Assembly: GCA_964574525.1 (NCBI GenBank) | Contig: CAZNOE010000002.1 | Span: 1 to 53,269 of the forward strand | Origin: an uncultured Bifidobacteriaceae bacterium | GTDB taxonomy: Bacteria; Verrucomicrobiota; Verrucomicrobiia; Limisphaerales; JADLHS01 | Reading direction: 5' to 3' | DNA length: 53,269 nucleotides | Shown here: positions 1-53,269 of the stretch, piece by piece | Layout of the letters: each line of letters opens with the position of its first letter | How positions within the stretch are numbered: position 1 is the first letter of the stretch | The notes under the pieces: model-generated | The model's database searches: none | Seen by the model: the letters and a program-made list of their open reading frames with translations, nothing else | Told to the model about the DNA's origin: nothing | Position numbers and translations under genes: made by a program

Positions 1-366
1 CAGCACCCAATAGCTCATGTCAGGTTTGGTCGTCGTTCGGAGGGCGTAGGCTTGCGCGCCCAACTCACCAGCAGGTTTGCCGCCTTGGGCTGAAAGTGCG
101 GAAGCGACCGTCTTGTCTGTAGCGACTGCGAGGACGATCTTCTTGCCGGCACCGGCTTTGGCCAGCGCGGCGAGGTCGTGGATTTCGACCGTGTGCTTTC
201 GCTTTTCCAATGCGGCTTTGATGTCGCTGGCCGCAAAGGCGATCTGCGGCGTGGCTGGATCAAAGTAAAGCCGCACGGTCTCCGCCGACGAAAGGGCGGA
301 GAAACCGAGGAGCGCGAAGAGCATCCAGGCGGCGGTGGCGATGCGGGCGAAGGGCAAGGTTTTCAT
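1..366 (-). CDS. 5' part (122 codons; gene runs off the window start) of a secreted member of the expanded glycosidase-like family (paralog 1)
   Basis: ATG at 366-364. Hand translation MKTLPFARIATAAWMLFALLGFSALSSAETVR... ends ...PDMSYWVL at base 1. Ungapped ~89% nt identity to 2256-2621 (N-terminus of the next paralog). Absent from the ORF track because no stop lies inside the window. Confidence 0.8.
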   Translation of the reverse strand, partial: MKTLPFARIATAAWMLFALLGFSALSSAETVRLYFDPATPQIAFAASDIKAALEKRKHTVEIHDLAALAKAGAGKKIVLAVATDKTVASALSAQGGKPAGELGAQAYALRTTTKPDMSYWVL

Positions 367-422
367 TGGCAGTCTCATTTGCGGAAGCCTTCTTCGGTGC
401 CACCGCGCTCACCTCAGTCGCG
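367..422 (-). other. Decayed 3' tail of the 423..2621 gene (in-frame remnant ...GERGGTEEGFRK* behind two stop codons)
   Basis: Reading on in the frame of 423..2621 past its TAA (425-423) gives R D TGA(416-414) G E R G G T E E G F R K TGA(377-375). The tail matches the C-termini of the neighbours (RSGSEKGFRQ*, RSGTEAGFKK*). Confidence 0.55.
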
Positions 423-2621
423 TTATTGAGTTCCCTTGCAATCAGGTATTCCCTTGCCGCCCAAATCGGTGTATTCCCTCAAAACCGGCGCGTCGGCATA
501 CTTCCAGTCGGGAGCAATCGCCAAGTTTCTGAAGGAATCTGGTTTGTATGTCGCTTCCATGGAGCGGCTGTACGACATCCACCAGCAATAGGCCTTGGCC
601 ATTTCTTCGCGAGCCAACTCGGTCTTTTTAGCTTTCTTGTATGTCGCACCGCGGATTTTGTGCGCGTAATACGCGCTGAGATACGCCATCTGTTTGACAT
701 TGTTTATGGCGACTTCCAGGTCGGCATTCCCGCCGCTTTGCATGGTCTTGATCAAAGACAACGCCCGCTTGGCATCCGCCTGCATTTCATCGGCAACTTC
801 GTACGAAGATTTCTTGCCTTTGCATAGTCCCGCCGCCGAATCGGCGATATTGCAAAGAGACGACCCGTTGGCAACATCTTGACCCGCAAAACCACCTTTT
901 GCGCCAGCACCGTCATCAATGGTTCTAAAACCGGTGCATCTGCCCGGATCGCTCCAGCACCCTTCGGGATACCAGTGAAAATCCAACTTCCAATCGTTCA
1001 TGACGAGTTCGGTGACCTTGGGCAATGACCGCGAAGCCAGAGTCCACGCATTAAAAAGGTCTCCGGCTGAAACCGTGGGATAGCGGGTCGCCAGCAAATT
1101 CTTGAATACATCGTCACTCATGGCGGGATTGTAGGAAATCCGCCCCCACAACATTTCCATATACCAGCGCCGCTCGACTTCAAGCTGACCATTCAGGGAT
1201 TCATTTTTAAAAAGGCGGGCACGGCTGGGATTATACCCGTCAATCCCAATATACATGCCAACCACGGATTCCTTGAGCGGGATTCCGTCCATGAAATCGC
1301 GGACGAACTTGGGATCTCCCCAGCTCAAATAGAAGTAATCGTCATTGCGAAAGGTGAGCCACGTTTTCATGCCAAGCTGGTTGACGGTTTTGGGATCCGA
1401 AGACCATTTGGGCGTGGGGGTGGAGTACATGTGCGCCATCGCATATTTCGACGAAAAGTCGAAGGTGGCATTGGTCACGGACTTGATCGGCGCGTAGAAA
1501 GTGTTGACGATCTCTGGTTCAGTTTTAACGCCGCGATGAATCAGGTTGAACTGTCGGGACGGATTTTCCTTTAGATATTCCGTGACCGCCTTTCCGTAGG
1601 CATCCCATGACCACTGCGTGTTTTCCTCCTTGTTGCTGCCCATTCCATCTCCGGTCGTGATGCCAAATCCATCCAGCTCCGGATAGGTCTCCAAAAGTGC
1701 CCTCATGCTTTTGGACGTGTAGTCCATCGTGGTGGAGTTCGTCGGACTTTTTGTCAGGGCAGGATATTGTGTGCTCGCATAATCAACGTAGATGTTCCAG
1801 TTGAAGAGATAGAACTTCATGCCCCGGCTATGCGCATACTTCATCACATCCCGCCAGAACTTCACGCGTTGCTCGTGATTCAGCTCGATGATCGAACCGT
1901 CATATCTCTGGATGTTCGGCAAAGAAGCGTTTGGATAATCCGCCACTTTTACAAGCGCCGGGAAAGGGTGATGAACCCACACTGACAATAAATTGTAGCG
2001 GTTCCGCGCCTGCTGATCGATCAACGTCTTCCAAAACGTCATATCCCAGACATCCGGGATGGCATCCCGCGCCGAATGTGAACTCCATCCGCCGACGTAG
2101 GTGGGGATGCGTTTATCCAGCGGCAGGTTCAGTTTCATGCCCCGATACATCAAGAAGGGTGATTCCTCACTGTCATAGCTGCCACTCAATCCGTTGACAG
2201 AAATATTCTCAGCAATCTGCAATCCGCCATACATCACGCCCGTGGCATCTCCACCCAGCACCCAATAGCTCATGTCAGGTTTGGTCGTCGTTCGGAGGGC
2301 GTAGGCTTGCTCGCCCAAACTGGCCGCGGGTTTGCCGCCTTGGGCTGAAAGCGCGGAAGCGACCGTGTTGTCAGTGGCGACTGCGAGGACGATCTTCTTG
2401 CCAGCACCGGCTTTTGCCAGCGCGGCGAGATTGTGCGTCTCGACGGTGTGCTTTTGCTTTTCCAAGGCGGCTTTGATGTCGCCAGCGGCAAAGGCGATCT
2501 GCGGTGTGTTTGGATCAAAGTAAAGCCCGACGGTTTCCGCCGACGAAAGTGCGGAGAAACCAAGGAGCGCGAAAAGCATCCAAGCGGAAGTGGCGATGCG
2601 GGTGAAGGGCATGGTTTTCAT
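423..2621 (-). CDS. Secreted glycosidase-like family protein, paralog 2 (function unknown)
   Basis: ORF 423..2696 trimmed to ATG 2621 (MKTMPFTRIATSAWMLFALLGFSALSSA signal peptide); the longer ORF would overlap the upstream gene. Family motifs present: GDATGVMYGGLQIAE, YRGMKLNLPLD, RNRYNLLSVW, FNWNIY, GITTGDGMG, KYAMAHMYS, RNDDYFYLSWGDP, LWGRISYNP, YYAHKIRGA. Confidence 0.85.
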   Translation of the reverse strand: MKTMPFTRIATSAWMLFALLGFSALSSAETVGLYFDPNTPQIAFAAGDIKAALEKQKHTVETHNLAALAKAGAGKKIVLAVATDNTVASALSAQGGKPAASLGEQAYALRTTTKPDMSYWVLGGDATGVMYGGLQIAENISVNGLSGSYDSEESPFLMYRGMKLNLPLDKRIPTYVGGWSSHSARDAIPDVWDMTFWKTLIDQQARNRYNLLSVWVHHPFPALVKVADYPNASLPNIQRYDGSIIELNHEQRVKFWRDVMKYAHSRGMKFYLFNWNIYVDYASTQYPALTKSPTNSTTMDYTSKSMRALLETYPELDGFGITTGDGMGSNKEENTQWSWDAYGKAVTEYLKENPSRQFNLIHRGVKTEPEIVNTFYAPIKSVTNATFDFSSKYAMAHMYSTPTPKWSSDPKTVNQLGMKTWLTFRNDDYFYLSWGDPKFVRDFMDGIPLKESVVGMYIGIDGYNPSRARLFKNESLNGQLEVERRWYMEMLWGRISYNPAMSDDVFKNLLATRYPTVSAGDLFNAWTLASRSLPKVTELVMNDWKLDFHWYPEGCWSDPGRCTGFRTIDDGAGAKGGFAGQDVANGSSLCNIADSAAGLCKGKKSSYEVADEMQADAKRALSLIKTMQSGGNADLEVAINNVKQMAYLSAYYAHKIRGATYKKAKKTELAREEMAKAYCWWMSYSRSMEATYKPDSFRNLAIAPDWKYADAPVLREYTDLGGKGIPDCKGTQ

Positions 2622-2629
2622 TTGCAGTC

Positions 2630-4843
2630 TCATTGGCGGAAGCCTTTCTCGGAGCCGGAGCGTTTGCCGTCGTCTTGGAGGCTGCCCGGCTTCCACTGGC
2701 GGGCGATCTCGATGTCGGCAGCGACCTTTTCCGTCAACTCAGTCACATTCACATAGCCGACACGGTTGTAGAGAGCCGGCACATAATGGGCGTCGCGAAT
2801 GGCCGCATATCGCTTCCAGTGAGCATGGGCGTCACCGAGATGGCGCAAAGCCGCCTCGTGTTCGAACTTGTCGCCGTTCACGTCAAACAGCGCCAGCGCA
2901 CAGGCGCCGCGAATCTTGGACGCATAGTAGCGGCCCAGCCAGGCTAGGGCTTCGCAGTCGGTGACGTTTTTCCGGAGTTCGGAGTCTCCCTTGGCCGCTT
3001 CGCGAAGCGGGTCGAGCGCGGCGAAAGTTTCCGCTGCCGCGCCGTCGAGGGCTTCGGCGATTTCGAGCGGTGTGGTTTCCGTCATCTGCTGGCGGGCGGT
3101 GAGGCGAGCGCGCCAGTCGCGAATGCACAGCACCTCCGAGCCCGGCATGGTGATGCCTTCCATGAAATGGCGCACGGTGTAAAAGCCCTTGCTCCTCCGA
3201 TGGCTCAGGCAGGCCTCGGGATACCATTTGAGGTCAATGTCCCCCCAGAAAAAACGCGTGGCCAGCGGCATGACCTGCGACGCACCTTGCAGAGCGCGGA
3301 AGAGATGCGGAGATGAAGCCTTGGGATGGCGGGCGGCGAGGACTTTCTCGAAATGGGAATCCGGCAGCGAGGGATCGTAGGCCAGCCGGCCCCAGAGCAT
3401 GAACGAATACCATTGCTTCTCCATCACCAGCGGGCGCTTGCCGGAATCAGGATTGCGCTCCAGGAAATCGCGGCCCCAGGTATATCCATCCGGCCCCATG
3501 TAAAATCCTGCGATTTTTTCAGCAGGGGGAATGTTGAGGATGTATTCGCGGGCGTAGGCGGGATCGCCGAAGCGGAAAGTGTAGATGTCGTCATTGCGCA
3601 CGGTGAGCCAGGTTTTCAATCCGGGCGCGATATTTTCCAGCAGCGGCTGAATGAATGGCGGTTTCGTGATCGAATACATGTGCGCCACCGAGTATTTGAA
3701 ACTGAAATCAAAAGTTCCCGGGTAGTCTTTGAAGGCGTCGAGGATGTCGCTTTGCGCCGTCCAGTGGAAGCGATGGATCATGTTGAACTTGCGCTTGGGA
3801 TCATCCTTCAACGCATCGCGCACGCCCTCGCCGTAGGTGTCCCACAGCCAGGCTTCCTTGACCTTGGAATCCATGTTATGCGGCATACCCTCGCCGGCGG
3901 TAATGCCCATGCCGGCGAGCAACGGGTAGGTCTTCACCGTCTCGCGCACAGTGGCGCGGAAATACTTTTTCGTGATCTCGTTGCCTAGATCGTCTGTGAT
4001 GCCGTGCTTGCCCTCGGCACCGAAGGTGAAGACGTTCCATGTGAAAATATAGATCTGAATGCCGCGGTCGGCGGCCTGCTGCATGACCCAGCGCCAGAAC
4101 TCAATCTTCTCGTCAATCGTCATGCGCTTCACCACCTCGTGGTTGGCGAGCATTTCCGGCCGAACAAAGCCGACGCCAGAGAAACTGAAGTTATCATCCA
4201 GCTTGGCACGGGTGCGCCAAACGTCGTTGAGTGCGACATCGGGAAACTCAGGAACTTTCACCAGTGATGGGAATGGGTGAAGACTCCAAAGCGAGAGCAC
4301 ATTGTAGCGATGGCGCGCCATGGAATCGAGGTAGTTGATCCAGAAATCCTTTTCCCACACCTCGGGGATGTTTGCTTGGGCGGAATCGGAGGTGTCCGTG
4401 TAGCTTGGCGTGCGCAGGTCGAGCGGGATGTTGAACTTGATGCCGCGTTTCGCGATGTGGGGTTTCTGGTCGGCATCCTTCAGCGCGTCGAGCGTGCCCG
4501 TGCGAATCGCCTCCGCAATGTCCAGCCCGCCATACATCGCGCCGGCCGCATCGGCCCCGCGCACCGTGATGGCGCGACGCCCGCCCTCGTTCTGCACGCG
4601 AATGCCATAGCTCTGCGCAGCGGCGTTGCCGCCCTGTTCAACGGTAATGGAAATTCGCGTCGCCTTTGCGTCATCGCCCAAAGTCATGCCTTTGGCTGCG
4701 GCTTCACGGCGGATTTCCTCGGCTGCAAACTTTCCCGGGCCGGCAGAAGCCGCGTCGAGAGAGAGCGTGAGGGTTTGGGCCGCGAAGGCTGACGCGGACA
4801 GGCCGCACAGCAGCGCGCAAAGTAAGGTGGTGGTCTTTTTCAT
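2630..4843 (-). CDS. Secreted glycosidase-like family protein, paralog 3
   Basis: 737-aa ORF with signal peptide MKKTTTLLCALLCGLSASAFA. Motifs GADAAGAMYGGLDIAEAI, KRGIKFNIPLD, RHRYNVLSLWSLHPFPSLVKV, FTWNVF, GITAGEGMP, KYSVAHMYS, RNDDIYTFRFGDP, FYMGPDGYTWGR, LWGRLAYDP, YYASKIRGA. Confidence 0.9.
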   Translation of the reverse strand: MKKTTTLLCALLCGLSASAFAAQTLTLSLDAASAGPGKFAAEEIRREAAAKGMTLGDDAKATRISITVEQGGNAAAQSYGIRVQNEGGRRAITVRGADAAGAMYGGLDIAEAIRTGTLDALKDADQKPHIAKRGIKFNIPLDLRTPSYTDTSDSAQANIPEVWEKDFWINYLDSMARHRYNVLSLWSLHPFPSLVKVPEFPDVALNDVWRTRAKLDDNFSFSGVGFVRPEMLANHEVVKRMTIDEKIEFWRWVMQQAADRGIQIYIFTWNVFTFGAEGKHGITDDLGNEITKKYFRATVRETVKTYPLLAGMGITAGEGMPHNMDSKVKEAWLWDTYGEGVRDALKDDPKRKFNMIHRFHWTAQSDILDAFKDYPGTFDFSFKYSVAHMYSITKPPFIQPLLENIAPGLKTWLTVRNDDIYTFRFGDPAYAREYILNIPPAEKIAGFYMGPDGYTWGRDFLERNPDSGKRPLVMEKQWYSFMLWGRLAYDPSLPDSHFEKVLAARHPKASSPHLFRALQGASQVMPLATRFFWGDIDLKWYPEACLSHRRSKGFYTVRHFMEGITMPGSEVLCIRDWRARLTARQQMTETTPLEIAEALDGAAAETFAALDPLREAAKGDSELRKNVTDCEALAWLGRYYASKIRGACALALFDVNGDKFEHEAALRHLGDAHAHWKRYAAIRDAHYVPALYNRVGYVNVTELTEKVAADIEIARQWKPGSLQDDGKRSGSEKGFRQ

Positions 4844-4872
4844 AGTGCTGAATAATATACGGGTGTCTCAAC

Positions 4873-7065
4873 TCACTTCTTGAACCCAGCCTCCGTGCCG
4901 GAGCGCTTGATCTGGACTTCATCAATGGAGCCGGGCTTCCAGTCGCGTGCCATCTGCACGTCGGCGGCGACGTCTTCGGTTTGCTTGGGAAGGTCCACCA
5001 AGCCGGCGCGGTTGAAGAGGACGGGCTGAACATATTGGCGAGTGTAGGCGGCGACGTAATTTTTCCAGTGGTCCAGGGCCGCTTCGAGATGCTGCACGGC
5101 GGAAGTCTGTTGTTTGGTGTCGCCTGATTTGTCGAAGAGCGCGAGGTCGCAGGCACCGCGAATCTTCGACGCGTAATAACGCCCGAGATGCGACATGGCT
5201 TCGATGTCGCCGAGTGTGGCGGTGTATTCCTTGGCGCTGGCAGCAGGCGTGATGGTGGCGCCCCGAAGCCCGGGCAACGCTTGAAGCGCCCTAGTGGCGT
5301 TGGCATCCAGAGTCGCGGCGATCTCCAGCGGCGTCACGCCTTGCGGCATCTGCTTTGCCAGCAGGCCCGTGCGCCACTGGATGATGTTTAGCACGCCGGC
5401 CCCGGGCATCGTGCCGCCTTCGACGAAATTGCGCACTGTGTGGAAGCCGTCTCTCCTCCGACAGGCTTCGGGAAACCACTTGACGTCAATATCGCCCCAA
5501 AAGAAACGCGTAATGTAGGGAAACGTCTTTGAAGCATCCGCCCACGCGGCGGTGAGTCGGGCAGTATCAGAGCCAGGGAAACGTGCGGCGGTGAGACGCT
5601 CGAAAGTCGCCGCGGGCAGGTCGGGTTCATAGGCGAGGCGACCCCACAGGGCAAAGGACAGCCATTGTTTTTGCATGACGGTCTGGCGCGGGCCATCGGG
5701 GTTCTTGGTGATGAAATCCCGCCCCCAGTGATAACCGTCGGGGCCCATATAGAAGCCGGCGATCTTGTCCTCGCCCGGGATGGCCTTGATGAAGGCGCGG
5801 GCGTAGTCCACGTCGGCCCAACGGAAGCTGTGAATGTCGTCATTGCGGATCGTAAGCCAACTGCGGAGTTTGGGACTGAGCAAGGGCAGCACCGGCTTGA
5901 TCATGCTGGGGTTGGGCACGGAATACATGTGGGCGATCGCGTATTTGTAACTGAGGTCGAGCGGACACGGAAGTTCAGCAAACTCGGTTTGAATTTCGCT
6001 CAAGCCGGCCATGTGGAAGCGATGAATGAGCCGGAACTTTCGGTCGGGAGTGTCCTTCAAGCCATCCCGAATACCCTCGCCGTAGGTTTGCCAGAGCCAT
6101 TGTTCCTTGGAGACTTCCTTGAATTCGTTTTCCGGCATGACTTCGCCGGCGGTGATGCCCATGCCAGCCAGCAGCGGATAGGTCTTGATGGTCTCCCGCA
6201 CCGCAGCGCGGTAATACTCGATCGTGCGAGGGGCCGTCTTGTCACTCGTGATTCCATCTTTGCCTTCCAGCGGACCAATAAACGCGTTCCAAGTGAACCA
6301 ATAGACGTCCACGCCGCGGTCCTTCGCCATCTGCATGACCTCGCGCAGGAACTGGATTTTCTCATCTATCGTCATCTTCTTCACGACGATGATCTCCTCC
6401 TTGTTCGCGCTGGCAGTGTGCACATCCGCCAAGGCAACACTCGGGAACTCCGGTACCTTCACGATGCTTGGGAAAGGATTCATGCTCCACCACGAGATGA
6501 GGTTGTAGCGATGGCGGGCCATGTCATCAAACTGCTCGCGCCAAAAATCCTTGCTCCACATTTCGGCGACGTTAAGCCGCGCGGAATCCGGCCACTCGCG
6601 CTGGGTGTAGGTGGGCGTGCGCACATCGAGCGGGATGTTGAACTTGATGCCGCGCTGCTTGATGTAAGGCGTGTTGTCAGAGTTCTTCAGCGTGTCGAAC
6701 GTGCCCGTGCGAATTGCCTCCGCGATGTCGAGCCCGCCATACATTGCGCCAGCGGCATCGGCTCCGCGCACCGCGATGACGCGACGCCCGCCCTCGTTCT
6801 GCACGCGAATGCTGTAGCTCTGAGCAACGGCATCGCCGTCCTTTCCGACGGTGATTGCGATGCGGGTCGCGTCAGCGGGCGCTTTCGCGTCGGCGCCGGT
6901 GACACTCATGCCCCGCGCCGCAGCCTCGCGGCGGATTTCCTCGCCGGCAAATTTCCCCGGCCCGGCGGCAGCCGGGTCGAGCGTGAGCAATAGAGTCTGC
7001 GCGGCGAAGGCCGAGCCAGACAAGGCGCAGAACAGCGCGCAGATTAAGAGACTATTCATTTTCAT
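4873..7065 (-). CDS. Secreted glycosidase-like family protein, paralog 4
   Basis: 730-aa ORF with signal peptide MKMNSLLICALFCALSGSAFA. Same motif series as 2630..4843 and clearly its closest relative in the window. Confidence 0.9.
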   Translation of the reverse strand: MKMNSLLICALFCALSGSAFAAQTLLLTLDPAAAGPGKFAGEEIRREAAARGMSVTGADAKAPADATRIAITVGKDGDAVAQSYSIRVQNEGGRRVIAVRGADAAGAMYGGLDIAEAIRTGTFDTLKNSDNTPYIKQRGIKFNIPLDVRTPTYTQREWPDSARLNVAEMWSKDFWREQFDDMARHRYNLISWWSMNPFPSIVKVPEFPSVALADVHTASANKEEIIVVKKMTIDEKIQFLREVMQMAKDRGVDVYWFTWNAFIGPLEGKDGITSDKTAPRTIEYYRAAVRETIKTYPLLAGMGITAGEVMPENEFKEVSKEQWLWQTYGEGIRDGLKDTPDRKFRLIHRFHMAGLSEIQTEFAELPCPLDLSYKYAIAHMYSVPNPSMIKPVLPLLSPKLRSWLTIRNDDIHSFRWADVDYARAFIKAIPGEDKIAGFYMGPDGYHWGRDFITKNPDGPRQTVMQKQWLSFALWGRLAYEPDLPAATFERLTAARFPGSDTARLTAAWADASKTFPYITRFFWGDIDVKWFPEACRRRDGFHTVRNFVEGGTMPGAGVLNIIQWRTGLLAKQMPQGVTPLEIAATLDANATRALQALPGLRGATITPAASAKEYTATLGDIEAMSHLGRYYASKIRGACDLALFDKSGDTKQQTSAVQHLEAALDHWKNYVAAYTRQYVQPVLFNRAGLVDLPKQTEDVAADVQMARDWKPGSIDEVQIKRSGTEAGFKK

Positions 7066-7104
7066 ATATGTTGTGAGGAATGCCGGAGGGCCAATGACAT
7101 GCTC

Positions 7105-8685
7105 TCAATCCAGCGGTTGTTTTTCGAAATCCGATTCTTCCACCCAACCAGCCTTCAATTTCTCGCCCCTCATGTAGCGCTCGTGGAAGTTCCGCTGGCC
7201 GGCGTTGGCGTAAGGGTATTGCTCGAACACCTCGCCCCGTCCGTACATCCTTGGGTCCTCTTGCGCCTTGAGTTCGCTGACCATTTGCTGCTCCAGTTCG
7301 CGCTTGCGATCGGCGAATGACGGGTCAGTGGCCAGGTTGCTCACACAGTCCGGATCCCGCTTCAGGTCGTAAAGTTCTTCCGAGAGACGCTTGCCGAAAC
7401 AGAGCGCCCAATGCGGATCGGCCATGTTCTTGCGGTGGGCGTCTAGGATGAAGGTCTTCGTGGCACCGGCGTCGCAGTTGAGATAGCCGGTTTCGGGGTT
7501 GCCCGCAGGCCAGCGGTTCGTCTCGTAGTTCCGGACGTAAAGCAGGTCGCCCTTGATGATGCCGCGAATCGGGTAGCCCCAATCGTGTGGGCGGCCGACA
7601 TCATGCCGTTCTTTGCCAATCAGGACGTGGTCGCGCGCCGGGTTCAAGGTACCGGTCTTTTCGGAGAACAGTATGTCCGTGAGACTGCGCCCGGCGGCGG
7701 CGGGCATGCCGGTTTGCGCCCATTTCAATCCTGCCAGCTCGATGAAAGTGGGGGCGAGGTCAATGAAACTCACGATGTCGCGCACCTTGCGGCCCGGCTG
7801 CTTCAGCCCGTTCTTCCACATCATCGCCAGCGGGATGTGATTGGACGGTTCGTAGGCCTGGCCTTTGACCCGCGGGAACGGCATGCCGTGATCGGACGTA
7901 ACCACCACCAGGGTGTTGTCGAGCAGGCCGCGCTTCTCCAACTCGGCGAGCATCCGGCCAAGATGCCGGTCGAAATGCTCCACCTCGAAGGCGTAGTCCA
8001 GCATGTCGTTCCGGACCGTTTCGTTATCGGGCCAGCAGGCGGGTACGCGGTCCACATCGGTGGTCTTCTTGCCGCCTTTCGTCACGCCGGAGCCGTACTC
8101 ATAGCCACGATGCGGCTCGAGCGCACCATACCAGAAGCACCACGGCTTGCCCTTGGGAGCGGCGTCCAGGAAGTCGGTGAAGTTCGCGGCGTAGTCGCTC
8201 GGCCCAATCCCGGAGGCGGACGGTTTCGCGGTGCGGGCATTGAACGCCTTGCCAGTCATCTGGCGCGGCTTGCCGACGGTGTTCGTGGCGATGCCGGGCG
8301 CCCAGCCTTTCGTGGTATGACCGGCGAACCAACCCTGCTCGTCGAGCGCCTCGAAGAAGGTTTTGAACTCGGGTGGAAAGTACGGGACGTGGTTCGCCGC
8401 CGCCTTGAGCTGCCACGAGTTGCGACCGGTAAGAATACAGGCCCGGGACGGCGCACACTTGGCATTCGGCGTGTAGGCGTGCGAGAAGAGAATGCCCTGG
8501 TCCGCGACCCGGTCGAACGCCGGCGTTTTGACCCACTTGCAACCGTAAGCGCCAGCGTGGCCATAGCCCCAATCGTCGGCGATGGCAAAGAGGATGTTGA
8601 GACGTGGGTGCTCGCCCGCCCCGACCGTGAGAGATGACCAGGCGAGCGCCCCCAGCAGCAACGACAAAAGTGATTTCGATTTCAT
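7105..8685 (-). CDS. Formylglycine-dependent sulfatase (arylsulfatase-type, S1 family), secreted
   Basis: ORF 7105..8880 trimmed to ATG 8685 ([23 protein letters not shown] signal). Contains [12 protein letters not shown] (C-x-P-x-R formylglycine motif), ADDWGYG near the N-terminus and [11 protein letters not shown]. The start overlaps the upstream stop as ATGA (8682-8685). Confidence 0.9.
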
Positions 8686-10010
8686 CCGAGGGACCAAGGT
8701 TTGCGGTATTCGCGGCCCAGCAGCTTGCTGGCTTCGGTGTCGCCGATAATGACTTCGCGCTGCGCGTCCCATCGGATCTTGCGCCCGGTCCACATGGCGA
8801 TCAAACCGAGGTGGCCGGGCACTGCCGAATGATGCGCCGTCTCGACCGGCGTGATGGTGGGCTTTCGGGACTTCACGCAATCGAGGAAGTTGCGCTGGTG
8901 CCCCGGGGACTCGTAGAGCTTCACCTTGCGCTGCTCGTCCGGCAGTGAAGTCATTTCAGTCCAGGCCTCGTTCGGGGCGCTGAAGGCACCGCGCGTCACA
9001 TGCACCCAGCCGTCCGTGCCGATCCATTTCGTGCCGCCTTTGATGTCGGGATATCCACCCGCAATGACCATTTCGATGTTGTTCGGGTATTTCAGGTTGA
9101 GGCGGTACTTGGTGCAAGTATTCCACACGGCGTCCTTCGGCGGGAATTCGCCAACGCCCTCGATCTCGCTTGGGCCGTTGTCATCGAAACCCAAACCCCA
9201 GTGCGCGATATCCACGTGATGCCCCACCCAGTCGAGCAACTGCCCGCCACCGGTGTTGTAGTTCCAGCGCCAGTTTTTGTGTACCTGGCATTCCCGGTAA
9301 GGCATCACCTGTGACGGCCCGATCCAGGTCTCGTAATCCAGCTCGACCGGTGGCGCGGTGATTTGGTTCTTGTCCTTCGTCTTGGCGAAATCGTTGTGCC
9401 CGGCAGGCAGGCCGACTTCCACCCGCGTGATCTTGCCGATCAATCCATTGCGGACGATTTCCGCCGCCTTGTGAAAGTTTCGCTGCGATCGCTGCCACGA
9501 GCCGGTCTGCCAGATCCGTTGGTTTTGCTGCACGGCCTTCACCATCGCCTGCTGCTCCGCAATGGTCCGGGCGAGCGGCTTTTCGCCAAAGATATCCTTC
9601 TTGTTCCGGGCCGCCTCGACCGCCGCCAGGCAATGCCAGTGATCCGGCGTCGCCATCATCACCGCATCAATGTCCGGGCGGGCACACAAATCGCGATAAT
9701 CGGCATAAGCTTTGCAATCCTGGTTCTTGTAATGGCCGTTGACCTTCTGCACGGCGTTGGACAGATGCGTCCTGTCCACGTCGCAGACCGCCACGACTTG
9801 ACAATCCGTCTCACGCAGAAACGCGCCCAGGTTCGATCCGCCCTGCCAACCGCAGCCGATCATGCCCAAGGTGATGCGATTGGACGGCGCCGGTTTGCCA
9901 GCCTGCCCAAACACGCTGGACGGGAGAATGGTGGGCGCGGCCACCGCCAAGGCAGCGGTGGCGAGAAACTGGCGACGATTGAAGCGAACTGAGTCTGGTT
10001 TTGTTTTCAT
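8682..10010 (-). CDS. Gfo/Idh/MocA-family NAD(P)-dependent oxidoreductase with twin-arginine (Tat) signal
   Basis: N-terminus [26 protein letters not shown] (RRxFL Tat motif). Rossmann motif [11 protein letters not shown], plus ATPDHWH and GEKPLA typical of the family. Confidence 0.85.
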
Positions 10011-10071
10011 ATCTGGTCGGTTCGTTTGCTGGTTGAATCTGTCTTTGTCGGCGCGCCCGGCGAGGCCGGTT

Positions 10072-11055
10072 TCATTGCTTCACACGATAGAACTGCGCGG
10101 GGTTGGTGGTAGGTTGCAAGTAAGGACTGACCGCACCGGAGGCATCGCTCCAAGGACCCAAGACGTTGGTCGCAGTCTGGAGCGTGCCGCCGCCAGCCCA
10201 CTGAAGTTGGATTTGTCCACCCGACTGGATTGAGGACTCTAACGATGTCCGGATCGTGACGGAAACCACCGCCGAAACTCCCGTGGCACCCACATTGTCG
10301 GTGGCCATCGCCGTCAGGTTGTGACGTCCAGCCGGCGCATTGGTCCAAGTGAAACCAAATGTCGGCGCGTTCGTGGACTCGCCGATTTTCGTCGTGCCCG
10401 CGACAAAGTATTCGACCTTCACAACGATTCCGTCCGGATCGCTCGCGTTAGACGCAATCGGAATGTTCGCTCCTCCGACAAACACTGCTTCGGCAACAGG
10501 CTGGGTGATGCTCACGGTGGGACTAATCGGCGCGATGTTGGTTACGCTTAGATTGTCGAAGTAGTAAAACTCGTCATTGGCGGTAACCGAGGTTCGAACG
10601 ACCACCTGGAGGTTCGTTCCTGTAATACCGTTTTGTGTCCAGTTCGTCGCTGGTAGCAGACCAATGACCTGACGCAAGGGTGTTTCCCGACCACCATTGG
10701 TCTTTATGTAAAATCGCACATAGTCAGAGGCATCCAAACCGCCAGCGCCCTGCACTCCGAGTGAGAGGTTCACCGTGCGACCCGAAATATCAATGACACC
10801 CGTCGTGAACACGCCCTCGCCGCCACTACCATTGACTTCCAATCTGTCGCCTGAGACGCGGAAAGTTCCTCCGCGCGTCGCAGTCCAGGAAGCAGGCCAT
10901 GCTTGGCTGGTGGTGCCCGTAGCCAGACCGTTGAAATTAACGATCCAGGGGAGCGGTTCGCCGAACGAGACTCTGTAGTTCGCTATCACGTTCTTGTCTC
11001 CAGCCTGCTGAGTTTTGATCGGAGCGCCATCGGCTGCCCGGCGATCGGGACGCAT
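10072..11055 (-). CDS. Stand-alone CBM-like beta-sandwich + Ig-like domain + shared C-terminal '...FYRVKQ' module; no recognisable signal peptide (possibly a truncated module)
   Basis: 327-aa ORF starting at ATG 11055. ...DEFYYFDNLSVTNI resembles the end of a carbohydrate-binding module. SDPDGIVVKVEYF...WTNAPAGRHNLTAMATDNVGATG is Ig-like. The last ~54 aa are near-identical in pattern to the C-terminus of 11111..14179. The N-terminus MRPDRRAADGAPIKTQQ is not signal-like. Confidence 0.6.
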   Translation of the reverse strand: MRPDRRAADGAPIKTQQAGDKNVIANYRVSFGEPLPWIVNFNGLATGTTSQAWPASWTATRGGTFRVSGDRLEVNGSGGEGVFTTGVIDISGRTVNLSLGVQGAGGLDASDYVRFYIKTNGGRETPLRQVIGLLPATNWTQNGITGTNLQVVVRTSVTANDEFYYFDNLSVTNIAPISPTVSITQPVAEAVFVGGANIPIASNASDPDGIVVKVEYFVAGTTKIGESTNAPTFGFTWTNAPAGRHNLTAMATDNVGATGVSAVVSVTIRTSLESSIQSGGQIQLQWAGGGTLQTATNVLGPWSDASGAVSPYLQPTTNPAQFYRVKQ

Positions 11056-11110
11056 TCGGTGTCTTTTGTGTGCACGTAGAGTTTCGCTGATTTCATCCAG
11101 ACCGCTTGCT

Positions 11111-14100
11111 TCATTGTTTCACGCGAAAGAACTGCGCGGGGTTGGTGGTGGGTTGCAGGCGAGGACTGACTGCACCCGGAACCTCGCTCCAAGGCCCTGA
11201 CACGTTGGTCGTAGTTTGGAGCGTGCCACCCACCCATTCGAGTCTCAGTTGTCCCCCTTGGAGTACCGGCGGCTGAACCCAGCTCGGCGGGGCGGCGACC
11301 TGACCGACCGCCCAACTAACGGCCGCATCGAACAGCTTCAATCCGTCGGCGTTCAACGAGGCAAACGTGTTGTTTTGCAGAAACAGGTGGACACGCTGCG
11401 CGGGAGCGGTGCCAGCAGTCATCGCCGCCCCGGTTTCATAGGCGTAAAGGCAGGGATGACTGCTGCCATCATTCAGGCGGGCGATGGTGATCGGACTGCC
11501 GCCGGGTTCACCCCAGGAAAAATCGCCGGCCACGGTGGCCACCGTTCGAGTCCCGGCAGCCAGACCCGCAGCCAGGGGGTGACCAACGTTGGTGATGATC
11601 AGATTCCTCTGGGAAGCGGTGAAATAGCGGGCGGTGTTCGCGTCGCCGGTGAACCCGTAGTCGTCCTCCAATCCATACTCCCAGTTGATGACCGGCACGG
11701 CGACGTCGCGGAATTTCGTGTTCACCTGCGCGGAACTCACCGTGGCGGAGGTGAGGATCACGGCCTTGCCGGTGGCATCCGCTGTAGAGGCCAGATCGTC
11801 ACTGACGACCTGAACGGTGAACCCGTAGTTCTGGAGCCGGTTGCGGATGGCGGTGTCTGACGCTCCCAGGCTGGCGGCATCGCCCACGACGAGCAGCACG
11901 CTGTTGCTGCCCGGGGTATTAGTGATGACGGTCAGCGGCGCCGGGATGTCGGCGTTTACCCGGGTTTGAATGCCAGCAATGTCCACGACGGTCAGGCCCA
12001 TGCGGGTCAAGACCTGCTGGACATATTGGGTGGACCACAGGGCGGAATACTGACTCCAATGATTGGAGGCGGTAATCAAATGCGTGCGCGCGTTGGCGTG
12101 GTGGTTGGTCAGACCGGTGCTCTGATAGCGATAGAGGTCCACCGCCCCGCGAATTTTCTCCGCGTAATAACGCCCGAGCCAGCCCATCGCATTGATGTCG
12201 CCCAAGGTCAGGCGCAGTTCCTTGTTGGTACCCAGGCTCAAGGCCTGGACGCTCGCCAGGCCGTTGTCCGCGTATTGCTGCAACAGATCGGCGACCTGCT
12301 CGGGATTGAGTCTGCCGTTCGCGGCGTCGCCATTCACGTATTGCTTCACCGACATCAGCAAGGGGCGGTCACCATCCTCGCCCGACTGCATGGGATCCCA
12401 CTGCGGGTCAATAAAGCTCTGCACTGTTTTGAATCCAGAACTCGACCAGCACGCTTCGGGATACCATTGGAAATCCAGCGCGCCCCAGTAGAACCGGGTG
12501 AGCAACGGCAGAATCTTCGAGACGGATGCCCAGCCCTGGAAAAGGTTGCTGCTCGTGACTTCCGGGAATCGCTCACCCACAATCGCCTCGAAGCGGCTGT
12601 TGGGAATTGCCGGATCATAGGCCAGCCGGCCGTAGAGCAAAAAGGAATACCACATCTTCTCGATGACGAGCTGGCGGGGCGACTCGGGTTCCGTACTGAG
12701 GTATTCGCGGCCCCAGGTGTAGCCGTCCGGGCCCATGTAGAATCCGGCGATCTTCGAGAGGGTGGGGAGATTCGTCATATAGGCTCGGGCAAAGTCTGGA
12801 TCGCCCCAGCGCAGATAATACATGTCGTCGTTGCGGACGGTCAGGAAGACTCTCTTCCCGGCCGGGATCGTGTTGAACCAGTTGTTCTGGTAAATGAACT
12901 GCGGCTTTGTGGACGAATGCATGTGCGCCTGGGAATACTTGAAACTGAACGCGAGGGTGGAATCCGGATTGGTGGAACCGGACAGCGGCTGGAAATAGTT
13001 GATGATCTCGTTGAGATCCGCCTGATGCGCGCGATGGACCAGGCGGATGACCCGACCGGGCGCATGGTAAGGACTGGCCGCGTTCTGGGCGTCCGCCATC
13101 GCGTCGGAAACGCCCAAGCCGTAGGTATCCCACGCCCACTGTTCCTCTGCCGCGTTGCTGATCCCGCCCATGTTCTCGCCGGTCGTAATCCCAACGCCCG
13201 CCAGCAGCGGGTAGGTATTGAACAGGGCGCGCACGGATTTCCGGAAATAGTCCTTCGTGGTCACGTTTGAAGGGTCAACGGTGATGCCGTAACCGCTCGG
13301 CTCCGTGCCATAGACGAAGATATTCCAGGTGAACACGTAGAGATGGATGCCGCGATCCTTGGCGTACTGCATCACCCACCGCCAAAACGCGATCTTCTCG
13401 TCCATGGTCATCGTCTTCAACGTCGTCAACGTCCATGACGGATTATACATTCCCGTGCCGGTGCCGGAGGCATCCCACAAGGCTCCCGATTTCTGCTTCA
13501 CATCCGCCAGCGCCACGTTGGGATACTCAGGCACGCGCACGAGCGAGGGAAACGGGTGAAGACTCCACAGCGAAAGCAAATTGTAGCGATGCCGGGCCAT
13601 GTTATCAAGGAAGCCGGTCCAGAAATTGGTTTCCCACATGTTGGCGATGTTGGCCTGCGCGGAACTCGAATCGTCCGAGTAACTGGGGCTGCGCGCGTCC
13701 AGCGGGATGTTGAACTTGATGCCGCGGTTGGCGAGATGCGGATTGGTCTGGCGATTGGTCACGCCGGCCAAGCCGTCTGCCAACTTCACCGCCTCCGCCA
13801 ATTCAAGGCCGCCATACATCGCTCCGGGAGCATCCTGGCCAATGACCCACCAGTTGGTCGCCGCACCGTCCACCACCCGTTGGATCGCGTAACCTTGGTT
13901 GGTAATCCCCGCGATGGTCGGCATGCCCGGCACGCTGGCATCCGAGGTGGTCAGGATGATGCGCACCGATTGCGTGGCCCCGGACGGATCGCTGAGTGGC
14001 AGGTCAGTCACCGAATGGCCGGTCTGCACCAGCGCCGCCTTCAGATCGCCTCCGGCGAAACTGATGGTGCGAACGCCGGAATCATATATCAAGGCAGCGG

Positions 14101-14179
14101 GCGTTTGCGCTTGCGCCACGGTGCTGCCCACGATTCCGGCCAGCAGCACCGCCGTTGCTTTCAACTTGGAGCCAATCAT
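11111..14179 (-). CDS. Secreted glycosidase-like family protein, paralog 5, extended by an unassigned alpha/beta domain (11306-11902) and the C-terminal '...FFRVKQ' module (11114-11305)
   Basis: The ORF-track start at 14197 is TTG; the first ATG is 14179 (MIGSKLKATAVLLAGIVGSTVAQA signal). The first ~740 aa are collinear with 37180..39480 and show high identity by eye. The extra ~280 aa begin at ...SVLLVVGDAASLG. Confidence 0.88.
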   Translation of the reverse strand: MIGSKLKATAVLLAGIVGSTVAQAQTPAALIYDSGVRTISFAGGDLKAALVQTGHSVTDLPLSDPSGATQSVRIILTTSDASVPGMPTIAGITNQGYAIQRVVDGAATNWWVIGQDAPGAMYGGLELAEAVKLADGLAGVTNRQTNPHLANRGIKFNIPLDARSPSYSDDSSSAQANIANMWETNFWTGFLDNMARHRYNLLSLWSLHPFPSLVRVPEYPNVALADVKQKSGALWDASGTGTGMYNPSWTLTTLKTMTMDEKIAFWRWVMQYAKDRGIHLYVFTWNIFVYGTEPSGYGITVDPSNVTTKDYFRKSVRALFNTYPLLAGVGITTGENMGGISNAAEEQWAWDTYGLGVSDAMADAQNAASPYHAPGRVIRLVHRAHQADLNEIINYFQPLSGSTNPDSTLAFSFKYSQAHMHSSTKPQFIYQNNWFNTIPAGKRVFLTVRNDDMYYLRWGDPDFARAYMTNLPTLSKIAGFYMGPDGYTWGREYLSTEPESPRQLVIEKMWYSFLLYGRLAYDPAIPNSRFEAIVGERFPEVTSSNLFQGWASVSKILPLLTRFYWGALDFQWYPEACWSSSGFKTVQSFIDPQWDPMQSGEDGDRPLLMSVKQYVNGDAANGRLNPEQVADLLQQYADNGLASVQALSLGTNKELRLTLGDINAMGWLGRYYAEKIRGAVDLYRYQSTGLTNHHANARTHLITASNHWSQYSALWSTQYVQQVLTRMGLTVVDIAGIQTRVNADIPAPLTVITNTPGSNSVLLVVGDAASLGASDTAIRNRLQNYGFTVQVVSDDLASTADATGKAVILTSATVSSAQVNTKFRDVAVPVINWEYGLEDDYGFTGDANTARYFTASQRNLIITNVGHPLAAGLAAGTRTVATVAGDFSWGEPGGSPITIARLNDGSSHPCLYAYETGAAMTAGTAPAQRVHLFLQNNTFASLNADGLKLFDAAVSWAVGQVAAPPSWVQPPVLQGGQLRLEWVGGTLQTTTNVSGPWSEVPGAVSPRLQPTTNPAQFFRVKQ

Positions 14180-14260
14180 GTGTGCACTTTTCGACAACCG
14201 TATCTCTTGCCCTTCCTTGCATGGCCTCCGTTCGCGCAGAAGGCATCGTCTTATTGCAAA

Positions 14261-14295
14261 CCGGGGCTTCCCGGATGTGTTCCGAAAAGCCCCGG
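14261..14295 (-). terminator. Terminator-like hairpin downstream of 14325..17306
   Basis: 9-bp GC-rich stem, ccggggctt (14261-69) pairing with aagccccgg (14287-95). On the minus strand it lies 30 nt after the stop and is followed by TTTGCAATAA, a weak U-tract. Confidence 0.4.
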
Positions 14296-14324
14296 CGTGA
14301 TTTGAATCCAGTCCCGGACGCTGC

Positions 14325-17306
14325 CTACTGCTTGACCCTGTAGTAGCGCTGCGGGTCAGTCGTGTTCACCGTCTGGGGATTGGCCTGACTGGGAGCGTTG
14401 ACCCATGTCGTGGGCGGCGTAAGATCGGTGGTCGTCACCAGCGTGCCGTCGCCGGTCCAACTAAGGGTCAACTGGCCGGCGCCCGGCCCTTTCGCCCCGG
14501 TGAGTACCGGTGGCAGCAGCCACTCAATCGCAGTGTCGAAGAACTTCATTCCATCGGCGTTTAAGAATGTCGCGCTACTGTTATCCACCAAGCCAAAGAA
14601 GACCTTGCGCGAAGCATGAGTAACCGGCGTGATGCCGCCATTAAAAAGAGTCGAAGTGACCTCGAAGCCGTTCGTCACACCGACCAGCGCTGGATTGGGA
14701 GCATTGGTGAAGTAGCCTGCCATGATCGTCCCAGGAGCGGCAGAACAGCTCATCCCTCCCCCGCCGCCAGTGTGCGTGACAACCACCTGGCCGTTGGCGA
14801 ACCCCGCATGCAGAAAAGCCGGTCCGTTGCTAAGGGCAATATGGGTGGTGCCTCCTACTGCTGGACCAGTACTTCCCGTGGTAAATGCCCAGTCATCCCC
14901 ATTGGCTTGTTCCCAAGTCATGACCGGGACGGTGATGTTACTCAAAATGCAACTCCTCGCCCACGGCGCTACGGTGCCCCCGGCCACGAGGGACGAAACG
15001 ACGATCAGCGCCTTGTTGGTCGTGAGGGGCAGCCCGCTGGTGATGTCGGCAGCGAGAGCCGACTGAGCCACAACTATCACATCGAGCCCGAACTTGGTGG
15101 CCAGCCGGTTGACCAGCGGCACGTCACCACCTGATGCAGGAGACCCAGCGGTGATAAAGAGCGCCTGGCGACCCGACCGGACTGTATATGCCCATTGGCC
15201 GGTGAGTCCGCCGTAATTGATCTCGCAATTCACCGTGCCGGAGAGGGCCGTCGGCGGGGTATAGGTCAACGTGACCTCGTTGCCGTTGGTGACCGCCGTG
15301 GTGGCAACCGTGGCATTGTTCACCTTCAGCACGGGTGTGATGTTGGTGGCGTTGGCCAGCACGACACTAATGGGCGTGAGCGGCGGCACCCCCGACGCAT
15401 CCTTCACGGGTGAGACGCTCTTGACATACGACCGGGTGGGCACGGTCAGCGCCCGGTAGGATTTCACGGCGGTGGCATTCGTGCCATTGATCAGCAAATG
15501 AGCCGCATTGGCTGGATCAAGACTAAACCATTCCAAGTCATCGGCCACGGTGTCCCGGTACAGCCTGTAGATCACCCGGAACGAATAGAGACCATTGGTT
15601 TGCACATACACCGACGTGATCGAATCGGTAGCGTTGCGAACGGCTTCGTTTTTGATCAATTCCTGACGGAATAGGTCACTGGCGTTATTGGGACTGATGG
15701 CCAGTTGGAAGCCGTCGTTGACGTAGACCCCGATCTGCTGGAGGCCCGCAGGCAACTCCAAGAAGGCGACCAGCTCGACCGCAAGTTCACCCGAATTGAT
15801 ATAGCTGGTAAAGGTGTTATCAATGCTGCCCGGCAGGCCGGGGAACAACACGTCTAGCTGGCCGTTGGCCGAGTTAAAGTTACCAGTGTCCGTAACCGCA
15901 GTACCGCTAATGGAATAGTTGACGACATTCGTCTCCGTGAAGGTGCGGGCGCTCCCCGGGCCACCTCCGGCGTCAGCCGGTGTTGTGCCTGGCCATCCCG
16001 CACCAATGATGGGGTCGCCGTTGGTGACCACGGTGTTGAGGTAAGGCAGCCCCGTCCCACCGTCTATCAACAGGCCCTCGATCTGGTTATTGCCGTACAG
16101 GATTGTGGGTGTTCCATTGGCCGCATCTCGGGTTTGGTGAATGCGACCCGCGAACCCCCGCTTGGTGGCATCGCCCGACCCTGCTGGGTAGGCCCAAGTG
16201 GCCGGAATGACCGTGAAGGTCCCGACCGTGAAAGTCCACTGGTTGGACAGCACGTTGCCGAGACTGTCCTGCGCCACCACCCGGTTGGTATGAACCGACA
16301 GGTTGGTTAGCAAGCCCGGCACGGTGTAGGAAACGTAGGTCACGCTTCCGGTCTTGGTGATGGTCGGGGAAACCACGGCACCGTCAAAGTTTAAGGTGAT
16401 CGTGTTGGTGGCCACCGTGGTCGTAGCTCCGTCAGTTAACTGCACCCCCAAGGTCGGTTGCGGGGTTACGCCCGTTTCCCCGGGCACTGGTGACAATTGG
16501 CTGACATACGCCAGAGCGGGTGTCGGTATGGGCAACACCGCGGGCTGATAGGCGGTCAATACGACCCCGCCGCTTGGGCTTGGGTCGTTAATCAAGTTAG
16601 TATAGGTGCCATCCGTCGAGTAAAACTGCAGGCCACCCACTTGGTCACCGCCTTGTCCGAAAACGATGCGAACCGGGTAAACCCCAGCGCTTTGCACGTC
16701 TAAGCTGAAGGTGCTCGGGGCGAATCCCCGTGAACCGTCAAATGCGAAAGGTGAAGCCGCCGCGAGTGAATAGGGATTGTCGCCGGCGCCAATGTAAATC
16801 TTGTAGGCATCACCGCAACCGACCTTCAAAATGTTAGGGCCCGATGGCAAATTGAGATACGTTATGATCTCGTAGGCTATTGTGGTGAAACCAAGGGTGA
16901 AGTTTGTGTCGACGTTAACCCCCGGGAAGGGCAAGGCGGGAGCGGTAAAGTAGAACCAGTCCTGATCACCCTGGGCAGGAAACCCGGGATAATGCGTGTG
17001 GTTCAAATACAGTTCGGACCATAGGCCACCCGTCAGCGGTCCGCTAGTGGCCTGATTGGCCCCAAATCCCCCGGACAACTGCTTTTGAATGTTTGCAAGG
17101 CTGTTTTGATCTCCGGGGGTCCGGGTTGCAAAAATCTGGTGCGCCCGCAGCACCATGCCGGTGCTGGAGGTGTTATACGCGCCCGGCGGTGCCTTGAGGT
17201 CTGGGGTGATTACGGTTTGCGCTGAGACGGACGCCGCAGCGGCGATGGCCAAGACCGACAGCGTCAAATGCGCAGTACGGCGGATTGGTTGGAGGTGGGT
17301 TTTCAT
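14325..17306 (-). CDS. Large secreted modular protein: 2 x (PA14-like lectin-type beta-sandwich + Ig-like domain) + unassigned alpha/beta domain (14517-15167) + C-terminal '...YYRVKQ' module (14328-14516)
   Basis: 993-aa ORF with signal peptide ...LSVLAIAAAASVSAQ. There is an internal two-fold repeat (AYEIITYLNLPSGPNILKVGCGDAYKIYIG / AVELVAFLELPAGLQQIGVYVNDGFQLAIS; GVYPVRIVFGQGGDQVGGLQFYS / GLYSFRVIYRLYRDTVADDLEWFS). The C-terminal 280 aa parallel those of 11111..14179. The PA14-like assignment is by pattern only. Confidence 0.8.
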   Translation of the reverse strand: MKTHLQPIRRTAHLTLSVLAIAAAASVSAQTVITPDLKAPPGAYNTSSTGMVLRAHQIFATRTPGDQNSLANIQKQLSGGFGANQATSGPLTGGLWSELYLNHTHYPGFPAQGDQDWFYFTAPALPFPGVNVDTNFTLGFTTIAYEIITYLNLPSGPNILKVGCGDAYKIYIGAGDNPYSLAAASPFAFDGSRGFAPSTFSLDVQSAGVYPVRIVFGQGGDQVGGLQFYSTDGTYTNLINDPSPSGGVVLTAYQPAVLPIPTPALAYVSQLSPVPGETGVTPQPTLGVQLTDGATTTVATNTITLNFDGAVVSPTITKTGSVTYVSYTVPGLLTNLSVHTNRVVAQDSLGNVLSNQWTFTVGTFTVIPATWAYPAGSGDATKRGFAGRIHQTRDAANGTPTILYGNNQIEGLLIDGGTGLPYLNTVVTNGDPIIGAGWPGTTPADAGGGPGSARTFTETNVVNYSISGTAVTDTGNFNSANGQLDVLFPGLPGSIDNTFTSYINSGELAVELVAFLELPAGLQQIGVYVNDGFQLAISPNNASDLFRQELIKNEAVRNATDSITSVYVQTNGLYSFRVIYRLYRDTVADDLEWFSLDPANAAHLLINGTNATAVKSYRALTVPTRSYVKSVSPVKDASGVPPLTPISVVLANATNITPVLKVNNATVATTAVTNGNEVTLTYTPPTALSGTVNCEINYGGLTGQWAYTVRSGRQALFITAGSPASGGDVPLVNRLATKFGLDVIVVAQSALAADITSGLPLTTNKALIVVSSLVAGGTVAPWARSCILSNITVPVMTWEQANGDDWAFTTGSTGPAVGGTTHIALSNGPAFLHAGFANGQVVVTHTGGGGGMSCSAAPGTIMAGYFTNAPNPALVGVTNGFEVTSTLFNGGITPVTHASRKVFFGLVDNSSATFLNADGMKFFDTAIEWLLPPVLTGAKGPGAGQLTLSWTGDGTLVTTTDLTPPTTWVNAPSQANPQTVNTTDPQRYYRVKQ

Positions 17307-17435
17307 AAGCTTTGCATCCGTGGGATGCTAGGGTCTGCCTGTTGACTTTTATGATGGCGTTCCTGAACTTTCGGCTTTGTTGCTTGGGTTGGTGTTTGAA
17401 TCTGCTTGGGAAAATCTGGGCTGCTGTTCAGCCGG

Positions 17436-18212
17436 CTACAGACGGGGCGAGTACGGGCTGAAGAGCCAGAATGGTACACCCTTCGTACCCTCCGCCTTCA
17501 GTTTCCGGCTCTCCACATGAGTGTCGAAAAACAGAACGTTTACCTGCCCGTTGTGACGTTTCTCGTTCGCGTGCATCATCCGCGCCGAAGACACTGGGTT
17601 GGCCTGATTCAGGATATTGAAGGTGGTGGTTTGCGGGGTCCAAATGTTCCAATTCACATACGATTTACCTTTCGCCCACGTCTCGTTAATCTCGGTAATG
17701 TAACCCACCTCGACCGGCCGGGGAATGCTGGCCAGCTTGTGATAGAGCGTTTCCGGGAAGGACTGGGGCAGGGGTTGGCTCGCCGGGATGTCCAAGTCGT
17801 TGATGATGTAATGCAGCGGCTTGACATCATTAGTAGAAGATCTGACAGCAGGGCATTGGAAGAACTTGTAGCCTGCAAAATAATTATCCAACTTGGTCTC
17901 GTCGGTCGCGTCAGCCCCCTCGAATTGCTTTCCCCCAACATACGGCGCCAGCATGTTCGCCCACATGTTGCCTGTACTGAAGTAGTCGCCAGGAACATAG
18001 TCTTTGTAGTCGTTGGCATAAAGTTGCGCGGCGATGCCATACTGCTTGAGGGTATTGAGGCACTGAATCCTCTGCGCCTTCTCCTTGGCCCTGGCCAACG
18101 CGGGCAGGAGCATGGCGGCGAGGATCGCAATGATGGCGATGACCACAAGCAATTCGATGAGCGTGAAACCGGGCCAGGCGCCCGGCATCGAGGAACGTGA
18201 GTTTCGTTTCAT
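17436..18212 (-). CDS. Prepilin-type N-terminal cleavage/methylation domain protein, DUF1559 / H-X9-DG class (variant H-X9-DT)
   Basis: N-terminus ...PG|[32 protein letters not shown]-terminal [17 protein letters not shown] has the H-X9-DG spacing, with T in place of G. Confidence 0.85.
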
Positions 18213-18244
18213 TGGCTTATTGCGTAGTCAAGTTTGTGTCCTCC

Positions 18245-18439
18245 TCAGATGGTGTCCATGAGTTTTTCCGTTTTTTTCCTGTGATTTTTTGCGCCGTCTC
18301 CCCCGGACAGGCGACTCTTGGCCTTGGCCCAAGCCGGCAACAACATGGCGGGGAGAATCGCGATGATCGCGATAACCGCGAGCAATTCGATCAACGTGAA
18401 CGGACAAGAAGAAACCGAACTTTTCACATTCGTGCTCAT
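18245..18439 (-). pseudogene. Truncated prepilin-type/DUF1559 gene fragment (leader and hydrophobic helix only)
   Basis: 64-aa [45 protein letters not shown]. The nucleotide sequence aligns with the 5' ends of 17436..18212 and 18775..19527 up to AKAKS, followed by 21 unrelated residues and a stop. There is no H-X9-DG domain. Confidence 0.6.
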
Positions 18440-18690
18440 GAACCAGTTGCGCCGCAGGCGACACCACCACAGGATCGCTGCGGCAGACGACCGTTAAACT
18501 TCGACAGCAATGTGCCACAGGGGGGCGAGTTTTGATAGCTGCACAATGATGTAGGATTCCTCGTCTCTCCCATTTGGGGAAGCGAGAGGGACTCGGCGTC
18601 ACCGTTGGCGGGCACATGCTGAGCCGGAAAGGCTGCATGTCGGGCATCGAAGAATGGCCCTGACGTACGGGCGGGGAAGTCGTGATCGGA
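18440..18690 (-). promoter_or_regulatory. Conserved non-coding leader, copy A (upstream of the DUF1559 fragment/gene)
   Basis: Aligns with 19528-19790 along its whole length, with small indels that break every reading frame. Its 23-nt core ttgatagctgcacaatgatgtag (18532-18554) is identical to 19632-19654. A hairpin (18451-57 gccgcag / 18478-84 ctgcggc) lies 12 nt upstream of the ATG. Confidence 0.55.
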
Positions 18691-18774
18691 GTCGCCCAGG
18701 TCGGCCACTAAACGCTGGATGCCATTCGGGTTCATCATCGGATCGGATTTGCACGGTGTGGTGGTTAAGCAGGT

Positions 18775-19527
18775 TTACTGCGCGGAAGACGGATCAAACA
18801 TTCGGGAAGGGACGCCGGTCGGGGTCAACTTCCGGACCTCGGTATGCCCGTCGTAGAATACGAAACTGGTTGCGCCGTCGTGGCGCTTGTCGGTCGCGCG
18901 CATGATGCGAGGATCCGGGTTGGCAGCAGGGATAGGATTGAAGGGATAATCCTGAAACCGGTAGAAATCGTAATGCGTATAGCCTCCGTTCGCGATCTCG
19001 GTGCTGTTCACCTCTGCGATGTAGGCGGTGGCCGTGGGACGCTTGATGGACGGCAACTTGTGGGTGGGCGTGTAACCCGATCCAGTTCGTTCATCCAGCG
19101 AATTCACCACGTAGTGCAAGGCATGCTTGAACTGAGTGTTCGTGCGAAGGGTGGGACATTGGTAGGTGGGAATCTGGGAGAAGAACTGATCCTGTTCCGG
19201 ACGGTTGGGGTTCGTCGGCTGGCCCGAGGTTTCCAGCACCGTCGGCAGCTTCCTGCAGATGTAGGGGGCAAGCATGTTGGCAAAGAGGTACCCGTTTAGC
19301 GACTGATCTCCCGGAACTTGGTCGTTGTTGTCCCCGGCATAAAGGTGCGCCGCTGTCCCCATCTGTTTCAAATTATTGAAGCATTGGACTGTTTGGGCCT
19401 TGCTCTTGGCCTTGGCCAAAGCCGGCAATAGCATGGCGGCGAGAATCGCGATGATGGCGATGACCACGAGCAATTCGATCAACGTGAACGCACGCGAAGC
19501 AACAGAAAGATTCTCTTTCGCTTTCAT
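18775..19527 (-). CDS. Prepilin-type N-terminal cleavage/methylation domain protein, DUF1559 / H-X9-DG class
   Basis: ORF 18775..19731 trimmed to ATG 19527 ([44 protein letters not shown]). C-terminal [17 protein letters not shown] is an exact H-X9-DG motif. The upstream part of the ORF falls in the conserved non-coding leader. Confidence 0.85.
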
Positions 19528-19790
19528 GCTGACAGCCCAGTTTGCACTGCAAGCGACACGTGGACGTACGGACCGCAGCAGTGCATGATCTTCAAGCTTA
19601 CCCAGCACTAATGCCACAAGGGCGGCGGGTATTGATAGCTGCACAATGATGTAGTATCGGCCTGGTCGCGCCCGTTCCGGGAAGCGAGGGGGACTCGGCA
19701 TCACCGCCGGCGGGCACATGCTGGGCGACAAGCCTACAAGCCCGGCATCGAAACACGGCCAGCGGCGTACTCACGGTGAAGTCGTGATGG
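19528..19790 (-). promoter_or_regulatory. Conserved non-coding leader, copy B
   Basis: Homologous to 18440-18690. Core at 19632-19654. The hairpin at the equivalent position uses a different stem sequence (19543-50 tgcactgc / 19578-85 gcagtgca) and lies 16 nt upstream of the ATG. Confidence 0.55.
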
Positions 19791-19813
19791 ACCTCGAACG
19801 CTTTCGGGCCGAA

Positions 19814-20959
19814 TTATTTCCGAAGTTTGCACTTCAAGGCCAGCAGACGGCCGACCTGTTCGGCGCAACGCTCCAACATGCCGGGGCCACGTCGGGGCAG
19901 TTCCGTTTCGGCGACCGATTCTTCCAACGCGGAAAAAAACGCGGCGATGCCCGCCCGGTGGACGTTGCCAGCGTCCGGCCCAAGTGAACCGCAGATGGCA
20001 ATGACCGGGATGCCGAGCTTTTGAGCGACCCGGGCCACACCGGCCGGCGCTTTGCCAAAAATGGTCTGCCCATCGAGGCGGCCTTCGCCAGTAATAACTA
20101 GATCGCAACCAGCCAGCTTGCGTTCGAGGCCGATGGCGTGTGTGACCACATCCACACCCGGGCGCATTCGCGCCTTGAGAATGGCGTCCAGTCCCGCGCC
20201 CAAACCGCCCGCCGCTCCGGCTCCCGGCAAATTCGCGACTTCCACTCCCAAGTCATTTTGAAGGACTGCCGCCAGCCGTTTCAGGCCAGCATCAAGCTGC
20301 TTCACCATCGCCGGGGTGGCGCCCTTTTGCGGGCCGTAAACCCGGGCGGCTCCGCGCGGGCCGCACAAGGGATTATCCACGTCGCACGCCACGGAGATGG
20401 TGGTGTGTTTCAACCGCGCATCAAGCCCGGACACATCAATGCGCGCCAGCCGGACCAGCGCACCGCCACGATCCGGCAGCTCCCGGTTGCGCGCATCAAG
20501 AAATCTGGCGCCGAGAGCGCGAGCCAGCCCCATGCCGCCGTCGTTAGTGGCGCTGCCGCCAATGCCAATGACAATCTCCTGGACGCGGCGGTCCAGTGCA
20601 GCACGAATCAGTTCACCCGTGCCGCGCGAAGTGGTGAGCATCGGATTGCGCTCCGGTGGTTTGAGCAACGCCAGCCCGCTGGCCAGCGCCATTTCGATCA
20701 CGGCCGTCCGGGCGTCGCCAGTCAGGCCGAAGATGGATCGGATTTTGCGACCCAGCGGATCGGTGACGCGGCAGGGCACGGATTTACCACCGGTTGCAGC
20801 CACGATGGCCAGCAGGGTGCCGTCGCCCCCGTCGGCCATGGGAAGCTTGACGATGGAAAGGCCGCGCAACGCCTTGCGAAGGCCGCGCTCAATGCAAGCA
20901 GCGGTCTCGGCAGCGGTGAGACTGCCTTTGAAGGCATTGGGAGCGATGGCGATTCTCAC
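19814..20959 (-). CDS. Glycerate kinase (GlxK/GarK family)
   Basis: Motifs IAIAPNAFKGSLTAAE, IGGSATNDGGMG and VITGEGRLDGQTIFGKAP. Start chosen at GTG 20959 (VRIAIAP...), which gives the usual ~380-aa length. The ORF-track start at 21094 would add 45 non-conserved-looking residues, so the start is uncertain. Confidence 0.85.
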   Translation of the reverse strand: MRIAIAPNAFKGSLTAAETAACIERGLRKALRGLSIVKLPMADGGDGTLLAIVAATGGKSVPCRVTDPLGRKIRSIFGLTGDARTAVIEMALASGLALLKPPERNPMLTTSRGTGELIRAALDRRVQEIVIGIGGSATNDGGMGLARALGARFLDARNRELPDRGGALVRLARIDVSGLDARLKHTTISVACDVDNPLCGPRGAARVYGPQKGATPAMVKQLDAGLKRLAAVLQNDLGVEVANLPGAGAAGGLGAGLDAILKARMRPGVDVVTHAIGLERKLAGCDLVITGEGRLDGQTIFGKAPAGVARVAQKLGIPVIAICGSLGPDAGNVHRAGIAAFFSALEESVAETELPRRGPGMLERCAEQVGRLLALKCKLRK

Positions 20960-21249
20960 AAGCGCATCGTGGCACGGGATTCGGATCCTATTCCAGTTCT
21001 TGTTTTTCCATCTGCGGCGACAGGATATTCGGGCACCCGGACCAGGGGACAAGCCCCACTTGACTGCATGATTGTGCAGGTTTTCAAAGCTCACGCCGCT
21101 GTGTCAACCTCATCACCGCATGGTGACGATCATTCCCTGAGGTCCGTGGGTGCCGGAGTCGTGTGCGGTTCTAAGCGGTCTGTGAGCATGAGTGCGGAAA
21201 AAGTGTTCTTAGCATCTTGTTGCCTGGACGCTGGAGAGTAATCAGAGCG

Positions 21250-22647
21250 ATGAAACTCAAAGCAATAAAACTTTCGATCATGGTGGGCTTGACCCTCTCG
21301 ATCATCTCGCCTGCGATCAGTGCCTCAACCCGCATCCAAGAGTTCGCCCCGAAGCCACCTTTGGGTTTCAACAGCTTCGACAGCTACCGAACGTATTTGT
21401 CCGAAGACAAGGCTCGCGCCCTGATCGACGTGATGGCGGAAAATTATCTGCCCTTCGGGTACGAGTACTTCGTGATGGATGCGGGTTGGGCGAGGAATGT
21501 CGAACTGTATCCCGGGTCCATGTATCCCAGGAAATGCATCGGTGTGGCCATGGATGAATTTGGTCTATTGGAACCCTGCAAGATGTACTTTCCGCACGGG
21601 ATCAAAGCGCTGACCGATTATTCGCATAGGAAAGGATTGAAGTTTGGCGTATGGATTATTCGGGGCATTCCCCGGGAGGCAGTCGAGCGAAATCTTCCGA
21701 TCAAGGGGACTCCCTATTTCGCTCGGGATATCGCGGATACCAACAGCATATGCGTTTGGAATCAGGAGAACTATGGGGTGGACATGACCAAGCCGGGAGC
21801 GCAGGCCTATTACAACGCCCTCATAAACAAATTGGCCAGCTGGGGCATTGATTTCATTAAGGTCGACGACGTGGTTCCCAATCCCGAAGAGATTGTCGCC
21901 ATAGCCAAGGCCATTGAGGAGGGTGGACATAAAATGATTTACAGCTTGTCGCCCGGCGATGTGCATCATCCAACGCACTTACCCTACTACAAGCGGGCGA
22001 ACCTGCTGCGCATCACCCGTGACATCTGGGACGATCCCTTGAGTGTTGAGAAGGGGTTTTATGCTTGGGAACAATTCCAAGGCACGGAACGCCCGGGTTT
22101 CTGGCCGGACCTGGACATGATTCCGTTCGGTCGCCTGGACGTTGTCGCGACCGCCAATATTCCCAATGTTCCTGTAGGTCAGCTGGCCCGTCAGAGCCAG
22201 TTCAATCAAGCTCAGATGAAAACCTTCATTACGCAGCGTGCCCTGGCTGCCTCGCCGTTGATTATCGGAGGCGACTTGCTCACAATGGACGATTTCTCCT
22301 ACCGCCTGCTGACCAATCGAGAGATGCTTGCGTGCAACCAGAACGGCGTGATGGGCATCAAGGTCTATCGGGCCGGGAACATCGATGTCTGGCTCACCCC
22401 GCATGCGACGGATCCTCGCAAGGGCTGGATCGGCATCTTCAACCGCAGCAAGTCGGATCGCAAAGTCACCTTGACCAAGCAGGACTTGGGATTTGTCAAC
22501 TTTGAGGCAAGCTACAACCTCACGCCCGTCCACCGCCCGGTTCAACTGCGGGATGTCTGGTCCGGGGAGACCTTCACCATCGCGGACGATCATACATTCG
22601 ACCTTCCGGCGGAAGACGTGGTGTTCCTGACGTTTGAAATGCAATGA
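21250..22647 (+). CDS. GH27-like alpha-galactosidase-type glycoside hydrolase, secreted
   Basis: ORF trimmed to ATG 21250 (MKLKAIKLSIMVGLTLSIISPAISA signal). Motifs PLGFNSFDSY, YFVMDAGW, GLKFGVWI, IDFIKVDDV, MIYSLSPG, RITRDIWDD and WPDLDMIPFG follow the GH27 motif order. Confidence 0.75.
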   Translation: MKLKAIKLSIMVGLTLSIISPAISASTRIQEFAPKPPLGFNSFDSYRTYLSEDKARALIDVMAENYLPFGYEYFVMDAGWARNVELYPGSMYPRKCIGVAMDEFGLLEPCKMYFPHGIKALTDYSHRKGLKFGVWIIRGIPREAVERNLPIKGTPYFARDIADTNSICVWNQENYGVDMTKPGAQAYYNALINKLASWGIDFIKVDDVVPNPEEIVAIAKAIEEGGHKMIYSLSPGDVHHPTHLPYYKRANLLRITRDIWDDPLSVEKGFYAWEQFQGTERPGFWPDLDMIPFGRLDVVATANIPNVPVGQLARQSQFNQAQMKTFITQRALAASPLIIGGDLLTMDDFSYRLLTNREMLACNQNGVMGIKVYRAGNIDVWLTPHATDPRKGWIGIFNRSKSDRKVTLTKQDLGFVNFEASYNLTPVHRPVQLRDVWSGETFTIADDHTFDLPAEDVVFLTFEMQ

Positions 22648-22760
22648 AGCATATTGCAGGAACCTCGATCCTGGTCAGGCTGCTGCGGCAGTGGCAGACC
22701 CAGTTTTCAACCGCCGTTTATAGCAAATCGGATAACCAAGCTGAGAAAGTAAATCGTGCC

Positions 22761-25700
22761 ATGCAATTCCGGATAGCATTAACTCTCTTCACCACAACCC
22801 TCGGCTTATTCGCTACGCCTGCAGAAGTCCGTGTCTGGGAAACCAACCTCGTCATCCCCACCTACCTTGCCGCCCCGCCGTCGTCGGTGCCGCGCTTCTA
22901 CGAAGGACGCACCTACCAGGGCGCGAAGGCCACGTTCTATCCGTATCCCATTCAGGACGTGCTCACGGACATCAAGACCAACAAGTCCTACAAGGTGCTG
23001 TTCCTGGAGAACGATTACGTTCAGATCTCGGTTATTCCCGAACTGGGCGGGCGCACCTGGTCGGCGACGGACAAGGTCAACGGCTACGACTTCTTCTACC
23101 GCCAGCACGTCGTGAAGCCCGCGCTCATCGGCATGCTCGGCGCGTGGATCAGCGGCGGCGTGGAGTGGAACGTGCCGCATCACCATCGTGCCTCCAGCTT
23201 CATGCCGGTGGACAACACCACCACGAGCAAGACCGACGGCAGCGCTACCATCTGGGTGGGCGAGGGCGAGTTGCGCCACCGGATGAAATGGCTCGTCGGC
23301 CTGACGCTTTATCCGGACCGCAACTACCTGGAACTCTCCTGCAAGGTTATCAACCGAACGCCGTTTGCGTGGCCGATGCTTTTCTGGATCAACCCAGCCG
23401 TGCATGCGAATACGAACTACCAGGTACTCTTCCCGCCCGGCACGGAATGGACCGCCCAGCACAGCAAGCCGGAGTTCGCGAGCTGGCCCATCGCGCGGCA
23501 GATCTACGGCGGCAATGATTACACGCGCGGCGTGGACATCTCGTGGTGGAAGAATCACGACACCCCGAAATCCTTCTTCGCTTGGAACTACGAGGACGAC
23601 TGGTTTGGCGGCTACGATCACGGGCGGCAAGCGGGCGTGATCCACTGGGCGGATCACCACGTTGCGCCGGGCAAGAAGTTCTTCGAGTGGGGCAACGGCC
23701 CGGAAGGCGAGATGTGGACAAAGATTCTCAGCGACGACGACGGCCCGTATCTCGAACTCATGGCCGGGGCATGGTCGGACAACCAGCCGGACTACAGTTG
23801 GATTCAGCCCGGCGCAACGCGCGAGTGGAAGCACTGGTGGTATCCGGTCCGCGAGTTAGGCGGGGTGAAGGCGGCCACGCGCGACGCGGCGGTGAATCTA
23901 GAGGTGACGAACCGCACGGCGAAGATCGCGGTGAATACGACGAAGGAATTCAAAGGCGCGAACGTACGCCTCGTGCTTCGCAGCAACGGACGAGAGTCCG
24001 CTCTATCTTCAACGAGCGCCCTTCTTGACCAGCGCGTGGATCTGAGCCCCGCGAAATCCTTCGCCACCACCGTCGCGTTGGAAGACAAGGTGTCGCCCGA
24101 AGACCTGATGCTGGTCGTAACGGATAAAACGGGTGCAACAGTGATTGCCTACCAGCCGTTACCGGCAAAGGGCACGCCCATGCCCAAGCCCGTCGAGAAG
24201 CCCAAATCGCCGAAGGACTACGCCAGCACCGACGAGCTTTACTTCACCGGCCAGCGCGTCGAGCAGCTCTACAGCCCTTCGTTCGAGGCCGCGCCTTATT
24301 ATGAGGAGATGCTCCGGCGCGATCCCGGCGACTACCGCGCCAACACGGCGATGGGCATCCTGCTCTGCCGACAGTGGCGTTGGGATGAGGCGGCAAAGTT
24401 TCTGAGCAATGCCGTCGCCCGTGCCACGGCAAACTACGTCCAACCCAAGGACGGCGAGGCTTGGTATTATCTCGGTGTGGCGCTAAAGGCCAAGGGCGAT
24501 CTTCTGCAGGCTCGCAATGCCTTTGAGAAGGCGGTGTGGAATCCCGCCTGGCAAGCGCCGGGCCACTACGCGCTTGCCGAAATCGCATGCCAGAATGGCT
24601 TGTTCCAAGCGGCCCGAGATCATGCCGAGCGCGCCTTCCGCTCCGGAGGCAGTGTCAGCGCAGCGGGTTTGTGCGCGGCGATCTGCCGGCGCTTGGGCGA
24701 AACCGAGGCAAGCCTCCGGTGGGCTGATGCGGCCCTTCAGAACGACCCGCTCGACCTGCTCGCACAGGACGTGATCAAACAAACCTCGACCATGACCAAC
24801 CTGCCTGCTCAGGGAGCTCAGGCAGGCGCTCAACTGGACCGACTATTGGAGGGGAAACCCGATTCCTGCCTCGAACTCGCCGCGATTTACCAAAGGGCTG
24901 GACTGTGGGAGGAAGCCCTGCAGGTGATGCAGCATTTCTCGAAAGTGCACTCAGGCATGACGCGCAGCGAAATCCTTCTCGACCACATGGCCTACTACCA
25001 ACGCCGCTCCAAGCCGCTTGATGCGGGGGCCATGGGTTCGGCTGGCGAGCCCGGGGGCTTCCCATTTCAGTGGGAGTCCATCCCCGTTCTCGAAGAAGCG
25101 TTGAAGCACCCTCAGAAGGCGCGGCACGCAGCTTATGACCTCGGCTGTCTCCTTTACGACAACCAGCCGGAGAACGCCATCAAGGCTTGGGAGGAATCAC
25201 GCCGGCGCGATGACAAATTCGCGCTCACGCACCGCAACCTCGGCCTCGCCTATGCGCAGCATGAGAAGAACATTCCCAAAGCCATTGCCAGCCTGGAGCA
25301 GGCCATCGAACTGAACCCGGCCGAGCCGCGGTTCTTCTACGAACTCGACGCGCAATACGAAGCCGCTGGCACACCCGTGGCCAAGCGTCTGGAGATGCTC
25401 ACGAAGCACCACGACACGGTGGCCAAACGCGACGACGCCCTCACGCGCGAGATCGTGTTGCTCACCGCCACGGGTCGGGCCGACCGCGCGCTCGAATTGC
25501 TCCGGGGCCGGCGCTTTCGCAACTGGGAAGGGAGCAGCCAGACTCACAGCGTCTATGTGGACGCCTGCGTCACGCAAGGTCTGACGTTAGCTGCGGATAA
25601 AAAACCTCGCGAAGCGCTCGCCATCTACAAGGCTGCTCTGGAATATCCGGAGAATCTGGAGGTCGGTCGGGCCCGGCGTTCGCCGCGAAACGCACGGGTT

Positions 25701-26153
25701 CAGTTCTTCATCGGCACGGCTCACGAGGCGCTCGGCGACGCGGTCTCAGCCCGAGCCGCCTTCGAACAGGCGGTGAAAGACGCGGCCACAGCCAAAGTCG
25801 CTTCCGAACGGTCGCTGGCAGGACGGATCGATAGCGATTACGAATCCGATTACTTCGGCGCGCGGGCCTTGCAGAACCTCGGTCGCAAGGACGAAGCCAA
25901 ACCCATCTTTAAAGCCTTGGTCAAGATCGGCGAAGAACAGCTTGCGAAAGGCGAAGGCCCGGACTACTTCGCCAAGTTTGGCGAGAAGACGAGCGAGCGG
26001 GTGCGACAGGCCAACGCGCATTACCTCATCGGTTTGGGGCAGCTTGGCTTGGGTGAGAAAAAGAAGGCCAATGCCTCCTTCCAGCAGGCGCTGCAGTTGC
26101 ATCCCGCCCATCTCGGAGCGCGAGAACAATCCCATGCGAGCAATGCGCGATGA
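22761..26153 (+). CDS. DUF5107-type domain protein with long C-terminal TPR region, secreted
   Basis: ORF trimmed to ATG 22761 (MQFRIALTLFTTTLGLFA signal). LFLENDYVQISVIPELGGRTWSATDKVNGYDFFYRQHVVKPALIG...GGVEWNVPHHHR matches my recollection of DUF5107. The TPR-like repeats include e.g. AWYYLGVALKAKGDLLQARNAFEKAV. Confidence 0.65.
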   Translation: MQFRIALTLFTTTLGLFATPAEVRVWETNLVIPTYLAAPPSSVPRFYEGRTYQGAKATFYPYPIQDVLTDIKTNKSYKVLFLENDYVQISVIPELGGRTWSATDKVNGYDFFYRQHVVKPALIGMLGAWISGGVEWNVPHHHRASSFMPVDNTTTSKTDGSATIWVGEGELRHRMKWLVGLTLYPDRNYLELSCKVINRTPFAWPMLFWINPAVHANTNYQVLFPPGTEWTAQHSKPEFASWPIARQIYGGNDYTRGVDISWWKNHDTPKSFFAWNYEDDWFGGYDHGRQAGVIHWADHHVAPGKKFFEWGNGPEGEMWTKILSDDDGPYLELMAGAWSDNQPDYSWIQPGATREWKHWWYPVRELGGVKAATRDAAVNLEVTNRTAKIAVNTTKEFKGANVRLVLRSNGRESALSSTSALLDQRVDLSPAKSFATTVALEDKVSPEDLMLVVTDKTGATVIAYQPLPAKGTPMPKPVEKPKSPKDYASTDELYFTGQRVEQLYSPSFEAAPYYEEMLRRDPGDYRANTAMGILLCRQWRWDEAAKFLSNAVARATANYVQPKDGEAWYYLGVALKAKGDLLQARNAFEKAVWNPAWQAPGHYALAEIACQNGLFQAARDHAERAFRSGGSVSAAGLCAAICRRLGETEASLRWADAALQNDPLDLLAQDVIKQTSTMTNLPAQGAQAGAQLDRLLEGKPDSCLELAAIYQRAGLWEEALQVMQHFSKVHSGMTRSEILLDHMAYYQRRSKPLDAGAMGSAGEPGGFPFQWESIPVLEEALKHPQKARHAAYDLGCLLYDNQPENAIKAWEESRRRDDKFALTHRNLGLAYAQHEKNIPKAIASLEQAIELNPAEPRFFYELDAQYEAAGTPVAKRLEMLTKHHDTVAKRDDALTREIVLLTATGRADRALELLRGRRFRNWEGSSQTHSVYVDACVTQGLTLAADKKPREALAIYKAALEYPENLEVGRARRSPRNARVQFFIGTAHEALGDAVSARAAFEQAVKDAATAKVASERSLAGRIDSDYESDYFGARALQNLGRKDEAKPIFKALVKIGEEQLAKGEGPDYFAKFGEKTSERVRQANAHYLIGLGQLGLGEKKKANASFQQALQLHPAHLGAREQSHASNAR

Positions 26154-26211
26154 TTCCCGGCAACCGGGTCGTCAGCTTGCGGCGCGCGGTTGCCGCTCTT
26201 TATTTGACGCT

Positions 26212-27576
26212 ATGAAAAAGTACTTCCAGTCCGCCATGATTTGTTTGCTCACCTGGCCGCTGCTTGCCGCCGCGCCCGCCGAGAGGACGGCACTGGCTTA
26301 CTGGCCGCAATGGCGCGGCCCGCTGGCTTCCGGTGTCGCGCCGCAAGCCGATCCTCCGCTGACCTGGAGCGAAACCAAAAACGTCCGTTGGAAGGTGAAG
26401 ATCCCGGGCGCCGGCACAGCCACGCCCATCCTCTGGGAAAACAAGCTCTTCATCCTGACCGCCGTCCCGACCGGGCGTAAACTCGATCCAGCAGAGGCCG
26501 CGGCGCGTAAAGCCGCCCTCGCGACGCTCCCCAGCGGCGGGACGCGCGAAGTCTCGCCCAACGTGAATCCGCCCCAGGACTTTTTCCGTTTCATGGTACT
26601 GTGCCTGGACCGGCCAACGGGAAAGACCCTCTGGGAAAAAGTCGCTTGCGAGGAAGCGCCCCATGAAGGGCATCATCGCAACCACGGTTACGCCTCCGCT
26701 TCACCGGTCACGGATGGAGCGCATCTGATCGTGTCGTTTGGCTCGCGCGGCCTTTACTGTTACGACCTGGCCGGCGGCCTGGTATGGAAGAAGGACCCCG
26801 GCAAACTGTTCACGAGAAAATCGTTTGGCGAGGGTTCTTCCCCGGCGTTGCACGGCGACACCGTCGTGCTCGTGCGGGATCACGAGGAAGAGGATGTTCT
26901 GCTGGCCTTCGACAAGAAGGACGGTCGGGAACTGTGGCGCACGCGCCGCGACGAACCGACGTCCTGGAGCACGCCACTGATTGTCGAGCATGGCGGGCGG
27001 GCGCAGGTGCTGGTCGCCTCCTCGAGTGGATTGAGAGGATACGATCTCAAGGACGGGCGCGAACTCTGGTCGGGACCGGCGTTGACGGAAAGCGTGATCC
27101 CCAGCCCGGTGCATGCCAATGGTGTGGTGTTCGCGATGAGCGATTACCAAAAGAAAGTGCTCTATGCGATCCGGCTCGGGAAGACGGGCGCCCTGGCCGG
27201 CACCGATGCCGTGCTGTGGAATTACAGCCGCTATGCGCCGTACGTGTCCTCGCCGCTCGTCGTGGACGATTTGATTTATTTCGGCTCGAACGCCAGTGGA
27301 CGGTTGACGTGCCTGAACGCGCGCACAGGCGAACCGCACTTCGAAGCCGAGAGCATCCCGGGCTTGCAGAACCTCTACGCCTCGCCGGTGGCGGCGAAGG
27401 ATCGCGTGTACGTGCTCAGTCGCGAAGGCGCCTGCGTGGTCCTCAAGCTAGGGCCCAAGCTCGAAGTCTTGGCGACGAACGCGCTCGAAGAGAAAACCGA
27501 CGCTTCGATGGTCCTGGCCGGGAAAGACGTTTTCATCCGCGGGCAGACGCATTTCTACCGCATCGCCGAGAACTAA
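26212..27576 (+). CDS. PQQ-like / BamB-like beta-propeller repeat protein, secreted
   Basis: ORF trimmed to ATG 26212 (MKKYFQSAMICLLTWPLLAA signal). WPQWRGP follows just after the signal. Repeated short beta-strand/W blades (LWEK, LVWKK, ELWRT, ELWSG). Confidence 0.7.
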   Translation: MKKYFQSAMICLLTWPLLAAAPAERTALAYWPQWRGPLASGVAPQADPPLTWSETKNVRWKVKIPGAGTATPILWENKLFILTAVPTGRKLDPAEAAARKAALATLPSGGTREVSPNVNPPQDFFRFMVLCLDRPTGKTLWEKVACEEAPHEGHHRNHGYASASPVTDGAHLIVSFGSRGLYCYDLAGGLVWKKDPGKLFTRKSFGEGSSPALHGDTVVLVRDHEEEDVLLAFDKKDGRELWRTRRDEPTSWSTPLIVEHGGRAQVLVASSSGLRGYDLKDGRELWSGPALTESVIPSPVHANGVVFAMSDYQKKVLYAIRLGKTGALAGTDAVLWNYSRYAPYVSSPLVVDDLIYFGSNASGRLTCLNARTGEPHFEAESIPGLQNLYASPVAAKDRVYVLSREGACVVLKLGPKLEVLATNALEEKTDASMVLAGKDVFIRGQTHFYRIAEN

Positions 27577-27585
27577 CGTCCGGGC

Positions 27586-28578
27586 TCAAAACGCATCGGC
27601 GTCGCGGTAGGCCTGAATGACGGCTTGTTCGCCGGGCTTTCCCGGTTGGGAGTTGCCGTGTTCCATGCCGATGACGAAGTCGCGGTTCTCCCGCTTGCTC
27701 CGGTCGTGGATGTATTTAAAAACACTCCGATAGTTTATCTCGCCCGTGCCCGGCTCCTTGCGACCCGGATTGTCGCCAGCTTGGAAATAGGCGATTTCGT
27801 CCCAGCAGCGCTCGATGTTCGGGATCAAGTTTCCTTCGGTGATTTGCTGGTGATAGATGTCGAACAGCATTTTGCAGGACGGGCTGTTGACCGCCTTGCA
27901 GATGGCGTAGGCCTGCGGGGAGTGGCGCAGGAACACGCCGCCATGGTTGGTTTCCCAATTGAGGGATTCGAGCACCATCGTGAGCTTGTGCGGCTCGAGG
28001 ATTGCGGCGCAGCGTCGTAGCAACTCGATGACATTCGCGGTCTGATAACCTTCCGCAAGCCGCGCGCCGCCGTATTTGTTCCACTTGTCGTTCTGGGCCT
28101 GCTGGTCCACCGACCCGGGCACAACCGTGAACCACTGTGCGCCCACACGTTTCGCAACGTCCACCGCGTCGCGAATCTTTTTCAAAGCCTCCTCGCGCTT
28201 TTCTTCGTTGGTGGTGGCGAACACCGGCTCGTCGAAATTGGCATACGCGACGAACACGCCCATCTTCATGCCCAGGTCGCTAAGGGTCTTGCCGATTTTC
28301 TCCTGCATCTCGGGCGACTGACCGGGCAACCCATTGTCTTCCCAACCCGTGAAACCCTGGTCGGCGGCGAACTTGATCTGGTCAATCACATTGTCACCCG
28401 CGCTGGCCTTGAACATGCCCGGATGCGGCCCGTAGCGGAGTTTGAACTTTGGAGATTGTCCAGCAGCGTTCTGGGCACGCGCGCGAAACGTCGGTCCAAG
28501 GAAGAGGCCGGTGGCGGCGGTGAGAATCGCCGTGCGGGAAATGAAACTGCGGCGGTTCAGTAGATTGGTGTTGTTCAT
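27586..28578 (-). CDS. Hydroxypyruvate-isomerase-like (Hyi/OtnI-type) xylose-isomerase-fold TIM barrel with Tat signal
   Basis: N-terminus MNNTNLLNRRSFISRTAILTAATG (RRxFI Tat motif). QGFTGWEDNG and IAYFQAGDNPGRKEPGTGEINYRSVFKYI closely resemble the Hyi-family C-terminal signature. Confidence 0.8.
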   Translation of the reverse strand: MNNTNLLNRRSFISRTAILTAATGLFLGPTFRARAQNAAGQSPKFKLRYGPHPGMFKASAGDNVIDQIKFAADQGFTGWEDNGLPGQSPEMQEKIGKTLSDLGMKMGVFVAYANFDEPVFATTNEEKREEALKKIRDAVDVAKRVGAQWFTVVPGSVDQQAQNDKWNKYGGARLAEGYQTANVIELLRRCAAILEPHKLTMVLESLNWETNHGGVFLRHSPQAYAICKAVNSPSCKMLFDIYHQQITEGNLIPNIERCWDEIAYFQAGDNPGRKEPGTGEINYRSVFKYIHDRSKRENRDFVIGMEHGNSQPGKPGEQAVIQAYRDADAF

Positions 28579-28599
28579 AGAGCGAGTGTGTTCATTGGG

Positions 28600-30765
28600 T
28601 TAATTGGAGGAAGTGAGCGGCGCTTTGGCGAGTTCAATGTCCTTTTCCACCGCCGGGATGAGCGCGGCCCACGAGAACGGGTCTATCGAGTTGTGAAGCA
28701 CGGGCAGTTGGTTGAACCGTCCGCCCAAGTCGGCGAGCCGTTTCCAATGCGTCAACGCCGTTTCCAGTTCCGTCACCGCGCGCTGCTGTTGTTTCAAATC
28801 CTGCCTGGCCCGGGCTGTAGCCAGCGCCACTCCGGCGCGCAGCTTGGCGGCGAAGTAATCGCTGTAGGCGCACCACGCTTCGAGGTCCGTAAGCTCGCAA
28901 TCCAGTGTGGGCGAAACCGCGCCTTGTCGCCGCACCTTGGCAACCAGTTTCAGGGCGGCCGCGCGGTCACGGTCGAGTTGGCCAGCAAGTTCCAGCGGCG
29001 AAACCGCGCCAGCCGGGACTTGCCCGGTCTTTACGAAGTCGGCGATGTTCACGTAGCGTTTCGTGTCGAGCACCGGATGCTTGATGAACGAATCAATGTC
29101 GAACAGCTTTCGCGGGAGCTTGTCACGGTCAGTCCAGGACGAAAAGCCTTCGGTGTAAAGCGAGCCATCCCACGTGCCCTTGCGAAACGATGCGAAGCGC
29201 AGCGGGACGCGGCTGGCCAGTTTCCACGCAGCGAGCAAATCCTTTCCCGCGCCTTTGCCAAATCGTGCGTCGAACATCGCCTCGAATCGCGCGTCCGGTG
29301 TGGCGGGATCGTAGAGCAGTTGTCCCCAGACTGCATAGAAAAGCCATTGCCGCTGGAAAGCCCATTGCCACGTCTTGTGCGGGCCGTCCTTCGAAATGTA
29401 ATCCAGTGCCGGGATGTAACACTCCGAGCCGATGATGGCGCCGCCGACGTAATCCTTGTCGCTCTGCCGTTGGACGAATTCCCGCACAAAGTCCGGCTGC
29501 CCCCAGCGCAGGATGTAGATGTCCTCATTGCGCATCGTCCAGACCACCTTGTGCCGCGTGGGTGGCGGATTCCAATAGGCATCGGAGAGCGGGCCGCCGT
29601 GAACATGAAACAAATCGGGCGAGGAATGGGCGTGCGACCAGTTGTGTTTGAACTCCACATAGACCGGCCCGGTGATGTTGTTCGAGAGCGACTCGATCTG
29701 GGCGCGCGTGCGACGGTCGTTTTCCACGCTGGTCGTTCCACCTGATCGGGTGTCAGCCGAAAGCGGCGCACGGTAGATGAACTTCGCCGGCCGCTTGGCC
29801 TCGGCGATGCCGGCGAAAAATGTCTGGTCCAGCCAATCGCGCCGCTGATCCGGCGTCATGCCGCCCATGCGTTCGCCCAAGGTGATGCCCAGGCCGGTCA
29901 GGTCAGGATATTCATCCAGCAACTGCGTGATGACTTCCTTGGTGTAACGCACCACCAGATCCCCGGTGAAATCATCCTGCCCGCCGATGTGACTCAAACT
30001 CACGCTCCAGGGGGCGACGTTGTGCGCGCGGGAAAATTCCGGCGAGACGAAGATGTTCCAGTTAAGCAGATAGGTTTCAATGCCGCGTTCCTTCGCCATC
30101 GCGAAGATGCCGCTCCAAAGCTTCTTCCATTCAGCCAGCTCGGCGTCGTTGAACGGGCAGGCCTCCGGAAAGTTCTTGGGCCGGATCATGTAGGTGTAGG
30201 GGTGCAGACTCCAAAGCGAGAGCACGTTGAACCGGTTCTCGGCCATCATGTCGAGGAACGCTTCCCAATACCGGAGGTCCTTGCAGGTCTCCTGGTGTTG
30301 CTCAAGGGCCGGACTCGTTCGATAGGCAGACCACGGCAGGTTGAACTTGATCGCGCGAAAATCGAGCTGCGCCTTGACCGTGCGCTCCTTGATCTTGTTC
30401 CAAGGCGTGCCCATGCGGATTTGCTCCGCCACCTCCAGCACGCCATACATGGCCCCGCGCTCGTCGCCGGCGGTGATCTTCAGTCCACGGCGCGCCTTGA
30501 CCCTTTGAAAGCCGTCCGGGCCAATCGTGGCGAGCGCCGTGGGATCAACGGTGACGGCAATCCCGGGAGTTGGATCGGGCGCAGGATGCGCCGTTCGCCT
30601 CAGAGAATCACCTTGTTGTTGAAGTGCCGCGTCCAGTTTGCCCAGCGCGAAGCGAAGCATCGGAGAATCGGGCGCCGAGACGCTGACTTCGGCAGCTTTC
30701 AACGTTGCTGCGCAGGCCAACAGCGTGGCCGGTAGTAGTGCGAGTCGGATGAGGTTGAATTTCAT
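28600..30765 (-). CDS. Secreted glycosidase-like family protein, paralog 6 (most divergent)
   Basis: ORF 28600..30957 trimmed to ATG 30765 (MKFNLIRLALLPATLLACAATLKA signal). Motifs GDERGAMYGVLEVAEQI, AIKFNLP, NRFNVLSLWSLHP, LNWNIFV, GITLGERMGG, RNEDIYILRWGQP, VWGQLLYDP, AAKLRAG. Confidence 0.85.
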   Translation of the reverse strand: MKFNLIRLALLPATLLACAATLKAAEVSVSAPDSPMLRFALGKLDAALQQQGDSLRRTAHPAPDPTPGIAVTVDPTALATIGPDGFQRVKARRGLKITAGDERGAMYGVLEVAEQIRMGTPWNKIKERTVKAQLDFRAIKFNLPWSAYRTSPALEQHQETCKDLRYWEAFLDMMAENRFNVLSLWSLHPYTYMIRPKNFPEACPFNDAELAEWKKLWSGIFAMAKERGIETYLLNWNIFVSPEFSRAHNVAPWSVSLSHIGGQDDFTGDLVVRYTKEVITQLLDEYPDLTGLGITLGERMGGMTPDQRRDWLDQTFFAGIAEAKRPAKFIYRAPLSADTRSGGTTSVENDRRTRAQIESLSNNITGPVYVEFKHNWSHAHSSPDLFHVHGGPLSDAYWNPPPTRHKVVWTMRNEDIYILRWGQPDFVREFVQRQSDKDYVGGAIIGSECYIPALDYISKDGPHKTWQWAFQRQWLFYAVWGQLLYDPATPDARFEAMFDARFGKGAGKDLLAAWKLASRVPLRFASFRKGTWDGSLYTEGFSSWTDRDKLPRKLFDIDSFIKHPVLDTKRYVNIADFVKTGQVPAGAVSPLELAGQLDRDRAAALKLVAKVRRQGAVSPTLDCELTDLEAWCAYSDYFAAKLRAGVALATARARQDLKQQQRAVTELETALTHWKRLADLGGRFNQLPVLHNSIDPFSWAALIPAVEKDIELAKAPLTSSN

Positions 30766-30775
30766 AGGTGATGGT

Positions 30776-31774
30776 TTACTTCGCATGCGCCGGCTGGAAC
30801 GGCCGCGCCGACGGTTTATCCGCACTCGGAAAATCAGCGGGGATCTTTTGCGTGACCTTGCCCGTGGCCGCCCATTCCGTGCCGCGCAGAAAAGTGGTGA
30901 TGAATCCCACGCCCTCGAACGCCTCCGTGTCATGGCCGAGCGTGGTATGAAAGACACGGCCCTTCTGGTACTCCACCGTCATCAACATCGGCTCGTGGCG
31001 GCCGGCGGCCTTGAGTGCGGGTGAATCGCAGGCCGTCGCGAGGATGGTCAGGTTCTCCGCCGGGCCGCGCAGGTGCGAATAACATTCGTCCTGGGTGTGC
31101 ATCCAAAAATCCGGCAGGCCTTTTGTGATGGGATGCTCATGGTTGCGGATGGTCACGACGAATTCATTCTGTGGCCCGTGTCTGCCCGCCTTGCCCGGAC
31201 TCGTGTCGCGCACGATTTTGCCCTCGTTGTTGTAATACACGAACGGCCCGTCCTTCTCCGTGCGGTCGCCCCAGCCGCCCAAAGCGATCATTTTGTTGAA
31301 CTCGGTCCAGTTGCCCCAACTGTTGTCCGCAGCGTGGACGGAAACAAATCCGCCGCCGCCCGTCACGTATTTTTCAAAGGCCCGCTGCGTTGCCTCCGGC
31401 CAGTCGGCAGCCCGCCAACCGAAGTTGCTGATGACGACCGCGTATTTGGCGAAGTCTGGTTTGAAATTCGGATCGGGCTGCGGCTCTTTCACCATTTCAG
31501 ACTCACCCGCGCCGGCCAGCGGCAGAAACGCCTTCTCGCGCTCGGCGCTCCAGATGAATTTCGTGCGCGCCACGTCCACCGTGAACAACCCCGTGGCTTC
31601 GAGGTATTGCTTCATCATCACCGTGGACTTCGGCCAGACCTGGTGGTTGTTCTGACCGTCAACGATCAGGGCTTTCAATTTATCCGCCGCGTGCAGGGCC
31701 GGGGTCAAGCCCAGCAGCAGCACGATGGCTGTGGTGCGGAAAAGAGTTTTTCCGGAGTTAACTGGCTTGTTCAT
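30776..31774 (-). CDS. ThuA-domain protein (trehalose-utilisation-like), secreted
   Basis: Signal peptide ...IVLLLGLTPALHA, then KALIVDGQNNHQVWPKST, typical of PVC-type ThuA-domain proteins. The start ATG overlaps the upstream stop (ATGA, 31771-31774). Confidence 0.75.
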   Translation of the reverse strand: MNKPVNSGKTLFRTTAIVLLLGLTPALHAADKLKALIVDGQNNHQVWPKSTVMMKQYLEATGLFTVDVARTKFIWSAEREKAFLPLAGAGESEMVKEPQPDPNFKPDFAKYAVVISNFGWRAADWPEATQRAFEKYVTGGGGFVSVHAADNSWGNWTEFNKMIALGGWGDRTEKDGPFVYYNNEGKIVRDTSPGKAGRHGPQNEFVVTIRNHEHPITKGLPDFWMHTQDECYSHLRGPAENLTILATACDSPALKAAGRHEPMLMTVEYQKGRVFHTTLGHDTEAFEGVGFITTFLRGTEWAATGKVTQKIPADFPSADKPSARPFQPAHAK

Positions 31775-32550
31775 GGTTTTGATTGTTTGGGTCGGTCAAA
31801 CTTTCCCGGCGCAGCCGGCGCACGGCGCGGCGGCAATTCCATCGGCAGCGCGTAACGCTCCGGATGCCCGGTGATGAAGCGGATGTTCTTCAAACGGATG
31901 GCGCTCTGTGCAGCCTTGGGGTTGTTGCCGAGGGAGTGAATCTTGAAGGCGATGCGGCCCTTCCGATATTTTTCATCCACCAGATGGCAGGTCGGCACAC
32001 CGTTGACCCAGACCTTGATCGTCGCACCGATGCACTCGATGCGGAAACGCGCCCACTCGCCGAGCTTGAACGCGGCGCGGCCACGCTCGTTGTCCGCCAG
32101 ATCGTGCAGCCACTTCCAGGAATCGCCGAAGTCATCGAAGACGCCGCCAGTCCAGGCGCGCGGAGTGTTGTCAATTTTGACCTGATACGCGTTGAGCCGC
32201 ACCTTCGCGTCGGCGGAGGCATCCACGCAACGCAGCAAAATGCCGCTGTTGAAGCCGGGATCGTCCTTCACATCGAGTTCCAGGATGAAATCGTCGTATT
32301 CGCGCTCCGAGGCGACGAACGTGTGCTCAATCGTGTTGCTCCGTTGCCGCAGCACCATCGCGCCGTCCTCGACCACGACGGGCGCGGGATTGGTCAGGGC
32401 GACAATCTTCCAGCCGGTCAAGTCCCGCCCGTTGAAGAGCGACACCCAGGGCTCAGCGGCAGCCTTCGGCTCAGCCGCGTCCAGACACAATGCCGAAGCC
32501 AACGATGCCAAGATCAAGGGTTGAGCGAATCCCAGCGACCGACGTTTCAC
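31771..32550 (-). CDS. DUF1080 (Pfam name: 3-keto-disaccharide hydrolase) domain protein, secreted
   Basis: Motifs WVSLFNGRDLTGWK ... GRIAFKIH...IRLKNIRF. The ORF-track start at 32652 is TTG and overlaps the upstream gene. I chose GTG 32550 (VKRRSLGFAQPLILASLASALCLDA signal); GTG 32565/32580 are alternatives. Confidence 0.75.
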   Translation of the reverse strand: MKRRSLGFAQPLILASLASALCLDAAEPKAAAEPWVSLFNGRDLTGWKIVALTNPAPVVVEDGAMVLRQRSNTIEHTFVASEREYDDFILELDVKDDPGFNSGILLRCVDASADAKVRLNAYQVKIDNTPRAWTGGVFDDFGDSWKWLHDLADNERGRAAFKLGEWARFRIECIGATIKVWVNGVPTCHLVDEKYRKGRIAFKIHSLGNNPKAAQSAIRLKNIRFITGHPERYALPMELPPRRAPAAPGKFDRPKQSKP

Positions 32551-32597
32551 TTGAATTGTTCGCACAAGTTGATCTTCCACATTCAAACCATGAGCCG

Positions 32598-34850
32598 TCA
32601 GCCCTTCTCGGCGATGGCGATGTCGAGTTGCGGCCCTGAATCGTCGAACCAATCAAACGTTTTCTGGCCGGAGATAAACAGCTTGTTTGTGTAGCTGGCA
32701 TCCAATTCCTTGGCGTAATTGCGCCAAGCGGTCAGGGCGTTCTTCAGGTGGGCGACAGCGTCTTTTTGGTGCTGGCTCACGCCTGTCTTGCGGAATAAAC
32801 CGAGTGCCACCGCTCCGCGAATCTTGGCGGCGTAATACTGCCCGAGCCGAGCTTGCGTCCGGATGTCGCCGAGAGTCTCGCGGAGTTCCACATTTCCGCC
32901 ATTACTCACACCGGAAATCGTTGTCAGCGCTTTTTCGGCCAGCTCGTCCAGTTGGGTTGCCACCTGCAAGGGAGTGGTCCCCGAGGTCTTCTTCTGGGAA
33001 ACAAAATCAGGAATGCCGATGATTCCCGAGCCTTCCATGCCGCCCCATCGTTCATCCAGGAAAATATTTACGGTATGGAAACCCTGAATGCTCTTGTCCA
33101 ACAGGTTGCCTCTGCATCCTTCGACCCACCACATAAAGTCCCACGGGACGTACCGAGTTCTGTTCACAAGCGGTATGATTTGGGAGGCAGACTGCCAGGA
33201 ATCATATAGAGCGGTGGCGTCCGAAAGCTGGAAGCGATGTTTGATGAGTCCTTTGAGCAATTCGGGAGAGGTCTCGGGATCGTATCCGAGCCTTCCCCAC
33301 AAGAGGAAGGAATACCAGTGCTTGTCGTTTTCCAACTGCCGGGGCGAAGTGGGATTCTTGCTCGCGCTTTCCCTGCCCCAGCAAAATCTGTCTGAACCCC
33401 AGACGTAGCCCGCAGTCCTGCCGTCGCCGGGAAAGTTCAAGACTGCCTGCTTCACATACTCCGGGTCGCCCCAGCGCACGAGGAAGATGTCGTCATTCCG
33501 GAGATTCCACCAAGTCTTCATTCCGGCTGGCGTCACATCCAGCACATCCTTTTTCGCAAAAGGCGGATTCGGCGCAGAGTAAAGGCGCGCTTTCGAGTAT
33601 TTGTATTCCAAGTCAAAGCCATCGGGTAGTTTATTGAAACGATTGCCGATATACTTGAAATCCGTCAGCCAGTAGCGGTGGACGAACCCGATCTTGCGGT
33701 CGGGATTCATCTTCTTGTAGTCGAGGATGCCTTCGCCATAAACATCCCAGCACCATTGCTCCTTGAAGTCGTGATCTTTGTTCTTGTCGCCAAAATTTTC
33801 TCCGGGGCACATGCCCAAGCCGGCCAACTTCGGGTAAGTGAGAAAAAGCTGCGTGACGGCTTTGCGGATATAATCCTTGGTGATCGCGTTGGTCGGGCTG
33901 TCCGTCAAACCATACTTCGTGTCTTCGCTGCCATACACATGGATGTTCCAGACATACCACCAAACCTCGATTCCCCGGTCTTGCGCGTAGGCCATGACCT
34001 TTTGCCAGAAAATTATTTTTTCGGCATGGGTCATTTTCTTGATCAGTTCCCCACGCTTGTCATAGACATCATCCAAGGCCACATCCTCGTAGCCGGGCAC
34101 TTTGACCAGGGTAGGAAAAGGATGCCGGTTCCAAAGACTGAGAACGTTGTAACGCTGCTTGGTTATGGTATCGAGATACTCCTTCCAGAAGTTCAAATCC
34201 CACACGTGTTTGAAGTTTTCCCGACCGGATGTTCCATTGTCATCGAAACTAGGCTGTCGTTTATCAAGCGGTATGTTGAATTTAATTCCCCGCTTCGCGA
34301 TGTAAGGCTTGTGGTCGCCATTAGCGACGTCTGCGATTGAGCCGGCAGACGCAATCTCGCCGATGTCTATGCCGCCATACATCGCGCCGACGCGATCACC
34401 GCCGATGGCCCAAAAACCCTTCTTGCCGCCGTTATAGGTCTTCCTGAGAGCGTAGGTTTCCTCGCCCATAGTGCCGGGTTTTTGGCCGCCGCGGGTCTCC
34501 AACAGTCGCAGCACAGGTTGAGAGGTGTTCTTGGCGATAACCACATAACACGTATCCGGCGCAGCGGGCATTTCAGCGAATGTTTTCAGAGTAGCCGGAT
34601 TGTGGCCGATCGAGCTGAGGGTCTTCTGAAGCTCCCGGGCGGAGAATTCAATGGAGGGTTCCGTGTTGTCATAATAGACCACAACGGCTTCGCGCGAAAT
34701 CCTGGTCGGAACGGCTGCCTTTTTCTCCCCCGGAGTCGGTGTCGTGGTTGCACTGATATTGGCAGCGGCAGCCGTTGTGTTTGCTCCTGCCATTCCTCCT
34801 GCTATCAAGAGTAGCAGAAATGCCTGCAGTAGTCTGTTTGTCGTTTTCAT
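32598..34850 (-). CDS. Secreted glycosidase-like family protein, paralog 7
   Basis: 750-aa ORF with signal peptide MKTTNRLLQAFLLLLIAGGMAGA. Motifs GGDRVGAMYGGIDIGE, KRGIKFNIPLD, KQRYNVLSLWNRHPFPTLVKV, YVWNIHVYG, CPGENFG, RNDDIFLVRWGDP, LWGRLGYDP, YYAAKIRGA. Confidence 0.88.
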   Translation of the reverse strand: MKTTNRLLQAFLLLLIAGGMAGANTTAAAANISATTTPTPGEKKAAVPTRISREAVVVYYDNTEPSIEFSARELQKTLSSIGHNPATLKTFAEMPAAPDTCYVVIAKNTSQPVLRLLETRGGQKPGTMGEETYALRKTYNGGKKGFWAIGGDRVGAMYGGIDIGEIASAGSIADVANGDHKPYIAKRGIKFNIPLDKRQPSFDDNGTSGRENFKHVWDLNFWKEYLDTITKQRYNVLSLWNRHPFPTLVKVPGYEDVALDDVYDKRGELIKKMTHAEKIIFWQKVMAYAQDRGIEVWWYVWNIHVYGSEDTKYGLTDSPTNAITKDYIRKAVTQLFLTYPKLAGLGMCPGENFGDKNKDHDFKEQWCWDVYGEGILDYKKMNPDRKIGFVHRYWLTDFKYIGNRFNKLPDGFDLEYKYSKARLYSAPNPPFAKKDVLDVTPAGMKTWWNLRNDDIFLVRWGDPEYVKQAVLNFPGDGRTAGYVWGSDRFCWGRESASKNPTSPRQLENDKHWYSFLLWGRLGYDPETSPELLKGLIKHRFQLSDATALYDSWQSASQIIPLVNRTRYVPWDFMWWVEGCRGNLLDKSIQGFHTVNIFLDERWGGMEGSGIIGIPDFVSQKKTSGTTPLQVATQLDELAEKALTTISGVSNGGNVELRETLGDIRTQARLGQYYAAKIRGAVALGLFRKTGVSQHQKDAVAHLKNALTAWRNYAKELDASYTNKLFISGQKTFDWFDDSGPQLDIAIAEKG

Positions 34851-34928
34851 ATTGTTAGCAGTGAATCAAGCGTCTCTCTCTGGTCGGGCGAAGACTTTTT
34901 TTGCTTGAGCCCCCGGGGTTGGGCGATG

Positions 34929-34969
34929 AAAAAAGCGGGGCTTGCCGGCTTGTCGCTGGAAAGCCCCGC
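34929..34969 (-). terminator. Intrinsic-terminator-like hairpin with U-tract between 35201..36475 and 32598..34850
   Basis: Minus strand reads GCGGGGCTT-(17 nt)-AAGCCCCGC followed by TTTTTT (plus-strand A-run 34929-34934; stems 34935-43 / 34961-69). It lies 79 nt upstream of the ATG at 34850. Confidence 0.55.
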
Positions 34970-35139
34970 CAACCCAACCCATACCCACAGTCCCAAATCT
35001 CCACAACACGCGCACTGTTGGCACTCGTGCAGGAATCGCTGCACATCACTAGGCGTCTCCGTCCAGAACCGGGCGACCACGGCGTCGGCCACACCCGTAG
35101 ACCGCGACAGCAAACAATCGTCAAGACGCGGCAGGTCAA

Positions 35140-35182
35140 GTACCACAGCGGCGCTGGTCTTGACACCTGCACAATGATGTAG
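35140..35182 (-). promoter_or_regulatory. Third copy (core only) of the conserved leader motif
   Basis: ttgacacctgcacaatgatgtag (35160-35182) matches the 18532-18554 / 19632-19654 core at 21/23 positions. The flanking ccacag-N11 is also shared. It lies 19 nt past the stop of 35201..36475 and ~310 nt upstream of ATG 34850. Confidence 0.45.
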
Positions 35183-35200
35183 CCAAAAGGGCTTTAGATT

Positions 35201-36475
35201 TTACGCTTTGCGTTCACTCTTTTGATACGTGGCGGCTTTCAACCACTCCGGATTGACCTTTACGCCCCAGCCCGGGCCGGCTTCGAAGCTCGCCCGGCCG
35301 TCCTTCACAAACGGGCTCGGGCCAAAAAGCTGGGTTGCCTGCTGGTTCACGCCGCCAGGTTCGATGCTCCATTCCATCATCGGGCCGGCGTTTGGCAGGG
35401 CGGCAAAGAGGTGCAGCGTGAACAGCGTGACCATTGAATGATTCGCCGAGTGTGGCACAACGGTTTTGCCCGCGAGTCCCGCCAGCAATCCCACCCGCCA
35501 GGTGCGCGTGATGCCACCGAGGTAAAGCACGTCCGGCTGCACGATGTCCACGGCGTTCATCCGAATCATGCGCCGCCATTGCGCGAGGTCGTTGTCCTGC
35601 TCGCCGCCCGCGACCTGGATTTTCAATGCACCGGCGACTTCCGCCGTCCATTCCAGCTCCCAATACGGACACGGCTCTTCGTAGTGGTTGTAGCCCTGAT
35701 CTTCCAGGATGCGGCCGATGGCGATGGCGCGCGGCGGGGTGAAGCCGCTGTTGGCGTCGGCCTTGAGTGCGACGGCGTCGCCGAGCGCCTTGCGCACCGT
35801 GGGAATGATTTTTTCACTGCGACCCGGCGCGGCGTCCAAGTCATGGCCATTTTCCTTGGCGACGCGGATTTTGAATCCGCGAAAACCCTCAGTGTCGCGC
35901 AGTTTCACCAGTCGTGCGGCTTCGTCCTCCGGCGAAATCGTCCGGCTCATGCTCGAACCATAGGCGGGCAGCGGACGCACCTTGCCGCCGAGCAATTCCG
36001 CGACGGGTTTCTGTTTGATCCGGCCATAAAGATCCCAGATGGCGGTGTCCACGCCGCCAATCGCGCGGCAGACGAACGACCAGGGGAACTTGTGGTTGGC
36101 GTCAATGCAGTGATCCACAATAGCGTCAATGTCCGCCGGGTCTTTGCCCAGCACCAGCGGCGCGATCTTGCGGTGGAGCGTCAGCACGCTGATCTCAGTT
36201 TCATAGGTGGCAATCTGGCCGTAGCCTTCCTGACCGTCAGCAGTCGTCACGCGCACGATGGCGAACATGCCTTGGTTGAACGTCTCGATCTTCTGGATGA
36301 TGCGGCCCGGTTCGATGACGCGAAACTCGGTGTAATCGTCAGGTCGCCCGTGGTAGGAGTAACTGCGCTTGACGGGCACGGCAACAGACTCCGCCGCCGA
36401 ACCGATTCCTGGCAATCCAATGGCCGCGCCCGAAGTGAGCACGGTCGCATTCTTCAAGAATTCCCGGCGTTGCAT
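35201..36475 (-). CDS. Enolase-superfamily enzyme (mandelate racemase/muconate lactonizing enzyme family, acid-sugar-dehydratase-like) with Tat signal
   Basis: The ORF-track start 36481 is TTG; the first ATG is 36475, giving MQRREFLKNATVLTSGAAIGLPGIGSA (near-consensus RREFLK Tat motif). Metal-ligand and catalytic motif order FKIRVA, KADANSGF, YEEP, AGGEQD, IVQPDV, VPHS. Confidence 0.85.
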   Translation of the reverse strand: MQRREFLKNATVLTSGAAIGLPGIGSAAESVAVPVKRSYSYHGRPDDYTEFRVIEPGRIIQKIETFNQGMFAIVRVTTADGQEGYGQIATYETEISVLTLHRKIAPLVLGKDPADIDAIVDHCIDANHKFPWSFVCRAIGGVDTAIWDLYGRIKQKPVAELLGGKVRPLPAYGSSMSRTISPEDEAARLVKLRDTEGFRGFKIRVAKENGHDLDAAPGRSEKIIPTVRKALGDAVALKADANSGFTPPRAIAIGRILEDQGYNHYEEPCPYWELEWTAEVAGALKIQVAGGEQDNDLAQWRRMIRMNAVDIVQPDVLYLGGITRTWRVGLLAGLAGKTVVPHSANHSMVTLFTLHLFAALPNAGPMMEWSIEPGGVNQQATQLFGPSPFVKDGRASFEAGPGWGVKVNPEWLKAATYQKSERKA

Positions 36476-36536
36476 ATTCAATCCTAGATTTGCTTAAGGT
36501 TGCATTCGATTCAGGTGCGGTAAGCCAATGACCGAC

Positions 36537-37151
36537 TCATTGGCCTAGCGGCCTCAACTTAATATTGCGAAACTTGACCATCCCTTGCCCCTGGAACTGT
36601 TGCAATCCGATCGGCCCGAACTTCTCACGATCATCGTGTGTATCCACAACCACGCGACCATCGAACCGCACCACCAAATGATTGCCCTGCGCGGTGATGT
36701 GGTAGCTGTTCCAGCGGCCAGCCGAGCGGATGTCGCCCTGCCGCAGAGCGATTTCGTTGATGCTGCCGGTCGGCCATTTCAAGTGCGCGTCGTAGATGTT
36801 CACTTCATACGCATTGGTTGCGGAGATTGGACCACTGATCGGACAACGCAGGAACACGCCGCTGTTTGCCACCGCGTCCACCCAGAAATCCACTTTCAAC
36901 TCGAAGTTGTCATAGCTCTTCGCCGTGCAGAGAAAGCCCGGGCCAGTGCCAGCGCGATACACGATGGCCCCGTCCACCACGTCCCAACGCGCCTGGTCGC
37001 GCGGCGTCCAGCCGGCCAGGCTTTCGCCGTCAAACAACGGCACCCAGCCGGCCTGTTTTTCGACGGGTGTGAGTTGGTTCAACTTCAGATCGGTCGTGGC
37101 GCAACCCGCGAGCAACCCCAGCGCACAGAGCGAGAGATATTTGAGGTTCAC
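36537..37151 (-). CDS. DUF1080 domain lipoprotein
   Basis: GTG start at 37151. Lipobox (M)NLKYLSLCALGLLAGC. Motifs WVPLFDGESLAGWTP ... GPIGLQQFQGQGMVKFRNIKLRPL. Confidence 0.75.
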   Translation of the reverse strand: MNLKYLSLCALGLLAGCATTDLKLNQLTPVEKQAGWVPLFDGESLAGWTPRDQARWDVVDGAIVYRAGTGPGFLCTAKSYDNFELKVDFWVDAVANSGVFLRCPISGPISATNAYEVNIYDAHLKWPTGSINEIALRQGDIRSAGRWNSYHITAQGNHLVVRFDGRVVVDTHDDREKFGPIGLQQFQGQGMVKFRNIKLRPLGQ

Positions 37152-37179
37152 GATTGAAGAGTGGATGTCTGGTCGTGGT

Positions 37180-39480
37180 TCATGGTGATTTCGCCGGGCG
37201 ATTCGTGCTGGTGATTTCCGCTGGAATGTCCGTGTCCACCTGGGCTTGGATGCCCGCGATGTCCACGGCCGTCAGTCCCATGCGCGTGAGCACTTGCTTG
37301 ACGTATTGCGAGGACCATTGCACGGCGTATTGCTTCCAAAAATTCGAGGCCGCAATGAGATGTTTCCGTGCCTGGGCATGATGGGTGGCTTCACCGCCGG
37401 TTTCATATCGGTAGAGCGCCACCGCACCGCGAATTTTTGCCGCGTAATAATTTCCGAGCGCCGCCATCGCCTTGATGTCGCCCAACGTCTGGCGCAGTTC
37501 CTTGTTTGTTCCCGCGTCGAGTCCGGCGATGCTGCCTAGTCCGCGCTCGGCGAACTGTTGCAGTTGATCCGCCACCTGTTCGGGAGTCATGGGCCCGTCA
37601 GGTTTCGCGCCGTCCACAAAATCCTTCACCGACATCAGCAACGGTCGGTCGCCGTCAGCGCCTGCTGGCATCGGACGCCAGCGGGGCTTGATGAAATTCT
37701 GCACGCTCTCAAATCCCGCGCTGCTCCAGCAGGCCTCGGGATACCATTGGAAATCGAGCGCGCCCCAGTAGAACCGCGTGACCAGCGGAATGATTTTGGA
37801 AACCGACGCCCAACCGGAAAAAAGTTTCTCCGCAGAAACCGTGGGGAAACGTTCGCCTATAATCGCCTCAAAGCGGCTGTTGGGAATCGTCGGATCGTAG
37901 GCGAGCCGCCCATAGAGCAGGAAGTAATACCACATCTTCTCGATGACCAGTTGCCGCGGCGCATCCGGCTCGGTGCTCAAGTATTCGCGCCCCCAGGTGT
38001 AGCCGTCCGGGCCGATATAGATGCCCGCGATTTTCGACAGGTCCGGCAGGTTGGCGAGATAAGCCCGCGCAAAATCGGGATCGCCCCAGCGCAGGTAATA
38101 CATGTCGTCGTTCCGCACGGTGAGGAGGATTTTGCTCCCGGCGGGGATGTTCTGGAACCAGTCCCTGCGGTGGATGAACAGCGGCTTGGTGGAAGAATGC
38201 ATGTGTGCCTGGGAATACTTGAAACTGAACAACAGGCTCGATTCTGCATTCGTGCGCCCGGGCAACGCCGAGAAAACATCAATGATCTGCTTGAGATCCG
38301 CCTCATGCGCGCGATGGATGAGGGTGATCTTGCGGTCCGGCACGTTGAAGGGGCTGGCGGGATTTTTCGCGTCAGCCATCGCATCGGAAACGCCCAGTCC
38401 GTAGGTGTCCCACGCCCATTGTTCTTTCTGTTCGTCGTTGCTGCCCCCCATGTTCTCACCGGTGGTCAGCCCCACGCCCGCCAGCAATGGATAGGTGTTG
38501 CACAGGGCGCGGACGGATTTCCGGAAATAATCCCTCGTGATCGCGTTGGTGGGCGAGTCCGTGATGCCGTAACCGCTGGACTCCGTGCCATACACAAAAA
38601 TGTTCCACGTCATGACGTAACATTCGATGCCGCGATCCTTGGCGTATTGCATGACCCAGCGCCAGAAAGCGATCTTTTCCTCGATGGTCATCTTTTTTAG
38701 GGTCGTCAGTTCCCAGGAGGGATCATACATTTTCATGCCCCTGAGGGTGGCATCCCACATCGGCCCGGCTCTCCGCTTCACATCCGCGAGCGCCACGTTG
38801 GGATACTCCGGCACGCGCACCATCGAGGGGAACGGATGCAGGCTCCAAAGCGAAAGCAGATTGTAGCGATGCCGCGCCATCTCATCCAACATCCCGGCCC
38901 AGAAGTTGGTTTCCCACATATTGGCAATGTTGGCCTGCGCGGAGTCTGAATCATCCGAGTAACTCGGTGTGCGCGCGTCCAGCGGGATGTTGAACTTAAT
39001 GCCGCGTTTCTCCAGATACGGATTGGTCTGGCGGTTCGTCACGCTGCCCAGGCCATTGGCCAGTTGCAGGGATTCGGCGAGTTCCAACCCGCCATACATT
39101 GCGCCTGCCGCGTCATTGCCAATGACCCACCAGTTCGTCGCCGCGCCGCTGGCGACGAACTGGATGGCGTAGCCCTCGCGCAAAATTCCCTTCGTCGAGG
39201 GTTGACCGGGCAGCTTGGCGTCCTCGGTGGTGAGGATGATACGGACGGTTTGCTTCGCCTGCGCCGGATCGCCGGGCGGCAACACCGTCACCGTATAACC
39301 GTTTGCCGTCAGCGCCGTCTTCACATCGCTTGCGCCAAAGGCAATCGGACCGACCTTCGCATCATACATCAGGGCAGCGGGCGTTTGCGCGCGGGCCAGA
39401 GTGACAGCCACCACGGCAGCAAACAGGACTGCTGCCAATCCTGCGCTGAATGATTTAATGCGTTTTGACTTTCTGATCAT
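37180..39480 (-). CDS. Secreted glycosidase-like family protein, paralog 8 (closest to 11111..14179 but lacking its C-terminal extension)
   Basis: 766-aa ORF with signal ...AAVLFAAVVAVTLARA. Motifs GNDAAGAMYGGLELAESL, KRGIKFNIPLDARTPSYSDDSDSAQANIANMWETNFW, RNDDMYYLRWGDPDFARAY, etc. Confidence 0.9.
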   Translation of the reverse strand: MIRKSKRIKSFSAGLAAVLFAAVVAVTLARAQTPAALMYDAKVGPIAFGASDVKTALTANGYTVTVLPPGDPAQAKQTVRIILTTEDAKLPGQPSTKGILREGYAIQFVASGAATNWWVIGNDAAGAMYGGLELAESLQLANGLGSVTNRQTNPYLEKRGIKFNIPLDARTPSYSDDSDSAQANIANMWETNFWAGMLDEMARHRYNLLSLWSLHPFPSMVRVPEYPNVALADVKRRAGPMWDATLRGMKMYDPSWELTTLKKMTIEEKIAFWRWVMQYAKDRGIECYVMTWNIFVYGTESSGYGITDSPTNAITRDYFRKSVRALCNTYPLLAGVGLTTGENMGGSNDEQKEQWAWDTYGLGVSDAMADAKNPASPFNVPDRKITLIHRAHEADLKQIIDVFSALPGRTNAESSLLFSFKYSQAHMHSSTKPLFIHRRDWFQNIPAGSKILLTVRNDDMYYLRWGDPDFARAYLANLPDLSKIAGIYIGPDGYTWGREYLSTEPDAPRQLVIEKMWYYFLLYGRLAYDPTIPNSRFEAIIGERFPTVSAEKLFSGWASVSKIIPLVTRFYWGALDFQWYPEACWSSAGFESVQNFIKPRWRPMPAGADGDRPLLMSVKDFVDGAKPDGPMTPEQVADQLQQFAERGLGSIAGLDAGTNKELRQTLGDIKAMAALGNYYAAKIRGAVALYRYETGGEATHHAQARKHLIAASNFWKQYAVQWSSQYVKQVLTRMGLTAVDIAGIQAQVDTDIPAEITSTNRPAKSP

Positions 39481-39482
39481 AT

Positions 39483-40814
39483 TTATTGAGCCGTAGAAAT
39501 GGTTACTTTGTGAGCAAGCGAATTATACCCTGTGGCGTCTTCCCAAACATCTTTGTTCGCCAAGCGAATCGAATACTCCGGTCGGTTACGGAGGCTGGTT
39601 GCCGGATCAGGGAGGTTCAAATAAACGGCATACACTCCTTCAGGGGTGGAAGCCGGGATAAGCGCCGCCACTTCCACGGCAACGGATGAATCGGTCATGC
39701 ACCAGCGCCGAGGGTCATTGGTGAGCTTGACGATGATTTCGTTTTTGGTCGCAGTATTCCGGAAAACCAGTTCGCAGTCGCGTTTGTTGTAAATTTTACC
39801 CCAGCCCACATTCATGAGGTTGATGGTTCCGGAGAATTTACTTCCGGCTTTGACGGCATCCGGCAGTTGGGCGCTGGTCATCGTTATCCGGTAGCCGAGG
39901 CCCTTCGCGATCGTGTCGTAGCACCCCGCGTTTCTCCACCCTTGGATCACACCTTTATGAAAGGTGCTGTTAATGGTATCCCAGTGCATTCGCTTCAGGT
40001 CGGCCATGGCCTTTTCACACTCCGAATAGGAGGATACGCCACAAGATTCGCCGCCTTGGGGAACATACCGGTTATCCTGACTCAAATAGGTCTTCTGCCA
40101 CTCGATCGATTGCGCGCCCTGATACGTTCCTCGGTCGCCCACGTCATAGCCGATACAGTCATTATGGCTGCCGGTGCGGGCTTGATAGGATTCATTGAAG
40201 GCCGAATCCGGCCCGAGCGGAACATCACCGAAAATATCGCGCTTATGAAAGTTGTATCTCATTGCCACCATGCGACCAGGCACGGCATCGAGAAGTTTGA
40301 ACAGAACCGCTTTGCGGCTCTCCGTGTTACTGATGCTGTTTGTCTCTTTGCAACTCCAGAAGTGCCATTCACCCCACCGGCCGATCAAGCCGGCTTCGAT
40401 GAACGCAATAATGTCCGAATTCGTTCGCAGAACCGGAGTGAGCTGTTCGATGTGCTTGAGAATCCGCTCCAGCGGCGGAGTTTTGCATGCGCCGAAATTG
40501 TAAGCAAAACGCGGAATCAGTTTTGCACCTTCCCGGCGTAAGACCGCAGCATCGCTATTGATTCCGTCAAAAACCGACTGGGGAAGCACATCGGTGTCGC
40601 AATACGGCTCCAGGATGTAGTACTTGCGAGCCAGCGTTATCCCCTCCTTTCGCGCGGCCCGCAAGGCCTCGGCGGAAACGCTGGTGATGTAAAATCCCCT
40701 TTCCGGATTGGGAAAATTCGAGGAATCCTCCTGATAGGTGAGCGTGGCAGCACTTGCGATGGCGGTTGTCGCGAGCAGTATGCACAAGCCGACCGAGAAT
40801 TCATTGAATCGCAT
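39483..40814 (-). CDS. DUF4874/DUF4832-type protein (glycosidase-like TIM barrel + beta-sandwich), secreted
   Basis: ORF trimmed to ATG 40814 (MRFNEFSVGLCILLATTAIASA signal). NPERGFY near the N-terminus, GRWGEWHFW, LGYRI; assigned from memory of these DUFs. Confidence 0.6.
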   Translation of the reverse strand: MRFNEFSVGLCILLATTAIASAATLTYQEDSSNFPNPERGFYITSVSAEALRAARKEGITLARKYYILEPYCDTDVLPQSVFDGINSDAAVLRREGAKLIPRFAYNFGACKTPPLERILKHIEQLTPVLRTNSDIIAFIEAGLIGRWGEWHFWSCKETNSISNTESRKAVLFKLLDAVPGRMVAMRYNFHKRDIFGDVPLGPDSAFNESYQARTGSHNDCIGYDVGDRGTYQGAQSIEWQKTYLSQDNRYVPQGGESCGVSSYSECEKAMADLKRMHWDTINSTFHKGVIQGWRNAGCYDTIAKGLGYRITMTSAQLPDAVKAGSKFSGTINLMNVGWGKIYNKRDCELVFRNTATKNEIIVKLTNDPRRWCMTDSSVAVEVAALIPASTPEGVYAVYLNLPDPATSLRNRPEYSIRLANKDVWEDATGYNSLAHKVTISTAQ

Positions 40815-40840
40815 GAACACTCCCTGGTTTGTCAAAGGGT

Positions 40841-41932
40841 TCACGCGCCCAGATCCCAGCGCCGGAAATAGAGTCCCTGGCGGACAATGGGCAGGGTGCG
40901 TTCCTCCAAAGCCTGCATCTGCTCCCGGCTCAAGGGGACAAAGTTCGCCGCGAATTTCACGTCTTCTTCGAGCTGCGCGACGTTGTCCACGCCCACGATG
41001 TTGGTGCTGACCGGCAGGGAAGAATTGTAGGCGAACGACTCGGCCATGGTGATCGTGCCGGGCTTGGTCGTGCGCATGCGCTCCGGCTGCTGCTCCAACG
41101 GATCGGGCTTCCAGGTGGAGAGCATGCGCCCGCGCGTGGCGACCTTCATGCCGATGATGCCCATCTGCTTTTCCAAGGCGGTCGGCAGCAGGTGGTCAAT
41201 GAAACTGAGGTAATGCCGGTCCGCCGCGTTCACCGCCATCAGGATGCAATCCAGTTCGGCGCGTTGAATCATTTCGCGCAGCACCTTCGGCTCGAAATGG
41301 CCGGTCACACCGATGAAGCGGACCAACCCCTCGGACTTGGCCTTCTGAAACGCCTTCAACGCACCATCGGGCGCAAGCAACCGGTCCACGTCCGCCATCT
41401 TCTGCAGATTGTGAATCTGCCAGAGATCAAGATGGTCGGTGTGCATTCGCTTGAAGCTGGTGTCCAGGTGCGCCATCGCGCCGTCGTAGTCGCGCTTCCC
41501 GGTCTTCGAGGCGAGAAACACCTCGCGCCGCCGGTCACGCACCACCAGGCCGACGTGCTCCTCGCTCGCGCCGTCGCCGTAGACGTTGCTGGTGTCGAAA
41601 TAGTTCACGCCCAGATCCAGCGCCCGGTTCATGATCTCAACCGACAACTTCTCATTCCCCTTGATCTCAATGGCGGCCTGGCAGCCGAGGCTGAAGATGC
41701 CCACGCGGAAACCGGTCTTGCCGAGATTGCGCATCGGCATGGCGGCGGCGGTGCGCGGATTGAAAGGCAAGGGGCGTTGGTTACCCGTCGGAGCGACCGC
41801 TGCGCCCGCCGGCTCCTGCGCGCTGGCGGTTGCGGCCCGGCTGGCGGCAATCGCCATCGAAGCGGCGAGCGTCGTGCCGAGAAATTCCCGGCGACTCCAG
41901 GTTTTGTTGGAAATGTCGTCTGGTGTTTTCAT
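40841..41932 (-). CDS. Aldo/keto reductase with Tat signal
   Basis: ORF trimmed to ATG 41932, giving MKTPDDISNKTWSRREFLGTTLAASMAIAASRA (RREFL Tat motif). AKR motifs LGKTGFRVGIFSLG, GVNYFDTSNVYGDGASEEHVG, LASKTG, FIGVTGH. Confidence 0.8.
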   Translation of the reverse strand: MKTPDDISNKTWSRREFLGTTLAASMAIAASRAATASAQEPAGAAVAPTGNQRPLPFNPRTAAAMPMRNLGKTGFRVGIFSLGCQAAIEIKGNEKLSVEIMNRALDLGVNYFDTSNVYGDGASEEHVGLVVRDRRREVFLASKTGKRDYDGAMAHLDTSFKRMHTDHLDLWQIHNLQKMADVDRLLAPDGALKAFQKAKSEGLVRFIGVTGHFEPKVLREMIQRAELDCILMAVNAADRHYLSFIDHLLPTALEKQMGIIGMKVATRGRMLSTWKPDPLEQQPERMRTTKPGTITMAESFAYNSSLPVSTNIVGVDNVAQLEEDVKFAANFVPLSREQMQALEERTLPIVRQGLYFRRWDLGA

Positions 41933-41985
41933 GGTGGTATTTTGATTTGGCTGGCCGTGGATTTGATTTATTTGGTAACCGAACT

Positions 41986-42777
41986 TCATGGCGGATTGGA
42001 ACGCGGGGCGGAAGGCTTTGACTCCGAAGCGCTTCCTTGATCCAGTTCGCGCACAAAAATGTCTTTGAACCGGATGCGCAGCTGATCCTTCATGTGCAAT
42101 TGCAGTGCGAAATGACCGGTGCGTCCGACGTTCTTTTCGCGGTGCGCCGCGTTGTCCAAGATGCCCGTGCCGTCCCAATCCGCACAGACCACGCCGTTGA
42201 CGACGGTTTTGATGTGCGTTCCCCGGGCGATGATTTTCAGGTCATTCCAGCCGTTGCCATCGTCCCAAAACTTGAACACATGGCCGGCGGGCTTGAACTC
42301 AGCGTCAATCTTCGAGTCCGGCAGGCTCGGCGAAACCCAGCGCTGCTCGCCGCGTGTCTCATCGTAGATGAGGCCAGTGCGCCACGCCTGATTCGCGGGC
42401 GGATGGATGTCCACCTGCGGCCCATTCATCCAGCCGTTCTTGTCGTTGGTGTCGTAACGGCTACGAAACTGGATCCCGCTGTTGCCGGGCGAATTGGTGT
42501 GAGCCTGAAACTTCAACTTGAGTTCAAAATCGCCATACTCTTTTTCGCTGACGAGCCAGCAATAGTCGTGGTCCGGCCGACCAAGCGAATCGCACAGGAC
42601 CGTGCCAGCGTTAACCTGCCAGAAGTATTTGCTCTGATCCCCCGGTTGGCATTGGACGGTCCAGCCGGAAAGATCCTTCCCATTGAACAGGGAGATCCAT
42701 CCGCTTTCAGCGCCGACACAGGTGGCAACTGCGACCTTTGCCAGTGACAGCACGAATAGGACTCTGTTTATTTTCAT
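41986..42777 (-). CDS. DUF1080 domain protein, secreted
   Basis: Signal MKINRVLFVLSLAKVAVATCVGA. Motifs WISLFNGKDLSGWTV ... GHFALQLHMKDQLRIRFKDIFVREL. Confidence 0.75.
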   Translation of the reverse strand: MKINRVLFVLSLAKVAVATCVGAESGWISLFNGKDLSGWTVQCQPGDQSKYFWQVNAGTVLCDSLGRPDHDYCWLVSEKEYGDFELKLKFQAHTNSPGNSGIQFRSRYDTNDKNGWMNGPQVDIHPPANQAWRTGLIYDETRGEQRWVSPSLPDSKIDAEFKPAGHVFKFWDDGNGWNDLKIIARGTHIKTVVNGVVCADWDGTGILDNAAHREKNVGRTGHFALQLHMKDQLRIRFKDIFVRELDQGSASESKPSAPRSNPP

Positions 42778-42835
42778 TGTTCAACGATTCGGACATCCTC
42801 CGGCGGCTGATGATTTGGCAAATTCCAACAGACTT

Positions 42836-44704
42836 TCAGAGCACCAGAACCACCCAGTCCTGGTCGGCATCCGTGGGCGGTTGCCCCAAAGACACGACGC
42901 TGCCGCCTTTCACGGACTTCACCGAGCCGTCAGCGAGCTTGCCGCCGGTGCGCGGGTTGAACCACTGCACTTTGAAGTTGCCGCTCGCGCCGGTTAAATC
43001 GAGCTCGGTCGTCCCGCCGTCACGCAAGAAGACGAGGTACAGTTCACCGGACTTCGCGAAGCAGTACTTCGAGTTGTCGTTCTTCGGGTTGCCGACGAGG
43101 GCGTTGGCGTTCTTCATCTCCCAGAACGGAATCTGGTTCGCCGGGAAAAACTCCAGCGCAATACGGCAGTAATCCCAGCTCTTGTCGCGGCTGCGGTAAT
43201 CCTGACAGTCGAGATCGCTCTGCGGCAGTTTGTAACCGAAGTAATACTCCACTCCCCAGCCGCCGGCCAGCAGCGTGCCCCAGAGACAGCTCTTCCGGAC
43301 GTCGTGCATCGTGTACGGCTTTTCGGCTTGGATGCCTTCGCCGCTGTGACCTTGGTAGCCGGGGTCGGGCGGCACCCCCATGTCGGCGGGATTCTGCTCG
43401 TCGTTGGCGACGGCCCACGGCTTGCCGGCAGTGTCGGATTTGTTCAGCCACTCCAGCGTCTTCTGATGCGCGGCACTCCAACTGTACTGGATGGAAACGC
43501 CGGTGTATTTCGACTTCGGACCGAGGAGGTCGTCGAACGCCATTCCGTTGTGGATGACGACGTGGTGATGATACGGGTCGTTCTGGTAGAAATACTCCGC
43601 CATCGCCAACCGCTGAGGCGTGAGCTGTGGCGGGGTCGGCGGCTTCTCCTGCCACGGGCCGATCTCCTCGCCCATGTTCCAGTTCAAAGCAAGGTGATGG
43701 CCGAACCGCGCGATCAACTCGCGGTAGTACAGCTTCCGCTGCGGGCCGGTTTCGCCGCCGTCGAGCAGTCCCTGATTCTCCGCCTCCTGCGTTTTGAAGT
43801 GCAGGAACAATCCGAGCTTCTGCGCGTGCGCCAGCACGATCTCCCACTGCTCCAGGCGCGAGACGTCCAGATGCGCGTAATCGGTGTAGGACACGTAGGG
43901 GAACACGTTCTGATCGTCGCCAATAATGTTCATGGTGAGAAACGACACGGCGTTCGCGCCCTTGCCCGCGAGGTAATTCACCGCGCCGACGATGCCCTTG
44001 CCCTTGCCGTTCTGCCACGTCGGGTCACCCGGTTTCCAATCCTGCACGTGCGGTTTCCAATCTTTCACGAGATTGTCCTTGTGACCGTCCTTGGCGAAAT
44101 CACCGTCGAAGTCTCGGTAGGCGAGGAAATTCTCCGGGGCGTCCGCACCGGCCTTGAGGAAATACTCTTTCGTGCCGGCGAATTGCAGGTAATGCCCGCC
44201 CACGTAGGTCAACCGGCCCTTCGCGCGAAAGTCGCGCCCAGTCTTGTCGGTGGGCGTGATGTTGAAGCTGCCACTGACGGTGTCACAGCCGGCGACGGCT
44301 GTGCCCTTCGTGCTCTCGTCCACCGCCACGTTCTTGCCCTTGATGAACGACACCTTGTAAGTCCACTTGCCCGTCCTGTCGGGCGAGAGATGCGCACGCC
44401 ACTTGTTGCCGGACGCGGCTGAAGTTTCGGCCGCGTTGCCATCGGCGGCGAAGTAGCCCGGCACTTTGTAGCTGGGCGAACCGGATTCGTGGGTGAAGGT
44501 CACGTCCATCCGGTAATCGGTGAACGGATTTGACTCGTTGTCCGTCTCGGTTGCCTGCGGGCCCTCGAGCGTCAGGGTGACCTTGTGCCACTGTTTGAGT
44601 TCGCCCGAGATGGCCGGCGCGGCAGCACGGACGGCAAGGCTACCGAGCAGCGAACTGGCAAGAAGGAGGCGTAGGAACGTGAGTGAGGCGTGTGTTGTCT
44701 TCAT
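42836..44704 (-). CDS. DUF5060-domain protein with GH5-like (clan GH-A-like) catalytic-type domain, secreted
   Basis: ORF trimmed to ATG 44704 (MKTTHASLTFLRLLLASSLLGSLAVRA signal). ISGELKQWHKVTLTLEGP...NPFTDYRMDVTFTHESGSPSYKVPGYFAADG matches my recollection of DUF5060. LALNWNMGEE resembles a clan GH-A beta-4 motif. Confidence 0.65.
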   Translation of the reverse strand: MKTTHASLTFLRLLLASSLLGSLAVRAAAPAISGELKQWHKVTLTLEGPQATETDNESNPFTDYRMDVTFTHESGSPSYKVPGYFAADGNAAETSAASGNKWRAHLSPDRTGKWTYKVSFIKGKNVAVDESTKGTAVAGCDTVSGSFNITPTDKTGRDFRAKGRLTYVGGHYLQFAGTKEYFLKAGADAPENFLAYRDFDGDFAKDGHKDNLVKDWKPHVQDWKPGDPTWQNGKGKGIVGAVNYLAGKGANAVSFLTMNIIGDDQNVFPYVSYTDYAHLDVSRLEQWEIVLAHAQKLGLFLHFKTQEAENQGLLDGGETGPQRKLYYRELIARFGHHLALNWNMGEEIGPWQEKPPTPPQLTPQRLAMAEYFYQNDPYHHHVVIHNGMAFDDLLGPKSKYTGVSIQYSWSAAHQKTLEWLNKSDTAGKPWAVANDEQNPADMGVPPDPGYQGHSGEGIQAEKPYTMHDVRKSCLWGTLLAGGWGVEYYFGYKLPQSDLDCQDYRSRDKSWDYCRIALEFFPANQIPFWEMKNANALVGNPKNDNSKYCFAKSGELYLVFLRDGGTTELDLTGASGNFKVQWFNPRTGGKLADGSVKSVKGGSVVSLGQPPTDADQDWVVLVL

Positions 44705-44739
44705 GTTCAATGAGGTTTTGCGGGCCTTGACGAAGGCGA

Positions 44740-46737
44740 TTAGCGGCGAATCACGACGAGCCAATCCTGCGCCGCGTCGGCGGGCGGTGGGCCCAACACC
44801 ACCTTGCCGCCGGCCTTGACGGACTTCGGAGAAGCGTCCGCCAGCGGACCACCGGAGCGCGGGTTGAACCACTGGACCGTGAAGCTGCCGCTGGCGCCGG
44901 ACATATCCAACTCGGTGGTGCCGCCGTTGGGCAAATACACCAGGTAAAGCTCACCCTCCTTGGCGAGACAGTACTTCGAGTTGTCGTCCTTCGCGTTCCC
45001 GATGAGCGCGTCGGCGCTTTTCATCTCCCAAAACGGAATCTTGTTGGCCGGGAAGAACTCCAGCGCGACGCGGGCGTAATTCCAGTTCTTGTCGCGGCTG
45101 CGCCAGTCTTCGCAGACGAGGTCGTTCTCGGGCAGTTGATAGCCGAAGTAGTATTCCACGCCCGCGCCACCCGCCATGAGATTGCCCCAAAGGGTGGCCT
45201 TGCGAATGTCATCCAGCGTGTAGCCGCGTGTCTCGGCCGACGAAGGCTCCTGCTTCTTGCCATCCTTCTTGGCATTGCCTTCCGGAGTTGGGCGGGCTCG
45301 TGCAACGCCGTCGAAACCTTGGTAACCGGGATCAGGCGGCACACCAAGGCTGGCCGGGCCTTGTTCGTCGTTGGCCACGACCCAGGCCTTGCCGGCGTCG
45401 TCAGAGGCCGTCACCCACTTAAGCGTGCGCTGGTGAACCTGTTGCCATCCATTTTGCAGTGACGCTCCGGTGAGCTGCGACTTGTCGCCCAGCAACGGCG
45501 TATAGACCTTGTCCTGCTGGGGCGGGAACGTGTGGATCACGACGTGGTGTTGATACGGATCGTTCGCGCGGATGTAGTTGATCATGTCGTTGACCTCTTC
45601 CGTGCTTTGCGTGTTCTCCTCGCCGATGTTCCAGTTCAACGCCAACTCGTGCGCGTAACGGGCAATCAACTCGCGGCAGTAGAGCTTGCGCTGCGGACCG
45701 AGCTTGCCGCCGTCGAGCGACTCGGGCACGAGGCCAGGTTCAGCCTTGTCGCCACGGCGGTCGTCGTCAATTTCCTGCTCCTGCAACTTGAAGTGGAGGT
45801 AAAGCCCCTTGGCTGTCGCGTGGTCGAACACCACGCCCCATTGATCCAGCTTCGAGCAATCCCAATGCAGCTTGTCGTTGCGACTGACGAACGGCCACAC
45901 GTTGTTGCCGTCTCCCCCGGCGTTGTAAGTTAGGAAGCTGAACGCATTCACGCCCTTGCCCGCGAGATAATTCAGCGCGCCGATCAGTCCCTTGCCCTTG
46001 CCGCCCTTCCACGTCGGGTCGCCCGCGCGCCAGTCCTGCACATGGGCTGCCCACGTCTTGAGCGGCACGTTCTTCTTGAGGGCGATGGTGTTGTCAAAGT
46101 CGGCATACGCCAGCAACGTCTCCGGTGCGTCCGCCCCCGCCTTGAGGAAATACTCCTTCGTGCCGGCAAACTGGAGATGATGTTTGCCGACGTATTGCAG
46201 CAACCCCTTGCCGCGAAAATCACGCCCGGTCTTGTCGGTCTTCGCGATCTTGAAGCTGCCACTCACGCCGTGGAACGGCTTCACCGCCGCGCCCCCGCCA
46301 TCGAGCGCCGCGTGTTTGCCGCGCGTGAACGACACGGAATACTTCCACGTGCCCGCCTTGTCCGGCGCGAGGTGCGCGCGCCATTTCGTGCCGGACTCGG
46401 CAGAGGTGTTGGCGGCATCGCCGTCGGCGGCGAAGTAGCCCGGCACTTTGTAACTCGGCGACCCCGACTCGTGCGTGAACGTCACCGTCAGATTGCAGTC
46501 CGTGAAGGGATTCGGATCGTTGTCCAGTTCGTGCGCATACGGCCCGTCGAGCGTCAGCGTGACCTTGTACCACTCCTTCAACTCACCGGAGATTTCCACC
46601 GCACCCTTGCCGTCAGCCTTGCGCGGCAACACGAGGCCTGGCGAGGCAATGGGCACGGAGGCGTCGGCCGCTTGCGCGGAAAATCCCGTTGCCAACAACA
46701 CAACGGCCAGCAGGTTTGTGAGTGTGATTCGTTTCAT
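44740..46737 (-). CDS. DUF5060-domain protein with GH5-like domain, secreted (tandem paralog)
   Basis: ORF trimmed to ATG 46737 (MKRITLTNLLAVVLLATGFSAQA signal). Collinear with 42836..44704 (ISGELKEWYKVTLTLDGP..., LALNWNIGEE). Carries an extra charged segment ARARPTPEGNAKKDGKKQEPSSAETRG. Confidence 0.65.
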   Translation of the reverse strand: MKRITLTNLLAVVLLATGFSAQAADASVPIASPGLVLPRKADGKGAVEISGELKEWYKVTLTLDGPYAHELDNDPNPFTDCNLTVTFTHESGSPSYKVPGYFAADGDAANTSAESGTKWRAHLAPDKAGTWKYSVSFTRGKHAALDGGGAAVKPFHGVSGSFKIAKTDKTGRDFRGKGLLQYVGKHHLQFAGTKEYFLKAGADAPETLLAYADFDNTIALKKNVPLKTWAAHVQDWRAGDPTWKGGKGKGLIGALNYLAGKGVNAFSFLTYNAGGDGNNVWPFVSRNDKLHWDCSKLDQWGVVFDHATAKGLYLHFKLQEQEIDDDRRGDKAEPGLVPESLDGGKLGPQRKLYCRELIARYAHELALNWNIGEENTQSTEEVNDMINYIRANDPYQHHVVIHTFPPQQDKVYTPLLGDKSQLTGASLQNGWQQVHQRTLKWVTASDDAGKAWVVANDEQGPASLGVPPDPGYQGFDGVARARPTPEGNAKKDGKKQEPSSAETRGYTLDDIRKATLWGNLMAGGAGVEYYFGYQLPENDLVCEDWRSRDKNWNYARVALEFFPANKIPFWEMKSADALIGNAKDDNSKYCLAKEGELYLVYLPNGGTTELDMSGASGSFTVQWFNPRSGGPLADASPKSVKAGGKVVLGPPPADAAQDWLVVIRR

Positions 46738-46741
46738 AAGA

Positions 46742-48196
46742 TCAAGGATTGAATTTGTTGACCGCCTCGGCGAGCGCGTGCGGCCCGCCGACGTTTCCGG
46801 GAAACACCACATACGGCAGCCCAGGAAATTTTGTCTCCGCGCCGAGTTCCCACACGGGAATCCCCGGCAAAATCTGGCCGAGCACCATCGCGCGCTTCAC
46901 ACCCAAGCCGCGCGTTGCTAGATCGCTGGAAGTGATACCGCCCTTCGCGATGAGGTAACGTGGCTTGGCCTCGATACCGCGCAGCAATTCCATCAGCGCT
47001 TCGGAAACCTGATTGCCAATCGCGAGGCTCGCCTCCGCGCCGTTGCCGGTGACGAGCGTGCGGCTGGTGAACACCACCACGTCGCGCCCGGCGCGGATTC
47101 CGGCGTTGGCCTGCTCAACAGCACGGCGCAAAACCGTCGTGCGCTGGGTCGCGTCCAAAATGTTTTTCACGCAAATCTCCACGCGCTCCACGTCACTCTT
47201 CGCCAGCAACGACTCCAGTTGCGCCGTCGTCTTCGGCACATACGAGCCGACGATGGTCAAACCGCCCCTCACCCCGTCCCTCTCCCCATCGGATGGGGAG
47301 AGGGTGGCCGCAGGCCGGGTGAGGGGTTTCCACAACGCTCTCGGCGCAAGCCCCAGCCGCGCGGCCACAAAACTTGCCGCCGTGCGATACATCAGGCGGC
47401 TGCTCGCGTTCTCCGCCTGCAACGCCGCCCACGCCAGCACTTCCAAATCGCGCGGCGCGGCGGCGTTTGCGATGCAAACCTCGCCATCGCGCAACGACAG
47501 CAGTTTCGCTTTCACTGCGTCCGGTCCGGCGACGCGCAAATCGTCGAGCGAAATGCTTTTCACTTCCACCGCCTTCACCCCGCCGCCGGTCTTTTCCTCC
47601 ACCCACGCGCGCAGATTCGAGTTGCGATAGCCAAACGCAGCGTCCCGGGCAAACGGCGTCTCCGCTGCCGGAACGAGTTCTTCGCCCTCGGCGACGTAGT
47701 GAACATCATTCACCGTGTAGCGCCCGCCCGCTTCGAAATACGGCACGAGCAACACCGGCGGCGTCTGCGTCCCGCCGCCCACAAGCGTCCGGCCCAGCGC
47801 ATCCGTCTCCGCCGGAAAATGCCCGCGCAACGTCGAATCGCTGCGGCTCACGACGACAAAATCATTTCGCCCCGGCGACCGCATCGCCGCCACGGTCAGG
47901 TTGCGCGCGATCTCCTGATTGATCCGCACCGCCTCCGCCGCCGGAAACGCGCGCGTGTTCGTCAGCAGATAAAAGCACGGCAAGTCATTTGCGAATTCGC
48001 GCGCGAGTTCCTCCGGCTTCCAAGTCGTCAACACCGGCACGCCATACACCGTCTGTGTGCCGGTGGGATCGTCATCCAGCACCACGACCTTGCGACGCGA
48101 CTTCGCCACGCCTTCCCGGATACGCGGCAACAAATCTTCCGCCCACGGCGCGGGCAGCGTCGCGAACAACGCGGATTTGTTGATCGGTGAAATCAT
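46742..48196 (-). CDS. Four-carbon acid-sugar kinase family protein (DUF1537; OtnK/DtnK/LtnK-type)
   Basis: N-terminal VVVLDDDPTGTQTV and C-terminal LIAKGGITSSD are the signatures I associate with this family. 484 aa including a palindrome-encoded insert (see repeat 47265-47326). Confidence 0.8.
   Translation of the reverse strand: MISPINKSALFATLPAPWAEDLLPRIREGVAKSRRKVVVLDDDPTGTQTVYGVPVLTTWKPEELAREFANDLPCFYLLTNTRAFPAAEAVRINQEIARNLTVAAMRSPGRNDFVVVSRSDSTLRGHFPAETDALGRTLVGGGTQTPPVLLVPYFEAGGRYTVNDVHYVAEGEELVPAAETPFARDAAFGYRNSNLRAWVEEKTGGGVKAVEVKSISLDDLRVAGPDAVKAKLLSLRDGEVCIANAAAPRDLEVLAWAALQAENASSRLMYRTAASFVAARLGLAPRALWKPLTRPAATLSPSDGERDGVRGGLTIVGSYVPKTTAQLESLLAKSDVERVEICVKNILDATQRTTVLRRAVEQANAGIRAGRDVVVFTSRTLVTGNGAEASLAIGNQVSEALMELLRGIEAKPRYLIAKGGITSSDLATRGLGVKRAMVLGQILPGIPVWELGAETKFPGLPYVVFPGNVGGPHALAEAVNKFNP
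47265..47326. repeat. 62-bp nested palindromic (REP/MITE-like) element lying in frame inside the kinase CDS
   Basis: Outer 10-bp stem cccctcaccc (47265-74) / gggtgagggg (47317-26). Inner perfect 12-bp stem ccctctccccat (47278-89) / atggggagaggg (47293-304) with a 3-nt loop. It encodes ...LTRPAATLSPSDGERDGVRG... in the gene frame. Confidence 0.7.
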
Positions 48197-48197
48197 G

Positions 48198-48587
48198 TCA
48201 CTTGCCCGTCAGCTCCACCTGCACGCCCTGCGTCGCAGTCTTGTCGAGGAACAACGCGCGTTTTCCCTGCGTGCCCTGATGCGGATTCGGCGCGGTCGGG
48301 ACGGGCGAGTTTTTCTGCGCCTCGCCCACATCCTCCACCTTGAGGCAGAAGTGATGCAGCCCAGGCCCGTTCTTTGCGAGCCACGCCTGCAACGGATGAT
48401 CCGGCGTGAGCGGTTGCACGAGCTGCAACTGCGTGTTGCCGAGATCAAGGTGCGTCAGGCGCACCGTGCTGCCGTTCACGTCCTCCGTGTAAAGCAACTT
48501 AAAGCCGAACGTGTCGCGCCAAAGTTTCAGCGCTGCCTCCGTGTCCGGCACAGCGAGGGCGAGATGGTCTAGTCCTTGATGGTTCAT
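48198..48587 (-). CDS. VOC-superfamily protein (glyoxalase / methylmalonyl-CoA-epimerase-like)
   Basis: 129 aa. Motifs LDHLALAVPDTEAALKLW, LQLVQPL, GPGLHHFCLKVEDV, GVQVELT follow the epimerase-type VOC pattern. Confidence 0.75.
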   Translation of the reverse strand: MNHQGLDHLALAVPDTEAALKLWRDTFGFKLLYTEDVNGSTVRLTHLDLGNTQLQLVQPLTPDHPLQAWLAKNGPGLHHFCLKVEDVGEAQKNSPVPTAPNPHQGTQGKRALFLDKTATQGVQVELTGK

Positions 48588-49618
48588 AGGGGTTTCACGT
48601 CAACCGGCGAACGCGTTTCCGCAGATTGGTAAACTGCTTCCTGCACCGTCAGCGTTTTCAAATACTCCTCGCCGCTCGTTTCAAACGGCTGCCCATCCAG
48701 CATCCGGTCCACAAAATGGCGCTGCGTGAAATAGCAGCAGTCGCCGCAGAAATTCACGTCGGCGCGTTGGTAGGGAAGTTCGATCTCCTTTTCTCCCAGC
48801 CGTTGCAGCGTGAGGCGGGAATCCGTTGCGAGCCGGATGCTGCCCGCGTCGCCTTCAACCAGCATTTCACCGAATGTGTAACGGGGATTGGCAGCAGTGG
48901 TTTCGTTGTAGCGGTTGGCGTCCCATTCGGCGAGCGCGCCGCCTGCGAATTCAAATACGATCAACGCTCGATCTTCGCCCTTGATCACCGGATTCAGCCG
49001 GCGATGCCAGGCCGTGACACGCGCGATTTCGCCTGCGAGGTAACGGTAGGTATCAATGAAGTGAACGCCGTTTTCAAAGACGAGCAGGCGCGGGTAGTCG
49101 CGAAAATACGGCTGTCGCGGGATGTAGGCGTTTGCACCCCAGCCGTCTCCCATGCGGGAGCGGAACGCCATCGAGTGAACTCGTCCGATGGCCCGCGCTT
49201 CAAGAAGACGTTTGATTTCCCGATACCACGGTTGAAAACGAAAATTCTCATGCACCATGAAGCGCACCTTCGCCGCCGCCGCGTCCGCGACAATGGTTTT
49301 CGCCTCCTCAAACGTCGGCGCGAGCGCCTTCTGACAAATGATGTGGACACCGCGGCGCGAAGCTTCGGCGCAAATCGCCTGATGCGAGGGCGGCGGCGTG
49401 ATGACGTCCACGAAGTCCGGCTTCTCTACATCGAACATGTCGCGGTAATCCGCGTAGCATTTATGGAGTCCAAACTTCCTGGTGATTTCGGCGGCCTTGG
49501 TCTGGTCGCGATTGCTGAAGGCGACGATTTCAACCTCGGGAATCCGCTGCCACGCCTCGTATTGGAAGTGGCTGAAGTAGCCCGCGCCGATGCACACGCC
49601 TTTAAGTTTCTTGGTCAT
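48584..49618 (-). CDS. Gfo/Idh/MocA-family oxidoreductase (cytoplasmic, no signal)
   Basis: ORF trimmed to ATG 49618 (MTKKLKGVCIGAGYFSHFQYEAW...). Rossmann-type N-terminus, DVITPPPSH. ATGA overlaps at both ends (48584-87, 49615-18). Confidence 0.75.
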   Translation of the reverse strand: MTKKLKGVCIGAGYFSHFQYEAWQRIPEVEIVAFSNRDQTKAAEITRKFGLHKCYADYRDMFDVEKPDFVDVITPPPSHQAICAEASRRGVHIICQKALAPTFEEAKTIVADAAAAKVRFMVHENFRFQPWYREIKRLLEARAIGRVHSMAFRSRMGDGWGANAYIPRQPYFRDYPRLLVFENGVHFIDTYRYLAGEIARVTAWHRRLNPVIKGEDRALIVFEFAGGALAEWDANRYNETTAANPRYTFGEMLVEGDAGSIRLATDSRLTLQRLGEKEIELPYQRADVNFCGDCCYFTQRHFVDRMLDGQPFETSGEEYLKTLTVQEAVYQSAETRSPVDVKPL

Positions 49619-50868
49619 GCTTGAATCTTTCGTCCCGGCCGCGCGAGCAGCCAGCAAATTATCGCCACGCCGCTCAACGCCGCCGCCGTGTAGAAGAAAG
49701 CCTCGTTGCCTCTCGACGATTCCGGCAGATACGCGAACGCCAGCGCCGTGATCGCCGAGCCGAGGTTGCCCGCCATGTTCATCGTGCCGCTGACTGCACC
49801 GGCGTGTTTGCCGCCGATATCTATGCAGAACGACCACGACGGACTTAGCGTCATGTCCGCGCCGAAGATGGCGATCGTCAGCCAGAACACCGCGCCCGCC
49901 GCCGTGGCCTGATGCAGACTCATCACCATGCCCAGCGCGGCGAGGAGAAATCCGGCGATGGCGGGAAGTTTCCGCGAGAGCGAAACTTGGCCGCGCTTGT
50001 AGAGAAAATCCACGAGCCAGCCGGAGAAAATATTTCCCACCGCGCCGCCGAGCAGCGGAAGCATCGCGTAGAACCCGGCGTCCACGGCGGTGAGATTGTA
50101 TTTCGTCTTCACGTAGGGATAGAGCCAGGTGAGGCTGAAGAAGAAGGTGAAGTTGCTGCCGAAGTATTGAACCATCATCAGCCAGAGATTGCCGGACGCG
50201 AACATTCTGCCCACGCGCAACGGCTCGGGCTTCGCGCTGTTCGCGCTGCCGTCCTGGCGGTTGGCGAGGATGAAGTCGAGTTCCGTTTTGGAAATGGTTT
50301 TGTGCTGCGTGGGATCATCGCGAAACCACAGCCACCAGAACGCCGCCCACGCAAAGCCGGTGAGCATCAGCACGAGGAACGCCTTGTGCCAGCCGACCTG
50401 ATGGATGAGCCACGCCACGCCGGGCATCGCCAGCGCCGCGCCGATGCGCGAGCCGGAGAAGTTGATGCCTTTGACGAGGCCGCGCTCCTTCACCGGAATC
50501 CACGAATACACCACGCGCGCCATGCCGGGAAACGCGCCCGCCTCGCCCGCGCCGAACAGAAAACGGATGACGAGCAGGCTCACGAAATTCCAAGCCGCCG
50601 CCGTCAGCCCGGTGAACACCGACCATGCCGTGACAACTGCCGTCAGGACAAAACGTCCGCCGAAGCGATCCGCCATCGCCCCGCCGGGGGTTTGAAACAG
50701 CGCGTAGCCGAACGCGAATGACGCCAGAACCCACGACCATTGCTCCTTGCTCAAGCCGAGATCTGCGGTGATGGCGTCCTTCGCCGTGGAGATACAAGCG
50801 CGGTCCACATACAGCAACACCGAGAGCAGGAACGTGCAGGTGATGAGCAGGTGGCGGCGCGCGATCAT
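49615..50868 (-). CDS. MFS transporter, anion:cation symporter (ACS)-like, acid-sugar/tartrate-transporter type
   Basis: 417 aa and multi-pass hydrophobic. LYVDRACISTAKDAITADLGLSKEQWSWVLASFAFGYALFQTPGGAMADRFGGR matches the ACS-family N-terminal signature. Confidence 0.8.
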   Translation of the reverse strand: MIARRHLLITCTFLLSVLLYVDRACISTAKDAITADLGLSKEQWSWVLASFAFGYALFQTPGGAMADRFGGRFVLTAVVTAWSVFTGLTAAAWNFVSLLVIRFLFGAGEAGAFPGMARVVYSWIPVKERGLVKGINFSGSRIGAALAMPGVAWLIHQVGWHKAFLVLMLTGFAWAAFWWLWFRDDPTQHKTISKTELDFILANRQDGSANSAKPEPLRVGRMFASGNLWLMMVQYFGSNFTFFFSLTWLYPYVKTKYNLTAVDAGFYAMLPLLGGAVGNIFSGWLVDFLYKRGQVSLSRKLPAIAGFLLAALGMVMSLHQATAAGAVFWLTIAIFGADMTLSPSWSFCIDIGGKHAGAVSGTMNMAGNLGSAITALAFAYLPESSRGNEAFFYTAAALSGVAIICWLLARPGRKIQA

Positions 50869-51536
50869 GCCAGCAGCCGCGCGAGTTCTTCCGCGGAATC
50901 ACCGCCCTCGACGGCGAACGCGCGACACGGACAGCCATCGCCACTCGCGATTTTCAGCGGCAGCGCGGCGAAGAAAACTTTTGGGCCAGTGAGTTGATCC
51001 AGATTGCAGAGTCCCTCCACAATCGTCACGCCGCCGCCGAGCAGGATTTTATGGATGCACGTCACCTCGGGCAGATTGGTCACGTCGGCGATGGAGGGCG
51101 GTTCGACACCGAGCAGCTTCACTTTGCTCGTCACGCACCAATTCGCCAGCGCGTCGCTGATGCGCGGCAGGCCGTCGCGGTAGATCGCCGGGTTGTCCAC
51201 CTGCTTGCTCCAGTCCGTGCGGAGCAAAACACTGTCGCCGGGTTGAAGTTGTCTTGCCACGTCGCCGAGACTGGCAATTTCGATCAACGCTTTCGGGGCG
51301 ATGCCGGCGAGGTTCACTAGCCAGGCGCGGCCCATGCAGCGCTGCGGCGTGTGCTGGTCAATCGTCTCCGGCCCGGCTTCGAAATGAACCTGCGCGTCCA
51401 TGTGCGTGCCGGCGTGCGAGTAGAGCGAGAGCGTGCTGGCGTTCCAGCCTTCCTTGGCCACCGAGAACTTGGGCGTGATCTCCACCCCGCGCATCCCCGG
51501 CTTGAGCGGCATCGTCAGATCAACGATGCGGTTCAT
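50865..51536 (-). CDS. Cyclase-family protein (kynurenine-formamidase-like metal hydrolase fold)
   Basis: 223 aa. HAGTHMDAQVHF (HxGTHxDxPxH-like motif). ATGA overlaps at both ends. Confidence 0.7.
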   Translation of the reverse strand: MNRIVDLTMPLKPGMRGVEITPKFSVAKEGWNASTLSLYSHAGTHMDAQVHFEAGPETIDQHTPQRCMGRAWLVNLAGIAPKALIEIASLGDVARQLQPGDSVLLRTDWSKQVDNPAIYRDGLPRISDALANWCVTSKVKLLGVEPPSIADVTNLPEVTCIHKILLGGGVTIVEGLCNLDQLTGPKVFFAALPLKIASGDGCPCRAFAVEGGDSAEELARLLA

Positions 51537-52678
51537 GTTGTGGACGCAAGTTGGGCGACGACGAGATCTCCCATCGCGCCGGTGGACAATTTACCTCGGA
51601 GATCAGGAGTGCGGTTCTCCGGCGAAGCCAGAACCTTGCCGACTGCCTGACGGATCATTTCCCCGCCGCGTGTGAGTTCCGGATGTTTGAGCCAGTCCAG
51701 CATCATGGCCACAGATAGAATCATGGCCACCGGATTGGCAATGCCTTTCCCCGCGATGTCCGGCGCCGACCCATGGGACGGTTGAAAGACGGCATGTTGG
51801 TCGCCGATGTCGGCCGACGGCGCCATGCCCATGCCGCCGACCAGGCCGGCCGCGAGATCGGAGAGGATGTCGCCGAACATGTTCTCCGTGACCATCACGT
51901 CGAAGCTGTCCGGCCGGCGCAAGAGGAATAGCGACGCGGCATCCACATAAACGCGCTCGGTTTCCACCTCGGGAAACTCGCGGGCGATTTCGTCAAAGAC
52001 CCGGCGGAAAAAAACCATGGAAGGCAGGACGTTGGCTTTGTCCACCAGTGTTACTTTGCGGCGGCGGGTGCGGGCAAGTTCGAAGGCGGAACGGAATAAA
52101 CGCTCCGAACCGTGGCGGGAGATGCGGAGCGTGTCGCAGTACTCCGTGTCCGATCCGTTGGTGGTCGAGAGCCGCGCGGAGAAAAGTCCTTCGGTGCTCT
52201 CGCGCACGATGACCAGATCAATGCCGTCGCCATTGAGGTGCTTCAGCGGCGAGTCGTTGGCATGGTAGAGCTTGATGGGCCGGATGCCGGAATACAGGTC
52301 GAGTTGCTCACGCAAATCAATCTGCGGCGTGAGTTCCTTGCCATCCGGCCAGCGGACATGGGGTAGTCCCATGGCCGACAGTAACACGGCATCCGCGGCG
52401 CGACAGGCGGCATAAGTGGATTCCGGCAGCGGATTTCCCGAACGGAGAAACTCGGCCGCGCCCGCGGCGGCTTCCTGCAATTGGAAGCGGACGCCGGCCA
52501 ATTGCCGCTCGACCGCGCGCAACACCTTCACGCCTTCCGCCATGACCTCCGGGCCAATCCCATCACCGGGCAACACCGCGATGTTCCAAGTGCTCAGCGC
52601 GGTCCCGAAAACATTCCCGGCCGCAAGATCCCCCGTTTTGGTGGGGTGATCTGCGGTTGGCATATTTATTACATTCAT
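51533..52678 (-). CDS. Isocitrate/isopropylmalate-dehydrogenase-family beta-decarboxylating dehydrogenase (tartrate / D-malate dehydrogenase-like)
   Basis: Motifs [48 protein letters not shown]. An alternative ATG lies at 52663. Confidence 0.85.
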
Positions 52679-52705
52679 CCTCGTCCTTCAAAACTCTGCC
52701 GCGAC

Positions 52706-52732
52706 TCCGCCCGCCGCGAATCGGCGGGCGGA
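52706..52732 (-). terminator. Strong hairpin downstream of the 52789.. gene (terminator-like, poor U-tract)
   Basis: 11-bp stem tccgcccgccg (52706-16) / cggcgggcgga (52722-32) with a 5-nt loop. On the minus strand a TTTT run follows only ~12 nt later. Confidence 0.4.
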
Positions 52733-52788
52733 CTTATACAGTCCCATTTCCATTTGTGACCCGGTGGTCCGGCAATACCGGCTTCCCC

Positions 52789-53269
52789 TCAGGGCACTTC
52801 CACCGCAAAGAACCGCTGCGGCACAACCGGCGTCAGCGACACGGCGTTGCTGTAGGTGCCGGTGAGGGAGAACGTGTTGGTCGCGATCCGCGTCCAACTG
52901 GCCAGCGGCAGCGCCACGTTCGTTGAAGCGAGCAGCCGATAGGTGGCGCCCGCCAAACCGCCCGTGCCTTGCAAAATGAAGTTCGGGCCCGAGATGTTCG
53001 CCGAGGTGGTCACCGGCGGTATGGGCGTGCCGGTTACGGCAATCGTGCCCGCTGAATTCAGCGCGCTGGTGTCCCAACTCAAGCCCGGCCAAAGCGGCGG
53101 GAAGGTGCCGGGTGTAATCGAACCGCCCAGGCCTCCAGTGAACAGCGTGAAGGTGTTGCCGCTCTTGAGGGTGAGCGCGCCGACGTTCGTCACGGTGAGC
53201 GTGGCGAGTTCCGCGATGGATTGCTGTTCGATGACGTGCTTGCTCGCGGCCTCATCGATGAGGTCGATG
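52789..53269 (-). CDS. C-terminal part (gene continues beyond window end) of a large secreted repeat protein ending in a '...RFFAVEVP' beta-module
   Basis: The frame is open from 53268 down to the stop at 52789; the track's start at 53193 is only an internal GTG. ...LWPGLSWDTSALNSAGTIAVTG... and ATYRLLASTNVALPLASWTRIA...QRFFAVEVP resemble the C-terminal modules of PVC surface proteins. Confidence 0.6.
   Translation of the reverse strand, partial: IDLIDEAASKHVIEQQSIAELATLTVTNVGALTLKSGNTFTLFTGGLGGSITPGTFPPLWPGLSWDTSALNSAGTIAVTGTPIPPVTTSANISGPNFILQGTGGLAGATYRLLASTNVALPLASWTRIATNTFSLTGTYSNAVSLTPVVPQRFFAVEVP

Follow-up and report, generated by a model that had tools for sequence, protein, structure and literature searches.

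Eight putatively secreted paralogs in a single array form a distant but full-length branch of the GH138 glycosidase lineage

Among the chief degraders of complex glycans in soils and waters are Verrucomicrobiota, Planctomycetota and Acidobacteriota, many of whose enzymes are unannotated. The closest described relatives of the proteins considered here belong to glycoside hydrolase family GH138, represented by BT0997 of Bacteroides thetaiotaomicron and BPa0997 of Phocaeicola paurosaccharolyticus (893 aa; PDB 6HZE, 6HZF and 6HZG), which are exo alpha-D-galacturonidases acting on chain A of rhamnogalacturonan II (RG-II). The catalytic glutamates of this family are presumably Glu294 and Glu361, the latter being named in a PDB entry as 'E361S'; their roles were reportedly addressed by Labourel and co-workers in the Journal of Biological Chemistry in 2019. 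In GH67, the beta4 Glu serves as the acid and further acids follow beta6 and beta7, while in GH20 and GH84 (beta-hexosaminidases and O-GlcNAcases) an Asp-Glu or Asp-Asp pair after beta4 serves substrate-assisted catalysis. According to a CAZy-based survey, GH138 is a low-occurrence family found mostly in Bacteroidetes and co-occurring with GH137, 139, 142 and 143 (PMC7922503).

The stretch of DNA analyzed as a whole (the window, 53,269 nt) contained eight paralogous reading frames, all on the minus strand and all at the positions given in an initial annotation, which had described them as Sec-exported and as covering about 31% of the window (16,761 nt, or 31.5%, by our count). Seven copies were complete and are named after their first coordinate: W423 (423–2621, 732 aa), W2630 (2630–4843, 737 aa), W4873 (4873–7065, 730 aa), W11111 (11111–14179, 1022 aa), W28600 (28600–30765, 721 aa), W32598 (32598–34850, 750 aa) and W37180 (37180–39480, 766 aa). 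The complete proteins were alignable end to end with pairwise identities of 26–72%, so the large divergence initially claimed holds in general, but not for three closer pairs, namely 1–366 and W423 (89%), W11111 and W37180 (72%), and W2630 and W4873 (60%). The eighth reading frame (1–366) comprised the 122 N-terminal codons of a recent duplicate of W423; because it lacked a stop codon and matched the N-terminus of W423 so closely, it is a copy severed by the window edge and not a pseudogene. Earlier GTG or TTG starts were possible in three ORFs (at 2696, 14197 and 30957), and the ATG starts chosen initially gave proper signal-peptide-like N-termini in all copies, in which the first ten residues include one to five Lys/Arg and precede a hydrophobic 10-mer (mean Kyte–Doolittle value of 2.2–3.1) and a small-x-small site, these three features being the heuristic on which the prediction of export is based.

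The series of eight motifs proposed for the family was found by regular expression in every complete copy, except that the first motif of W28600 deviated (AGDERGAMYGVLEVAE). Against a hidden Markov model (HMM) made solely from unrelated database members of the same clade, each complete paralog scored 599–966 bits (W2630, 966; W11111, 935; W4873, 864; W423, 840; W28600, the most divergent copy, 599), a similarity far past chance.

The kinship of the paralogs with GH138 is distant yet full-length, and they constitute a divergent branch of this lineage. The paralog profile had a sole match among PDB sequences, BPa0997 (6HZE; E-value = 5e-43; query 11–679, chain 10–671), BLASTP against GH138 gave identities of 19–23% (E-value = 1e-15 to 1e-22), and hhalign gave a probability of 99.9% (E-value = 3e-37, 632 columns). 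In sequence similarity to the founding members across the catalytic module, the paralogs thus agree with GH138, though distantly. Pfam contained no model for them, and its sole match was the GH67N domain in W32598, below threshold (18.6 bits, E-value = 0.002, cut-off 24.3 bits). In NCBIfam, where the clade has no model of its own, only partial sub-threshold matches were obtained, to the alpha-D-galacturonidase model NF049878 (E-value = 1e-24 to 1e-30); at 86–106 bits, no paralog reached the equivalog cut-off of 1300 bits. Since neither database models the clade, annotation pipelines label its members 'hypothetical'.

The initial annotation had been unable to place the family and had regarded it as a candidate new CAZyme-type family. 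That the paralogs form an entirely new CAZyme family to which no relative can be assigned is highly improbable and, as originally stated, is refuted. It would agree with the near-absence of Pfam matches and with the database names of members ('hypothetical protein', once 'carbohydrate-binding family 6 protein'), yet the similarity to GH138 is full-length and highly significant in sequence, profile and structure, and intermediate sequences bridge the clade and GH138. Because of the full-length profile, hhalign and Foldseek matches, the paralogs are not an orphan family; the observation named initially as a refutation, a confident full-length match to a characterized CAZy family, was largely obtained with GH138.

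The structural comparison was based on an AlphaFold2 model of a single paralog, W37180 (pLDDT 86.1, pTM 0.88). The model consisted of an alpha/beta N-domain (residues ~33–146), a (beta/alpha)8 barrel (~150–530, with strands from beta1 at 160–164 through beta8 at 484–490) and a helical domain (~530–750), which is the core architecture of GH138 and bears out the earlier description of a glycosidase-like layout in which alternating strand/helix motifs lie between a small alpha/beta domain and a helical tail. The top Foldseek matches were 6HZG, 6HZE and 6HZF (TM 0.68–0.78, E-value = 1e-29, probability 1.0), the best TM being obtained with the 694-residue 'N-ter' construct 6HZG (TM 0.71–0.78); GH67 (TM 0.45–0.5), followed by GH84 and GH20, lagged far behind. 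The likeness to GH20, GH67 and GH115 enzymes noted initially therefore stands at the level of fold for GH20 and GH67 and at the level of sequence for the N-domain (merged profile: 6PV5, E-value = 3.6e-5; GH20 entries, 2e-4 to 5e-3; GH67 1GQI, 8e-4; GH115 7PUG, 8e-3), where the G-x-D-x-x-G-x-x-Y-G motif is shared with GH84, GH20 and GH115, but it does not extend to the barrel, for which no sequence match to these families was found. GH67 (1K9D, 1GQI), the second-best structural match, has the same domain order; membership in it was rejected, as the rmsd exceeded 9 A at this low TM, the C-domain, like the barrel, had no sequence match, and Pfam detected the N-terminal GH67 domain below threshold in W32598 alone and the M and C domains in no paralog. 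Membership in GH20 or GH84, which share the arrangement of N-domain and barrel (TM ~0.4), was rejected as well, given the single beta4 acid of the paralogs and a sequence match limited to the N-domain.

Within the GH138 lineage, the homology covers ~670 residues and the three-domain core, whereas the ~200-aa C-terminal domain of GH138 (~700–893 in BPa0997) is absent from the paralogs, the alignments stopping at about chain residue 671. The C-terminal extension of W11111 (~280 aa, 11111–11950) is unrelated to that domain. HMM scores part the two groups roughly ten-fold in both directions: the paralogs scored 66–94 bits on a Bacteroidales GH138 HMM, with W28600, whose subclade is nearest to GH138, at the top (94 bits), and GH138 proteins scored 194–296 bits on the clade HMM versus 1316–2122 bits on their own. 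The clade comprised at least 954 clusters at 50% identity and occurred mainly in Verrucomicrobiota, Planctomycetota, Acidobacteriota and haloarchaea (on plasmids), in contrast to the gut Bacteroidales hosts of GH138. A literature search found no paper on this clade.

These figures bear on the simplest reading, that the paralogs are ordinary GH138 alpha-galacturonidases removing alpha-1,2-linked GalA from pectic RG-II chain A, their genes having simply multiplied in a bacterium of soil or fresh water. GH138 is their sole significant relative in PDB and NCBIfam, and the window holds two GH140-like genes (DUF5060 and Collagen_bind_2, one with a weak Apiosidase match), GH140 being the RG-II apiosidase family (the roles of GH138 and GH140 are listed in PMC13501991). 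Nevertheless, this reading is unlikely in view of the low identity, the NCBIfam scores far under the cut-off, the missing C-terminal domain and the replacement of Glu361 in seven of seven copies; moreover, seven divergent subtypes exceed what one linkage needs, and since GH138 was surveyed as low-occurrence and mainly from Bacteroidetes (PMC7922503), so large a clade, mostly from other phyla, fits poorly into it.

Residue conservation was scored in 115 sequences at no more than 50% identity and is given in W37180 numbering. The clade and GH138 had in common R159, W194, D199, N207, W212, R283, N293, Y318, Y330, G341-E342, R390, K421 and Y422; in GH138 numbering, the shared invariant set includes the beta4 Gly-Glu (Glu294), beta5 Arg332, beta6 Lys357-Tyr358, Asn185, Asn242, Trp172 and Asp177. 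The placement of R390 and K421 may resemble that of the Arg and Lys residues that bind the uronate carboxylate in GH67. The acid of the GIT-x-GE motif, singled out initially as a Glu replaced by Asp in 423–2621, aligned with GH138 Glu294: six paralogs have Glu here (Glu342, in the motif G-x-x-x-G-E), and W423 has Asp (TGDGMG), as do its nearest relatives (P0167, P0173, P0186 and P0199). Position 342 was Glu in 92% of the sequences and Asp in nearly all others, with one Thr.

By contrast, the residues invariant in the clade but not in GH138 were K162, N164, R383, R456, His/Arg426, Asp/Glu458 (113 of 115 sequences), D576 (97%) and E582 (98%). Apart from D576 and E582, the conserved residues lay at the C-terminal ends of the eight modeled beta-strands. 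The position of GH138 Glu361 was occupied by Ala in six paralogs and by Ser in W28600, which also has insertions after beta3 and beta5; no acidic residue was found at any position of the beta6–alpha6 loop. The GH138 motif K-Y-N-G-E361 was matched to K-Y-S-x-A425-H426 of the clade because the intermediate sequences P0252, P0253 and P0268 retain K-[FY]-N-G-E-H; W32598, in which the signal peptide is followed by a Thr/Ala-rich linker, carries Arg for the His following this Ala. The HMMER, MAFFT and hhalign alignments disagreed over the beta6–beta7 region, so the correspondence of the beta7 acids is uncertain.

The loss of Glu361 could mean lost activity or a different chemistry. Catalytically dead, GH138-like proteins serving as glycan-binding or scaffold components would account for the Ala/Ser at this position and for a Haladaptatus homologue with Ser at position 342, the latter placed by a rough addition to the alignment. 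This is very unlikely: polar residues are near-invariant at the end of each of the eight strands, among them the barrel acids 342 and 458, as are acids 576 and 582, and therefore selection for catalysis fits better than binding alone; in addition, the locus already has a dedicated binding-type protein. A switched chemistry, in turn, would make the paralogs uronate polysaccharide lyases, with His/Arg426, Arg456, Lys162 or a Tyr as base or neutralizer, or hydrolases that rely on a non-classical nucleophile or on assistance by the substrate. An acid has indeed been replaced beside a newly near-invariant His/Arg, the barrel mouth has three more basic residues than that of GH138 (K162 in place of Cys, R456 and R383), and in L079, a locus from Bacteroidales, two genes of the family have a Pfam Alginate_lyase gene upstream of them. 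We consider this improbable, however, because the beta4 Glu is retained and the beta4 loop reads G-[ILM]-[TC]-x-G-[ED]-[NGVR]-[MF], with one acid and without the Asp-Glu or Asp-Asp pair of GH20 and GH84; to our knowledge, no (beta/alpha)8 polysaccharide lyase of such architecture is known.

The paralogs are most likely exo-glycosidases for anionic glycans, and the fuller explanation that we regard as probable is that they are Sec-exported glycoside hydrolases of a GH138-derived clade using Glu342 and a relocated acid on an anionic sugar. The clade would have inherited from an ancestor common with GH138 the GH20b/GH67N-like N-domain, the (beta/alpha)8 barrel and the helical bundle, together with the beta4 carboxylate (Glu342 in W37180, Glu294 in BPa0997), the beta5 Arg and the beta6 Lys-Tyr. 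Glu361 has given way to Ala or Ser, and the clade has near-invariant acids of its own instead, the candidates being Asp/Glu458 at the end of beta7 and two acids of a D-F-x-W-Y-P-E loop, Asp576 and Glu582; one of the three may act with Glu342 in catalysis. The additional basic residues Lys162, Arg383, Arg456 and His/Arg426 at the barrel mouth would yield a more basic pocket, which may hold a uronate, a sulfated sugar or another acid sugar.

The copies of the window were distributed over at least five subclades and had closer kin in other organisms than within the window (for W28600, haloarchaeal relatives at 39–41% identity were found), which indicates, on phylogenetic grounds, that the expansion is old, as had been proposed. 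Since these subclades are ancient, each copy probably cleaves a residue or linkage of its own, the target being one complex acidic glycan or a few of them.

The array differs from an RG-II utilization locus in that several paralogs adjoin a sulfatase gene. The latter (7105–8880, minus strand; Pfam Sulfatase, E-value = 9e-38) is preceded within the co-directional array by a GFO/IDH/MocA oxidoreductase gene (8682–10010, minus strand), and the true sulfatase start probably lies downstream of the stop of this preceding gene. Beyond W11111 are a gene for a secreted 993-aa multidomain beta-sandwich protein (14325–17306, minus strand) and, as the first gene of the conserved locus, one for a prepilin-type DUF1559 protein (17436–18212, minus strand; Pfam N_methyl and SBP_bac_10). 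The 993-aa protein, with PA14-like lectin and Ig-like domains, had no match in Pfam, NCBIfam or PDB sequences and only 31 homologues; its model (pLDDT 77) matched PA14-type adhesin/lectin domains, SGBP-B and CBM74 in Foldseek, and its C-terminal module is shared with the W11111 extension (29% identity, E-value = 1e-18). On the basis of this model, it is a probable glycan-binding protein.

The order of these genes was conserved in four loci, L080 and L082–L084, so that a pilin-like gene, a PA14-like binding protein, an enzyme, a sulfatase and further enzymes recur in other metagenomes as part of a locus. The sulfatase kept its position in L080, L083 and L084 (81–84% identity), and the oxidoreductase was 88% identical in L080 and also present in L083 and L084. 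Orthologues of W2630 in the same gene order were 86% identical in L080 and 77% in L083 and L084, and those of W11111 were 88% identical in L082 and 69% in L083 and L084; in L082–L084, the gene of the 993-aa protein lay directly upstream of the W11111-type gene, and the DUF1559 protein was 79% identical and similarly placed. This conservation of context was confined to Verrucomicrobiota, and among 80 loci from other genomes only four had a second copy within 10 kb. The adjacent sulfatase and the PA14-like protein may be partners of the enzymes, as may the products of nearby genes of sugar-acid catabolism, namely an enolase-superfamily dehydratase, glycerate kinase and an MFS transporter.

It is also possible, and is suggested here tentatively, that the clade deserves a CAZy family or subfamily of its own beside GH138, the second catalytic residue having moved from the beta6 loop into either beta7 or the D-F-x-W-Y-P-E loop. 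The pocket, being more basic, would then accept sulfated or otherwise doubly anionic non-pectic sugars, and the array, with its prepilin-like DUF1559 protein, PA14-type binding protein, several enzymes and sulfatase, would be an equivalent of polysaccharide utilization loci outside Bacteroidota, directed at some acidic glycan. Should the relocated residue and new specificity prove true, CAZy would gain a family or subfamily and thousands of environmental genes an assigned function; ordinary alpha-uronidases would represent a useful yet routine gain in annotation. The link to GH138 supplies a structural template (6HZG), a probable catalytic residue (Glu342) with three possible partners (Asp458, Asp576 and Glu582), and a reasoned guess at the substrate class, anionic sugars. 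For expression and substrate screening, seven full-length versions that diverged in nature are available in the window.

The window also holds further oxidoreductases, and the sugar-acid gene set present in it includes MFS transporters; sugar-acid genes are commonplace in such genomes regardless. In a Haladaptatus plasmid, five members of the superfamily were located within 30 kb, accompanied by transporters and by four dehydratases of the enolase superfamily.

All eight paralogs, each designated here by its start coordinate, were found on the minus strand in the ORF table, as had been claimed: W1 (1–366), W423 (423–2621), W2630 (2630–4843), W4873 (4873–7065), W11111 (11111–14179), W28600 (28600–30765), W32598 (32598–34850) and W37180 (37180–39480). 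Three of the ORFs extended upstream to GTG or TTG codons; when translated from the ATG starts of the initial annotation, the proteins had predicted secretory N-termini with one to five Lys/Arg residues, a hydrophobic core and a small-x-small site. The seven complete proteins (721–1022 aa) could be aligned end to end with 26–72% identity, and the series of motifs listed for them was found in every complete copy, the exception being a small deviation in the first motif of W28600. W1 has no stop codon in its 122 codons and shares 89% identity with the N-terminal part of W423, which makes it an eighth copy truncated at the edge of the window. With a summed length of 16,761 nt, the copies occupied 31.5% of the window, in agreement with the estimated ~31%. 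The eight-copy feature was confirmed as real, and it had been observed accurately.

Although uncharacterised, this very large family is no orphan, and a catalytic position is altered in it. A Pfam scan of all eight proteins gave no match except for a sub-threshold match to the GH67 N-domain (GH67N) in one copy. In NCBIfam, a single family, NF049878 (alpha-D-galacturonidase), was identified for all seven complete proteins, with partial matches of 86–106 bits against a cut-off of 1300. When the paralog profile was compared with all PDB sequences, the GH138 enzyme BPa0997 (6HZE, 6HZF and 6HZG) was the sole match (E = 5 × 10−43; query 11–679, chain 10–671). Pairwise BLASTP with full-length BPa0997 (P0269 in the protein library) revealed 19–23% identity over up to 747 columns, and the hhalign-type profile–profile comparison with GH138 gave a probability of 99.9% over 632 columns. 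For the AlphaFold2 model of W37180 (766 aa; pLDDT 86.1, pTM 0.88), Foldseek placed GH138 structures on top (TM 0.68–0.78, E ~1 × 10−29), followed after a large gap by GH67 (TM ~0.46–0.5) and then by GH84 and GH20. These four lines of evidence point to GH138 as a specific named relative, so the earlier view that the family could be placed in no named family did not hold. The other part of that interpretation, a glycosidase-like layout recalling GH20, GH67 and GH115, was sound: apart from the Foldseek matches to GH67, GH84 and GH20, the N-domain alone in the merged profile matched the N-domains of GH84, GH20, GH67 and GH115 by sequence. Mapping of the barrel onto GH67 with the same profile (E up to 10) yielded nothing beyond the N-domain. 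Any active-site analogy between GH67 and the clade, i.e., the large uncurated GH138-like group that holds the window paralogs, would therefore be tentative.

The distance from GH138 was evaluated using two HMMs, one from 108 database clade representatives and the other from 120 Bacteroidales GH138 proteins. The window paralogs scored 599–966 bits with the clade HMM and 66–94 bits with the GH138 HMM, whereas the GH138 proteins scored 194–296 and 1316–2122 bits, respectively, the GH138 set being narrow (every member at least 65% identical to BPa0997), while CAZy's own boundary may be wider. The window proteins shared sequence similarity, the core fold and Glu294 with GH138, but differed from it in Glu361 and the C-terminal domain and fell below the NCBIfam equivalog threshold. 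They were therefore not filed as GH138 alpha-galacturonidases, and were placed within the GH138 lineage as a divergent sister group or sub-clade. They did not qualify as members of GH67, GH20 or GH84. The window proteins are predicted to work like exo-uronidases with a scaffold of the GH138 or GH67 type.

In the modelled W37180 barrel, strands beta1 to beta8 comprised residues 160–164, 208–211, 286–291, 333–339, 386–390, 416–423, 451–457 and 484–490, respectively (W37180 numbering is used hereafter for the clade). Analysis of 115 clade sequences with a mutual identity of no more than 50% revealed near-invariant polar residues at or just past the modelled strand ends, namely R159/K162/N164, N207/W212, W292/N293 and G341-E342, and further near-invariant strand-end residues R390, K421/Y422/H426, R456/N457/D458/D459 and G490. 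Such a pattern, as read from the alignment and the model, would be expected for a working TIM-barrel enzyme. Residues R159, W194, D199, N207, W212, R283, N293, Y318 and Y330 were common to the clade and GH138, as were G341-E342 (G293-E294 in GH138), R390 (R332) and K421-Y422 (K357-Y358). Glu294 and Glu361 were reportedly proposed by Labourel and colleagues in 2019 as the catalytic pair of GH138; PDB entries 6HZE and 6HZG bear the E361S mutation. In the beta6–beta7 region, three alignment methods were inconsistent and placed Glu361 differently, and only the position of Glu361 could be fixed: the clade members P0252, P0253 and P0268, which had the top GH138-HMM scores (94–146 bits), retain the motif K-[FY]-N-G-E-H, which sets Glu361 opposite Ala425 of W37180. 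By their sequences, these three proteins look like evolutionary intermediates. The Glu361-equivalent position was occupied by Ala in six window copies and by Ser in W28600, and no acidic residue was found anywhere in the equivalent loop of the window copies. Position 458 was Asp or Glu in 113 of the 115 clade sequences, and Asp576 and Glu582 were present in 97% and 98% of them, respectively. It should be mentioned that P0252, P0253 and P0268 have a GH138-type N-G-E followed by the His of the clade, and that Asn replaces Asp at position 576 in two of them. Basic residues absent from GH138 were K162 (Cys in GH138), R383, R456 and His/Arg426. We suggest that Glu342 would pair with a relocated second carboxylate and that the pocket would be about four charge units more positive than that of GH138, so that a more anionic sugar than in GH138 would probably be accommodated.

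A profile search of the library clustered at 50% identity detected 3,381 representative clusters at E < 1 × 10−3, including 954 at E < 1 × 10−30. Matches in genomes belonged mostly to Acidobacteriota, Planctomycetota and Verrucomicrobiota, with few in Bacteroidota and Firmicutes, and multi-copy clusters of clade relatives were carried on plasmids of the haloarchaeal genus Haladaptatus. The size and distribution of the clade do not fit the results of a CAZy-based survey (PMC7922503), in which GH138 was of low occurrence, chiefly in Bacteroidetes, and co-occurred tightly with GH137, 139, 142 and 143. Clade proteins were named in their sources as "hypothetical protein" and once as "carbohydrate-binding family 6 protein". 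A literature search found no work on the GH138-like clade in Planctomycetota, Verrucomicrobiota or Acidobacteriota, and nothing on the Haladaptatus strains.

According to the neighbour-joining tree and nearest-neighbour identities, the window copies formed at least five subclades, {W37180, W11111}, {W32598}, {W423 (+W1)}, {W2630, W4873} and {W28600}. Relatives at 50–60% identity were found in other organisms for all five, and in three of the five these outside relatives were closer than any window copy, which bears out the claim of an old expansion. Among the copies, W28600 was the closest to GH138 and the intermediate sequences, and the Asp-for-Glu change of W423 was common to its whole subclade. 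Two or more copies within 10 kb occurred in only 4 of 80 loci from other genomes, and the eight-copy density is therefore unusual; it arose from the coming together of old subfamilies and from no more than three younger duplications, of which that of W1/W423 (89%) is recent. Genes of the W2630 and W28600 types were adjacent in Chitinophagaceae (L013), Verrucomicrobiia (L067) and Bacteroidales (L079), suggesting that both subclades act together. The neighbours of the family genes included a GHL6/GH42-like gene and a tartronate-semialdehyde-reductase-like dehydrogenase in L013, GH2, a GH140-like gene and a sulfatase in L067, and a Pfam Alginate_lyase gene in L079.

All genes from 19731 down to 1 were on the minus strand, in the order of two prepilin-type DUF1559 proteins (18775–19731 and 17436–18212), a 993-aa protein without a Pfam match (14325–17306), W11111, a Big_7 protein, a GFO/IDH/MocA oxidoreductase (8682–10010), a sulfatase (7105–8880), W4873, W2630, W423 and W1. 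A 64-codon ORF between the two full DUF1559 genes (18245–18439, minus strand), with the prepilin-type N-terminal segment only, is probably the remnant of a third DUF1559 copy. The order of this array was repeated at 69–88% identity in three JGI metagenome contigs (L082, 6123–14199; L083 and L084, 4183–23006) and partly in a Verrucomicrobiota MAG (L080). It comprised DUF1559, a PEP-CTERM protein (in those contigs), the 993-aa protein, a W11111-type enzyme, there fused to Big_7/Flg_new_2 domains, the GFO oxidoreductase with the sulfatase, a W2630-type enzyme and a further family gene. In L083 and L084, the region upstream of the array encoded a sensor kinase (Y_Y_Y/HisKA_3) and a response regulator (GerE). 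The conserved array has the appearance of a PUL-like unit from a group other than Bacteroidota. The syntenic loci L080, L067 and L054 belonged to Verrucomicrobiota, the best W37180 orthologue (L001) was labelled Planctomycetota and was non-syntenic, and a search of window neighbours across 80 genome loci found no context conserved across phyla. A distant GH138-like clade as such would not astonish a CAZyme specialist; the loss of Glu361, a pocket predicted to be basic and a locus conserved among Verrucomicrobiota together form a concrete, testable target.

The secreted 993-aa protein had only 31 detectable homologues in 5.8 billion proteins and no Pfam, NCBIfam or PDB-sequence match. Its gene was directly upstream of the W11111-type gene every time in L082–L084. 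The AlphaFold model (pLDDT 77) was a string of beta-sandwich domains resembling PA14-type lectin/adhesin domains (Epa, Flo1, RTX adhesin), SGBP-B and CBM74, and the protein is, on this model, most plausibly a glycan-binding partner. It shared with W11111 a C-terminal module of ~280 aa (14325–15173 and 11111–11950, respectively; 29% identity, E = 1 × 10−18), in which an alpha/beta part is followed by a beta tail of ~60 aa and which ends in [FY][FY]RVKQ in both proteins. No database match was found for the module, and a PDB sequence search with the W11111 extension was empty; the module may serve in sorting or anchoring.

Interleaved with the paralogs were three DUF1080 proteins (3-keto-disaccharide hydrolase family), ThuA, a xylose-isomerase-like TIM protein and two GFO/IDH/MocA oxidoreductases (jointly 27586–28578, 30776–31774, 31771–32652, 36537–37151, 41986–42777, 8682–10010 and 48584–49837), a set of genes linked to the cleavage of glycosides by oxidative (3-keto) routes. 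The window also encoded a glycerate kinase (Pfam E = 5.5 × 10−145), an enolase-superfamily dehydratase, a DUF1537-type four-carbon acid-sugar kinase, an Iso_dh-family (isocitrate/tartrate-dehydrogenase-family) dehydrogenase and an MFS transporter (jointly 19814–21094, 35201–36481, 46742–48196, 51533–52678 and 49615–50868). The best partial NCBIfam matches of the dehydratase were arabinonate, gluconate/galactonate and talarate/galactarate dehydratases, and the block 46742–52678 was syntenic with the Verrucomicrobia loci L067 and L054. In Haladaptatus sp. QDMS2 (plasmid NZ_CP119793.1, 24635–66566), five superfamily members, none with an obvious signal peptide, were found within 30 kb: two of the W28600 type (39–41% identity) and three (824–876 aa) from a still more distant clade. 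Their neighbours were four enolase-superfamily (mandelate racemase/muconate-lactonizing enzyme) genes, MFS and ABC sugar transporters and an exo-alpha-sialidase-like gene, and two sister strains had the same arrangement. The gene associations in the window and in Haladaptatus are compatible with acid-sugar release and catabolism.

Two adjacent GH140-like proteins (DUF5060 + Collagen_bind_2; 42836–44872 and 44740–46812, minus strand) had no NCBIfam match, and that at 44740–46812 no PDB-sequence match; one of the pair had a weak Apiosidase-domain match (E = 7.6 × 10−4). One of the two start sites was probably miscalled, given the 133-nt overlap between the ORFs. Homologues adjoin family genes in L067 and L054, and the pair may reflect the divergent expansion of a further family associated with RG-II. 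A DUF4874 + DUF4832 protein (39483–40844, minus strand) had no NCBIfam or PDB-sequence match; it begins 3 nt past the end of W37180, and its gene is thus probably co-transcribed with it. Elsewhere in the window, an aldo/keto reductase, a GH27-like protein and a DUF5107-TPR protein were encoded.

Follow-up and report, generated by a model that had tools for sequence, protein, structure and literature searches.

An exported keto-sugar enzyme set as a plausible accessory layer of a glycan-degradation island with GH138-like paralogs in a Verrucomicrobiota-like bacterium

The systems BT2156-2160 and AL1-5 are characterised as periplasmic routes of oxidation, elimination, hydration and reduction. 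Characterised DUF1080 members are 3-keto-glucoside lyases or hydratases that act on 3-keto-glycosides, and the characterised sugar-isomerase-like TIM barrels include 3-keto-glucoside lyases as well as a 3-keto-glucoside 4-epimerase. The stretch of DNA analysed here (53,269 nucleotides, hereafter the window) is a long, 53 kb glycan-degrading island of a Verrucomicrobiota-like (PVC) host. It shares with these systems the repertoire of a Tat-exported Gfo/Idh/MocA oxidoreductase (Tat-Gfo), DUF1080 proteins and a sugar-isomerase-like TIM barrel. The features are as follows; ends in brackets after the strand are those before start refinement.

1-408, 423-2621 (to 2696), 2630-4843 and 4873-7065, minus: GH138-like paralogs 1-4, the first a fragment (blastp, family HMM; gaps of 8-39 bp)
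7105-8685, minus: exported sulfatase (Pfam Sulfatase, 8.9e-38; start at 8685, Sec signal)
8682-10010, minus: Tat-exported Gfo/Idh/MocA oxidoreductase, candidate glycoside 3-dehydrogenase/reductase (Pfam GFO_IDH_MocA and GFO_IDH_MocA_C2)
11111-14179, minus (to 14197): GH138-like paralog 5, carrying an additional region at its C-terminus
27586-28578, minus: Tat-exported xylose-isomerase-like TIM barrel, Hyi/OtnI/ketose-epimerase-like (Pfam AP_endonuc_2, 3.6e-30)
28600-30765, minus (to 30957): GH138-like paralog 6, the copy furthest from the rest (25-28% identity)
30776-31774, minus: Sec-exported ThuA-domain protein (Pfam ThuA, 1.5e-29; signal ending ALHA/AD)
31771-32550, minus (to 32652): DUF1080-a (PF06439, 3keto-disac_hyd, 5.5e-34)
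32598-34850, minus: GH138-like paralog 7 (blastp; weak GH67N match)
35201-36475, minus: Tat-exported MR/MLE enolase-superfamily enzyme, acid-sugar dehydratase-like (Pfam MR_MLE_C, 2e-46)
36537-37151, minus: DUF1080-b, a lipoprotein (Pfam, 2.8e-38; lipobox LLAGC)
37180-39480, minus: GH138-like paralog 8, the modelled copy (AF2 pLDDT 85, pTM 0.88)
39483-40814, minus (to 40844): exported DUF4874 + DUF4832 protein (Pfam, 1.5e-31 and 1.1e-59)
40841-41932, minus (to 42178): Tat-exported aldo/keto reductase, AKR (Pfam Aldo_ket_red, 7.4e-30)
41986-42777, minus: DUF1080-c (Pfam, 2.4e-33)
42836-46737, minus: two exported DUF5060 + Collagen_bind_2 proteins, GH140/apiosidase-like (Pfam)
46742-52678, minus: cytoplasmic catabolic module with ATGA overlaps (Pfam and NCBIfam), comprising a DUF1537 kinase, a VOC/glyoxalase protein, a signal-less Gfo, an MFS transporter, a cyclase-family hydrolase and an Iso_dh protein

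The original prediction named six exported genes, encoding the Tat-Gfo, the TIM barrel, the ThuA protein and the three DUF1080 proteins. Pfam bore out all their coordinates and domains, and direct reading of the N-termini their export signals. The gene orders paralog 7 > DUF1080 > ThuA > paralog 6 > TIM barrel and DUF1080 > AKR > DUF4832 > paralog 8 > DUF1080 were likewise correct, and the keto-sugar genes are interleaved with the paralogs in packed, one-directional operons. With refined start codons, 19 genes run in one direction from 52678 down to 27586. This array contains five ATGA overlaps, among them that of DUF1080-a and ThuA, and its gaps do not exceed 61 bp, the sole exception being 350 bp before paralog 7. 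Between ThuA and paralog 6 there are 10 bp, and between paralog 6 and the TIM barrel gene 21 bp; the DUF4874 + DUF4832 gene lies 2 bp before paralog 8. No convincing intrinsic terminator was found inside the array. Paralogs 1-5 belong to a second array, in which the stop codon of the Tat-Gfo gene overlaps the start of the sulfatase gene (ATGA), so that the two are translationally coupled. About 17.6 kb, with opposite-strand genes, lies between the Tat-Gfo gene and the DUF1080/ThuA/TIM operon, and the Tat-Gfo gene belongs to a different transcription unit. Co-transcription of the accessory genes with paralogs is supported.

Two additional Tat-exported enzymes of the array, the AKR and the MR/MLE protein, had been overlooked. 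The AKR starts with an ATG at 41932 followed by the Tat motif SRREFLG (RRDFL in the ortholog of locus L082), and the MR/MLE protein, with its start at 36475, carries QRREFLK. In NCBIfam the latter has matches of 1e-32 to 1e-38 to arabinonate, gluconate and galactonate dehydratases, under their cut-offs. Near family genes, Tat motifs were present in 7 of 12 MR/MLE and 5 of 7 AKR proteins.

All candidate pathway proteins score far under the curated NCBIfam equivalog cut-offs. The Tat-Gfo (Tat motif RRQFL) has as its top NCBIfam match the BT_2158_fam glycoside 3-dehydrogenases (1.5e-44; 152 bits, where the cut-off is 750) and as top PDB matches 8tdf (2.7e-21) and 8tdh (2.7e-19). Its nearest characterised relatives are thus the BT2158/AL3 glycoside 3-dehydrogenases, at a score far under the family cut-off. 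The PF06439 domain is nearly full length in all three DUF1080 proteins, of which DUF1080-a and DUF1080-c have Sec-like signals, but all three are remote from the characterised BT2157/AL2. DUF1080-b matches 4jqt (2.7e-20) and, partially, 8tda (5.6e-5); DUF1080-c matches 4jqt (2e-17), and its PDB matches include no BT2/AL2 entry. None of the three conforms to the E-x-Q and Q-x-H motifs of aligned members, motifs which are not tied to BT2 numbering; in DUF1080-a, which keeps the NSG motif, Q-V-K stands in place of E-V-Q, and K-I-H in place of L-Q-x-H. The ThuA protein matches 4e5v, a 'putative ThuA-like protein' (1.6e-69). The TIM barrel (Tat signal LNRRSFISRTAILTAATG) matches OxoTetrIsom and Hyi with E-values near 1e-26, far short of their cut-offs, and in the PDB 3ngf, tagatose/psicose 3-epimerases, YgbM and the 3-keto-D-glucoside 4-epimerase YcjR (2e-4). 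No similarity to the AL1/BT1 lyases was detectable in the PDB at E<=10, and DgpBC, CarBC and LgdB entries were absent among the PDB matches listed. Its likeness is to Hyi/OtnI and ketose epimerases rather than to AL1/BT1-type lyases. The proposed oxidation/elimination type of glycoside cleavage is partly supported: it is backed by the gene repertoire, but not by the TIM barrel, by the remote DUF1080 proteins or by any conserved module.

Neighbourhoods of the family were surveyed in 155 related loci with our own iterated HMMs, spot-checked against Pfam at one locus (L162, identical to L003); background frequencies are from two complete Planctomycete genomes. The density of DUF1080 genes (15 genes, 13 of 155 loci) is 2.4 per 100 kb at distances up to 1 kb from family genes and drops to 0.19 between 6 and 10 kb (P=0.006). 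Their density around the family is about 3-4.5 times that of the Planctomycete genomes (0.18-0.26 per 100 kb); in the window it is 5.6 per 100 kb (3 genes in 53 kb). The association of DUF1080 with the family is genuine but confined to a minority of loci. For Tat-Gfo genes no proximity gradient was found in the 155 loci (P=0.17). The predicted neighbour enrichment is borne out for DUF1080. Outside the window's lineage none of these loci combines a Tat-Gfo with DUF1080; a Gfo accompanies DUF1080 only in L063, and there it is of the cytoplasmic type. ThuA is on the opposite strand in 4 of 4 genome loci having it, and is same-strand adjacent only in L083, of the window's lineage. The commonest adjacent partners are GH140-like genes (13 of 20 occurrences within 1 kb, P=1e-6; Apiosidase match of the cluster representative 8.9e-16) and sulfatases, and each of these, as well as MR/MLE genes (Tat-MR/MLE, 8 of 11 within 1 kb), is a commoner neighbour than DUF1080 or Tat-Gfo.

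The ThuA-paralog 6-TIM barrel arrangement is restricted to relatives with 81-89% identity (L081, L083, L093 and L129), in L081 entire. Orthologous loci at 71-82% (L063, L065, L085-L090) lack it and adjoin GH140-like genes, a sulfatase or other paralogs. Among them, L063, L065 and L089 hold the catabolic module, GH140-like genes, orthologs of paralogs 6/3 and a sulfatase, without ThuA or the TIM barrel. The module lies beside family genes in L063, L081, L082 and L089. The Verrucomicrobiota MAG L062 retains the order Tat-Gfo > sulfatase > paralogs at 84-88% identity (88% for the Tat-Gfo). Thus, the core in related Verrucomicrobiota MAGs is the cytoplasmic sugar-acid module with GH140-like genes, paralogs and sulfatase, while DUF1080, ThuA and the TIM barrel vary between related MAGs and are not core.

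One explanation is a lineage-specific accident of gene order in a generic carbohydrate island, two gene sets serving different substrates. DUF1080, Tat-Gfo/Idh/MocA, ThuA and xylose-isomerase-like TIM barrel proteins are massively expanded and exported in PVC and Acidobacteriota; a Planctomycete genome holds 17-20 DUF1080 and 33-41 PF01408 genes. The restriction of the arrangement to close relatives, the flat Tat-Gfo density, L082 (83%), which has no adjacent DUF1080 and neither ThuA nor the TIM barrel, and the many orphan members without carbohydrate genes nearby (L163) all fit it. However, accident sits poorly with start/stop overlaps and short gaps in long operons shared with paralogs, with the decay and above-background density of DUF1080, and with same-strand adjacency in separate lineages (DUF1080 in L040, L063 and L121; a family-Tat-Gfo-family order in L132). 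We consider this explanation doubtful, though it retains appreciable weight.

Alternatively, the exported Gfo, AKR, MR/MLE, TIM barrel and ThuA proteins might act on free sugars or sugar acids that the hydrolases set loose, oxidising, dehydrating, isomerising or reducing them before MFS uptake, with DUF1080 as a hydratase or binding module, and would not cleave glycosides. The likeness of the MR/MLE protein to aldonate dehydratases and of the TIM barrel to oxo-tetronate/hydroxypyruvate isomerases and ketose epimerases points this way, as do the adjoining oxidative sugar-acid pathway, the Tat-MR/MLE being a commoner partner than DUF1080 or Tat-Gfo, and the overlap of DUF1080 with CBM66 in the literature. 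Such monosaccharide conversion is nevertheless improbable, given that glycosides are the substrates of the characterised proteins closest to the Tat-Gfo, that characterised DUF1080 proteins use 3-keto-glycosides, and that the periplasm has no obvious free nicotinamide cofactor supply for net redox chemistry.

The paralogs comprise seven full-length copies (25-72% mutual identity by blastp) and the fragment of an eighth. Paralogs 5 and 8 are 72% identical over 740 aa, and the C-terminal tail of paralog 5 is common to 10072-11055 and 14325-17306. The original prediction treated the family as unknown, which no longer holds: the model of paralog 8 matches GH138 (6hzf/6hze; Foldseek E 1e-30, TM 0.70), a glycosidase fold with candidate catalytic carboxylates, and on this model the family is a distant sister of the GH138 alpha-galacturonidase. 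Among 194 members, E342 is E/D in 97%, the D/E458-D459 pair is 95-97% conserved and seven basic residues show over 97% invariance. Of the two GH138 catalytic Glu residues, one is retained; the other, E361, is replaced by Ala (110) or Ser (79). That the family needs the oxidative set for catalysis, using or producing keto-sugar intermediates for instance, could be read from this loss, from co-transcription and from DUF1080 adjacency, but is very improbable, since E342 and the near-invariant acidic pair after strand 7 are enough for an ordinary two-carboxylate glycosidase needing no oxidative partner, since 92% of loci lack DUF1080 and 95% Tat-Gfo within 10 kb, and since orthologs occur in loci without any oxidative genes. 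The probable role of the family is the release of anionic residues, uronic-acid-type or sulfated, through ordinary acid/base hydrolysis.

An accessory periplasmic keto-sugar route within the glycan-degradation island is plausible from gene content. To a conserved core, an exported keto-sugar layer would have been added in the window's lineage, a reading to which we give an even chance. The core would combine cytoplasmic oxidative sugar-acid catabolism (Gfo, DUF1537 kinase, Iso_dh, hydrolase, MFS) with exported GH140-like enzymes, a sulfatase and several GH138-like paralogs. The same operons may have gained exported versions of 'cytoplasmic-type' sugar enzymes, four via Tat (Gfo, TIM barrel, AKR and MR/MLE), presumably folded with cofactor or metal, and four via Sec or as lipoproteins (the three DUF1080 proteins and ThuA). 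The Tat-Gfo, with tightly bound NAD(P), would act on oligosaccharides which the hydrolases are unable to degrade completely, oxidising one of their ring hydroxyls (by analogy, that at C3). DUF1080, possibly with the TIM barrel, may then catalyse 1,2-elimination/hydration or epimerisation of the keto-sugar, and the product would be reduced by the Gfo or the AKR. Coupling to the GH138-like family would consist in shared substrate and shared transcription, not in obligate protein partnership. Rather than a fixed partnership, the keto-sugar set appears to be a lineage-specific supplement to the conserved core.

A Pfam scan of 30 candidate proteins of the window, which is about 60% G+C and nearly all coding, bore out every domain assignment of the original prediction; a protein combining DUF4874 and DUF4832 was present as well. 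The putative keto-sugar genes are the following.

8682-10010, minus strand: Gfo/Idh/MocA oxidoreductase with a C2-type C-terminal domain (Pfam), Tat-Gfo in the text
27586-28578, minus strand: xylose-isomerase-like TIM barrel, AP_endonuc_2 (Pfam), TIM or XI-TIM in the text
30776-31774, minus strand: ThuA-domain protein (Pfam)
31771-32550, 36537-37151 and 41986-42777, all minus strand: three near full-length DUF1080 proteins (PF06439, '3-keto-disaccharide hydrolase'; Pfam 1e-33 to 1e-38), DUF1080-a, -b and -c in the text
35201-36475, minus strand: MR/MLE protein of the enolase superfamily, most similar to aldonate dehydratases (NCBIfam)
40841-41932, minus strand: AKR (Pfam)

Reading of the N-termini revealed twin-arginine motifs in the Gfo (NRRQFL) and the TIM barrel (NRRSFI), Sec-type signals in ThuA, DUF1080-a and DUF1080-c, and a lipobox (LLAGC) in DUF1080-b. 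Further Tat motifs, absent from the original prediction, were found in the AKR (SRREFLG, start 41932) and the MR/MLE protein (QRREFLK, start 36475). Both are therefore predicted to be periplasmic versions of normally cytoplasmic sugar-acid enzymes. Near genes of the GH138-like family, whose eight paralogs lie among these genes, an RRxFL motif is also carried by 7 of 12 MR/MLE and 5 of 7 AKR proteins in other loci.

With start codons refined, 19 co-directional genes running from 52678 to 27586 form a first array, in which all gaps are at most 61 bp apart from the 350 bp that separate Tat-MR/MLE from paralog 7, and which includes five ATGA overlaps, DUF1080-a/ThuA among them. The array is headed by a cytoplasmic module (Iso_dh, cyclase-family hydrolase, MFS transporter, signal-less Gfo, VOC protein, DUF1537 kinase), followed in order by two GH140-like DUF5060 genes, DUF1080-c, Tat-AKR, DUF4874/4832, paralog 8 and DUF1080-b, and it ends with Tat-MR/MLE, paralog 7, DUF1080-a, ThuA, paralog 6 and the Tat-TIM. 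The same strand carries a second array, which holds paralog 5, a Big_7 protein, Tat-Gfo and a sulfatase, the last two joined by an ATGA overlap, and then paralogs 4 to 1. Because the co-directional arrays are so tightly packed, the interleaving of exported enzymes with the paralogs that had been predicted is genuine at the operon level; DUF1080-a, ThuA, TIM and two paralogs constitute one five-gene operon. The sole Tat-Gfo belongs to another transcription unit than DUF1080, ThuA and TIM, about 17.6 kb away and separated from them by three opposite-strand genes. A terminator and promoter scan of the window returned fewer matches than shuffled sequences did, and Rfam and tRNA scans of the window found nothing.

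Co-directional exported glycosidases, a sulfatase, a transporter and catabolic enzymes identify the region as a PUL-type CAZyme island in the PVC style, lacking SusC/D. Its glycosidase genes are eight GH138-like, two GH140-like and one GH27-like; they are accompanied by the sulfatase, the MFS transporter, a kinase and dehydrogenases. Several other features of the island were observed. Three otherwise different proteins (10072-11055, 11111-14197 and 14325-17306, all minus strand) share one C-terminal tail of about 55 aa ('...GPWS...TNPAQF[YF]RVKQ'), which may have a sorting or anchoring role; in paralog 5 and a 993-aa unknown protein the tail is preceded by an additional common domain of about 200 aa. 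Mid-island, two pseudopilin-like proteins with an N-terminal methylation motif and DUF1559 (17436-18212 and 18775-19731, minus strand) are 45% identical to each other and belong to a type characteristic of Planctomycetota and Verrucomicrobiota. The stretch between the arrays encodes, on the opposite strand, a DUF5107 and TPR protein of 1169 aa (22644-26153, plus strand) and a PQQ_2 beta-propeller (25942-27576, plus strand). Both the PQQ_2 and the GH27-like neighbour are also kept in L081, a locus of a close relative.

The paralogs comprise seven full-length copies sharing 25-72% identity and an eighth, a fragment (1-408, minus strand) that runs off the left end of the window. The original prediction treated them as an unknown family. 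This holds in so far as no Pfam model matched the window paralogs, and the more than 3,900 homologs detected are all annotated 'hypothetical'; clustered at 50% identity, the family in an exhaustive search came to 1,697 clusters at E<=1e-3 and 477 at the stricter E<=1e-30. Sequence and fold, however, link it to GH138. A single paralog matched PDB 6hze at 1e-14, and a 20-sequence family profile did so at 5e-32 over positions 22-719; entries 6hze, 6hzf and 6hzg represent BPa0997/BT0997, a GH138 alpha-galacturonidase of rhamnogalacturonan-II breakdown. The NCBIfam alpha-galacturonidase model NF049878 was matched at 1e-26 to 1e-30, with 91-106 bits against a cut-off of 1300. For the AlphaFold model of paralog 8 (pLDDT 85, pTM 0.88) the top Foldseek match was GH138 (E 1.8e-30, TM 0.70-0.71, about 765 columns, 17-18% identity), followed by GH67, GH84 and GH20. 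Fold and domain order are those of GH138 BPa0997: an N-terminal GH20b/GH67N-like domain, a (beta/alpha)8 barrel and a helical C-terminus.

Family and GH138 differ at the putative active site. The 'GE' glutamate of GH138 (E294, chain position) corresponds to E342 of the family and is Glu or Asp in 97% of 194 unique members, whereas at position 425, the counterpart of E361, 110 of the 194 have Ala and 79 have Ser. E361 is the residue mutated in 6hzg, as its title ('E361S') states. We take E294 and E361 to be the GH138 catalytic glutamates, an assignment that reportedly goes back to Labourel et al. 2019. In turn, the family has a near-invariant motif of its own after strand 7, R456-N457-[D/E]458-D459, and seven basic (Arg/Lys) residues are more than 97% invariant. 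Since the scores lie far below the equivalog cut-off and the second presumed catalytic Glu is missing, the family does not belong to GH138 proper. Judged from alignment and model, it is probably a sister of GH138, still a two-carboxylate glycosidase with anionic-sugar specificity, and may represent a new GH family in which a catalytic residue has been relocated.

The exported neighbours had been read as a gene set for oxidation and elimination. In the characterised BT2156-BT2160 and AL1-AL5 systems, glycosides are cleaved by oxidation, elimination, hydration and reduction: the Tat-exported Gfo-type BT2158/AL3 oxidises C3 with tightly bound NAD, the sugar-isomerase-like TIM BT2156/AL1 and the DUF1080 protein BT2157/AL2 bring about 1,2-elimination and hydration, and the same dehydrogenase reduces the product in the last step (PMC8121099; bioRxiv 10.1101/2024.03.25.586180). 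Conserved channel residues of BT2 are E103, N134, E164, Q166, Y190, K245, Q273 and H275. Per-protein score comparisons place the window proteins in the expected superfamilies, but not firmly in the characterised subfamilies. The best NCBIfam match of Tat-Gfo was BT_2158_fam (1.5e-44; 152 bits against a cut-off of 750, model positions 1-265 of 487), and its best PDB matches were 8tdf (2.7e-21) and 8tdh. The window DUF1080s are far nearer to 4jqt, an uncharacterised structural-genomics entry, than to BT2 (8tda), which DUF1080-b matched partially (5.6e-5) and DUF1080-c did not match. An NSG motif is kept in all three; from the E-x-Q-like motif two of the three copies deviate, and likewise two of the three from the Q-x-H-like motif. 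These motifs derive from our own alignment with other DUF1080 neighbours and do not follow BT2 numbering.

The TIM barrel had been likened to the xylose-isomerase-fold partners of the Dgp, Car and Lgd systems. Its nearest relatives are Hyi and OtnI (hydroxypyruvate and 2-oxo-tetronate isomerases) and ketose 3-epimerases, with a weak match (2e-4) to the 3-keto-D-glucoside 4-epimerase YcjR (6wn6), and no AL1/BT1, DgpBC, CarBC or LgdB structure was among its PDB matches at E<=10. Homology thus does not make it an AL1/BT1- or DgpBC-type lyase, as the similarity is undetectable. A ThuA/ThuB-type pairing did not survive either: ThuA, whose closest structure is the uncharacterised Bacteroidales-type ThuA-like protein 4e5v, is flanked by DUF1080-a and paralog 6, and without an adjacent ThuB partner it is no sign of a ThuAB system.

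Like BT2156-2160/AL1-5, the window encodes a Tat-signal Gfo/Idh/MocA protein, signal-peptide or lipoprotein DUF1080s and a sugar-isomerase-like TIM, all predicted to be periplasmic. While the former constitute one compact cluster of 4-5 genes, the window genes are spread over more than 30 kb in three transcription units among the paralogs, and do not form a single compact cluster or regulon of this style; no SusR-type regulator was seen in the window. The window additionally has Tat-AKR, Tat-MR/MLE and ThuA, its DUF1080 copies are remote from BT2/AL2, and its TIM is not AL1/BT1-like by sequence. The ThuA/ThuB 3-keto-trehalose system of rhizobia and Agrobacterium, with a periplasmic 3-ketoglycoside dehydrogenase, is said to have been described by Ampomah et al. 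2013. The window shares with it a ThuA-domain protein, here exported, but has no adjacent ThuB-type Gfo, the nearest Tat-Gfo being about 20 kb off, and by Pfam neither thuEFGK nor any other ABC transporter occurs in it. DgpA/DgpBC, CarA/CarBC, LgdA/LgdB and the E. coli pair YcjS/YcjR employ the same Gfo and XI-fold superfamilies for C3 oxidation and subsequent chemistry at the activated C2/C4, but they are cytoplasmic, with the two genes adjacent, unlike in the window. With 56 bits against a cut-off of 650 for the NCBIfam levoglucosan dehydrogenase model (LevoglcsnDh) and no matching XI-fold partner, the window genes are not of the levoglucosan LgdA/B or C-glycoside Dgp/Car type.

The gene neighbourhoods of family members were compared in 80 genome loci (38 Acidobacteriota, 30 PVC, 12 others) and 79 metagenome loci around paralog 6 orthologs, giving 155 loci with 1.82 Mb of flank after de-duplication. 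Neighbours were detected in six-frame ORFs with HMMs iterated from the window proteins, and in parallel by an all-against-all clustering census, which was unbiased and ranked the families identically. HMM calls agreed with precomputed Pfam at the one locus checked, L162 (= L003).

Neighbours of family genes in 155 loci (number of genes and loci; genes at <=1 kb; proximity P)
DUF1080: 15 genes, 13 loci; 7/15; P 0.006
Tat-Gfo: 9 genes, 7 loci; 3/9; P 0.17
ThuA: 5 genes, 5 loci; 1/5; P 0.59
XI-TIM: 5 genes, 5 loci; 4/5; P 0.003
Sulfatase: 29 genes, 23 loci; 13/29; P 3e-4
GH140-like DUF5060: 20 genes, 20 loci; 13/20; P 1e-6
MR/MLE: 11 genes, 10 loci; 8/11; P 5e-5

The expected co-occurrence was thus found for DUF1080 (P 0.006) but not for Tat-Gfo (P 0.17) or ThuA (P 0.59), and the value for XI-TIM does not come from independent cases, since three of its four adjacent genes belong to the window's own lineage. 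The enrichment of DUF1080 is modest: its density around family genes falls from 2.4 per 100 kb at <=1 kb to 0.19 per 100 kb at 6-10 kb, the latter matching the background of two complete Planctomycete genomes (17 per 9.38 Mb and 20 per 7.65 Mb), and the overall excess over this background is 3-4.5-fold. In four genome loci ThuA lies 1-3 kb away on the opposite strand, and it is adjacent to a family gene only in L083, from the window's lineage. Among the 155 loci, Tat-Gfo and DUF1080 did not occur together in one locus outside that lineage. In two metagenome contigs of other lineages the genes are closely packed on one strand: L121 (1-4511) has the order DUF1080, family gene (62% identity to paralog 6), DUF1080, and in L132 (1-4408) two family genes enclose a Tat-Gfo that is 27% identical to that of the window. 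These two are the best window-independent cases for a real link.

The closest genome relatives are Verrucomicrobiota MAGs with 80-88% identity and one 'Planctomycetota' MAG with 77%. The window most likely comes from a member of the Verrucomicrobiota. Almost the whole arrangement is kept in L081 (85% ortholog of paralog 8), DUF1080-ThuA-paralog 6-TIM in L083 (89%), and paralog 6-TIM in L093 and L129 (81-83%). In L082 (83%) the order is Iso_dh, cyclase, MFS, Gfo, VOC, kinase, GH140-like, AKR, paralog 8, and then RidA, glyoxalase and KdgT; this locus showed no ThuA, no TIM and no adjacent DUF1080, the only DUF1080 match being about 4 kb downstream. A DDE_5 transposase gene (L082, 16741-17967) lies directly downstream of its paralog 8 ortholog, consistent with a recent rearrangement of the island. 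The Verrucomicrobiota MAG loci L065 and L089 contain, in this order, MFS, Gfo, two GH140-like genes, orthologs of paralog 6 (81%) and paralog 3 (82%) and a sulfatase. L063 has the whole cytoplasmic module, a paralog 6 ortholog (71%), a paralog 3-like gene and then one DUF1080, and L062 keeps the succession Tat-Gfo (88%), sulfatase (84%), paralog 3 (86%), paralog 2 (69%).

A PUL-type core thus recurs in L063, L065, L081, L082 and L089, and from the gene content of these relatives it consists of the cytoplasmic sugar-acid module, GH140-like genes, paralogs and sulfatase, to which DUF1080, ThuA, TIM, Tat-AKR, Tat-MR/MLE and DUF4832 are added in some loci but not in others. The cytoplasmic module (46742-52678, minus strand), with either the cyclase-family hydrolase or an SGL lactonase variant, travels with GH140-like and family genes in L063, L081, L082, L089 and L162, that is, in Verrucomicrobiota and in part in Acidobacteriota loci. 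A module of this composition points to oxidative, non-phosphorylative breakdown of the released sugar.

DUF1080, Tat-Gfo, ThuA and XI-like TIM proteins are among the most multiplied exported families of Planctomycetota, Verrucomicrobiota and Acidobacteriota, and the main rival explanation is that families so expanded simply end up side by side in carbohydrate islands. That the arrangement is sparsely conserved favours this explanation, which is harder to reconcile with overlapping genes within operons, with the decay of DUF1080 with distance from the family, and with recurrence in separate lineages (L040, L063, L121, L132). The best-supported reading is a PVC-style glycan-degradation island in which the GH138-like, GH140-like and GH27-like enzymes together with the sulfatase would depolymerise an anionic complex glycan, and a lineage-specific accessory layer of exported keto-sugar enzymes would act on the same material. 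By analogy, this layer would most plausibly use the known oxidation/elimination logic.

Enzymes of GH138 and of GH140 act on RG-II, and kinases of the DUF1537 type are found in apiose and tetronate catabolism; a plant glycan containing apiose and uronate is therefore a candidate substrate. This assignment is speculative, and the sulfatases argue for another or an additional substrate. A more far-reaching model, which we regard as unlikely, is a hybrid hydrolytic and oxidative-eliminative periplasmic system of PVC bacteria and Acidobacteriota, in which a GH138 sister family with a moved or replaced catalytic carboxylate would work on recalcitrant anionic glycans together with Tat-exported, cofactor-loaded Gfo, AKR, MR/MLE and XI-TIM proteins and with DUF1080/ThuA, the DUF1080 and Gfo proteins processing linkages or residues that the family exposes. 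If this holds, the 'non-Koshland' pathway known from the gut would also serve environmental bacteria in breaking down polysaccharides.

Neither the chemistry of the pathway nor the expansion of these families in PVC bacteria is new. In the parts of the Planctomycete literature available to us, DUF1080 and PF01408 appear as expanded 'unclassified putative glycosidase' families, with copy numbers and transcription on xanthan (PMC5352709, PMC7397252, PMC5673643). The families described there are the ones seen here, present in high copy number and for the most part exported, in PVC bacteria rich in CAZymes; interleaving with a GH138-like family at the operon level is not mentioned in those parts (PMC5352709, PMC7397252, PMC5673643). 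The novelty lies in this interleaving, the GH138-like family being large and uncharacterised, and in the Tat-AKR and Tat-MR/MLE proteins that come with it.

Biochemistry of the oxidation-elimination route has mainly concerned small glycosides in gut Bacteroidota, and to our knowledge there are almost no known substrates for the DUF1080, Tat-Gfo, ThuA and XI-like TIM proteins of Planctomycetota, Verrucomicrobiota and Acidobacteriota. If the genes do not act together, the locus is an ordinary PVC carbohydrate island. If they truly act with the hydrolases, the co-transcribed GH138-like, GH140-like, sulfatase and sugar-acid genes would provide a concrete context for finding the substrate, and one could examine whether, on complex anionic polysaccharides, oxidative cleavage adds to what classical glycosidases do. 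Either way, the GH138-like family, with about 480 clusters and no Pfam model, makes a good candidate for a new family of glycoside hydrolases.

Follow-up and report, generated by a model that had tools for sequence, protein, structure and literature searches.

What is conserved in front of the DUF1559-type genes of this locus, and at which level would it act? The window (the whole 53,269-nt stretch of DNA analysed) carries two similar leaders on its minus strand, which the initial annotation described as a ~250-nt conserved unit, either a promoter with a structured 5′ UTR or a cis-regulatory RNA, belonging specifically to the DUF1559 gene family. Along the minus strand, the locus is organized as glycerate kinase, leader A, gene A, leader B, a 64-aa ORF, gene C and a 993-aa gene (Table 1). 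The surrounding island encodes a sulfatase, 3-keto-disaccharide hydrolases, GFO/IDH/MocA oxidoreductases, DUF4832 and DUF5060 proteins, and an alpha-galactosidase. Homologues of the glycerate kinase align only from residue 45–46, so that its true start is probably the GTG at 20959; the divergent intergenic region behind it thereby widens to ~290 nt. The best matches of the 750-aa protein encoded at 32598–34850 come mostly from Opitutaceae and other Opitutales MAGs (73–80% identity), and the named DUF1559 hits are called Verrucomicrobia or Limisphaerales; by protein similarity, the window is assigned to an uncultured, Opitutaceae-like lineage of Verrucomicrobiota.

Two further features of the island were recorded. 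At least seven paralogues of 730–1028 aa without a Pfam domain (423–7065, 11111–14197, 28600–30957, 32598–34850 and 37180–39480) have the DNA repeat families D1, D5, D9, D14 and D15 in common, and one pair of segments, 11939–12863 and 37219–38143, matches at 73–80% with a constant offset of 25,280 nt. These proteins probably constitute an uncharacterised family of glycan-active enzymes that has expanded in the island. An apparent 387-nt gap at 48197–48583 (minus strand) reads like a putative small glyoxalase/epimerase-like coding sequence rather than intergenic DNA.

Table 1. Features of the DUF1559 locus and of the additional element copies in the window
Feature	Coordinates	Strand	Details
Gene C	17436..18212	-	DUF1559, 258 aa; first intact gene downstream of leader B
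64-aa remnant ORF	18245..18439	-	No Pfam hit; first ~110 nt (to 18330) 84% identical to the gene A 5′ end, rest unrelated; marks the end of the duplicated segment
Leader B	18440..18688	-	Duplicated copy of leader A, by alignment
Hairpin B	18451..18484	-	7-bp stem GCCGCAG/CTGCGGC (18451-57/18478-84); ends 11 nt before ATG
TGTGGCA box, copy B	18513..18519	-	12 nt after core
Core, copy B	18532..18554	-	Exact; identical to copy A
Gene A	18775..19527	-	DUF1559, 250 aa; downstream of leader A; Pfam N_methyl (prepilin-type N-terminal) and SBP_bac_10/DUF1559
Leader A	19528..19790	-	Non-coding; between glycerate kinase stop (19814) and gene A ATG (19527)
Hairpin A	19543..19585	-	8-bp stem TGCACTGC/GCAGTGCA (19543-50/19578-85) with inner GCGG/UCGC helix; ends 15 nt before ATG
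TGTGGCA box, copy A	19612..19618	-	13 nt after core
Core, copy A	19632..19654	-	Exact; CTACATCATTGTGCAGCTATCAA
Glycerate kinase ORF	19814-21094	-	Stop at 19814; as listed begins at GTG 21094
Element copy E	21060..21160	+	Core CTGCATGATTGTGCAGGTTTTCAA at 21064-21087, TGTGTCA at 21100-21106; divergent region between glycerate kinase (probable start 20959) and alpha-galactosidase-like gene (ATG 21250)
Terminator-like hairpin	34929..34969	-	Between element C and ATG 34850; 15-nt arms, 87% complementary, then T6
Element copy C	35084..35187	-	Begins 18 nt past an enolase-superfamily stop; the 750-aa gene 32598-34850 follows at 309 nt

Alignment with MAFFT confirmed that the two leaders correspond over their full length, with 75% ungapped identity and 10 gap columns. 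The gaps make up several indels of 1–3 nt, so the leaders keep no common reading frame and their conservation is non-coding, as had been proposed. Identity is 76.7% upstream of the 23-nt core, 100% within it, 84% between core and box, 60% before the hairpin and 64% in the hairpin region. The similarity runs on past the ATG, with 84% identity over ~110 nt of coding sequence (A, 19527–19418; B, 18433–18330), and then collapses to about 48%. Altogether, ~370 nt are collinear (A, 19790 to 19418; B, 18688 to 18330), crossing feature boundaries and ending sharply, and this passage into coding sequence followed by collapse establishes a tandem segmental duplication. Copy B consists of a duplicate of leader A and of the opening ~37 codons of gene A, placed ahead of gene C, and most of the long-range A/B similarity stems from this event, separately from the short motif described below. 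Leader A is followed immediately by an intact DUF1559 start, as annotated, but the start behind leader B is that of the truncated remnant. Because the leader (75%) is no better conserved than the pseudogenised coding piece (84%), conservation over 250 nt alone says nothing about function, and the supposed ~250-nt functional unit is mostly a duplication that includes about 37 codons of a gene.

What the duplication leaves to be explained is the core, CTACATCATTGTGCAGCTATCAA, whose identity in both leaders was borne out at the annotated positions, and the TGTGGCA box that follows it, present in both leaders at a spacing slightly wider than the reported 10–11 nt (Table 1). The shuffled window yielded no match to the core, even with 3 mismatches allowed. 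A 23-nt identical run is, taken alone, only marginally unusual against a 75% background (estimated p about 0.1). What establishes the core is its independent recurrence elsewhere, at 35160–35182 (minus strand), at 21064–21087 (plus strand) and on the metagenome contig L095. The first of these, in copy C, is identical at 21 of 23 positions (mismatch scan; none expected by chance) and has the box CTGTGGTA at 35141–35147. Copy E was found by nhmmer (E=4.6e-6) with a profile built without it. Copy D lies on L095 between two divergent sulfatase genes, one of which starts 128 nt downstream. It has the core of copy C without a change, the box TGTATGGCA and, upstream of the core, ~70 nt with significant similarity to copy A (z=10); these three features show L095 to be a true relative. 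Across all copies, the shared unit is bipartite and ~45 nt long, CT(A/G)CAT(C/G)ATTGTGCAG-N3/4-TCAA, then 11–13 nt, then (C/T)TGTGG(C/T)A, with TGTGTCA as the box of copy E.

Five copies are thus known, four in the window (A, B, C and E) and one on L095 (D), and the motif precedes at least four different operons. All four window copies fall in the ~5% of the window that is non-coding, and four of its six intergenic gaps longer than 100 nt contain one. Every copy is intergenic and oriented as the next gene, with 92, 104, 128, 162 and 309 nt from core end to ATG. Beyond the core, flank similarity is significant only for A–B, A–D (upstream) and A–E, and weak for C–E. The genes downstream are unrelated in sequence, their common theme being secreted or carbohydrate-active proteins. 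The claim that the element is specific to the DUF1559 family does not hold: the core also precedes the gene for the 750-aa protein (which has no Pfam domain), an alpha-galactosidase-like gene and a sulfatase gene. Copies A (19555–19654, minus strand) and E (21060–21160, plus strand) are mutually inverted, flank the glycerate kinase gene and have similar downstream flanks (z=4.2). An inverton or shufflon formed by these two copies was considered and rejected; the repeats are imperfect and a recombinase is lacking.

Tandem duplication as the whole explanation, with the A/B likeness being young neutral sequence and core and hairpins arising by chance, has become very improbable. It accommodates a duplicated block that includes coding sequence and a leader no better conserved than the pseudogenised piece, as well as the marginal length of the identical run and the finding that about 5% of random window 55-mers hold a 7-bp perfect stem. 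For the core, however, it is refuted by copies C, D and E, the three more copies beside unrelated genes, and for the hairpin it is opposed by the compensatory, same-register pairing described below (simulation p about 0.001–0.002).

Position, orientation, the presence of two copies in divergent regions and sharply peaked conservation together favour a promoter or operator. Copies D and E stand between divergently oriented genes, an arrangement that demands a promoter for the downstream gene. Conservation is sharply peaked on core and box, and flank similarity is confined to the pairs named above, which is the pattern expected of a protein-binding site. We therefore read the ~45-nt motif as a promoter/operator module common to several glycan-degradation operons, which would form a lineage-specific regulon of an uncultured, Opitutaceae-like verrucomicrobium; the A/B tandem duplication is a separate matter, and the stem-loop is local to the DUF1559 leaders. 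We hold this reading with middling confidence, belief and doubt being about equal. A single regulator, which may be an alternative sigma factor of the ECF type or else an activator/repressor, would act at the core and would jointly switch on several island operons, among them the DUF1559 pseudopilin-like genes with large secreted proteins, the 750-aa protein family, the alpha-galactosidase and the sulfatases. We infer from sequence that the motif is bound as DNA, and the same holds for the position of the transcription start site and the identity of the regulator. Of the original alternatives, a promoter with a 5′ leader agrees with a non-coding, sense-oriented, upstream element made of a core and a second box, but a 250-nt structured RNA does not. 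Several observations count against the promoter/operator reading: a terminator-like hairpin stands between copy C and its gene; alignable blocks 55–85 nt beyond the core (copies A, B, C and E) exceed a simple binding site; no copy has a recognisable sigma-70 promoter, the sigma-54 spacing is seen in C and D only and a regulator gene is missing from the window, as set out below; the best-conserved bases fall in what would be the spacer of a sigma-E-like promoter, which is unusual unless an operator lies there; and there are only five copies, two of them duplicates.

Known promoter classes were compared with the copies. With TTGACA, 16–18 nt and TATAAT, at least 9 of 12 matches and A2 and T6 of the -10 included, no sigma-70 promoter was found inside any copy. 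For sigma-54 (TGGCAC-N5-TTGC, fixed GG-N10-GC spacing), a TGGCA-like box is present in copies A–D, but the GG-N10-GC spacing occurs in C and D only and is absent from A, B and E. ECF (sigma-E-type) promoters combine a -35 'AAC' with a short -10, for example TCAAA or CGTC, across a spacer of 16–17 nt. All copies contain xxxACT(A/G)/CCT-N16/17-TCAA(A/T/G), a resemblance judged against a general consensus rather than a curated model, in which the -35 is without the characteristic AAC and conservation is highest in the 'spacer'. By inspection, two layouts are conceivable: xxxACT(A/G)-N16/17-TCAA(A), reminiscent of sigma-E-type promoters, or a weak -10 with a TGTG extension immediately behind the box, in which case the core would be centred near -41, as a class II activator site is. 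A regulator gene was not found in the window. In a related Opitutaceae MAG, an ECF sigma gene (Sigma70_r2/r4_2; L298, 1–1046) followed by a 323-aa gene heads a cluster of sulfatase, PSD/PSCyt and DUF1501 genes, and this proximity of an ECF sigma gene to a sulfatase cluster makes ECF-style regulation plausible in the lineage. Three other candidate signals were also considered. A sigma-28-like GCCGATA upstream of the core was rejected, as it occurs in A and D only and has no -35. A 16-bp palindromic operator, CTGCA-N6-TGCAG, is perfect in copy E only and mismatched in A–D, which leaves it a mere possibility. A conserved small ORF starting from the GTG inside the core was rejected too; the peptides range from 16 to more than 100 aa and are frame-shifted between A and B. 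When a chimera of spurious ORFs crossing the element was compared with the protein database, so as to reach further copies by way of miscalled genes, nothing scored.

Does the element act as RNA? Hairpins A and B lie exactly where they were annotated, but they end slightly closer to the ATG in B and within the reported 12–16 nt only in A (Table 1). They have five pairs in common and occupy the same register in the MAFFT columns. Two pairs are compensatory, with both partners exchanged (A-U to G-C, U-A to C-G), and the inner GCGG/UCGC helix shows a G-U to A-U change. Some 7-bp stem arises in the region in about 4–6% of neutral simulations at the local divergence, whereas one that has at least 7 bp, keeps the register and carries two or more double changes does so in only 0.1–0.2%; the A/B stem-loop is therefore probably under selection, its covariation being confined to two duplicated copies. 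At the corresponding position in copies C, D and E, no equivalent was found, so the stem-loop belongs to the DUF1559 leaders and not to the element family. Placed 11–15 nt upstream of the start, it probably acts on DUF1559 mRNAs only, through stability or translation initiation. Folds immediately 5′ of the core in A, B and D proved inconsistent, and a conserved hairpin there was rejected.

Family-wide structure is a different matter. The Rfam search proposed in the initial annotation matched no family to the element: the whole window gave no gathering-level match, JUMPstart RF01707 and riboswitches included, and the surroundings of copies A/B, C and E gave chance-level hits only (10–13 bits, E between 4 and 8). 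Fold z-scores of leaders A, B, C and E against shuffles were -0.10, -0.26, -0.19 and -0.57, no better than background. RNAalifold on the five copies returned -6 kcal/mol with an unfavourable covariation term of +1.88. The 10-bp helix that it proposes would pair the invariant AUUGUGCAG of the core with a block ~60 nt downstream, and the changes in it are one-sided (U-G to U-A); the left arm never varies, so there is no true covariation in this helix. A covariance model could be built from the five copies as suggested, yet it recovers only those five in 271 kb (window and related loci). A family-wide structured cis-regulatory RNA is not supported, and of the original claim of selection on RNA structure, only the A/B hairpin, with its register and two compensatory pairs, survives.

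The terminator-like hairpin behind copy C and the alignable downstream blocks are unexplained by a plain promoter and keep a transcribed-leader (antitermination) account alive. This strong hairpin lies about 190 nt after the copy C core, 230 nt beyond the preceding gene's stop and 80 nt short of the following ATG; it may mark a long 3′ UTR, belong to a small RNA unit or work as an attenuator. An intrinsic terminator or attenuator, defined as a GC-rich hairpin with a direct U tract, was not found in A and B, where AACUGG... follows without a T run; a hairpin with T6 occurs in copy C only. If the element were transcribed and acted as RNA or on the non-template strand, it would serve as a leader signal for long glycan-degradation operons, through antitermination of the ops/JUMPstart or EAR kind or as a protein-binding leader, with the core pairing ~60 nt downstream. 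Copies A, B, C and E have alignable blocks reaching ~85–100 nt beyond the core, which would suit such a leader, but copy D lacks them. Likewise, the best core:downstream duplex falls at the same place in all five copies (position 68–75), but its energy is ordinary compared with shuffled sequence (z from -1.6 to +0.7). The 10-bp helix is paired in 89.6% of cells as opposed to 23–68% with a slid partner, but it was derived from the same sequences and its left arm is invariant. Transcription through the element would also agree with the compensatory changes in the A/B stem-loop and with the location of copies A, B and C within same-strand gene runs that have no clear terminator upstream; against it stand whole-leader fold z-scores of about 0, the positive covariation term, and the lack of an Rfam match, of ops (GGCGGTAG) and of any boxA-like sequence. 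On balance, we regard this account as unlikely, though a serious candidate. Its more specific form, in which the core is transcribed within a new ops/EAR-like leader signal (by AUUGUGCAG RNA pairing or as non-template DNA) and recruits an antitermination factor across 10–18-kb glycan operons, through terminators such as that after copy C, is distinctly improbable.

The distribution of the element was examined beyond the window. Scanning 185,579 species genomes for the exact core (21 specified bases) gave no hits; a looser scan of the same genomes gave at least 118 stretches, all at the bare-pattern level of about 15–18 bits, and Verrucomicrobiota were absent from the organisms of the matches listed. 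The metagenome scan returned 70 core hits, about the number estimated by chance, of which only L095 is a real relative; the others have no flank similarity and a nearby TGTGG at the chance rate. Viral contigs gave no core hits, and plasmid blastn gave no match. Among relatives of the downstream genes, upstream DNA is unrelated and without the core at seven loci with gene A orthologues (80–87% amino-acid identity), and the element is absent from 13 Opitutaceae/Verrucomicrobiota loci with orthologues of the 750-aa gene and from ten loci with relatives of the L095 sulfatase. The search for further 23-mers advocated in the initial annotation was therefore productive, adding three copies, with no exact match among the species genomes; since further copies exist, the element stands as a family, although a very narrow one.

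The region 5′ of gene A-type DUF1559 genes varies among relatives. Orthologues of gene A (P0003, P0004, P0008 and P0009) have an N-terminal leader peptide of ~35 aa, MN..(I/M)ELxxSTQP..., before FTLIELL; gene A itself has only 13 aa before FTLIELL (window 19490–19527), and its native 5′ end seems, from this comparison, to have been exchanged on arrival of the element. On L154, from a sister taxon, the gene A orthologue is preceded at 52 nt by the end of a 555-aa DDE_Tnp_1 transposase (369–2036); on L152 and L155, 5′ of the P0002 gene, other ORFs are annotated over the same 330 nt. This region looks like a rearrangement hot spot.

These patterns bear on the possibility that the element is a repeat which duplication, recombination or a non-autonomous mobile element has dispersed, whose gene adjacency is incidental and which would act at most as an accidental outward promoter. 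Mosaic flank similarity (A–D upstream, A–E downstream), absence from orthologous positions in sister taxa, which implies recent gain, the seemingly replaced 5′ end of gene A, the IS transposase at the equivalent position on L154, and the inverted arrangement of copies A and E around the glycerate kinase gene are all compatible with it. However, no inverted repeats bracket any copy, as a MITE or IS end would require, and no transposase domain was found in the window; plasmid and viral collections hold no match; each of the five copies lies between genes and reads in the direction of the gene that follows; and an unchanging core with flanks that have diverged to 60–77% identity argues for selection on the core. 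We consider a dispersed repeat quite unlikely.

Should the promoter/operator reading be correct, the motif would define a co-regulated glycan-degradation regulon comprising DUF1559 pseudopilin-like genes, sulfatases, an alpha-galactosidase and the 750-aa family, and would offer a handle for the regulator search and for assigning a function to the 750-aa proteins by association. Its value is limited by its narrow distribution, five copies in one uncultured lineage. To our knowledge, gene regulation in Verrucomicrobiota is almost uncharted, and our search of the literature on promoter motifs, whether for the phylum or for DUF1559 genes, turned up nothing pertinent.

Three kinds of known system invite comparison. 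Like the Correia/CREE, ERIC and BOX repeats, the element is an intergenic family with mosaic flanks in a narrow lineage and could bring a promoter; unlike them, it has no terminal inverted repeats or target duplications, keeps a strict sense orientation and numbers only five copies. With JUMPstart/ops (RfaH targets) and EAR RNA, it shares its position as a conserved element upstream of or between genes of long polysaccharide-related operons and, at one copy, a subsequent terminator that would need read-through. It differs in lacking GGCGGTAG and any Rfam hit at gathering or E<=10, and the operons here are catabolic rather than biosynthetic. In Bacteroidota/PVC, motifs of polysaccharide-utilisation operons include targets of ECF sigma/anti-sigma pairs, hybrid two-component systems or LacI/GntR-type regulators. 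Compared with regulon promoter motifs, the element fails as sigma-70 and sigma-54, resembles sigma-E only in its -10 (TCAAA) and has an alignable stretch longer than a typical site; yet, like the regulon motifs upstream of polysaccharide-utilisation operons, it is a short sense motif placed 90–310 nt upstream of non-homologous operons of related function within one lineage.

What the first reader, a model, noticed from the sequence alone, without database searches (positions are those of the whole stretch)
35201..41932. Twin-arginine signals on an enolase-superfamily enzyme and an aldo/keto reductase
MQRREFLKNATVLTSGAAIGLPGIGSA (36475 downward) and ...SRREFLGTTLAASMAIAASRA (41932 downward) are near-consensus Tat leaders. 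They sit on enzyme classes that are classically cytoplasmic: MR/MLE-type acid-sugar dehydratases/cycloisomerases and NADPH-dependent AKRs. With the two other Tat enzymes in the window, four folded or cofactor-bearing sugar-modifying enzymes appear to be exported. How a nicotinamide-dependent AKR or Gfo enzyme would be recycled in the periplasm is unclear; tightly bound cofactor and redox-neutral chemistry are one possibility.
Basis: partly seen in the sequence, partly recalled or inferred. Interest (0 to 1): 0.6.

Follow-up and report, generated by a model that had tools for sequence, protein, structure and literature searches.

The report
Exported nickel-type reductase and sugar-acid dehydratase
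Two enzymes of normally cytoplasmic types carry genuine, widely conserved twin-arginine export signals, and the "aldo/keto reductase" has the signature of a covalently bound nickel-pincer cofactor rather than NADPH, which would explain how it could work outside the cytoplasm.

Summary
Observation confirmed. Both Tat leaders sit at the stated coordinates on an MR/MLE enolase-superfamily gene (35201-36475, minus) and an AKR gene (40841-41932, minus). In each family 111 of the 120 best homologue clusters keep an RRxFL leader. In this genome only 1 of 10 MR/MLE paralogues and 2 of 7 AKR paralogues have one. TatC is present.

The AKR's closest solved relative is NphT (PDB 9YEB, Nat Chem 2026). NphT is an AKR-fold enzyme that binds nickel-pincer mononucleotide covalently and moves hydride between sugars without NAD(P)H. 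The window AKR keeps the catalytic tetrad, the nickel-binding His (H212) and the tethering Lys (K263). The genome encodes LarB, LarC and LarE. All 12 AKR-bearing genomes I checked have LarC.

The enolase-family enzyme is a mandelate-racemase-subgroup member. Its active site is invariant in exported and leaderless relatives. The exported forms make essentially one clade. Its substrate is unknown; I infer a sugar acid.

The two enzymes recur together in three phyla but are separable.

This scan has noted exported nickel-pincer-type AKRs and Tat enolase/AKR pairs before on other DNA.

Verdict: a new variant of known kinds. Cofactor use rests on sequence evidence only.

The parts
35201..36475 (-). 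Gene for a Tat-leader enolase-superfamily (MR/MLE) enzyme, 424 aa
   Evidence: ORF. Pfam MR_MLE_N plus MR_MLE_C. Closest PDB relatives 3tcs, 3u4f, 3t8q and 3t9p, E about 1e-125.
36395..36475 (-). Tat signal peptide of the enolase-family enzyme, residues 1-27. R3-R4 twin arginine; predicted cleavage after GSA27.
   Evidence: Sequence. The motif is kept in 111 of 120 homologue clusters.
36305..36361 (-). Conserved mature N-terminal arm (Y39-G57; family consensus YPYLGRTEDYxEFRIIEPG). It is absent from leaderless relatives, which start at MKIxSIETF.
35450..35872 (-). Active-site residues of the enolase-family enzyme: K202, R204, D240, E266, E292, D315, H342
   Evidence: Invariant or nearly so in 24 exported and 61 leaderless relatives. 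D-E-E-D-H spacing is 26-26-23-27, as in mandelate racemase. Codons checked.
40841..41932 (-). Gene for a Tat-leader aldo/keto-reductase-fold enzyme, 363 aa; candidate nickel-pincer (NphT-like) hydride transferase
   Evidence: ORF. Pfam Aldo_ket_red. Best PDB match 9yeb_A. AF2 TIM barrel, pLDDT 84. Foldseek hits are AKRs.
41819..41932 (-). Tat signal peptide of the AKR, residues 1-38. S13-R14-R15-E-F-L; predicted cleavage after ASA38.
   Evidence: Pfam TAT_signal E 0.042. The motif is kept in 111 of 120 homologue clusters.
41735..41770 (-). Conserved mature N-terminal arm of the AKR (L55-P66, LPFNPRTAAAMP)
   Evidence: Nearly invariant in alignment A2. Modelled with pLDDT about 90 from residue 51.
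41411..41596 (-). AKR catalytic tetrad: D113, Y118, K143, H174
   Evidence: Aligned to NphT D47, Y52, K75 and H106. Invariant in A2 and A3. Codons checked.
41297..41305 (-). T210-G211-H212, aligned to NphT T142-G143-H144 (H144 is the nickel ligand)
   Evidence: TGH is present in 120 of 120 clade-1 and 120 of 120 clade-2 homologues.
41144..41149 (-). M262-K263, aligned to NphT I199-K200 (K200 is the covalent thioamide tether of the cofactor)
   Evidence: MK is present in 119 of 120 homologues in each clade. It is absent from the five leaderless AKR paralogues of this genome.
8682..10010 (-). Tat-leader Gfo/Idh/MocA oxidoreductase ([17 protein letters not shown])
27586..28578 (-). Tat-leader xylose-isomerase-like TIM-barrel protein (LNRRSFISRTAILTAATG)
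36537..37151 (-). DUF1080 (3-keto-disaccharide-hydrolase family) lipoprotein between the enolase-family gene and a GH-like gene
41986..42777 (-). Secreted DUF1080 protein directly upstream of the AKR gene
37180..39480 (-). Secreted 766-aa glycosidase-like protein. It is one of three paralogues (with 32598-34850 and 28600-30957). Homologues flank the leaderless enolase relative in Paenibacillus.
32598..34850 (-). Secreted 750-aa paralogue of the glycosidase-like protein, directly downstream of the enolase-family gene
39483..40844 (-). Secreted DUF4874/DUF4832 protein; its start overlaps the AKR stop by 4 nt

Best explanation
Both genes encode enzymes that fold in the cytoplasm and are exported by the Tat pathway to the periplasm of a verrucomicrobial glycan degrader. 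That the leaders are real and conserved is shown; export itself is inferred.

The 'aldo/keto reductase' is most likely a member of the NphT family of nickel-pincer AKRs. The proposed sequence of events, all inferred, is:
1. LarB, LarE and LarC make nickel-pincer mononucleotide in the cytoplasm.
2. The cofactor is tethered as a thioamide to K263, and H212 ligates the nickel.
3. The holo-enzyme, now carrying a covalent cofactor, goes out through Tat.
4. In the periplasm it passes hydride from one sugar to another, for example aldose to lactone while a second carbonyl is reduced. No NAD(P)H pool is needed.

The enolase-superfamily enzyme is a Mg2+-dependent mandelate-racemase-subgroup enzyme. Its general base is a His342-Asp315 dyad, and it has K202-x-R204 where racemases have K-x-K. 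It therefore most likely abstracts the alpha-proton of a sugar acid and dehydrates it. The sugar acid would be released by the neighbouring glycosidase-like enzymes or produced by oxidation in the periplasm. The keto-deoxy acid product would then be imported.

The two enzymes may act in sequence, but they are separable modules.
For: Leaders:
- Conserved in 111 of 120 homologue clusters of each family and in 119 of 120 of a second Tat-AKR clade.
- Specific to 1 of 10 MR/MLE and 2 of 7 AKR paralogues in this genome.
- TatC is present.
- 41 Tat-type Gfo enzymes genome-wide show that exported cofactor enzymes are routine here.

AKR:
- The best PDB match is 9yeb_A, which is NphT. NphT binds NPMN covalently through K200 with H144 on nickel. 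It is inactive with NAD(P)(H) and disproportionates sugars to lactone plus alditol (PMC13524815).
- In the alignment D113/Y118/K143/H174 match the NphT tetrad, T210-G211-H212 matches T142-G-H144, and M262-K263 matches I199-K200. All are invariant in 33 and in 88 aligned homologues.
- 123 of the 150 nearest 50%-identity cluster representatives have both His and Lys, and most of those carry Tat leaders.
- In this genome only the two Tat AKRs have the Lys and His. The five leaderless ones have neither, and two of those keep the canonical GVSN motif.
- LarB plus LarC (C194) and LarE (C802) are present.
- LarC is present in 8 of 8 AKR-bearing genomes of a 301-genome phylum sample (base rate 175 of 301) and in all 4 further AKR-bearing genomes from other lineages.
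- Two sampled genomes with the Tat enolase but no AKR match also have no LarC match.

Enolase-family enzyme:
- Pfam and NCBIfam matches.
- Metal-ligand and base residues are invariant in exported and leaderless members, with mandelate-racemase spacing.
- Exported members form essentially one clade.
- Neighbours of exported members are enriched in Tat-type ORFs: 46 of 329 against 14 of 760.
- Tat-AKR neighbours occur in Acidobacteriota and in another lineage.
- Homologues of the window's glycosidase-like paralogues flank the leaderless relative in Paenibacillus.
Against: - No biochemical data exist for either protein.
- Identity to NphT is only about 30% over about 206 residues, and the C-terminal third did not align.
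- The mature AKR is about 325 aa against 291 for NphT. It keeps a G-x-x-x-x-Q-L-E-x-N-like beta8 region, which binds the AMP half of NAD(P) in canonical AKRs. A closed AMP tunnel was not tested. The Foldseek PDB copy predates 9YEB, so it could not rank it.
- No lar genes lie next to this AKR or three of its relatives.
- LarA homologues in the genome could account for LarBCE on their own.
- LarC is common in the phylum (58%), so the co-occurrence discriminates weakly and the genomes are not independent.
- The nickel-pincer cofactor is handled anaerobically in the NphT paper. Its stability in an oxic periplasm is unknown.
- The closest solved relatives of the enolase-family enzyme have no assigned function.
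- Leaderless proteobacterial relatives sit beside GMC and DAO oxidoreductases, Liv-type ABC transporters and MocR regulators, not glycosidases.
- Only 3 distinct exported-enolase loci out of about 23 have an AKR within 10 kb.
- Two sampled genomes have the exported enolase without the AKR.
Confidence: 0.55

Rival explanations
1. The AKR is a conventional nicotinamide enzyme that carries a non-dissociable NAD(P) through Tat. It would work by ping-pong between two substrates, as Zymomonas glucose-fructose oxidoreductase does. The His and Lys would have another role.
For: GFOR and the proposed BT2158 mechanism are precedents for Tat export with bound NAD(P) (PMC8121099). The catalytic tetrad is intact. 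The beta8 Q-L-E-x-N-like segment is retained. The top Foldseek hits are NAD(P)-dependent AKRs. No lar genes are adjacent.
Against: The canonical Ser-Asn that holds the nicotinamide carboxamide is replaced by Gly-His. The Lys sits exactly where NphT tethers NPMN, and both residues are invariant. NphT, the closest solved relative, shows no activity with NAD(P)(H). LarC was found in every AKR-bearing genome checked.
Confidence: 0.25
2. The leaders are annotation artefacts. Translation would start downstream and both enzymes would be cytoplasmic.
For: No experimental start-site data exist. Leaderless relatives of the enolase-family enzyme begin at an internal Met position (MKIxSIETF) in other phyla.
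Against: The window enolase has no Met at that position (IQKIETF). RR, the h-region and the AxA site are conserved as protein in 111 of 120 clusters of each family, at 59-96% identity. The first in-frame AUG downstream in the AKR (M26) lies inside the h-region. A conserved arm follows each leader.
Confidence: 0.03
3. The enolase-family enzyme is not a dehydratase of a free sugar acid. It would be an epimerase, or a lyase-like enzyme acting at C5 of uronate residues in oligosaccharides, or an enzyme of a non-sugar carboxylate.
For: Alpha-proton abstraction is the only chemistry the superfamily guarantees. The closest solved relatives are unassigned. Proteobacterial relatives have non-glycan neighbours. 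Flanking glycosidase-like proteins resemble uronidase families only distantly.
Against: K-x-R in place of K-x-K leaves a single His-Asp base, which suits one-base elimination better than two-base racemisation (inference). The best-scoring named families are all acid-sugar dehydratases, though far below their cut-offs.
Confidence: 0.2

Closest known systems
NphT, NPMN-dependent hydride transferase of the AKR superfamily (Alicyclobacillus cellulosilyticus; PDB 9YEB; Semersky et al., Nat Chem 2026, PMC13524815)
   Same: AKR TIM-barrel fold. The catalytic tetrad, the nickel-ligand His in a T-G-H motif and the tether Lys after a hydrophobic residue are all at aligned positions. The genomic context is sugar-related. 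The host has LarB, LarC and LarE.
   Different: About 30% identity over two thirds of the protein. The window enzyme has a Tat leader, a conserved N-terminal arm and a conserved C-terminal tail (LPIVRQGLYFRRWDLGA). It is about 35 residues longer in mature form and is not next to lar genes. The paper does not mention export. No paper in the library pairs nickel-pincer with twin-arginine.
Glucose-fructose oxidoreductase of Zymomonas mobilis, and the proposed BT2158 of Bacteroides thetaiotaomicron (Gfo/Idh/MocA family)
   Same: A redox enzyme is exported by Tat with a pre-bound cofactor and does redox-neutral sugar chemistry in the periplasm (as cited in PMC8121099). This directly explains the window's Tat-Gfo enzyme (8682-10010).
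   Different: A different fold (Rossmann), and non-covalent NAD(P). The AKR here carries the nickel-pincer signature instead.
Structural-genomics MR/MLE proteins 3TCS, 3U4F, 3T8Q and 3T9P (depositor names: 'racemase, putative' and 'mandelate racemase/muconate lactonizing enzyme family protein')
   Same: E about 1e-112 to 1e-125 over residues 59-421 with the same active-site residues. They belong to the same subfamily as the leaderless relatives found.
   Different: They lack the Tat leader and the YPYLGR arm. No function is published for them in the library searched.
Mandelate-racemase subgroup of the enolase superfamily: mandelate racemase, and L-talarate/galactarate dehydratase (2PP0)
   Same: Two-domain architecture, D/E/E metal ligands and a His-Asp dyad with identical spacing.
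   Different: Only E 1e-18 to 1e-28. The second Lys of K-x-K is Arg. The protein scores far below every NCBIfam equivalog cut-off, so it is not a member of any named dehydratase family.
Fungal D-galacturonate pathway (AKR-type reductase followed by L-galactonate dehydratase; recalled from memory, not tested here)
   Same: The pairing of an AKR-fold enzyme with a sugar-acid dehydratase acting on a uronic acid released from a glycan is the same logic I propose.
   Different: The fungal pathway is cytoplasmic, NADPH-dependent and eukaryotic. No sequence comparison was made.

Membership tests
Tat (twin-arginine) substrates | N-terminal S/T-R-R-x-F-L-K-like motif, a moderately hydrophobic h-region and an AxA cleavage site | tested here: met
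   The enolase leader has QRREFLK, an h-region and GSA|A. The AKR leader has SRREFLG, an h-region and ASA|Q. Both are conserved in 111 of 120 homologue clusters.
Tat (twin-arginine) substrates | Tat translocase present in the organism | tested here: met
   TatC at G000:C666, 180 bits.
Tat (twin-arginine) substrates | Export depends on tatC and on the RR pair | not testable with these tools
   This needs reporter fusions or fractionation.
NphT-like nickel-pincer AKRs | AKR (alpha/beta)8 fold with the catalytic tetrad D-Y-K-H | tested here: met
   Pfam PF00248. AF2 pLDDT 84 and Foldseek AKR hits with TM about 0.75. D113, Y118, K143 and H174 are invariant.
NphT-like nickel-pincer AKRs | Histidine that ligates nickel (NphT H144) | tested here: met
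   T210-G211-H212 matches NphT T142-G143-H144. HMMER placed a 2-residue gap after TG, and I read TGH as aligned with TGH. The motif is invariant.
NphT-like nickel-pincer AKRs | Lysine that tethers the cofactor covalently (NphT K200) | tested here: met
   K263 aligns with K200 at the end of the alignment. It is present in 119 of 120 homologues in each clade and is absent from the leaderless paralogues.
NphT-like nickel-pincer AKRs | Cofactor cavity capped so that the AMP half of NAD(P) does not fit | not tested
   The tools returned no model coordinates and no docking, and 9YEB is not in the Foldseek PDB copy.
NphT-like nickel-pincer AKRs | Host makes the cofactor (LarB, LarE, LarC) | tested here: met
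   LarB 312 bits and LarC 345 bits on C194; LarE 273-304 bits on C802. LarC is in 12 of 12 AKR-bearing genomes checked. The genes are not adjacent to the AKR.
NphT-like nickel-pincer AKRs | Binds NPMN (+450 Da) and transfers hydride without NAD(P)(H) | not testable with these tools
   This needs a biochemical assay.
Enolase superfamily, mandelate-racemase subgroup | N-terminal capping domain plus C-terminal barrel domain | tested here: met
   PF02746 and PF13378. PDB relatives.
Enolase superfamily, mandelate-racemase subgroup | Three carboxylate metal ligands at the ends of strands 3-5 | tested here: met
   D240, E266 and E292 are invariant in 85 sequences. Their spacing of 26 and 26 matches mandelate racemase D195/E221/E247 (the racemase numbering is from established literature).
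Enolase superfamily, mandelate-racemase subgroup | His-Asp dyad at strands 7 and 6 | tested here: met
   D315 and H342 are invariant, with spacing 23 and 27 as for D270/H297.
Enolase superfamily, mandelate-racemase subgroup | K-x-K motif at strand 2 | tested here: inconclusive
   The motif is K202-x-R204. Arg occurs in 83 of 85 sequences and Lys in 2. The first Lys is kept and the second is replaced.
Named acid-sugar dehydratases (arabinonate, gluconate/galactonate, talarate/galactarate, ManD) | Score above the NCBIfam equivalog cut-off | tested here: not met
   The best score is 132 bits against a cut-off of 650. All matches are far below their cut-offs.

The most novel reading that the evidence does not exclude
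NphT-like nickel-pincer AKRs are predominantly exported enzymes. About 80% of the nearest 50%-identity clusters carry Tat or Sec leaders. If so, they would be the first nickel-pincer enzymes known to work outside the cytoplasm, and a new class of Tat cargo with a covalent organometallic cofactor. They would give PVC bacteria and Acidobacteriota an NAD(P)-independent way to oxidise or disproportionate sugars in the periplasm. In some lineages the products would feed an exported mandelate-racemase-type sugar-acid dehydratase.
Probability: 0.45. Interest if true: 0.8.

Novelty: new variant of a known kind. Interest (0 to 1): 0.62.

Why it matters
The periplasm has no NAD(P)H pool, so an exported 'NADPH reductase' looks paradoxical. 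A covalently tethered nickel-pincer cofactor would resolve this. It has to be installed in the cytoplasm, which requires Tat export, and it can shuttle hydride between substrates.

If that is right, the two-compartment view of nickel-pincer biochemistry would widen, and a new cofactor class would be added to the Tat cargo list. It would also point to periplasmic, redox-neutral sugar processing as a common trait of abundant soil and water glycan degraders.

The exported enolase-family clade gives a functional handle, through its glycan context, on a structural-genomics family that has had structures but no function since 2011.

Tried and rejected
- Single-sequence AF2 of the AKR failed (pLDDT 33). 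It was repeated with an 88-sequence alignment.
- Foldseek against the PDB could not rank 9YEB, because that library stops at April 2026.
- Pfam TAT_signal did not score the 38-residue enolase leader.
- A literature search for 3TCS, 3U4F, 3T8Q and 3T9P returned only unrelated uses of those strings.
- Searches pairing Tat with AKR, or Tat with the enolase superfamily, found nothing relevant.
- I looked for lar genes next to the AKR in three relatives and next to larBC in this genome. None were found.
- I tested whether the enolase and AKR are an obligate pair. They are not. An AKR lies within 10 kb in 3 distinct loci only. Genomes G213 and G225 have the exported enolase but no AKR match.
- I considered a ManD-type assignment, as in earlier scan notes on other genomes. 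I rejected it here because the ManD models score lower and in two pieces, and the active site is of the mandelate-racemase type.
- I considered an MLE-type cycloisomerase. I rejected it because the muconate cycloisomerase model scores only 66 bits against a cut-off of 335, and a His-Asp dyad is present.
- The MFS protein at 49615-50868 came up in my Tat-motif scan. It is a false positive; it is a membrane protein.

Full report
**The observation.** On the minus strand an ORF from the ATG at 36475 to 35201 encodes a 424-aa protein. It begins MQRREFLKNATVLTSGAAIGLPGIGSA|AE. A second ORF from the ATG at 41932 to 40841 encodes a 363-aa protein that begins MKTPDDISNKTWSRREFLGTTLAASMAIAASRAATASA|QE. 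The longer upstream extension of the second ORF overlaps the preceding DUF1080 gene, whose stop is at 41986, so 41932 is the sensible start. Pfam assigns MR_MLE_N plus MR_MLE_C to the first protein and Aldo_ket_red to the second. Both leaders have the RR-x-F-L core, an uncharged Ala/Gly-rich h-region and a small-x-small cleavage site.

**Is it more than chance?**
- Searching 5.8 billion proteins, 111 of the 120 best clusters for each protein carry the motif at the N-terminus, down to about 59% identity. They come from Verrucomicrobiota, Planctomycetota, Acidobacteriota and others. Most of the rest are visibly 5'-truncated calls.
- In the window's own genome (7.3 Mb, 82% complete) only 1 of 10 MR/MLE paralogues and 2 of 7 AKR paralogues have a leader.
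- TatC is present.
- A crude genome-wide scan finds about 100 strict and 300 loose Tat-like N-termini, 41 of them on Gfo/Idh/MocA enzymes. Exported cofactor enzymes are therefore routine in this organism.
- The two other Tat enzymes in the window are a Gfo enzyme (8682-10010) and a xylose-isomerase-like TIM-barrel protein (27586-28578).
- The second Gfo gene (48584-49837) has no leader.

**Context.** The window is a glycan-utilisation island. It holds a sulfatase, three DUF1080 proteins, ThuA, two DUF5060 proteins, DUF4874/DUF4832, a GH27-like enzyme and three paralogous 750-785-aa glycosidase-like proteins with only distant GH67N and alpha-galacturonidase-model similarity. Cytoplasmic sugar-acid genes follow: a DUF1537-type kinase, an MFS transporter, an Iso_dh-family dehydrogenase and a glycerate kinase. 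Source names on homologues place the organism among Opitutales-like Verrucomicrobiota.

**The AKR: closest relative.** Its best match among solved structures is 9yeb_A (E 7e-27), ahead of AKR11C1 and the L-galactose dehydrogenases. 9YEB is NphT (Semersky et al., Nat Chem 2026, PMC13524815). The paper reports that:
- NphT is an AKR-fold enzyme that binds nickel-pincer mononucleotide (NPMN) covalently through K200.
- H144 sits on the nickel, and the enzyme keeps the AKR tetrad D47/Y52/K75/H106.
- It is inactive with NAD(P)(H).
- It transfers hydride between sugars, giving lactone plus alditol, in a redox-neutral reaction.

**The AKR: cofactor signature.** SEQRES index equals author number plus 3. 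I checked this on D47, Y52, K75, H106 and T142. With that offset the alignment gives the following matches:

| Window AKR | NphT |
|---|---|
| D113 / Y118 / K143 / H174 | D47 / Y52 / K75 / H106 (tetrad) |
| T210-G211-H212 | T142-G143-H144 |
| M262-K263 | I199-K200 |

HMMER put a two-residue gap after TG. Reading TGH against TGH is my judgement. All of these residues are invariant in alignments of 33 and 88 homologues, which include a second Tat-AKR clade only 35-38% identical. TGH occurs in 120 of 120 homologues and MK in 119 of 120, in each clade.

Of the 150 nearest 50%-identity representatives from 1.8 billion proteins, 123 have both His and Lys. Among the 123 full-length representatives, 113 have both residues. 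93 of those 123 have a Tat motif by my regular expression. By eye, a further three or four have variant RR motifs and two have Sec or lipoprotein signals. About 22 are leaderless.

Inside this genome the signature tracks export perfectly. The two Tat AKRs (C2 and C81) have Lys and His. The five leaderless paralogues have neither, and two of them keep the canonical GVSN motif.

**The AKR: cofactor supply.** The genome encodes LarB and LarC side by side on C194 and LarE on C802. It also has LarA homologues.
- In a 301-genome sample of the phylum, LarC occurs in 175 genomes. It occurs in all 8 genomes with an AKR match at E <= 1e-40.
- Four further AKR-bearing genomes from other lineages all have LarC. 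So does a fifth genome that carries the exported enolase.
- Two sampled genomes that have the exported enolase but no AKR match also have no LarC match.
- These genomes are not independent and LarC is common, so this is consistency, not proof.

With an 88-sequence alignment AF2 gives a confident TIM barrel (pLDDT 84). The conserved arm LPFNPRTAAAMP is ordered in the model. Foldseek returns AKRs, but that PDB copy predates 9YEB.

The NphT paper never mentions signal peptides, periplasm or export. No paper in the library pairs 'nickel-pincer' with 'twin-arginine'.

A cofactor that is synthesised by cytoplasmic LarBCE and attached covalently explains why the protein would need Tat, since it must be exported folded and loaded. 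It also explains how the enzyme could turn over where there is no NAD(P)H, by hydride shuttling between substrates. For the Gfo enzyme the established precedent suffices. GFOR is exported by Tat with non-dissociable NADP, and BT2158 is proposed to act the same way in a periplasmic 3-keto-glycoside route that uses a DUF1080 hydrolase (PMC8121099; see also bioRxiv 10.1101/2024.03.25.586180).

**Weaknesses of the nickel reading.** Identity to NphT is only about 30% over two thirds of the protein. The C-terminal third did not align and retains a beta8 Q-L-E-x-N-like segment. No test of the AMP tunnel was possible. No lar genes are adjacent. The cofactor's stability in an oxic periplasm is unknown.

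**The enolase-family enzyme: relatives.** Its closest solved relatives are four structural-genomics proteins, 3tcs, 3u4f, 3t8q and 3t9p (E 1e-112 to 1e-125). They begin at the window protein's residue 54-60, so they have no leader. I found no paper on them. It scores far below every named dehydratase model: the best is 132 bits against a cut-off of 650.

**The enolase-family enzyme: active site.** K202, R204, D240, E266, E292, D315, H342 and E368 are invariant or nearly so in 24 exported and 61 leaderless relatives. The D-E-E-D-H spacing of 26-26-23-27 equals that of mandelate racemase D195/E221/E247/D270/H297. This makes it a mandelate-racemase-subgroup enzyme with a His-Asp base and K-x-R in place of K-x-K. 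A single base favours elimination (dehydration) over racemisation. That is an inference.

**The enolase-family enzyme: phylogeny.** A scan of one genome per species found 597 relatives, and I kept the best 80.
- Those from Verrucomicrobiota, Planctomycetota, KSB1 and one Bacteroidota MAG carry Tat leaders.
- Those from Pseudomonadota, Chloroflexota, Bacillota, Poribacteria and some Phycisphaerae start directly at MKIxSIETF.
- On a tree of the core domain, 23 of the 24 exported sequences fall in one group. Branch support is 81-91, so it is not starred.
- That group contains one secondary loss, in Chthonomonadaceae, where the YPYLGR arm is kept.
- There is one separate gain, in an Armatimonadota sequence.
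- In total this is three changes against about 21 expected for shuffled labels.

**The enolase-family enzyme: neighbours.**
- Neighbours of exported members are enriched in Tat-like ORFs: 46 of 329 against 14 of 760. They include Tat-GHL6-like proteins, Tat-Gfo enzymes, Tat-sulfatases and Tat-AKRs.
- Leaderless proteobacterial relatives sit beside GMC and DAO oxidoreductases, Liv-type ABC transporters, MocR regulators and aldehyde dehydrogenases.
- In Paenibacillus the leaderless gene lies in an operon with GH42, two ABC permeases and two homologues of the window's glycosidase-like paralogues (23% identity over about 680 residues, E 2e-17). This ties the subfamily to that uncharacterised glycosidase-like family across phyla.

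**Do the two enzymes work together?** A Tat-AKR of the second clade, also with the His/Lys signature, lies 1.5-5 kb from the exported enolase gene in an acidobacterial MAG and in another lineage. Chemically the order is attractive. NphT-type oxidation of an aldose or uronate gives a lactone and then an acid, which is the substrate class of mandelate-racemase-type dehydratases. The window also has a candidate acid transporter and a glycerate kinase.

The pairing is not obligate, however. Only 3 distinct exported-enolase loci of about 23 have an AKR nearby. Contexts of AKR relatives vary. Two sampled genomes have the enolase without the AKR. I give a shared pathway about 0.3.

**Earlier notes of this scan.** Notes on other genomes report Tat ManD-like enolase plus Tat-AKR pairs, and exported nickel-pincer-type AKRs wired to Fe-S proteins. 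I reached NphT independently through the PDB search, before reading those notes. They agree with my reading but are not independent evidence.

**Verdict.** The most likely explanation is a Tat-exported nickel-pincer hydride transferase (probability about 0.6) together with a Tat-exported mandelate-racemase-type sugar-acid enzyme of unknown substrate. This is a new variant of known kinds. It is worth a bench test because the decisive experiment is simple: a +450 Da adduct that depends on K263.

Noticed in passing
window 28600-30957, 32598-34850, 37180-39480 (minus strand): Three secreted paralogues of 750-785 aa have no Pfam family above threshold. They show only weak GH67N similarity and a far-below-cut-off match to the alpha-D-galacturonidase model. 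Homologues (23% identity, E 2e-17) flank the leaderless enolase relative in a Paenibacillus ABC-transporter operon, so this looks like an uncharacterised glycosidase family functionally tied to the enolase subfamily.
   Followed up: partly
G000:C81:3545-4459 (minus strand), outside the window: The same genome has a second Tat-leader AKR (MRIKRREFLTRSALGVGAALLP). It also has the Lys (GMKI) and His at the NphT cofactor positions.
   Followed up: partly
G000:C194:2471-4389 and C802:1035-1940; phylum sample: larB and larC are adjacent in a housekeeping-like context, and larE lies elsewhere. LarC is found in 175 of 301 sampled genomes of the phylum, a high rate that nickel-pincer users other than LarA might explain.
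   Followed up: partly
window 40841-40900 (AKR C-terminus) and 41735-41770: This AKR clade has two conserved additions that the second Tat-AKR clade lacks: an N-terminal arm (PFNPRTxxAMP) and a C-terminal tail (TLPIVRQxLYFRRWDLGA). Their role is unknown. By analogy with the GFOR N-terminal arm they might cover the cofactor or mediate oligomerisation.
   Followed up: no
L009 and P0066 (Chthonomonadaceae): These enolase relatives sit inside the exported clade and keep the YPYLGR arm but have lost the Tat leader. This looks like a secondary return to the cytoplasm.
   Followed up: partly
whole genome G000: About 41 Gfo/Idh/MocA paralogues, 7 sulfatases and 4 xylose-isomerase-like proteins carry Tat-like leaders in an 82%-complete genome.
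   Followed up: partly
L095:8808-12296: In an Opitutaceae MAG the orthologous Tat-AKR sits between two URO-D-family (uroporphyrinogen-decarboxylase-like) genes. This context is quite different from the glycan locus here.
   Followed up: no

Follow-up and report, generated by a model that had tools for sequence, protein, structure and literature searches.

Rickettsia provides the best-known case of palindromic repeats colonizing coding genes in frame. The Rickettsia palindromic elements (RPEs), of which RPE-1 measures ~150 bp, are dispersed palindromes in the reduced genomes of obligate intracellular Alphaproteobacteria, where many copies lie in frame in functional, unrelated genes, including housekeeping genes (PMC10969869, PMC3733652). 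In the Verrucomicrobia, GTAG-tagged REPs of Opitutus terrae sit wholly within ORFs, among them DNA repair genes, helicases and tRNA synthetases, and account for ~20-30 aa of each (Di Nocera et al. 2013, PMC3733652). These intragenic REPs carry a terminal GTAG, belong to the RAYT-associated REP superfamily and are often dimers (PMC3733652). The CGTC-tagged REPs form another superfamily, to which RPE-4 and RPE-6 belong and which is not known to have a transposase of its own; its members have 4-5 nt loops and a CCA tail, and their 8-9 bp stems start with A/T pairs (PMC3733652).

Here, we describe a 62-nt palindromic element within a DUF1537 kinase gene, in a window (the whole stretch of DNA analyzed) of 53,269 nt from a soil/freshwater Verrucomicrobiota metagenome-assembled genome (MAG) of 1278 contigs, 82% complete with 3.3% contamination and with repeats at several contig ends. 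A first-pass annotation had described a 12-bp stem with a 3-nt loop inside a 10-bp outer stem, lying in frame and without a stop in the linker between the two kinase domains and present once in the window. It had read this as a REP/MITE-like element tolerated in coding sequence, analogous to RPEs, and had proposed a homologue alignment, a genome-wide copy count and a structural model as checks. The description stood up throughout, and the three checks agree with the proposed analogy. We conclude that the element is most probably an RPE-like palindromic repeat tolerated in coding sequence, the kinase copy being one member of a dispersed non-autonomous family.

A nested palindrome with three stems

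An inverted-repeat search returned two nested pairs of fully complementary arms, one of 13 nt each separated by 1 nt (47278-47290 and 47292-47304) and one of 10 nt each at the element ends (Table 1). Hairpin 2 had been overlooked in the first-pass annotation; because this third hairpin is present, the single strand takes the form of a three-way junction. Folded as single-stranded DNA, the 62 nt reach a predicted -28.1 kcal/mol, against -13.95 +/- 2.2 for shuffled sequences (z = -6.4, 0/200 shuffles as good). A scan of 47000-47600 against Rfam at E up to 10 gave noise only, the best hit reaching 17.5 bits where the gathering score is 90.

Table 1. Coordinates of the kinase gene, its domains and the parts of the palindromic element in the window
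Feature	Position	Strand	Remarks
DUF1537 / four-carbon acid sugar kinase family protein, 484 aa, intact	46742..48196	-	Pfam, fold and synteny
N-terminal sugar-binding domain SBD_N, residues 38-279	47360..48085	-	Pfam E 2.1e-52
C-terminal nucleotide-binding domain NBD_C, residues 313-475	46772..47260	-	Pfam E 3.9e-40
Element-encoded inter-domain loop, codons 291-311 (PLTRPAATLSPSDGERDGVRG)	47264..47326	-	62 nt plus one flanking base = 21 codons
Nested palindromic repeat element	47265..47326	.	62 nt; orientation along gene is the reverse of the family consensus
Outer left arm (terminal inverted repeat) CCCCTCACCC	47265..47274	.	pairs with 47317-47326
Hairpin 1, CCCTCTCCCCAT-CGG-ATGGGGAGAGGG	47278..47304	.	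12-bp stem, 3-nt loop
Hairpin 2, GGCC-GCA-GGCC	47306..47316	.	4-bp mini-hairpin
Outer right arm (terminal inverted repeat) GGGTGAGGGG	47317..47326	.	pairs with 47265-47274

The fold is preserved across the family. Among 35 full-length copies in the genome, 97% of cells are paired in the outer stem and 98.8% in hairpin 1, where compensatory changes occur at the loop-adjacent pair. At the second stem pair of hairpin 2, copies from relatives show G-C, T-A, C-G and A-T alike (89/107 Watson-Crick, 11 G-T). The element also has a longer form of ~125-177 nt, whose ends are identical to those of the 62-nt form.

The element occupies the hinge of an intact kinase

The host gene has the SBD_N + NBD_C architecture and the fold of a DUF1537 four-carbon acid sugar kinase. 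A PDB sequence search with the protein gave no match; a fold search then found solved DUF1537 structures (5DMH, 4XGJ, 1YZY and 3DQQ; Foldseek probability 1.00, E 1e-17 to 2e-19). Orthologous contigs preserve the gene's synteny with GFO_IDH_MocA, glyoxalase and DUF5060 genes. The kinase frame runs through the element without a stop and continues into GLTIVGSYVPKTT. The peptide ...PAATLSPSDGER is a junction-spanning or element-internal peptide of the predicted kinase, with ...TLSPSGGER as its counterpart in methionyl-tRNA synthetase (MetRS).

Since Pfam places the two domains on either side of the insert, the latter lies in the inter-domain linker. The AlphaFold2 model of the kinase is otherwise confident (mean pLDDT 90); its sole segment below 50 spans residues 295-306, within coil over residues 281-312, suggesting that the insert forms a disordered inter-domain loop.

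Alignment with homologues reveals an indel. Between LW.P and GGLTIVGS, distant and many close DUF1537 orthologues have 7-10 residues, whereas the window protein has 19, all of them encoded by the element. The element replaces the ancestral linker and is not a plain addition to it, which counts against simple tolerated insertion. Most kinase orthologues have no insert of any kind. Two of them, P0002 and P0013, carry the same element with the same junctions as in the window (TGGAAR/CCCCTCACC...GGGTGAGGGG/CGG, slashes marking the element ends), with an interior that runs in the opposite direction to that of the window copy. A stretch of 12 nt of hairpin 1 has been lost from P0002, and substitutions have eroded the palindrome of P0013, leaving it 82% identical to the flipped window copy; both genes are intact, and the P0013 copy remains in frame. 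Further orthologues have palindromes of other families at this linker, which is occupied by at least four or five different families among the orthologues. The orientation difference may have arisen by in-situ inversion or conversion through the 10-bp terminal repeats; in the kinase tree the close orthologues form a polytomy, in which one insertion followed by inversion is not separable from two insertions.

A dispersed family in free-living Verrucomicrobiota

The 35 full-length copies in this genome are 85-100% identical, have sharp boundaries (CCCCTCACCC...GGGTGAGGGG) and lie in unrelated flanks; counting variants, there are ~106 loci. Copies are both intergenic and genic, and the intergenic ones are as well conserved as the genic ones. 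The window itself holds a single copy, with no further match at up to 3 mismatches and none expected by chance. The element is therefore not unique, nor did homologues from unrelated taxa carry the same segment in non-palindromic form, the two outcomes that the first-pass annotation had named as speaking against its reading.

Beyond this genome, the 32-mer forming the right half of the element occurs in 29/41 relatives, including 22/24 genomes of the same family, at 1 to ~97 copies each, while the reversed pattern, used as a control, gave 0 in every relative. The element is present in many named Verrucomicrobiota MAGs, and its carriers are large (4-9 Mb) genomes of free-living Verrucomicrobiota. 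We propose that the 62 nt are a copy of a non-autonomous MITE/REP-like repeat, with 10-bp terminal inverted repeats around two hairpins, whose family would have dispersed across subdivision-3 / Limisphaerales-type Verrucomicrobiota, reaching its sites by transposition-like insertion.

Copies reside in frame within unrelated genes

A per-locus census, based on spanning open frames and flank coding scores under our own codon-usage model for this fragmented, 82%-complete MAG, places 21/35 full copies and 40/106 loci within long ORFs whose coding score is positive on either side of the element. In other genomes 15/62 copies are genic. Pfam domains lie on both sides of the insert or run across it in dihydrofolate reductase (DHFR), MetRS, Lhr helicase, pyrimidine-nucleoside phosphorylase, DUF58, BlaR1-M56, DUF1015 and Ser/Thr kinase genes, among others, and LigD is also among the genes with in-frame full copies. 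Seventeen of the 21 genic copies are read as the SPSDGER-type peptide (15 of them throughout) and four as the GWGEG type; none breaks the frame, and the same is true of all 35 full copies. The 62-nt length is not a multiple of three, which is a point against our reading; the frame is kept as 62+1, and 6/21 genic copies are 63-nt or 60-nt variants.

Four of the six frames of the element are free of stops and encode a ~21-aa peptide rich in Pro, Ser, Gly, Asp, Glu and Arg; for this reason in-frame copies in loops and linkers would survive selection and be translated as a disordered surface loop. In the kinase, the element replaces a hinge, short and variable, that joins the sugar-binding to the nucleotide-binding domain, and the gene remains intact. 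We infer that the element is translated and functionally near-neutral.

MetRS offers a second view of an occupied site. There, the insert lies between the catalytic and anticodon-binding domains, and filled alleles are exactly 21 codons longer at the DNA level than empty ones; divergence at the flanking codons, even in the nearest empty alleles, is too great for the exact breakpoints to be placed. Filled alleles are scattered patchily over the MetRS tree, and all those sampled share one aligned position and one orientation of the insert. Between lineages the element is 55/62 (0.89) identical, against 0.51 for synonymous sites, a value near saturation. For a sister pair with a derived hairpin-2 variant in common, the figures are 0.89 and 0.72. 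Conservation above that of synonymous sites is not predicted by pure neutrality.

Relation to known repeat classes and mobilization

The likeness to Rickettsia RPEs lies in the dispersed multi-copy palindromes, the substantial share of copies in frame within intact genes, and a conserved peptide that seems compatible with the host fold, the insert falling in a predicted coil between confidently modeled domains in the kinase and between domains in MetRS. Unlike RPEs, the present element is 62 nt long and GC-rich, with 10-bp terminal inverted repeats, a three-way junction and free-living hosts; the likeness is best taken as an apt analogy, not as sequence kinship. The REPs of Opitutus terrae come from the same phylum and are also short palindromes inside ORFs of known proteins, but our element lacks GTAG/CTAC, is mostly a singleton and does not lie beside the Y1 genes of its genome. 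It departs from REP/REPIN-RAYT systems in having neither a terminal GTAG nor, in the 82%-complete assembly, a repeat-flanked RAYT, and in its location: 60% of full copies here and 24% of copies in other genomes are genic, against the predominantly extragenic placement expected of REPs. With CGTC-tagged REPs it shares a CGTC directly 5' of hairpin 1 (nt 11-14), which is present in most copies and varies, but differs in stem, loop and tail, having a GC-rich 12-bp stem, a 3-nt loop, a TGG tail and a hairpin nested in a 10-bp stem.

Bacterial MITEs such as Correia/NEMIS, ERIC, Nezha and the QMITE of Coxiella are likewise small elements present in many copies; they have terminal inverted repeats, fold stably and now and then fuse in frame with host ORFs. 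Our element resembles them in its perfect 10-bp terminal inverted repeats, its 62-nt length, its lack of coding capacity of its own and its copy number of at least 35. It differs in showing no visible target-site duplication and in a genic fraction of 24-60%, far above the MITE norm.

No direct repeat, even of 1 nt, is common to the two flanks of the 35 copies, nor do the flanks show a conserved target or extended terminal pairing; the consensus of the copies lacks GTAG/CTAC. Between inverted copy pairs we found no autonomous partner, transposase or parent insertion sequence sharing the ends of the element in this fragmented MAG, a kind of assembly that often lacks insertion sequences; the intervals hold LigD and a beta-lactamase-like/serine hydrolase gene. 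The 82%-complete assembly has 3 full Y1_Tnp genes, all flanked by other palindromes, with no element copy on their contigs. One relative (G018, of a lineage with ~97 copies) has a single adjacency of a Y1 transposase and the element, which is at chance level. Y1 transposase genes occur in 39/41 relatives, including some without the element (Spearman rho with copy number 0.32, uncorrected). We rejected mobilization by a RAYT/REP system, as the Y1 genes adjoin other repeats and their number does not usefully track element copies. Conservation of sequence and structure across the order without target duplication, GTAG or RAYT partner points to a mobilization route yet to be identified.

Alternative explanations

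The preservation of the element could instead reflect a function of its own, in-gene copies being kept by selection and not merely tolerated, for example as an mRNA or DNA hairpin at a domain boundary (a pause in translation that aids domain-wise folding, or a signal for regulation or recombination) or as a selected flexible hinge peptide. This would fit the excess of element over synonymous identity in MetRS (0.89 versus 0.51, and 0.89 versus 0.72 in the sister pair), the pairing of 97.8% of stem cells with compensatory changes and all four Watson-Crick pairs at one hairpin-2 position, the several palindromic families at one kinase linker, and the persistence of DHFR and MetRS inserts across homologues 71-91% identical. 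We nevertheless consider it improbable: the kinase genes of P0013 and P0002 are intact after losing the palindrome or part of hairpin 1, most kinase orthologues do without an insert, the host genes are functionally unrelated, and intergenic copies are equally conserved, for which recent spread or gene conversion is as good an explanation.

A very stable fold could also be a processing substrate, the sole point in favor of the idea that the element is an untranslated intervening sequence, removed from DNA or transcript to leave a protein with the short ancestral linker. Removal would lift coding constraint, yet none of the 35 full copies breaks the frame, the frames in use are all open and strongly favor one peptide, 63-nt or 60-nt variants occur among genic copies, MetRS alleles differ by exactly 21 codons and the decayed P0013 copy is still in frame, making this very unlikely. 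Still less credible is an artefact of assembly or binning in which a repeat was wrongly joined into the gene; the poor assembly and the repeats at contig ends would invite it, but independent metagenome assemblies (JGI, ENA) have the element at the same codon of the syntenic orthologue, and the frame is intact over both junctions. We give equally little credence to a lineage-specific linker that is palindromic by chance and belongs to no repeat family, for which nothing spoke after testing and which the multi-copy count, the sharp common boundaries and the unrelated flanks rule out.

A tolerated, dispersed repeat thus remains our preferred reading, and a bolder extension of it may be considered, tentatively and with more doubt than confidence. 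Patchy filling of MetRS at one position and orientation, with alleles exactly 21 codons apart, together with the inverted kinase interior at identical junctions, points to a 'coding-adapted' selfish element, whose three-way-junction fold would be actively maintained in genes, through selection on nucleic acid structure or concerted evolution, and which would repeatedly enter, flip and exit at identical codon positions of essential genes. If so, an enzyme-run, site-precise insertion/excision or homing mechanism would operate, and at least four palindromic families would have landed repeatedly in the domain linkers of this lineage.

Consequences for annotation and protein evolution

These findings extend in-frame colonization by palindromic repeats, at scale, to free-living, large-genome Verrucomicrobiota, where it reaches the essential MetRS and DHFR. 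For protein evolution, the copies provide a natural map of sites that tolerate ~21 residues predicted to be disordered, with a single DUF1537 kinase hinge struck by several unrelated repeat families. For annotation, the repeats inflate length variation among orthologous proteins, break MAG assemblies and give rise to recurrent spurious small ORFs of the 'SPSDGER/GWGEG' type.

Structure and distribution of the repeat

The 62-nt element in the four-carbon acid sugar kinase (DUF1537) gene folds into a three-way junction. A repeat search recovered perfect arms for both stems of the nested palindrome, described in the first-pass annotation as a 12-bp stem inside a 10-bp one. The computed folding energy of each strand as ssDNA is about -28 kcal/mol, compared with -14 ± 2.2 for shuffled sequences (z -6.4). 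Rfam has no match to the element. Within the window the element is indeed the only copy: the exact 62-mer has no other match at ≤3 mismatches, where zero are expected by chance.

Beyond the window, it is a multi-copy repeat, found in and between genes. In the host genome, a fragmented MAG (7.3 Mb, 1278 contigs, 82% complete), blastn-short identified 35 full-length copies, 85-100% identical and in both orientations, with 71 more partial or variant loci. The ends of the full-length copies are sharp and their flanks unrelated, with no target-site duplication or conserved target. Of their stem cells 97.8% are paired, and compensatory changes occur: the loop-proximal pair of hairpin 1 shifts from A-T to C-G, G-C and T-A, and a hairpin-2 pair from G-C to T-A. 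Of 107 copies listed from relatives, 48 have G-C at the variable hairpin-2 pair, 29 T-A, 9 C-G, 3 A-T and 11 G-T, with another combination in 7. There is also a longer composite form, whose copy on contig C197 lies in frame inside a 604-aa ORF.

The right-half 32-mer is present in 29 of 41 relatives, among them 22 of the 24 that belong to the same family, at 1 to about 97 copies each; a reversed control pattern gave zero matches in the 41. Among the exact-pattern matches listed from 185,579 species genomes, record titles are overwhelmingly those of Verrucomicrobia/Verrucomicrobiota, 'subdivision 3' and 'Limisphaerales' among them, and in a phylum-wide sample the element or recognisable pieces of it occur in only 15 of 301 genomes. 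Some element-bearing public MAGs are titled 'uncultured Bifidobacterium sp.', 'Akkermansia' or 'Candidatus Acidoferrum sp.'; their methionyl-tRNA synthetase (MetRS) is Verrucomicrobia-like, and the titles look wrong.

Coordinates of the element, its host kinase and related loci (C, contigs of the window's genome; L, extracted loci)
Feature	Position	Details
Element	window 47265-47326	CCCCTCACCC CGT CCCTCTCCCCATC G GATGGGGAGAGGG T GGCC GCA GGCC GGGTGAGGGG
Inner arms	47278-47290 / 47292-47304	13 nt, perfect; inverted-repeat search
Outer arms	47265-47274 / 47317-47326	10 nt, perfect; inverted-repeat search
Third, small hairpin	47306-47316	completes three-way junction
Kinase ORF	46742-48196	minus strand; 484 aa; sole credible ORF there
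Pfam SBD_N	kinase residues 38-279	
Pfam NBD_C	kinase residues 313-475	
Longer composite form	C197:1034-1180, C761:1606-1752, C184:7161-7307, C89:13174-13338 and others	125-177 nt; terminal repeat and hairpin 1 at both ends, inverted; variable core between
Intact Y1 (IS200/RAYT-like) transposase genes, three	C212:4566-4910, C815:1239-1571, C195:4075-4419	L049-L051
Loci in MAGs titled Bifidobacterium, Akkermansia or Acidoferrum	L059/L067 and related (GCA_964594985.1, CAZQNQ01...), L099, L062, L066	

Copies are carried in frame inside genes

Genic copies were called with a codon-usage log-odds model trained on long ORFs of the window's genome. To count, a copy needed a frame open across it, 50 or more codons to either side and a positive score in both flanks. 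By these calls, which are an approximation, 21 of the 35 full copies and 40 of all 106 loci lie in frame inside genes. A Pfam check of the 21 full-length genic copies found domains before and after the insert, or one extending across it, confirming real host genes. Hosts include dihydrofolate reductase (DHFR; two matched stretches around the insert), MetRS (between the catalytic and anticodon domains), Lhr helicase (at least two copies), pyrimidine-nucleoside phosphorylase, DUF58, a BlaR1-type M56 peptidase, DUF1015, two Ser/Thr kinases, a GT4 glycosyltransferase, RlaP, an alpha/beta hydrolase, an RHS protein and LigD (a 40-nt variant copy). One 1565-aa Lhr-type helicase (C187:4156-8850, L047) carries two in-frame copies between annotated domains, at residues about 653-667 and 1023-1044, and a further copy lies just beyond the ORF, at C187:8900.

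Four frames of the element are open, while frame 2 contains a TGA in both orientations. Among the 21 genic copies, the ...LSPSDGER... reading is present in 17 (in 15 of them throughout) and ...PLPIGWGEG... is used by four. Ten lie one way round relative to the gene and 11 the other, and six are 63-nt or 60-nt length variants. The other 14 full copies are intergenic or at gene or contig ends, with no clear frame-breaking insertion among them. The 60% genic share may be too high, owing to assembly bias or the inclusion of older, diverged copies, since the same test on an independent sample from other genomes called 15 of 62 copies (24%) genic, 12 of the 15 in the SPSDGER frame.

The kinase linker accommodates several repeat families

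The SBD_N and NBD_C domains give the protein the predicted architecture of a DUF1537 kinase, and the insert falls between them, in frame, as first annotated: kinase codons 291-311 (PLTRPAATLSPSDGERDGVRG) are encoded by the element, with one flanking base filling the last codon. An AlphaFold2 model built from 41 homologues (mean pLDDT 90, pTM 0.88) matches the solved DUF1537 structures 5DMH, 4XGJ, 1YZY and 3DQQ (E 1e-17 to 2e-19). Residues 295-306 are the only ones with pLDDT <50 and 281 to 312 lack secondary structure, so the insert, which the first pass suggested checking as a surface loop, is modelled as a disordered coil within the hinge that joins two well-folded domains. Downstream, the longest ORF of a DUF5060-like gene (44740-46812, minus strand) shares 71 nt with the 3' end of the kinase. 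The real start of that gene is probably further downstream, and the listed N-terminus (MWCFPETSAGRTRSPRR...) appears to be read-through from non-coding DNA.

In a set of 5.8 billion proteins, the nearest kinase homologues (72-87% identical) lie on syntenic contigs sharing the order GFO_IDH_MocA, glyoxalase, kinase, DUF5060. Most orthologues, including members labelled Anaerolineae and Thermoguttaceae, align with a short linker, LW.P plus 7-10 variable residues and GGLTIVGS. The element takes up the whole variable linker, 21 codons replacing 9-12, which bears out the indel that the first pass expected at this point.

The element is also present in two close orthologues, bounded by identical nucleotide junctions, TGGAAR/CCCCTCACC...GGGTGAGGGG/CGG, with the interior in the opposite orientation: P0002 (87% identical) has a 12-nt deletion in hairpin 1, and P0013 (82% identical) retains 62 nt, matching the window copy at 82% identity once that copy is inverted, its palindrome lost through substitutions. 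Inversion or conversion via the 10-bp terminal repeats would be the simplest explanation of this arrangement; alternatively, the element may have inserted independently at this site.

At least three further palindromic repeat families occupy this linker in frame in close orthologues: AADVSPLHSESGEVRADSRRLLQ (P0003, P0005 (L023), P0006, P0008, P0010, P0011), SAADQPQH...LRLAEDGTAAL (P0004 (L024), P0014) and RSADLRSGANLTPDINAPGQRPA (P0012 (L027)), with relatives at 5, 1 and 26 loci, respectively, elsewhere in the window's genome. The 58% identical kinase of a same-genus relative (G001) has yet another nested palindrome there (L002 2018-2085), sequence-unrelated to the element, with 10-nt perfect arms (GGAGCGGCGG/CCGCCGCTCC) 48 nt apart and an inner 8-bp hairpin. 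In a tree computed with the linker masked, close orthologues are unresolved, and P0011 and P0012 are well-supported sisters; as their inserts differ, linker content turns over faster than the gene.

Persistence and turnover in MetRS and DHFR

The element's hosts extend to essential genes, MetRS and DHFR among them. MetRS homologues have a modal length of 518 aa. At least 10 of them (76-91% identical) carry PLTRPSATLSPSDGERDGVRG at a single site and in a single orientation, and filled alleles are exactly 21 codons longer at the DNA level than the nearest empty ones. In a tree computed with the insert masked, filled alleles fall into six or more clades and intermix with empty ones. Such a distribution requires repeated gain at a single site, repeated clean loss, or recombination of patches between lineages. 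In DHFR the pattern recurs: a 63-nt variant (PSPGLAATLSPSDGER[AD]GVRG) is found in about 25 homologues. Existing copies may be preferred or permissive landing sites, as second repeats are nested within them: in one MetRS (P0122), a second copy in DHFR P0266, and members of other families in DHFR P0268 and P0272.

In-gene copies change more slowly than neutral sites do; constraint, conversion by other copies and re-insertion would each account for this. Between MetRS lineages element identity is 55/62 (0.89) and synonymous-site identity 0.51; in a sister pair the values are 0.89 and 0.72; in the kinase, 0.82 (P0013) and 48/50 (P0002) compare with about 0.71.

Relation to known repeats and mobilisation

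The first-pass comparison with Rickettsia palindromic elements holds at the level of the phenomenon (PMC10969869, PMC3733652), as does likeness to the intragenic REPs described in Opitutus terrae and other bacteria (PMC3733652). Its reading as a REP/MITE-like element tolerated in coding sequence is supported. The element does not pass the defining tests of REP/RAYT (GTAG, RAYT linkage, extragenic location). Of the features that a classical MITE should show, a target duplication is absent from the 35 full copies, and no parent IS was found between inverted pairs of copies. Most copies have a CGTC ahead of hairpin 1, but their stem and loop dimensions are not those of CGTC REPs. Literature searches turned up no account of this family.

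In the best-supported account, the element is a structured, non-autonomous repeat, presumably mobile and presumably translated, with open frames that specify a disordered and hydrophilic peptide. Gene-breaking copies would be purged by purifying selection and in-frame copies in loops and hinges would persist, the kinase hinge being one such permissive site.

The GTAG tag is absent from the element, and the three Y1 genes of the window's genome are flanked by other palindromes (TTAACACCC.ACTTCAGT.GGGTG with AAACCGTTTNAACGGTTT; also a CCTACGG-type palindrome), with which they probably form a separate REP/RAYT system. On C815, about 100 N (about 1600-1700), either withheld or unassembled bases, directly follow the Y1 gene and cover its right flank. 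Y1 genes are near-universal in the order regardless of element count, and the one element-Y1 adjacency, in the relative with about 97 copies (G018), is at chance level.
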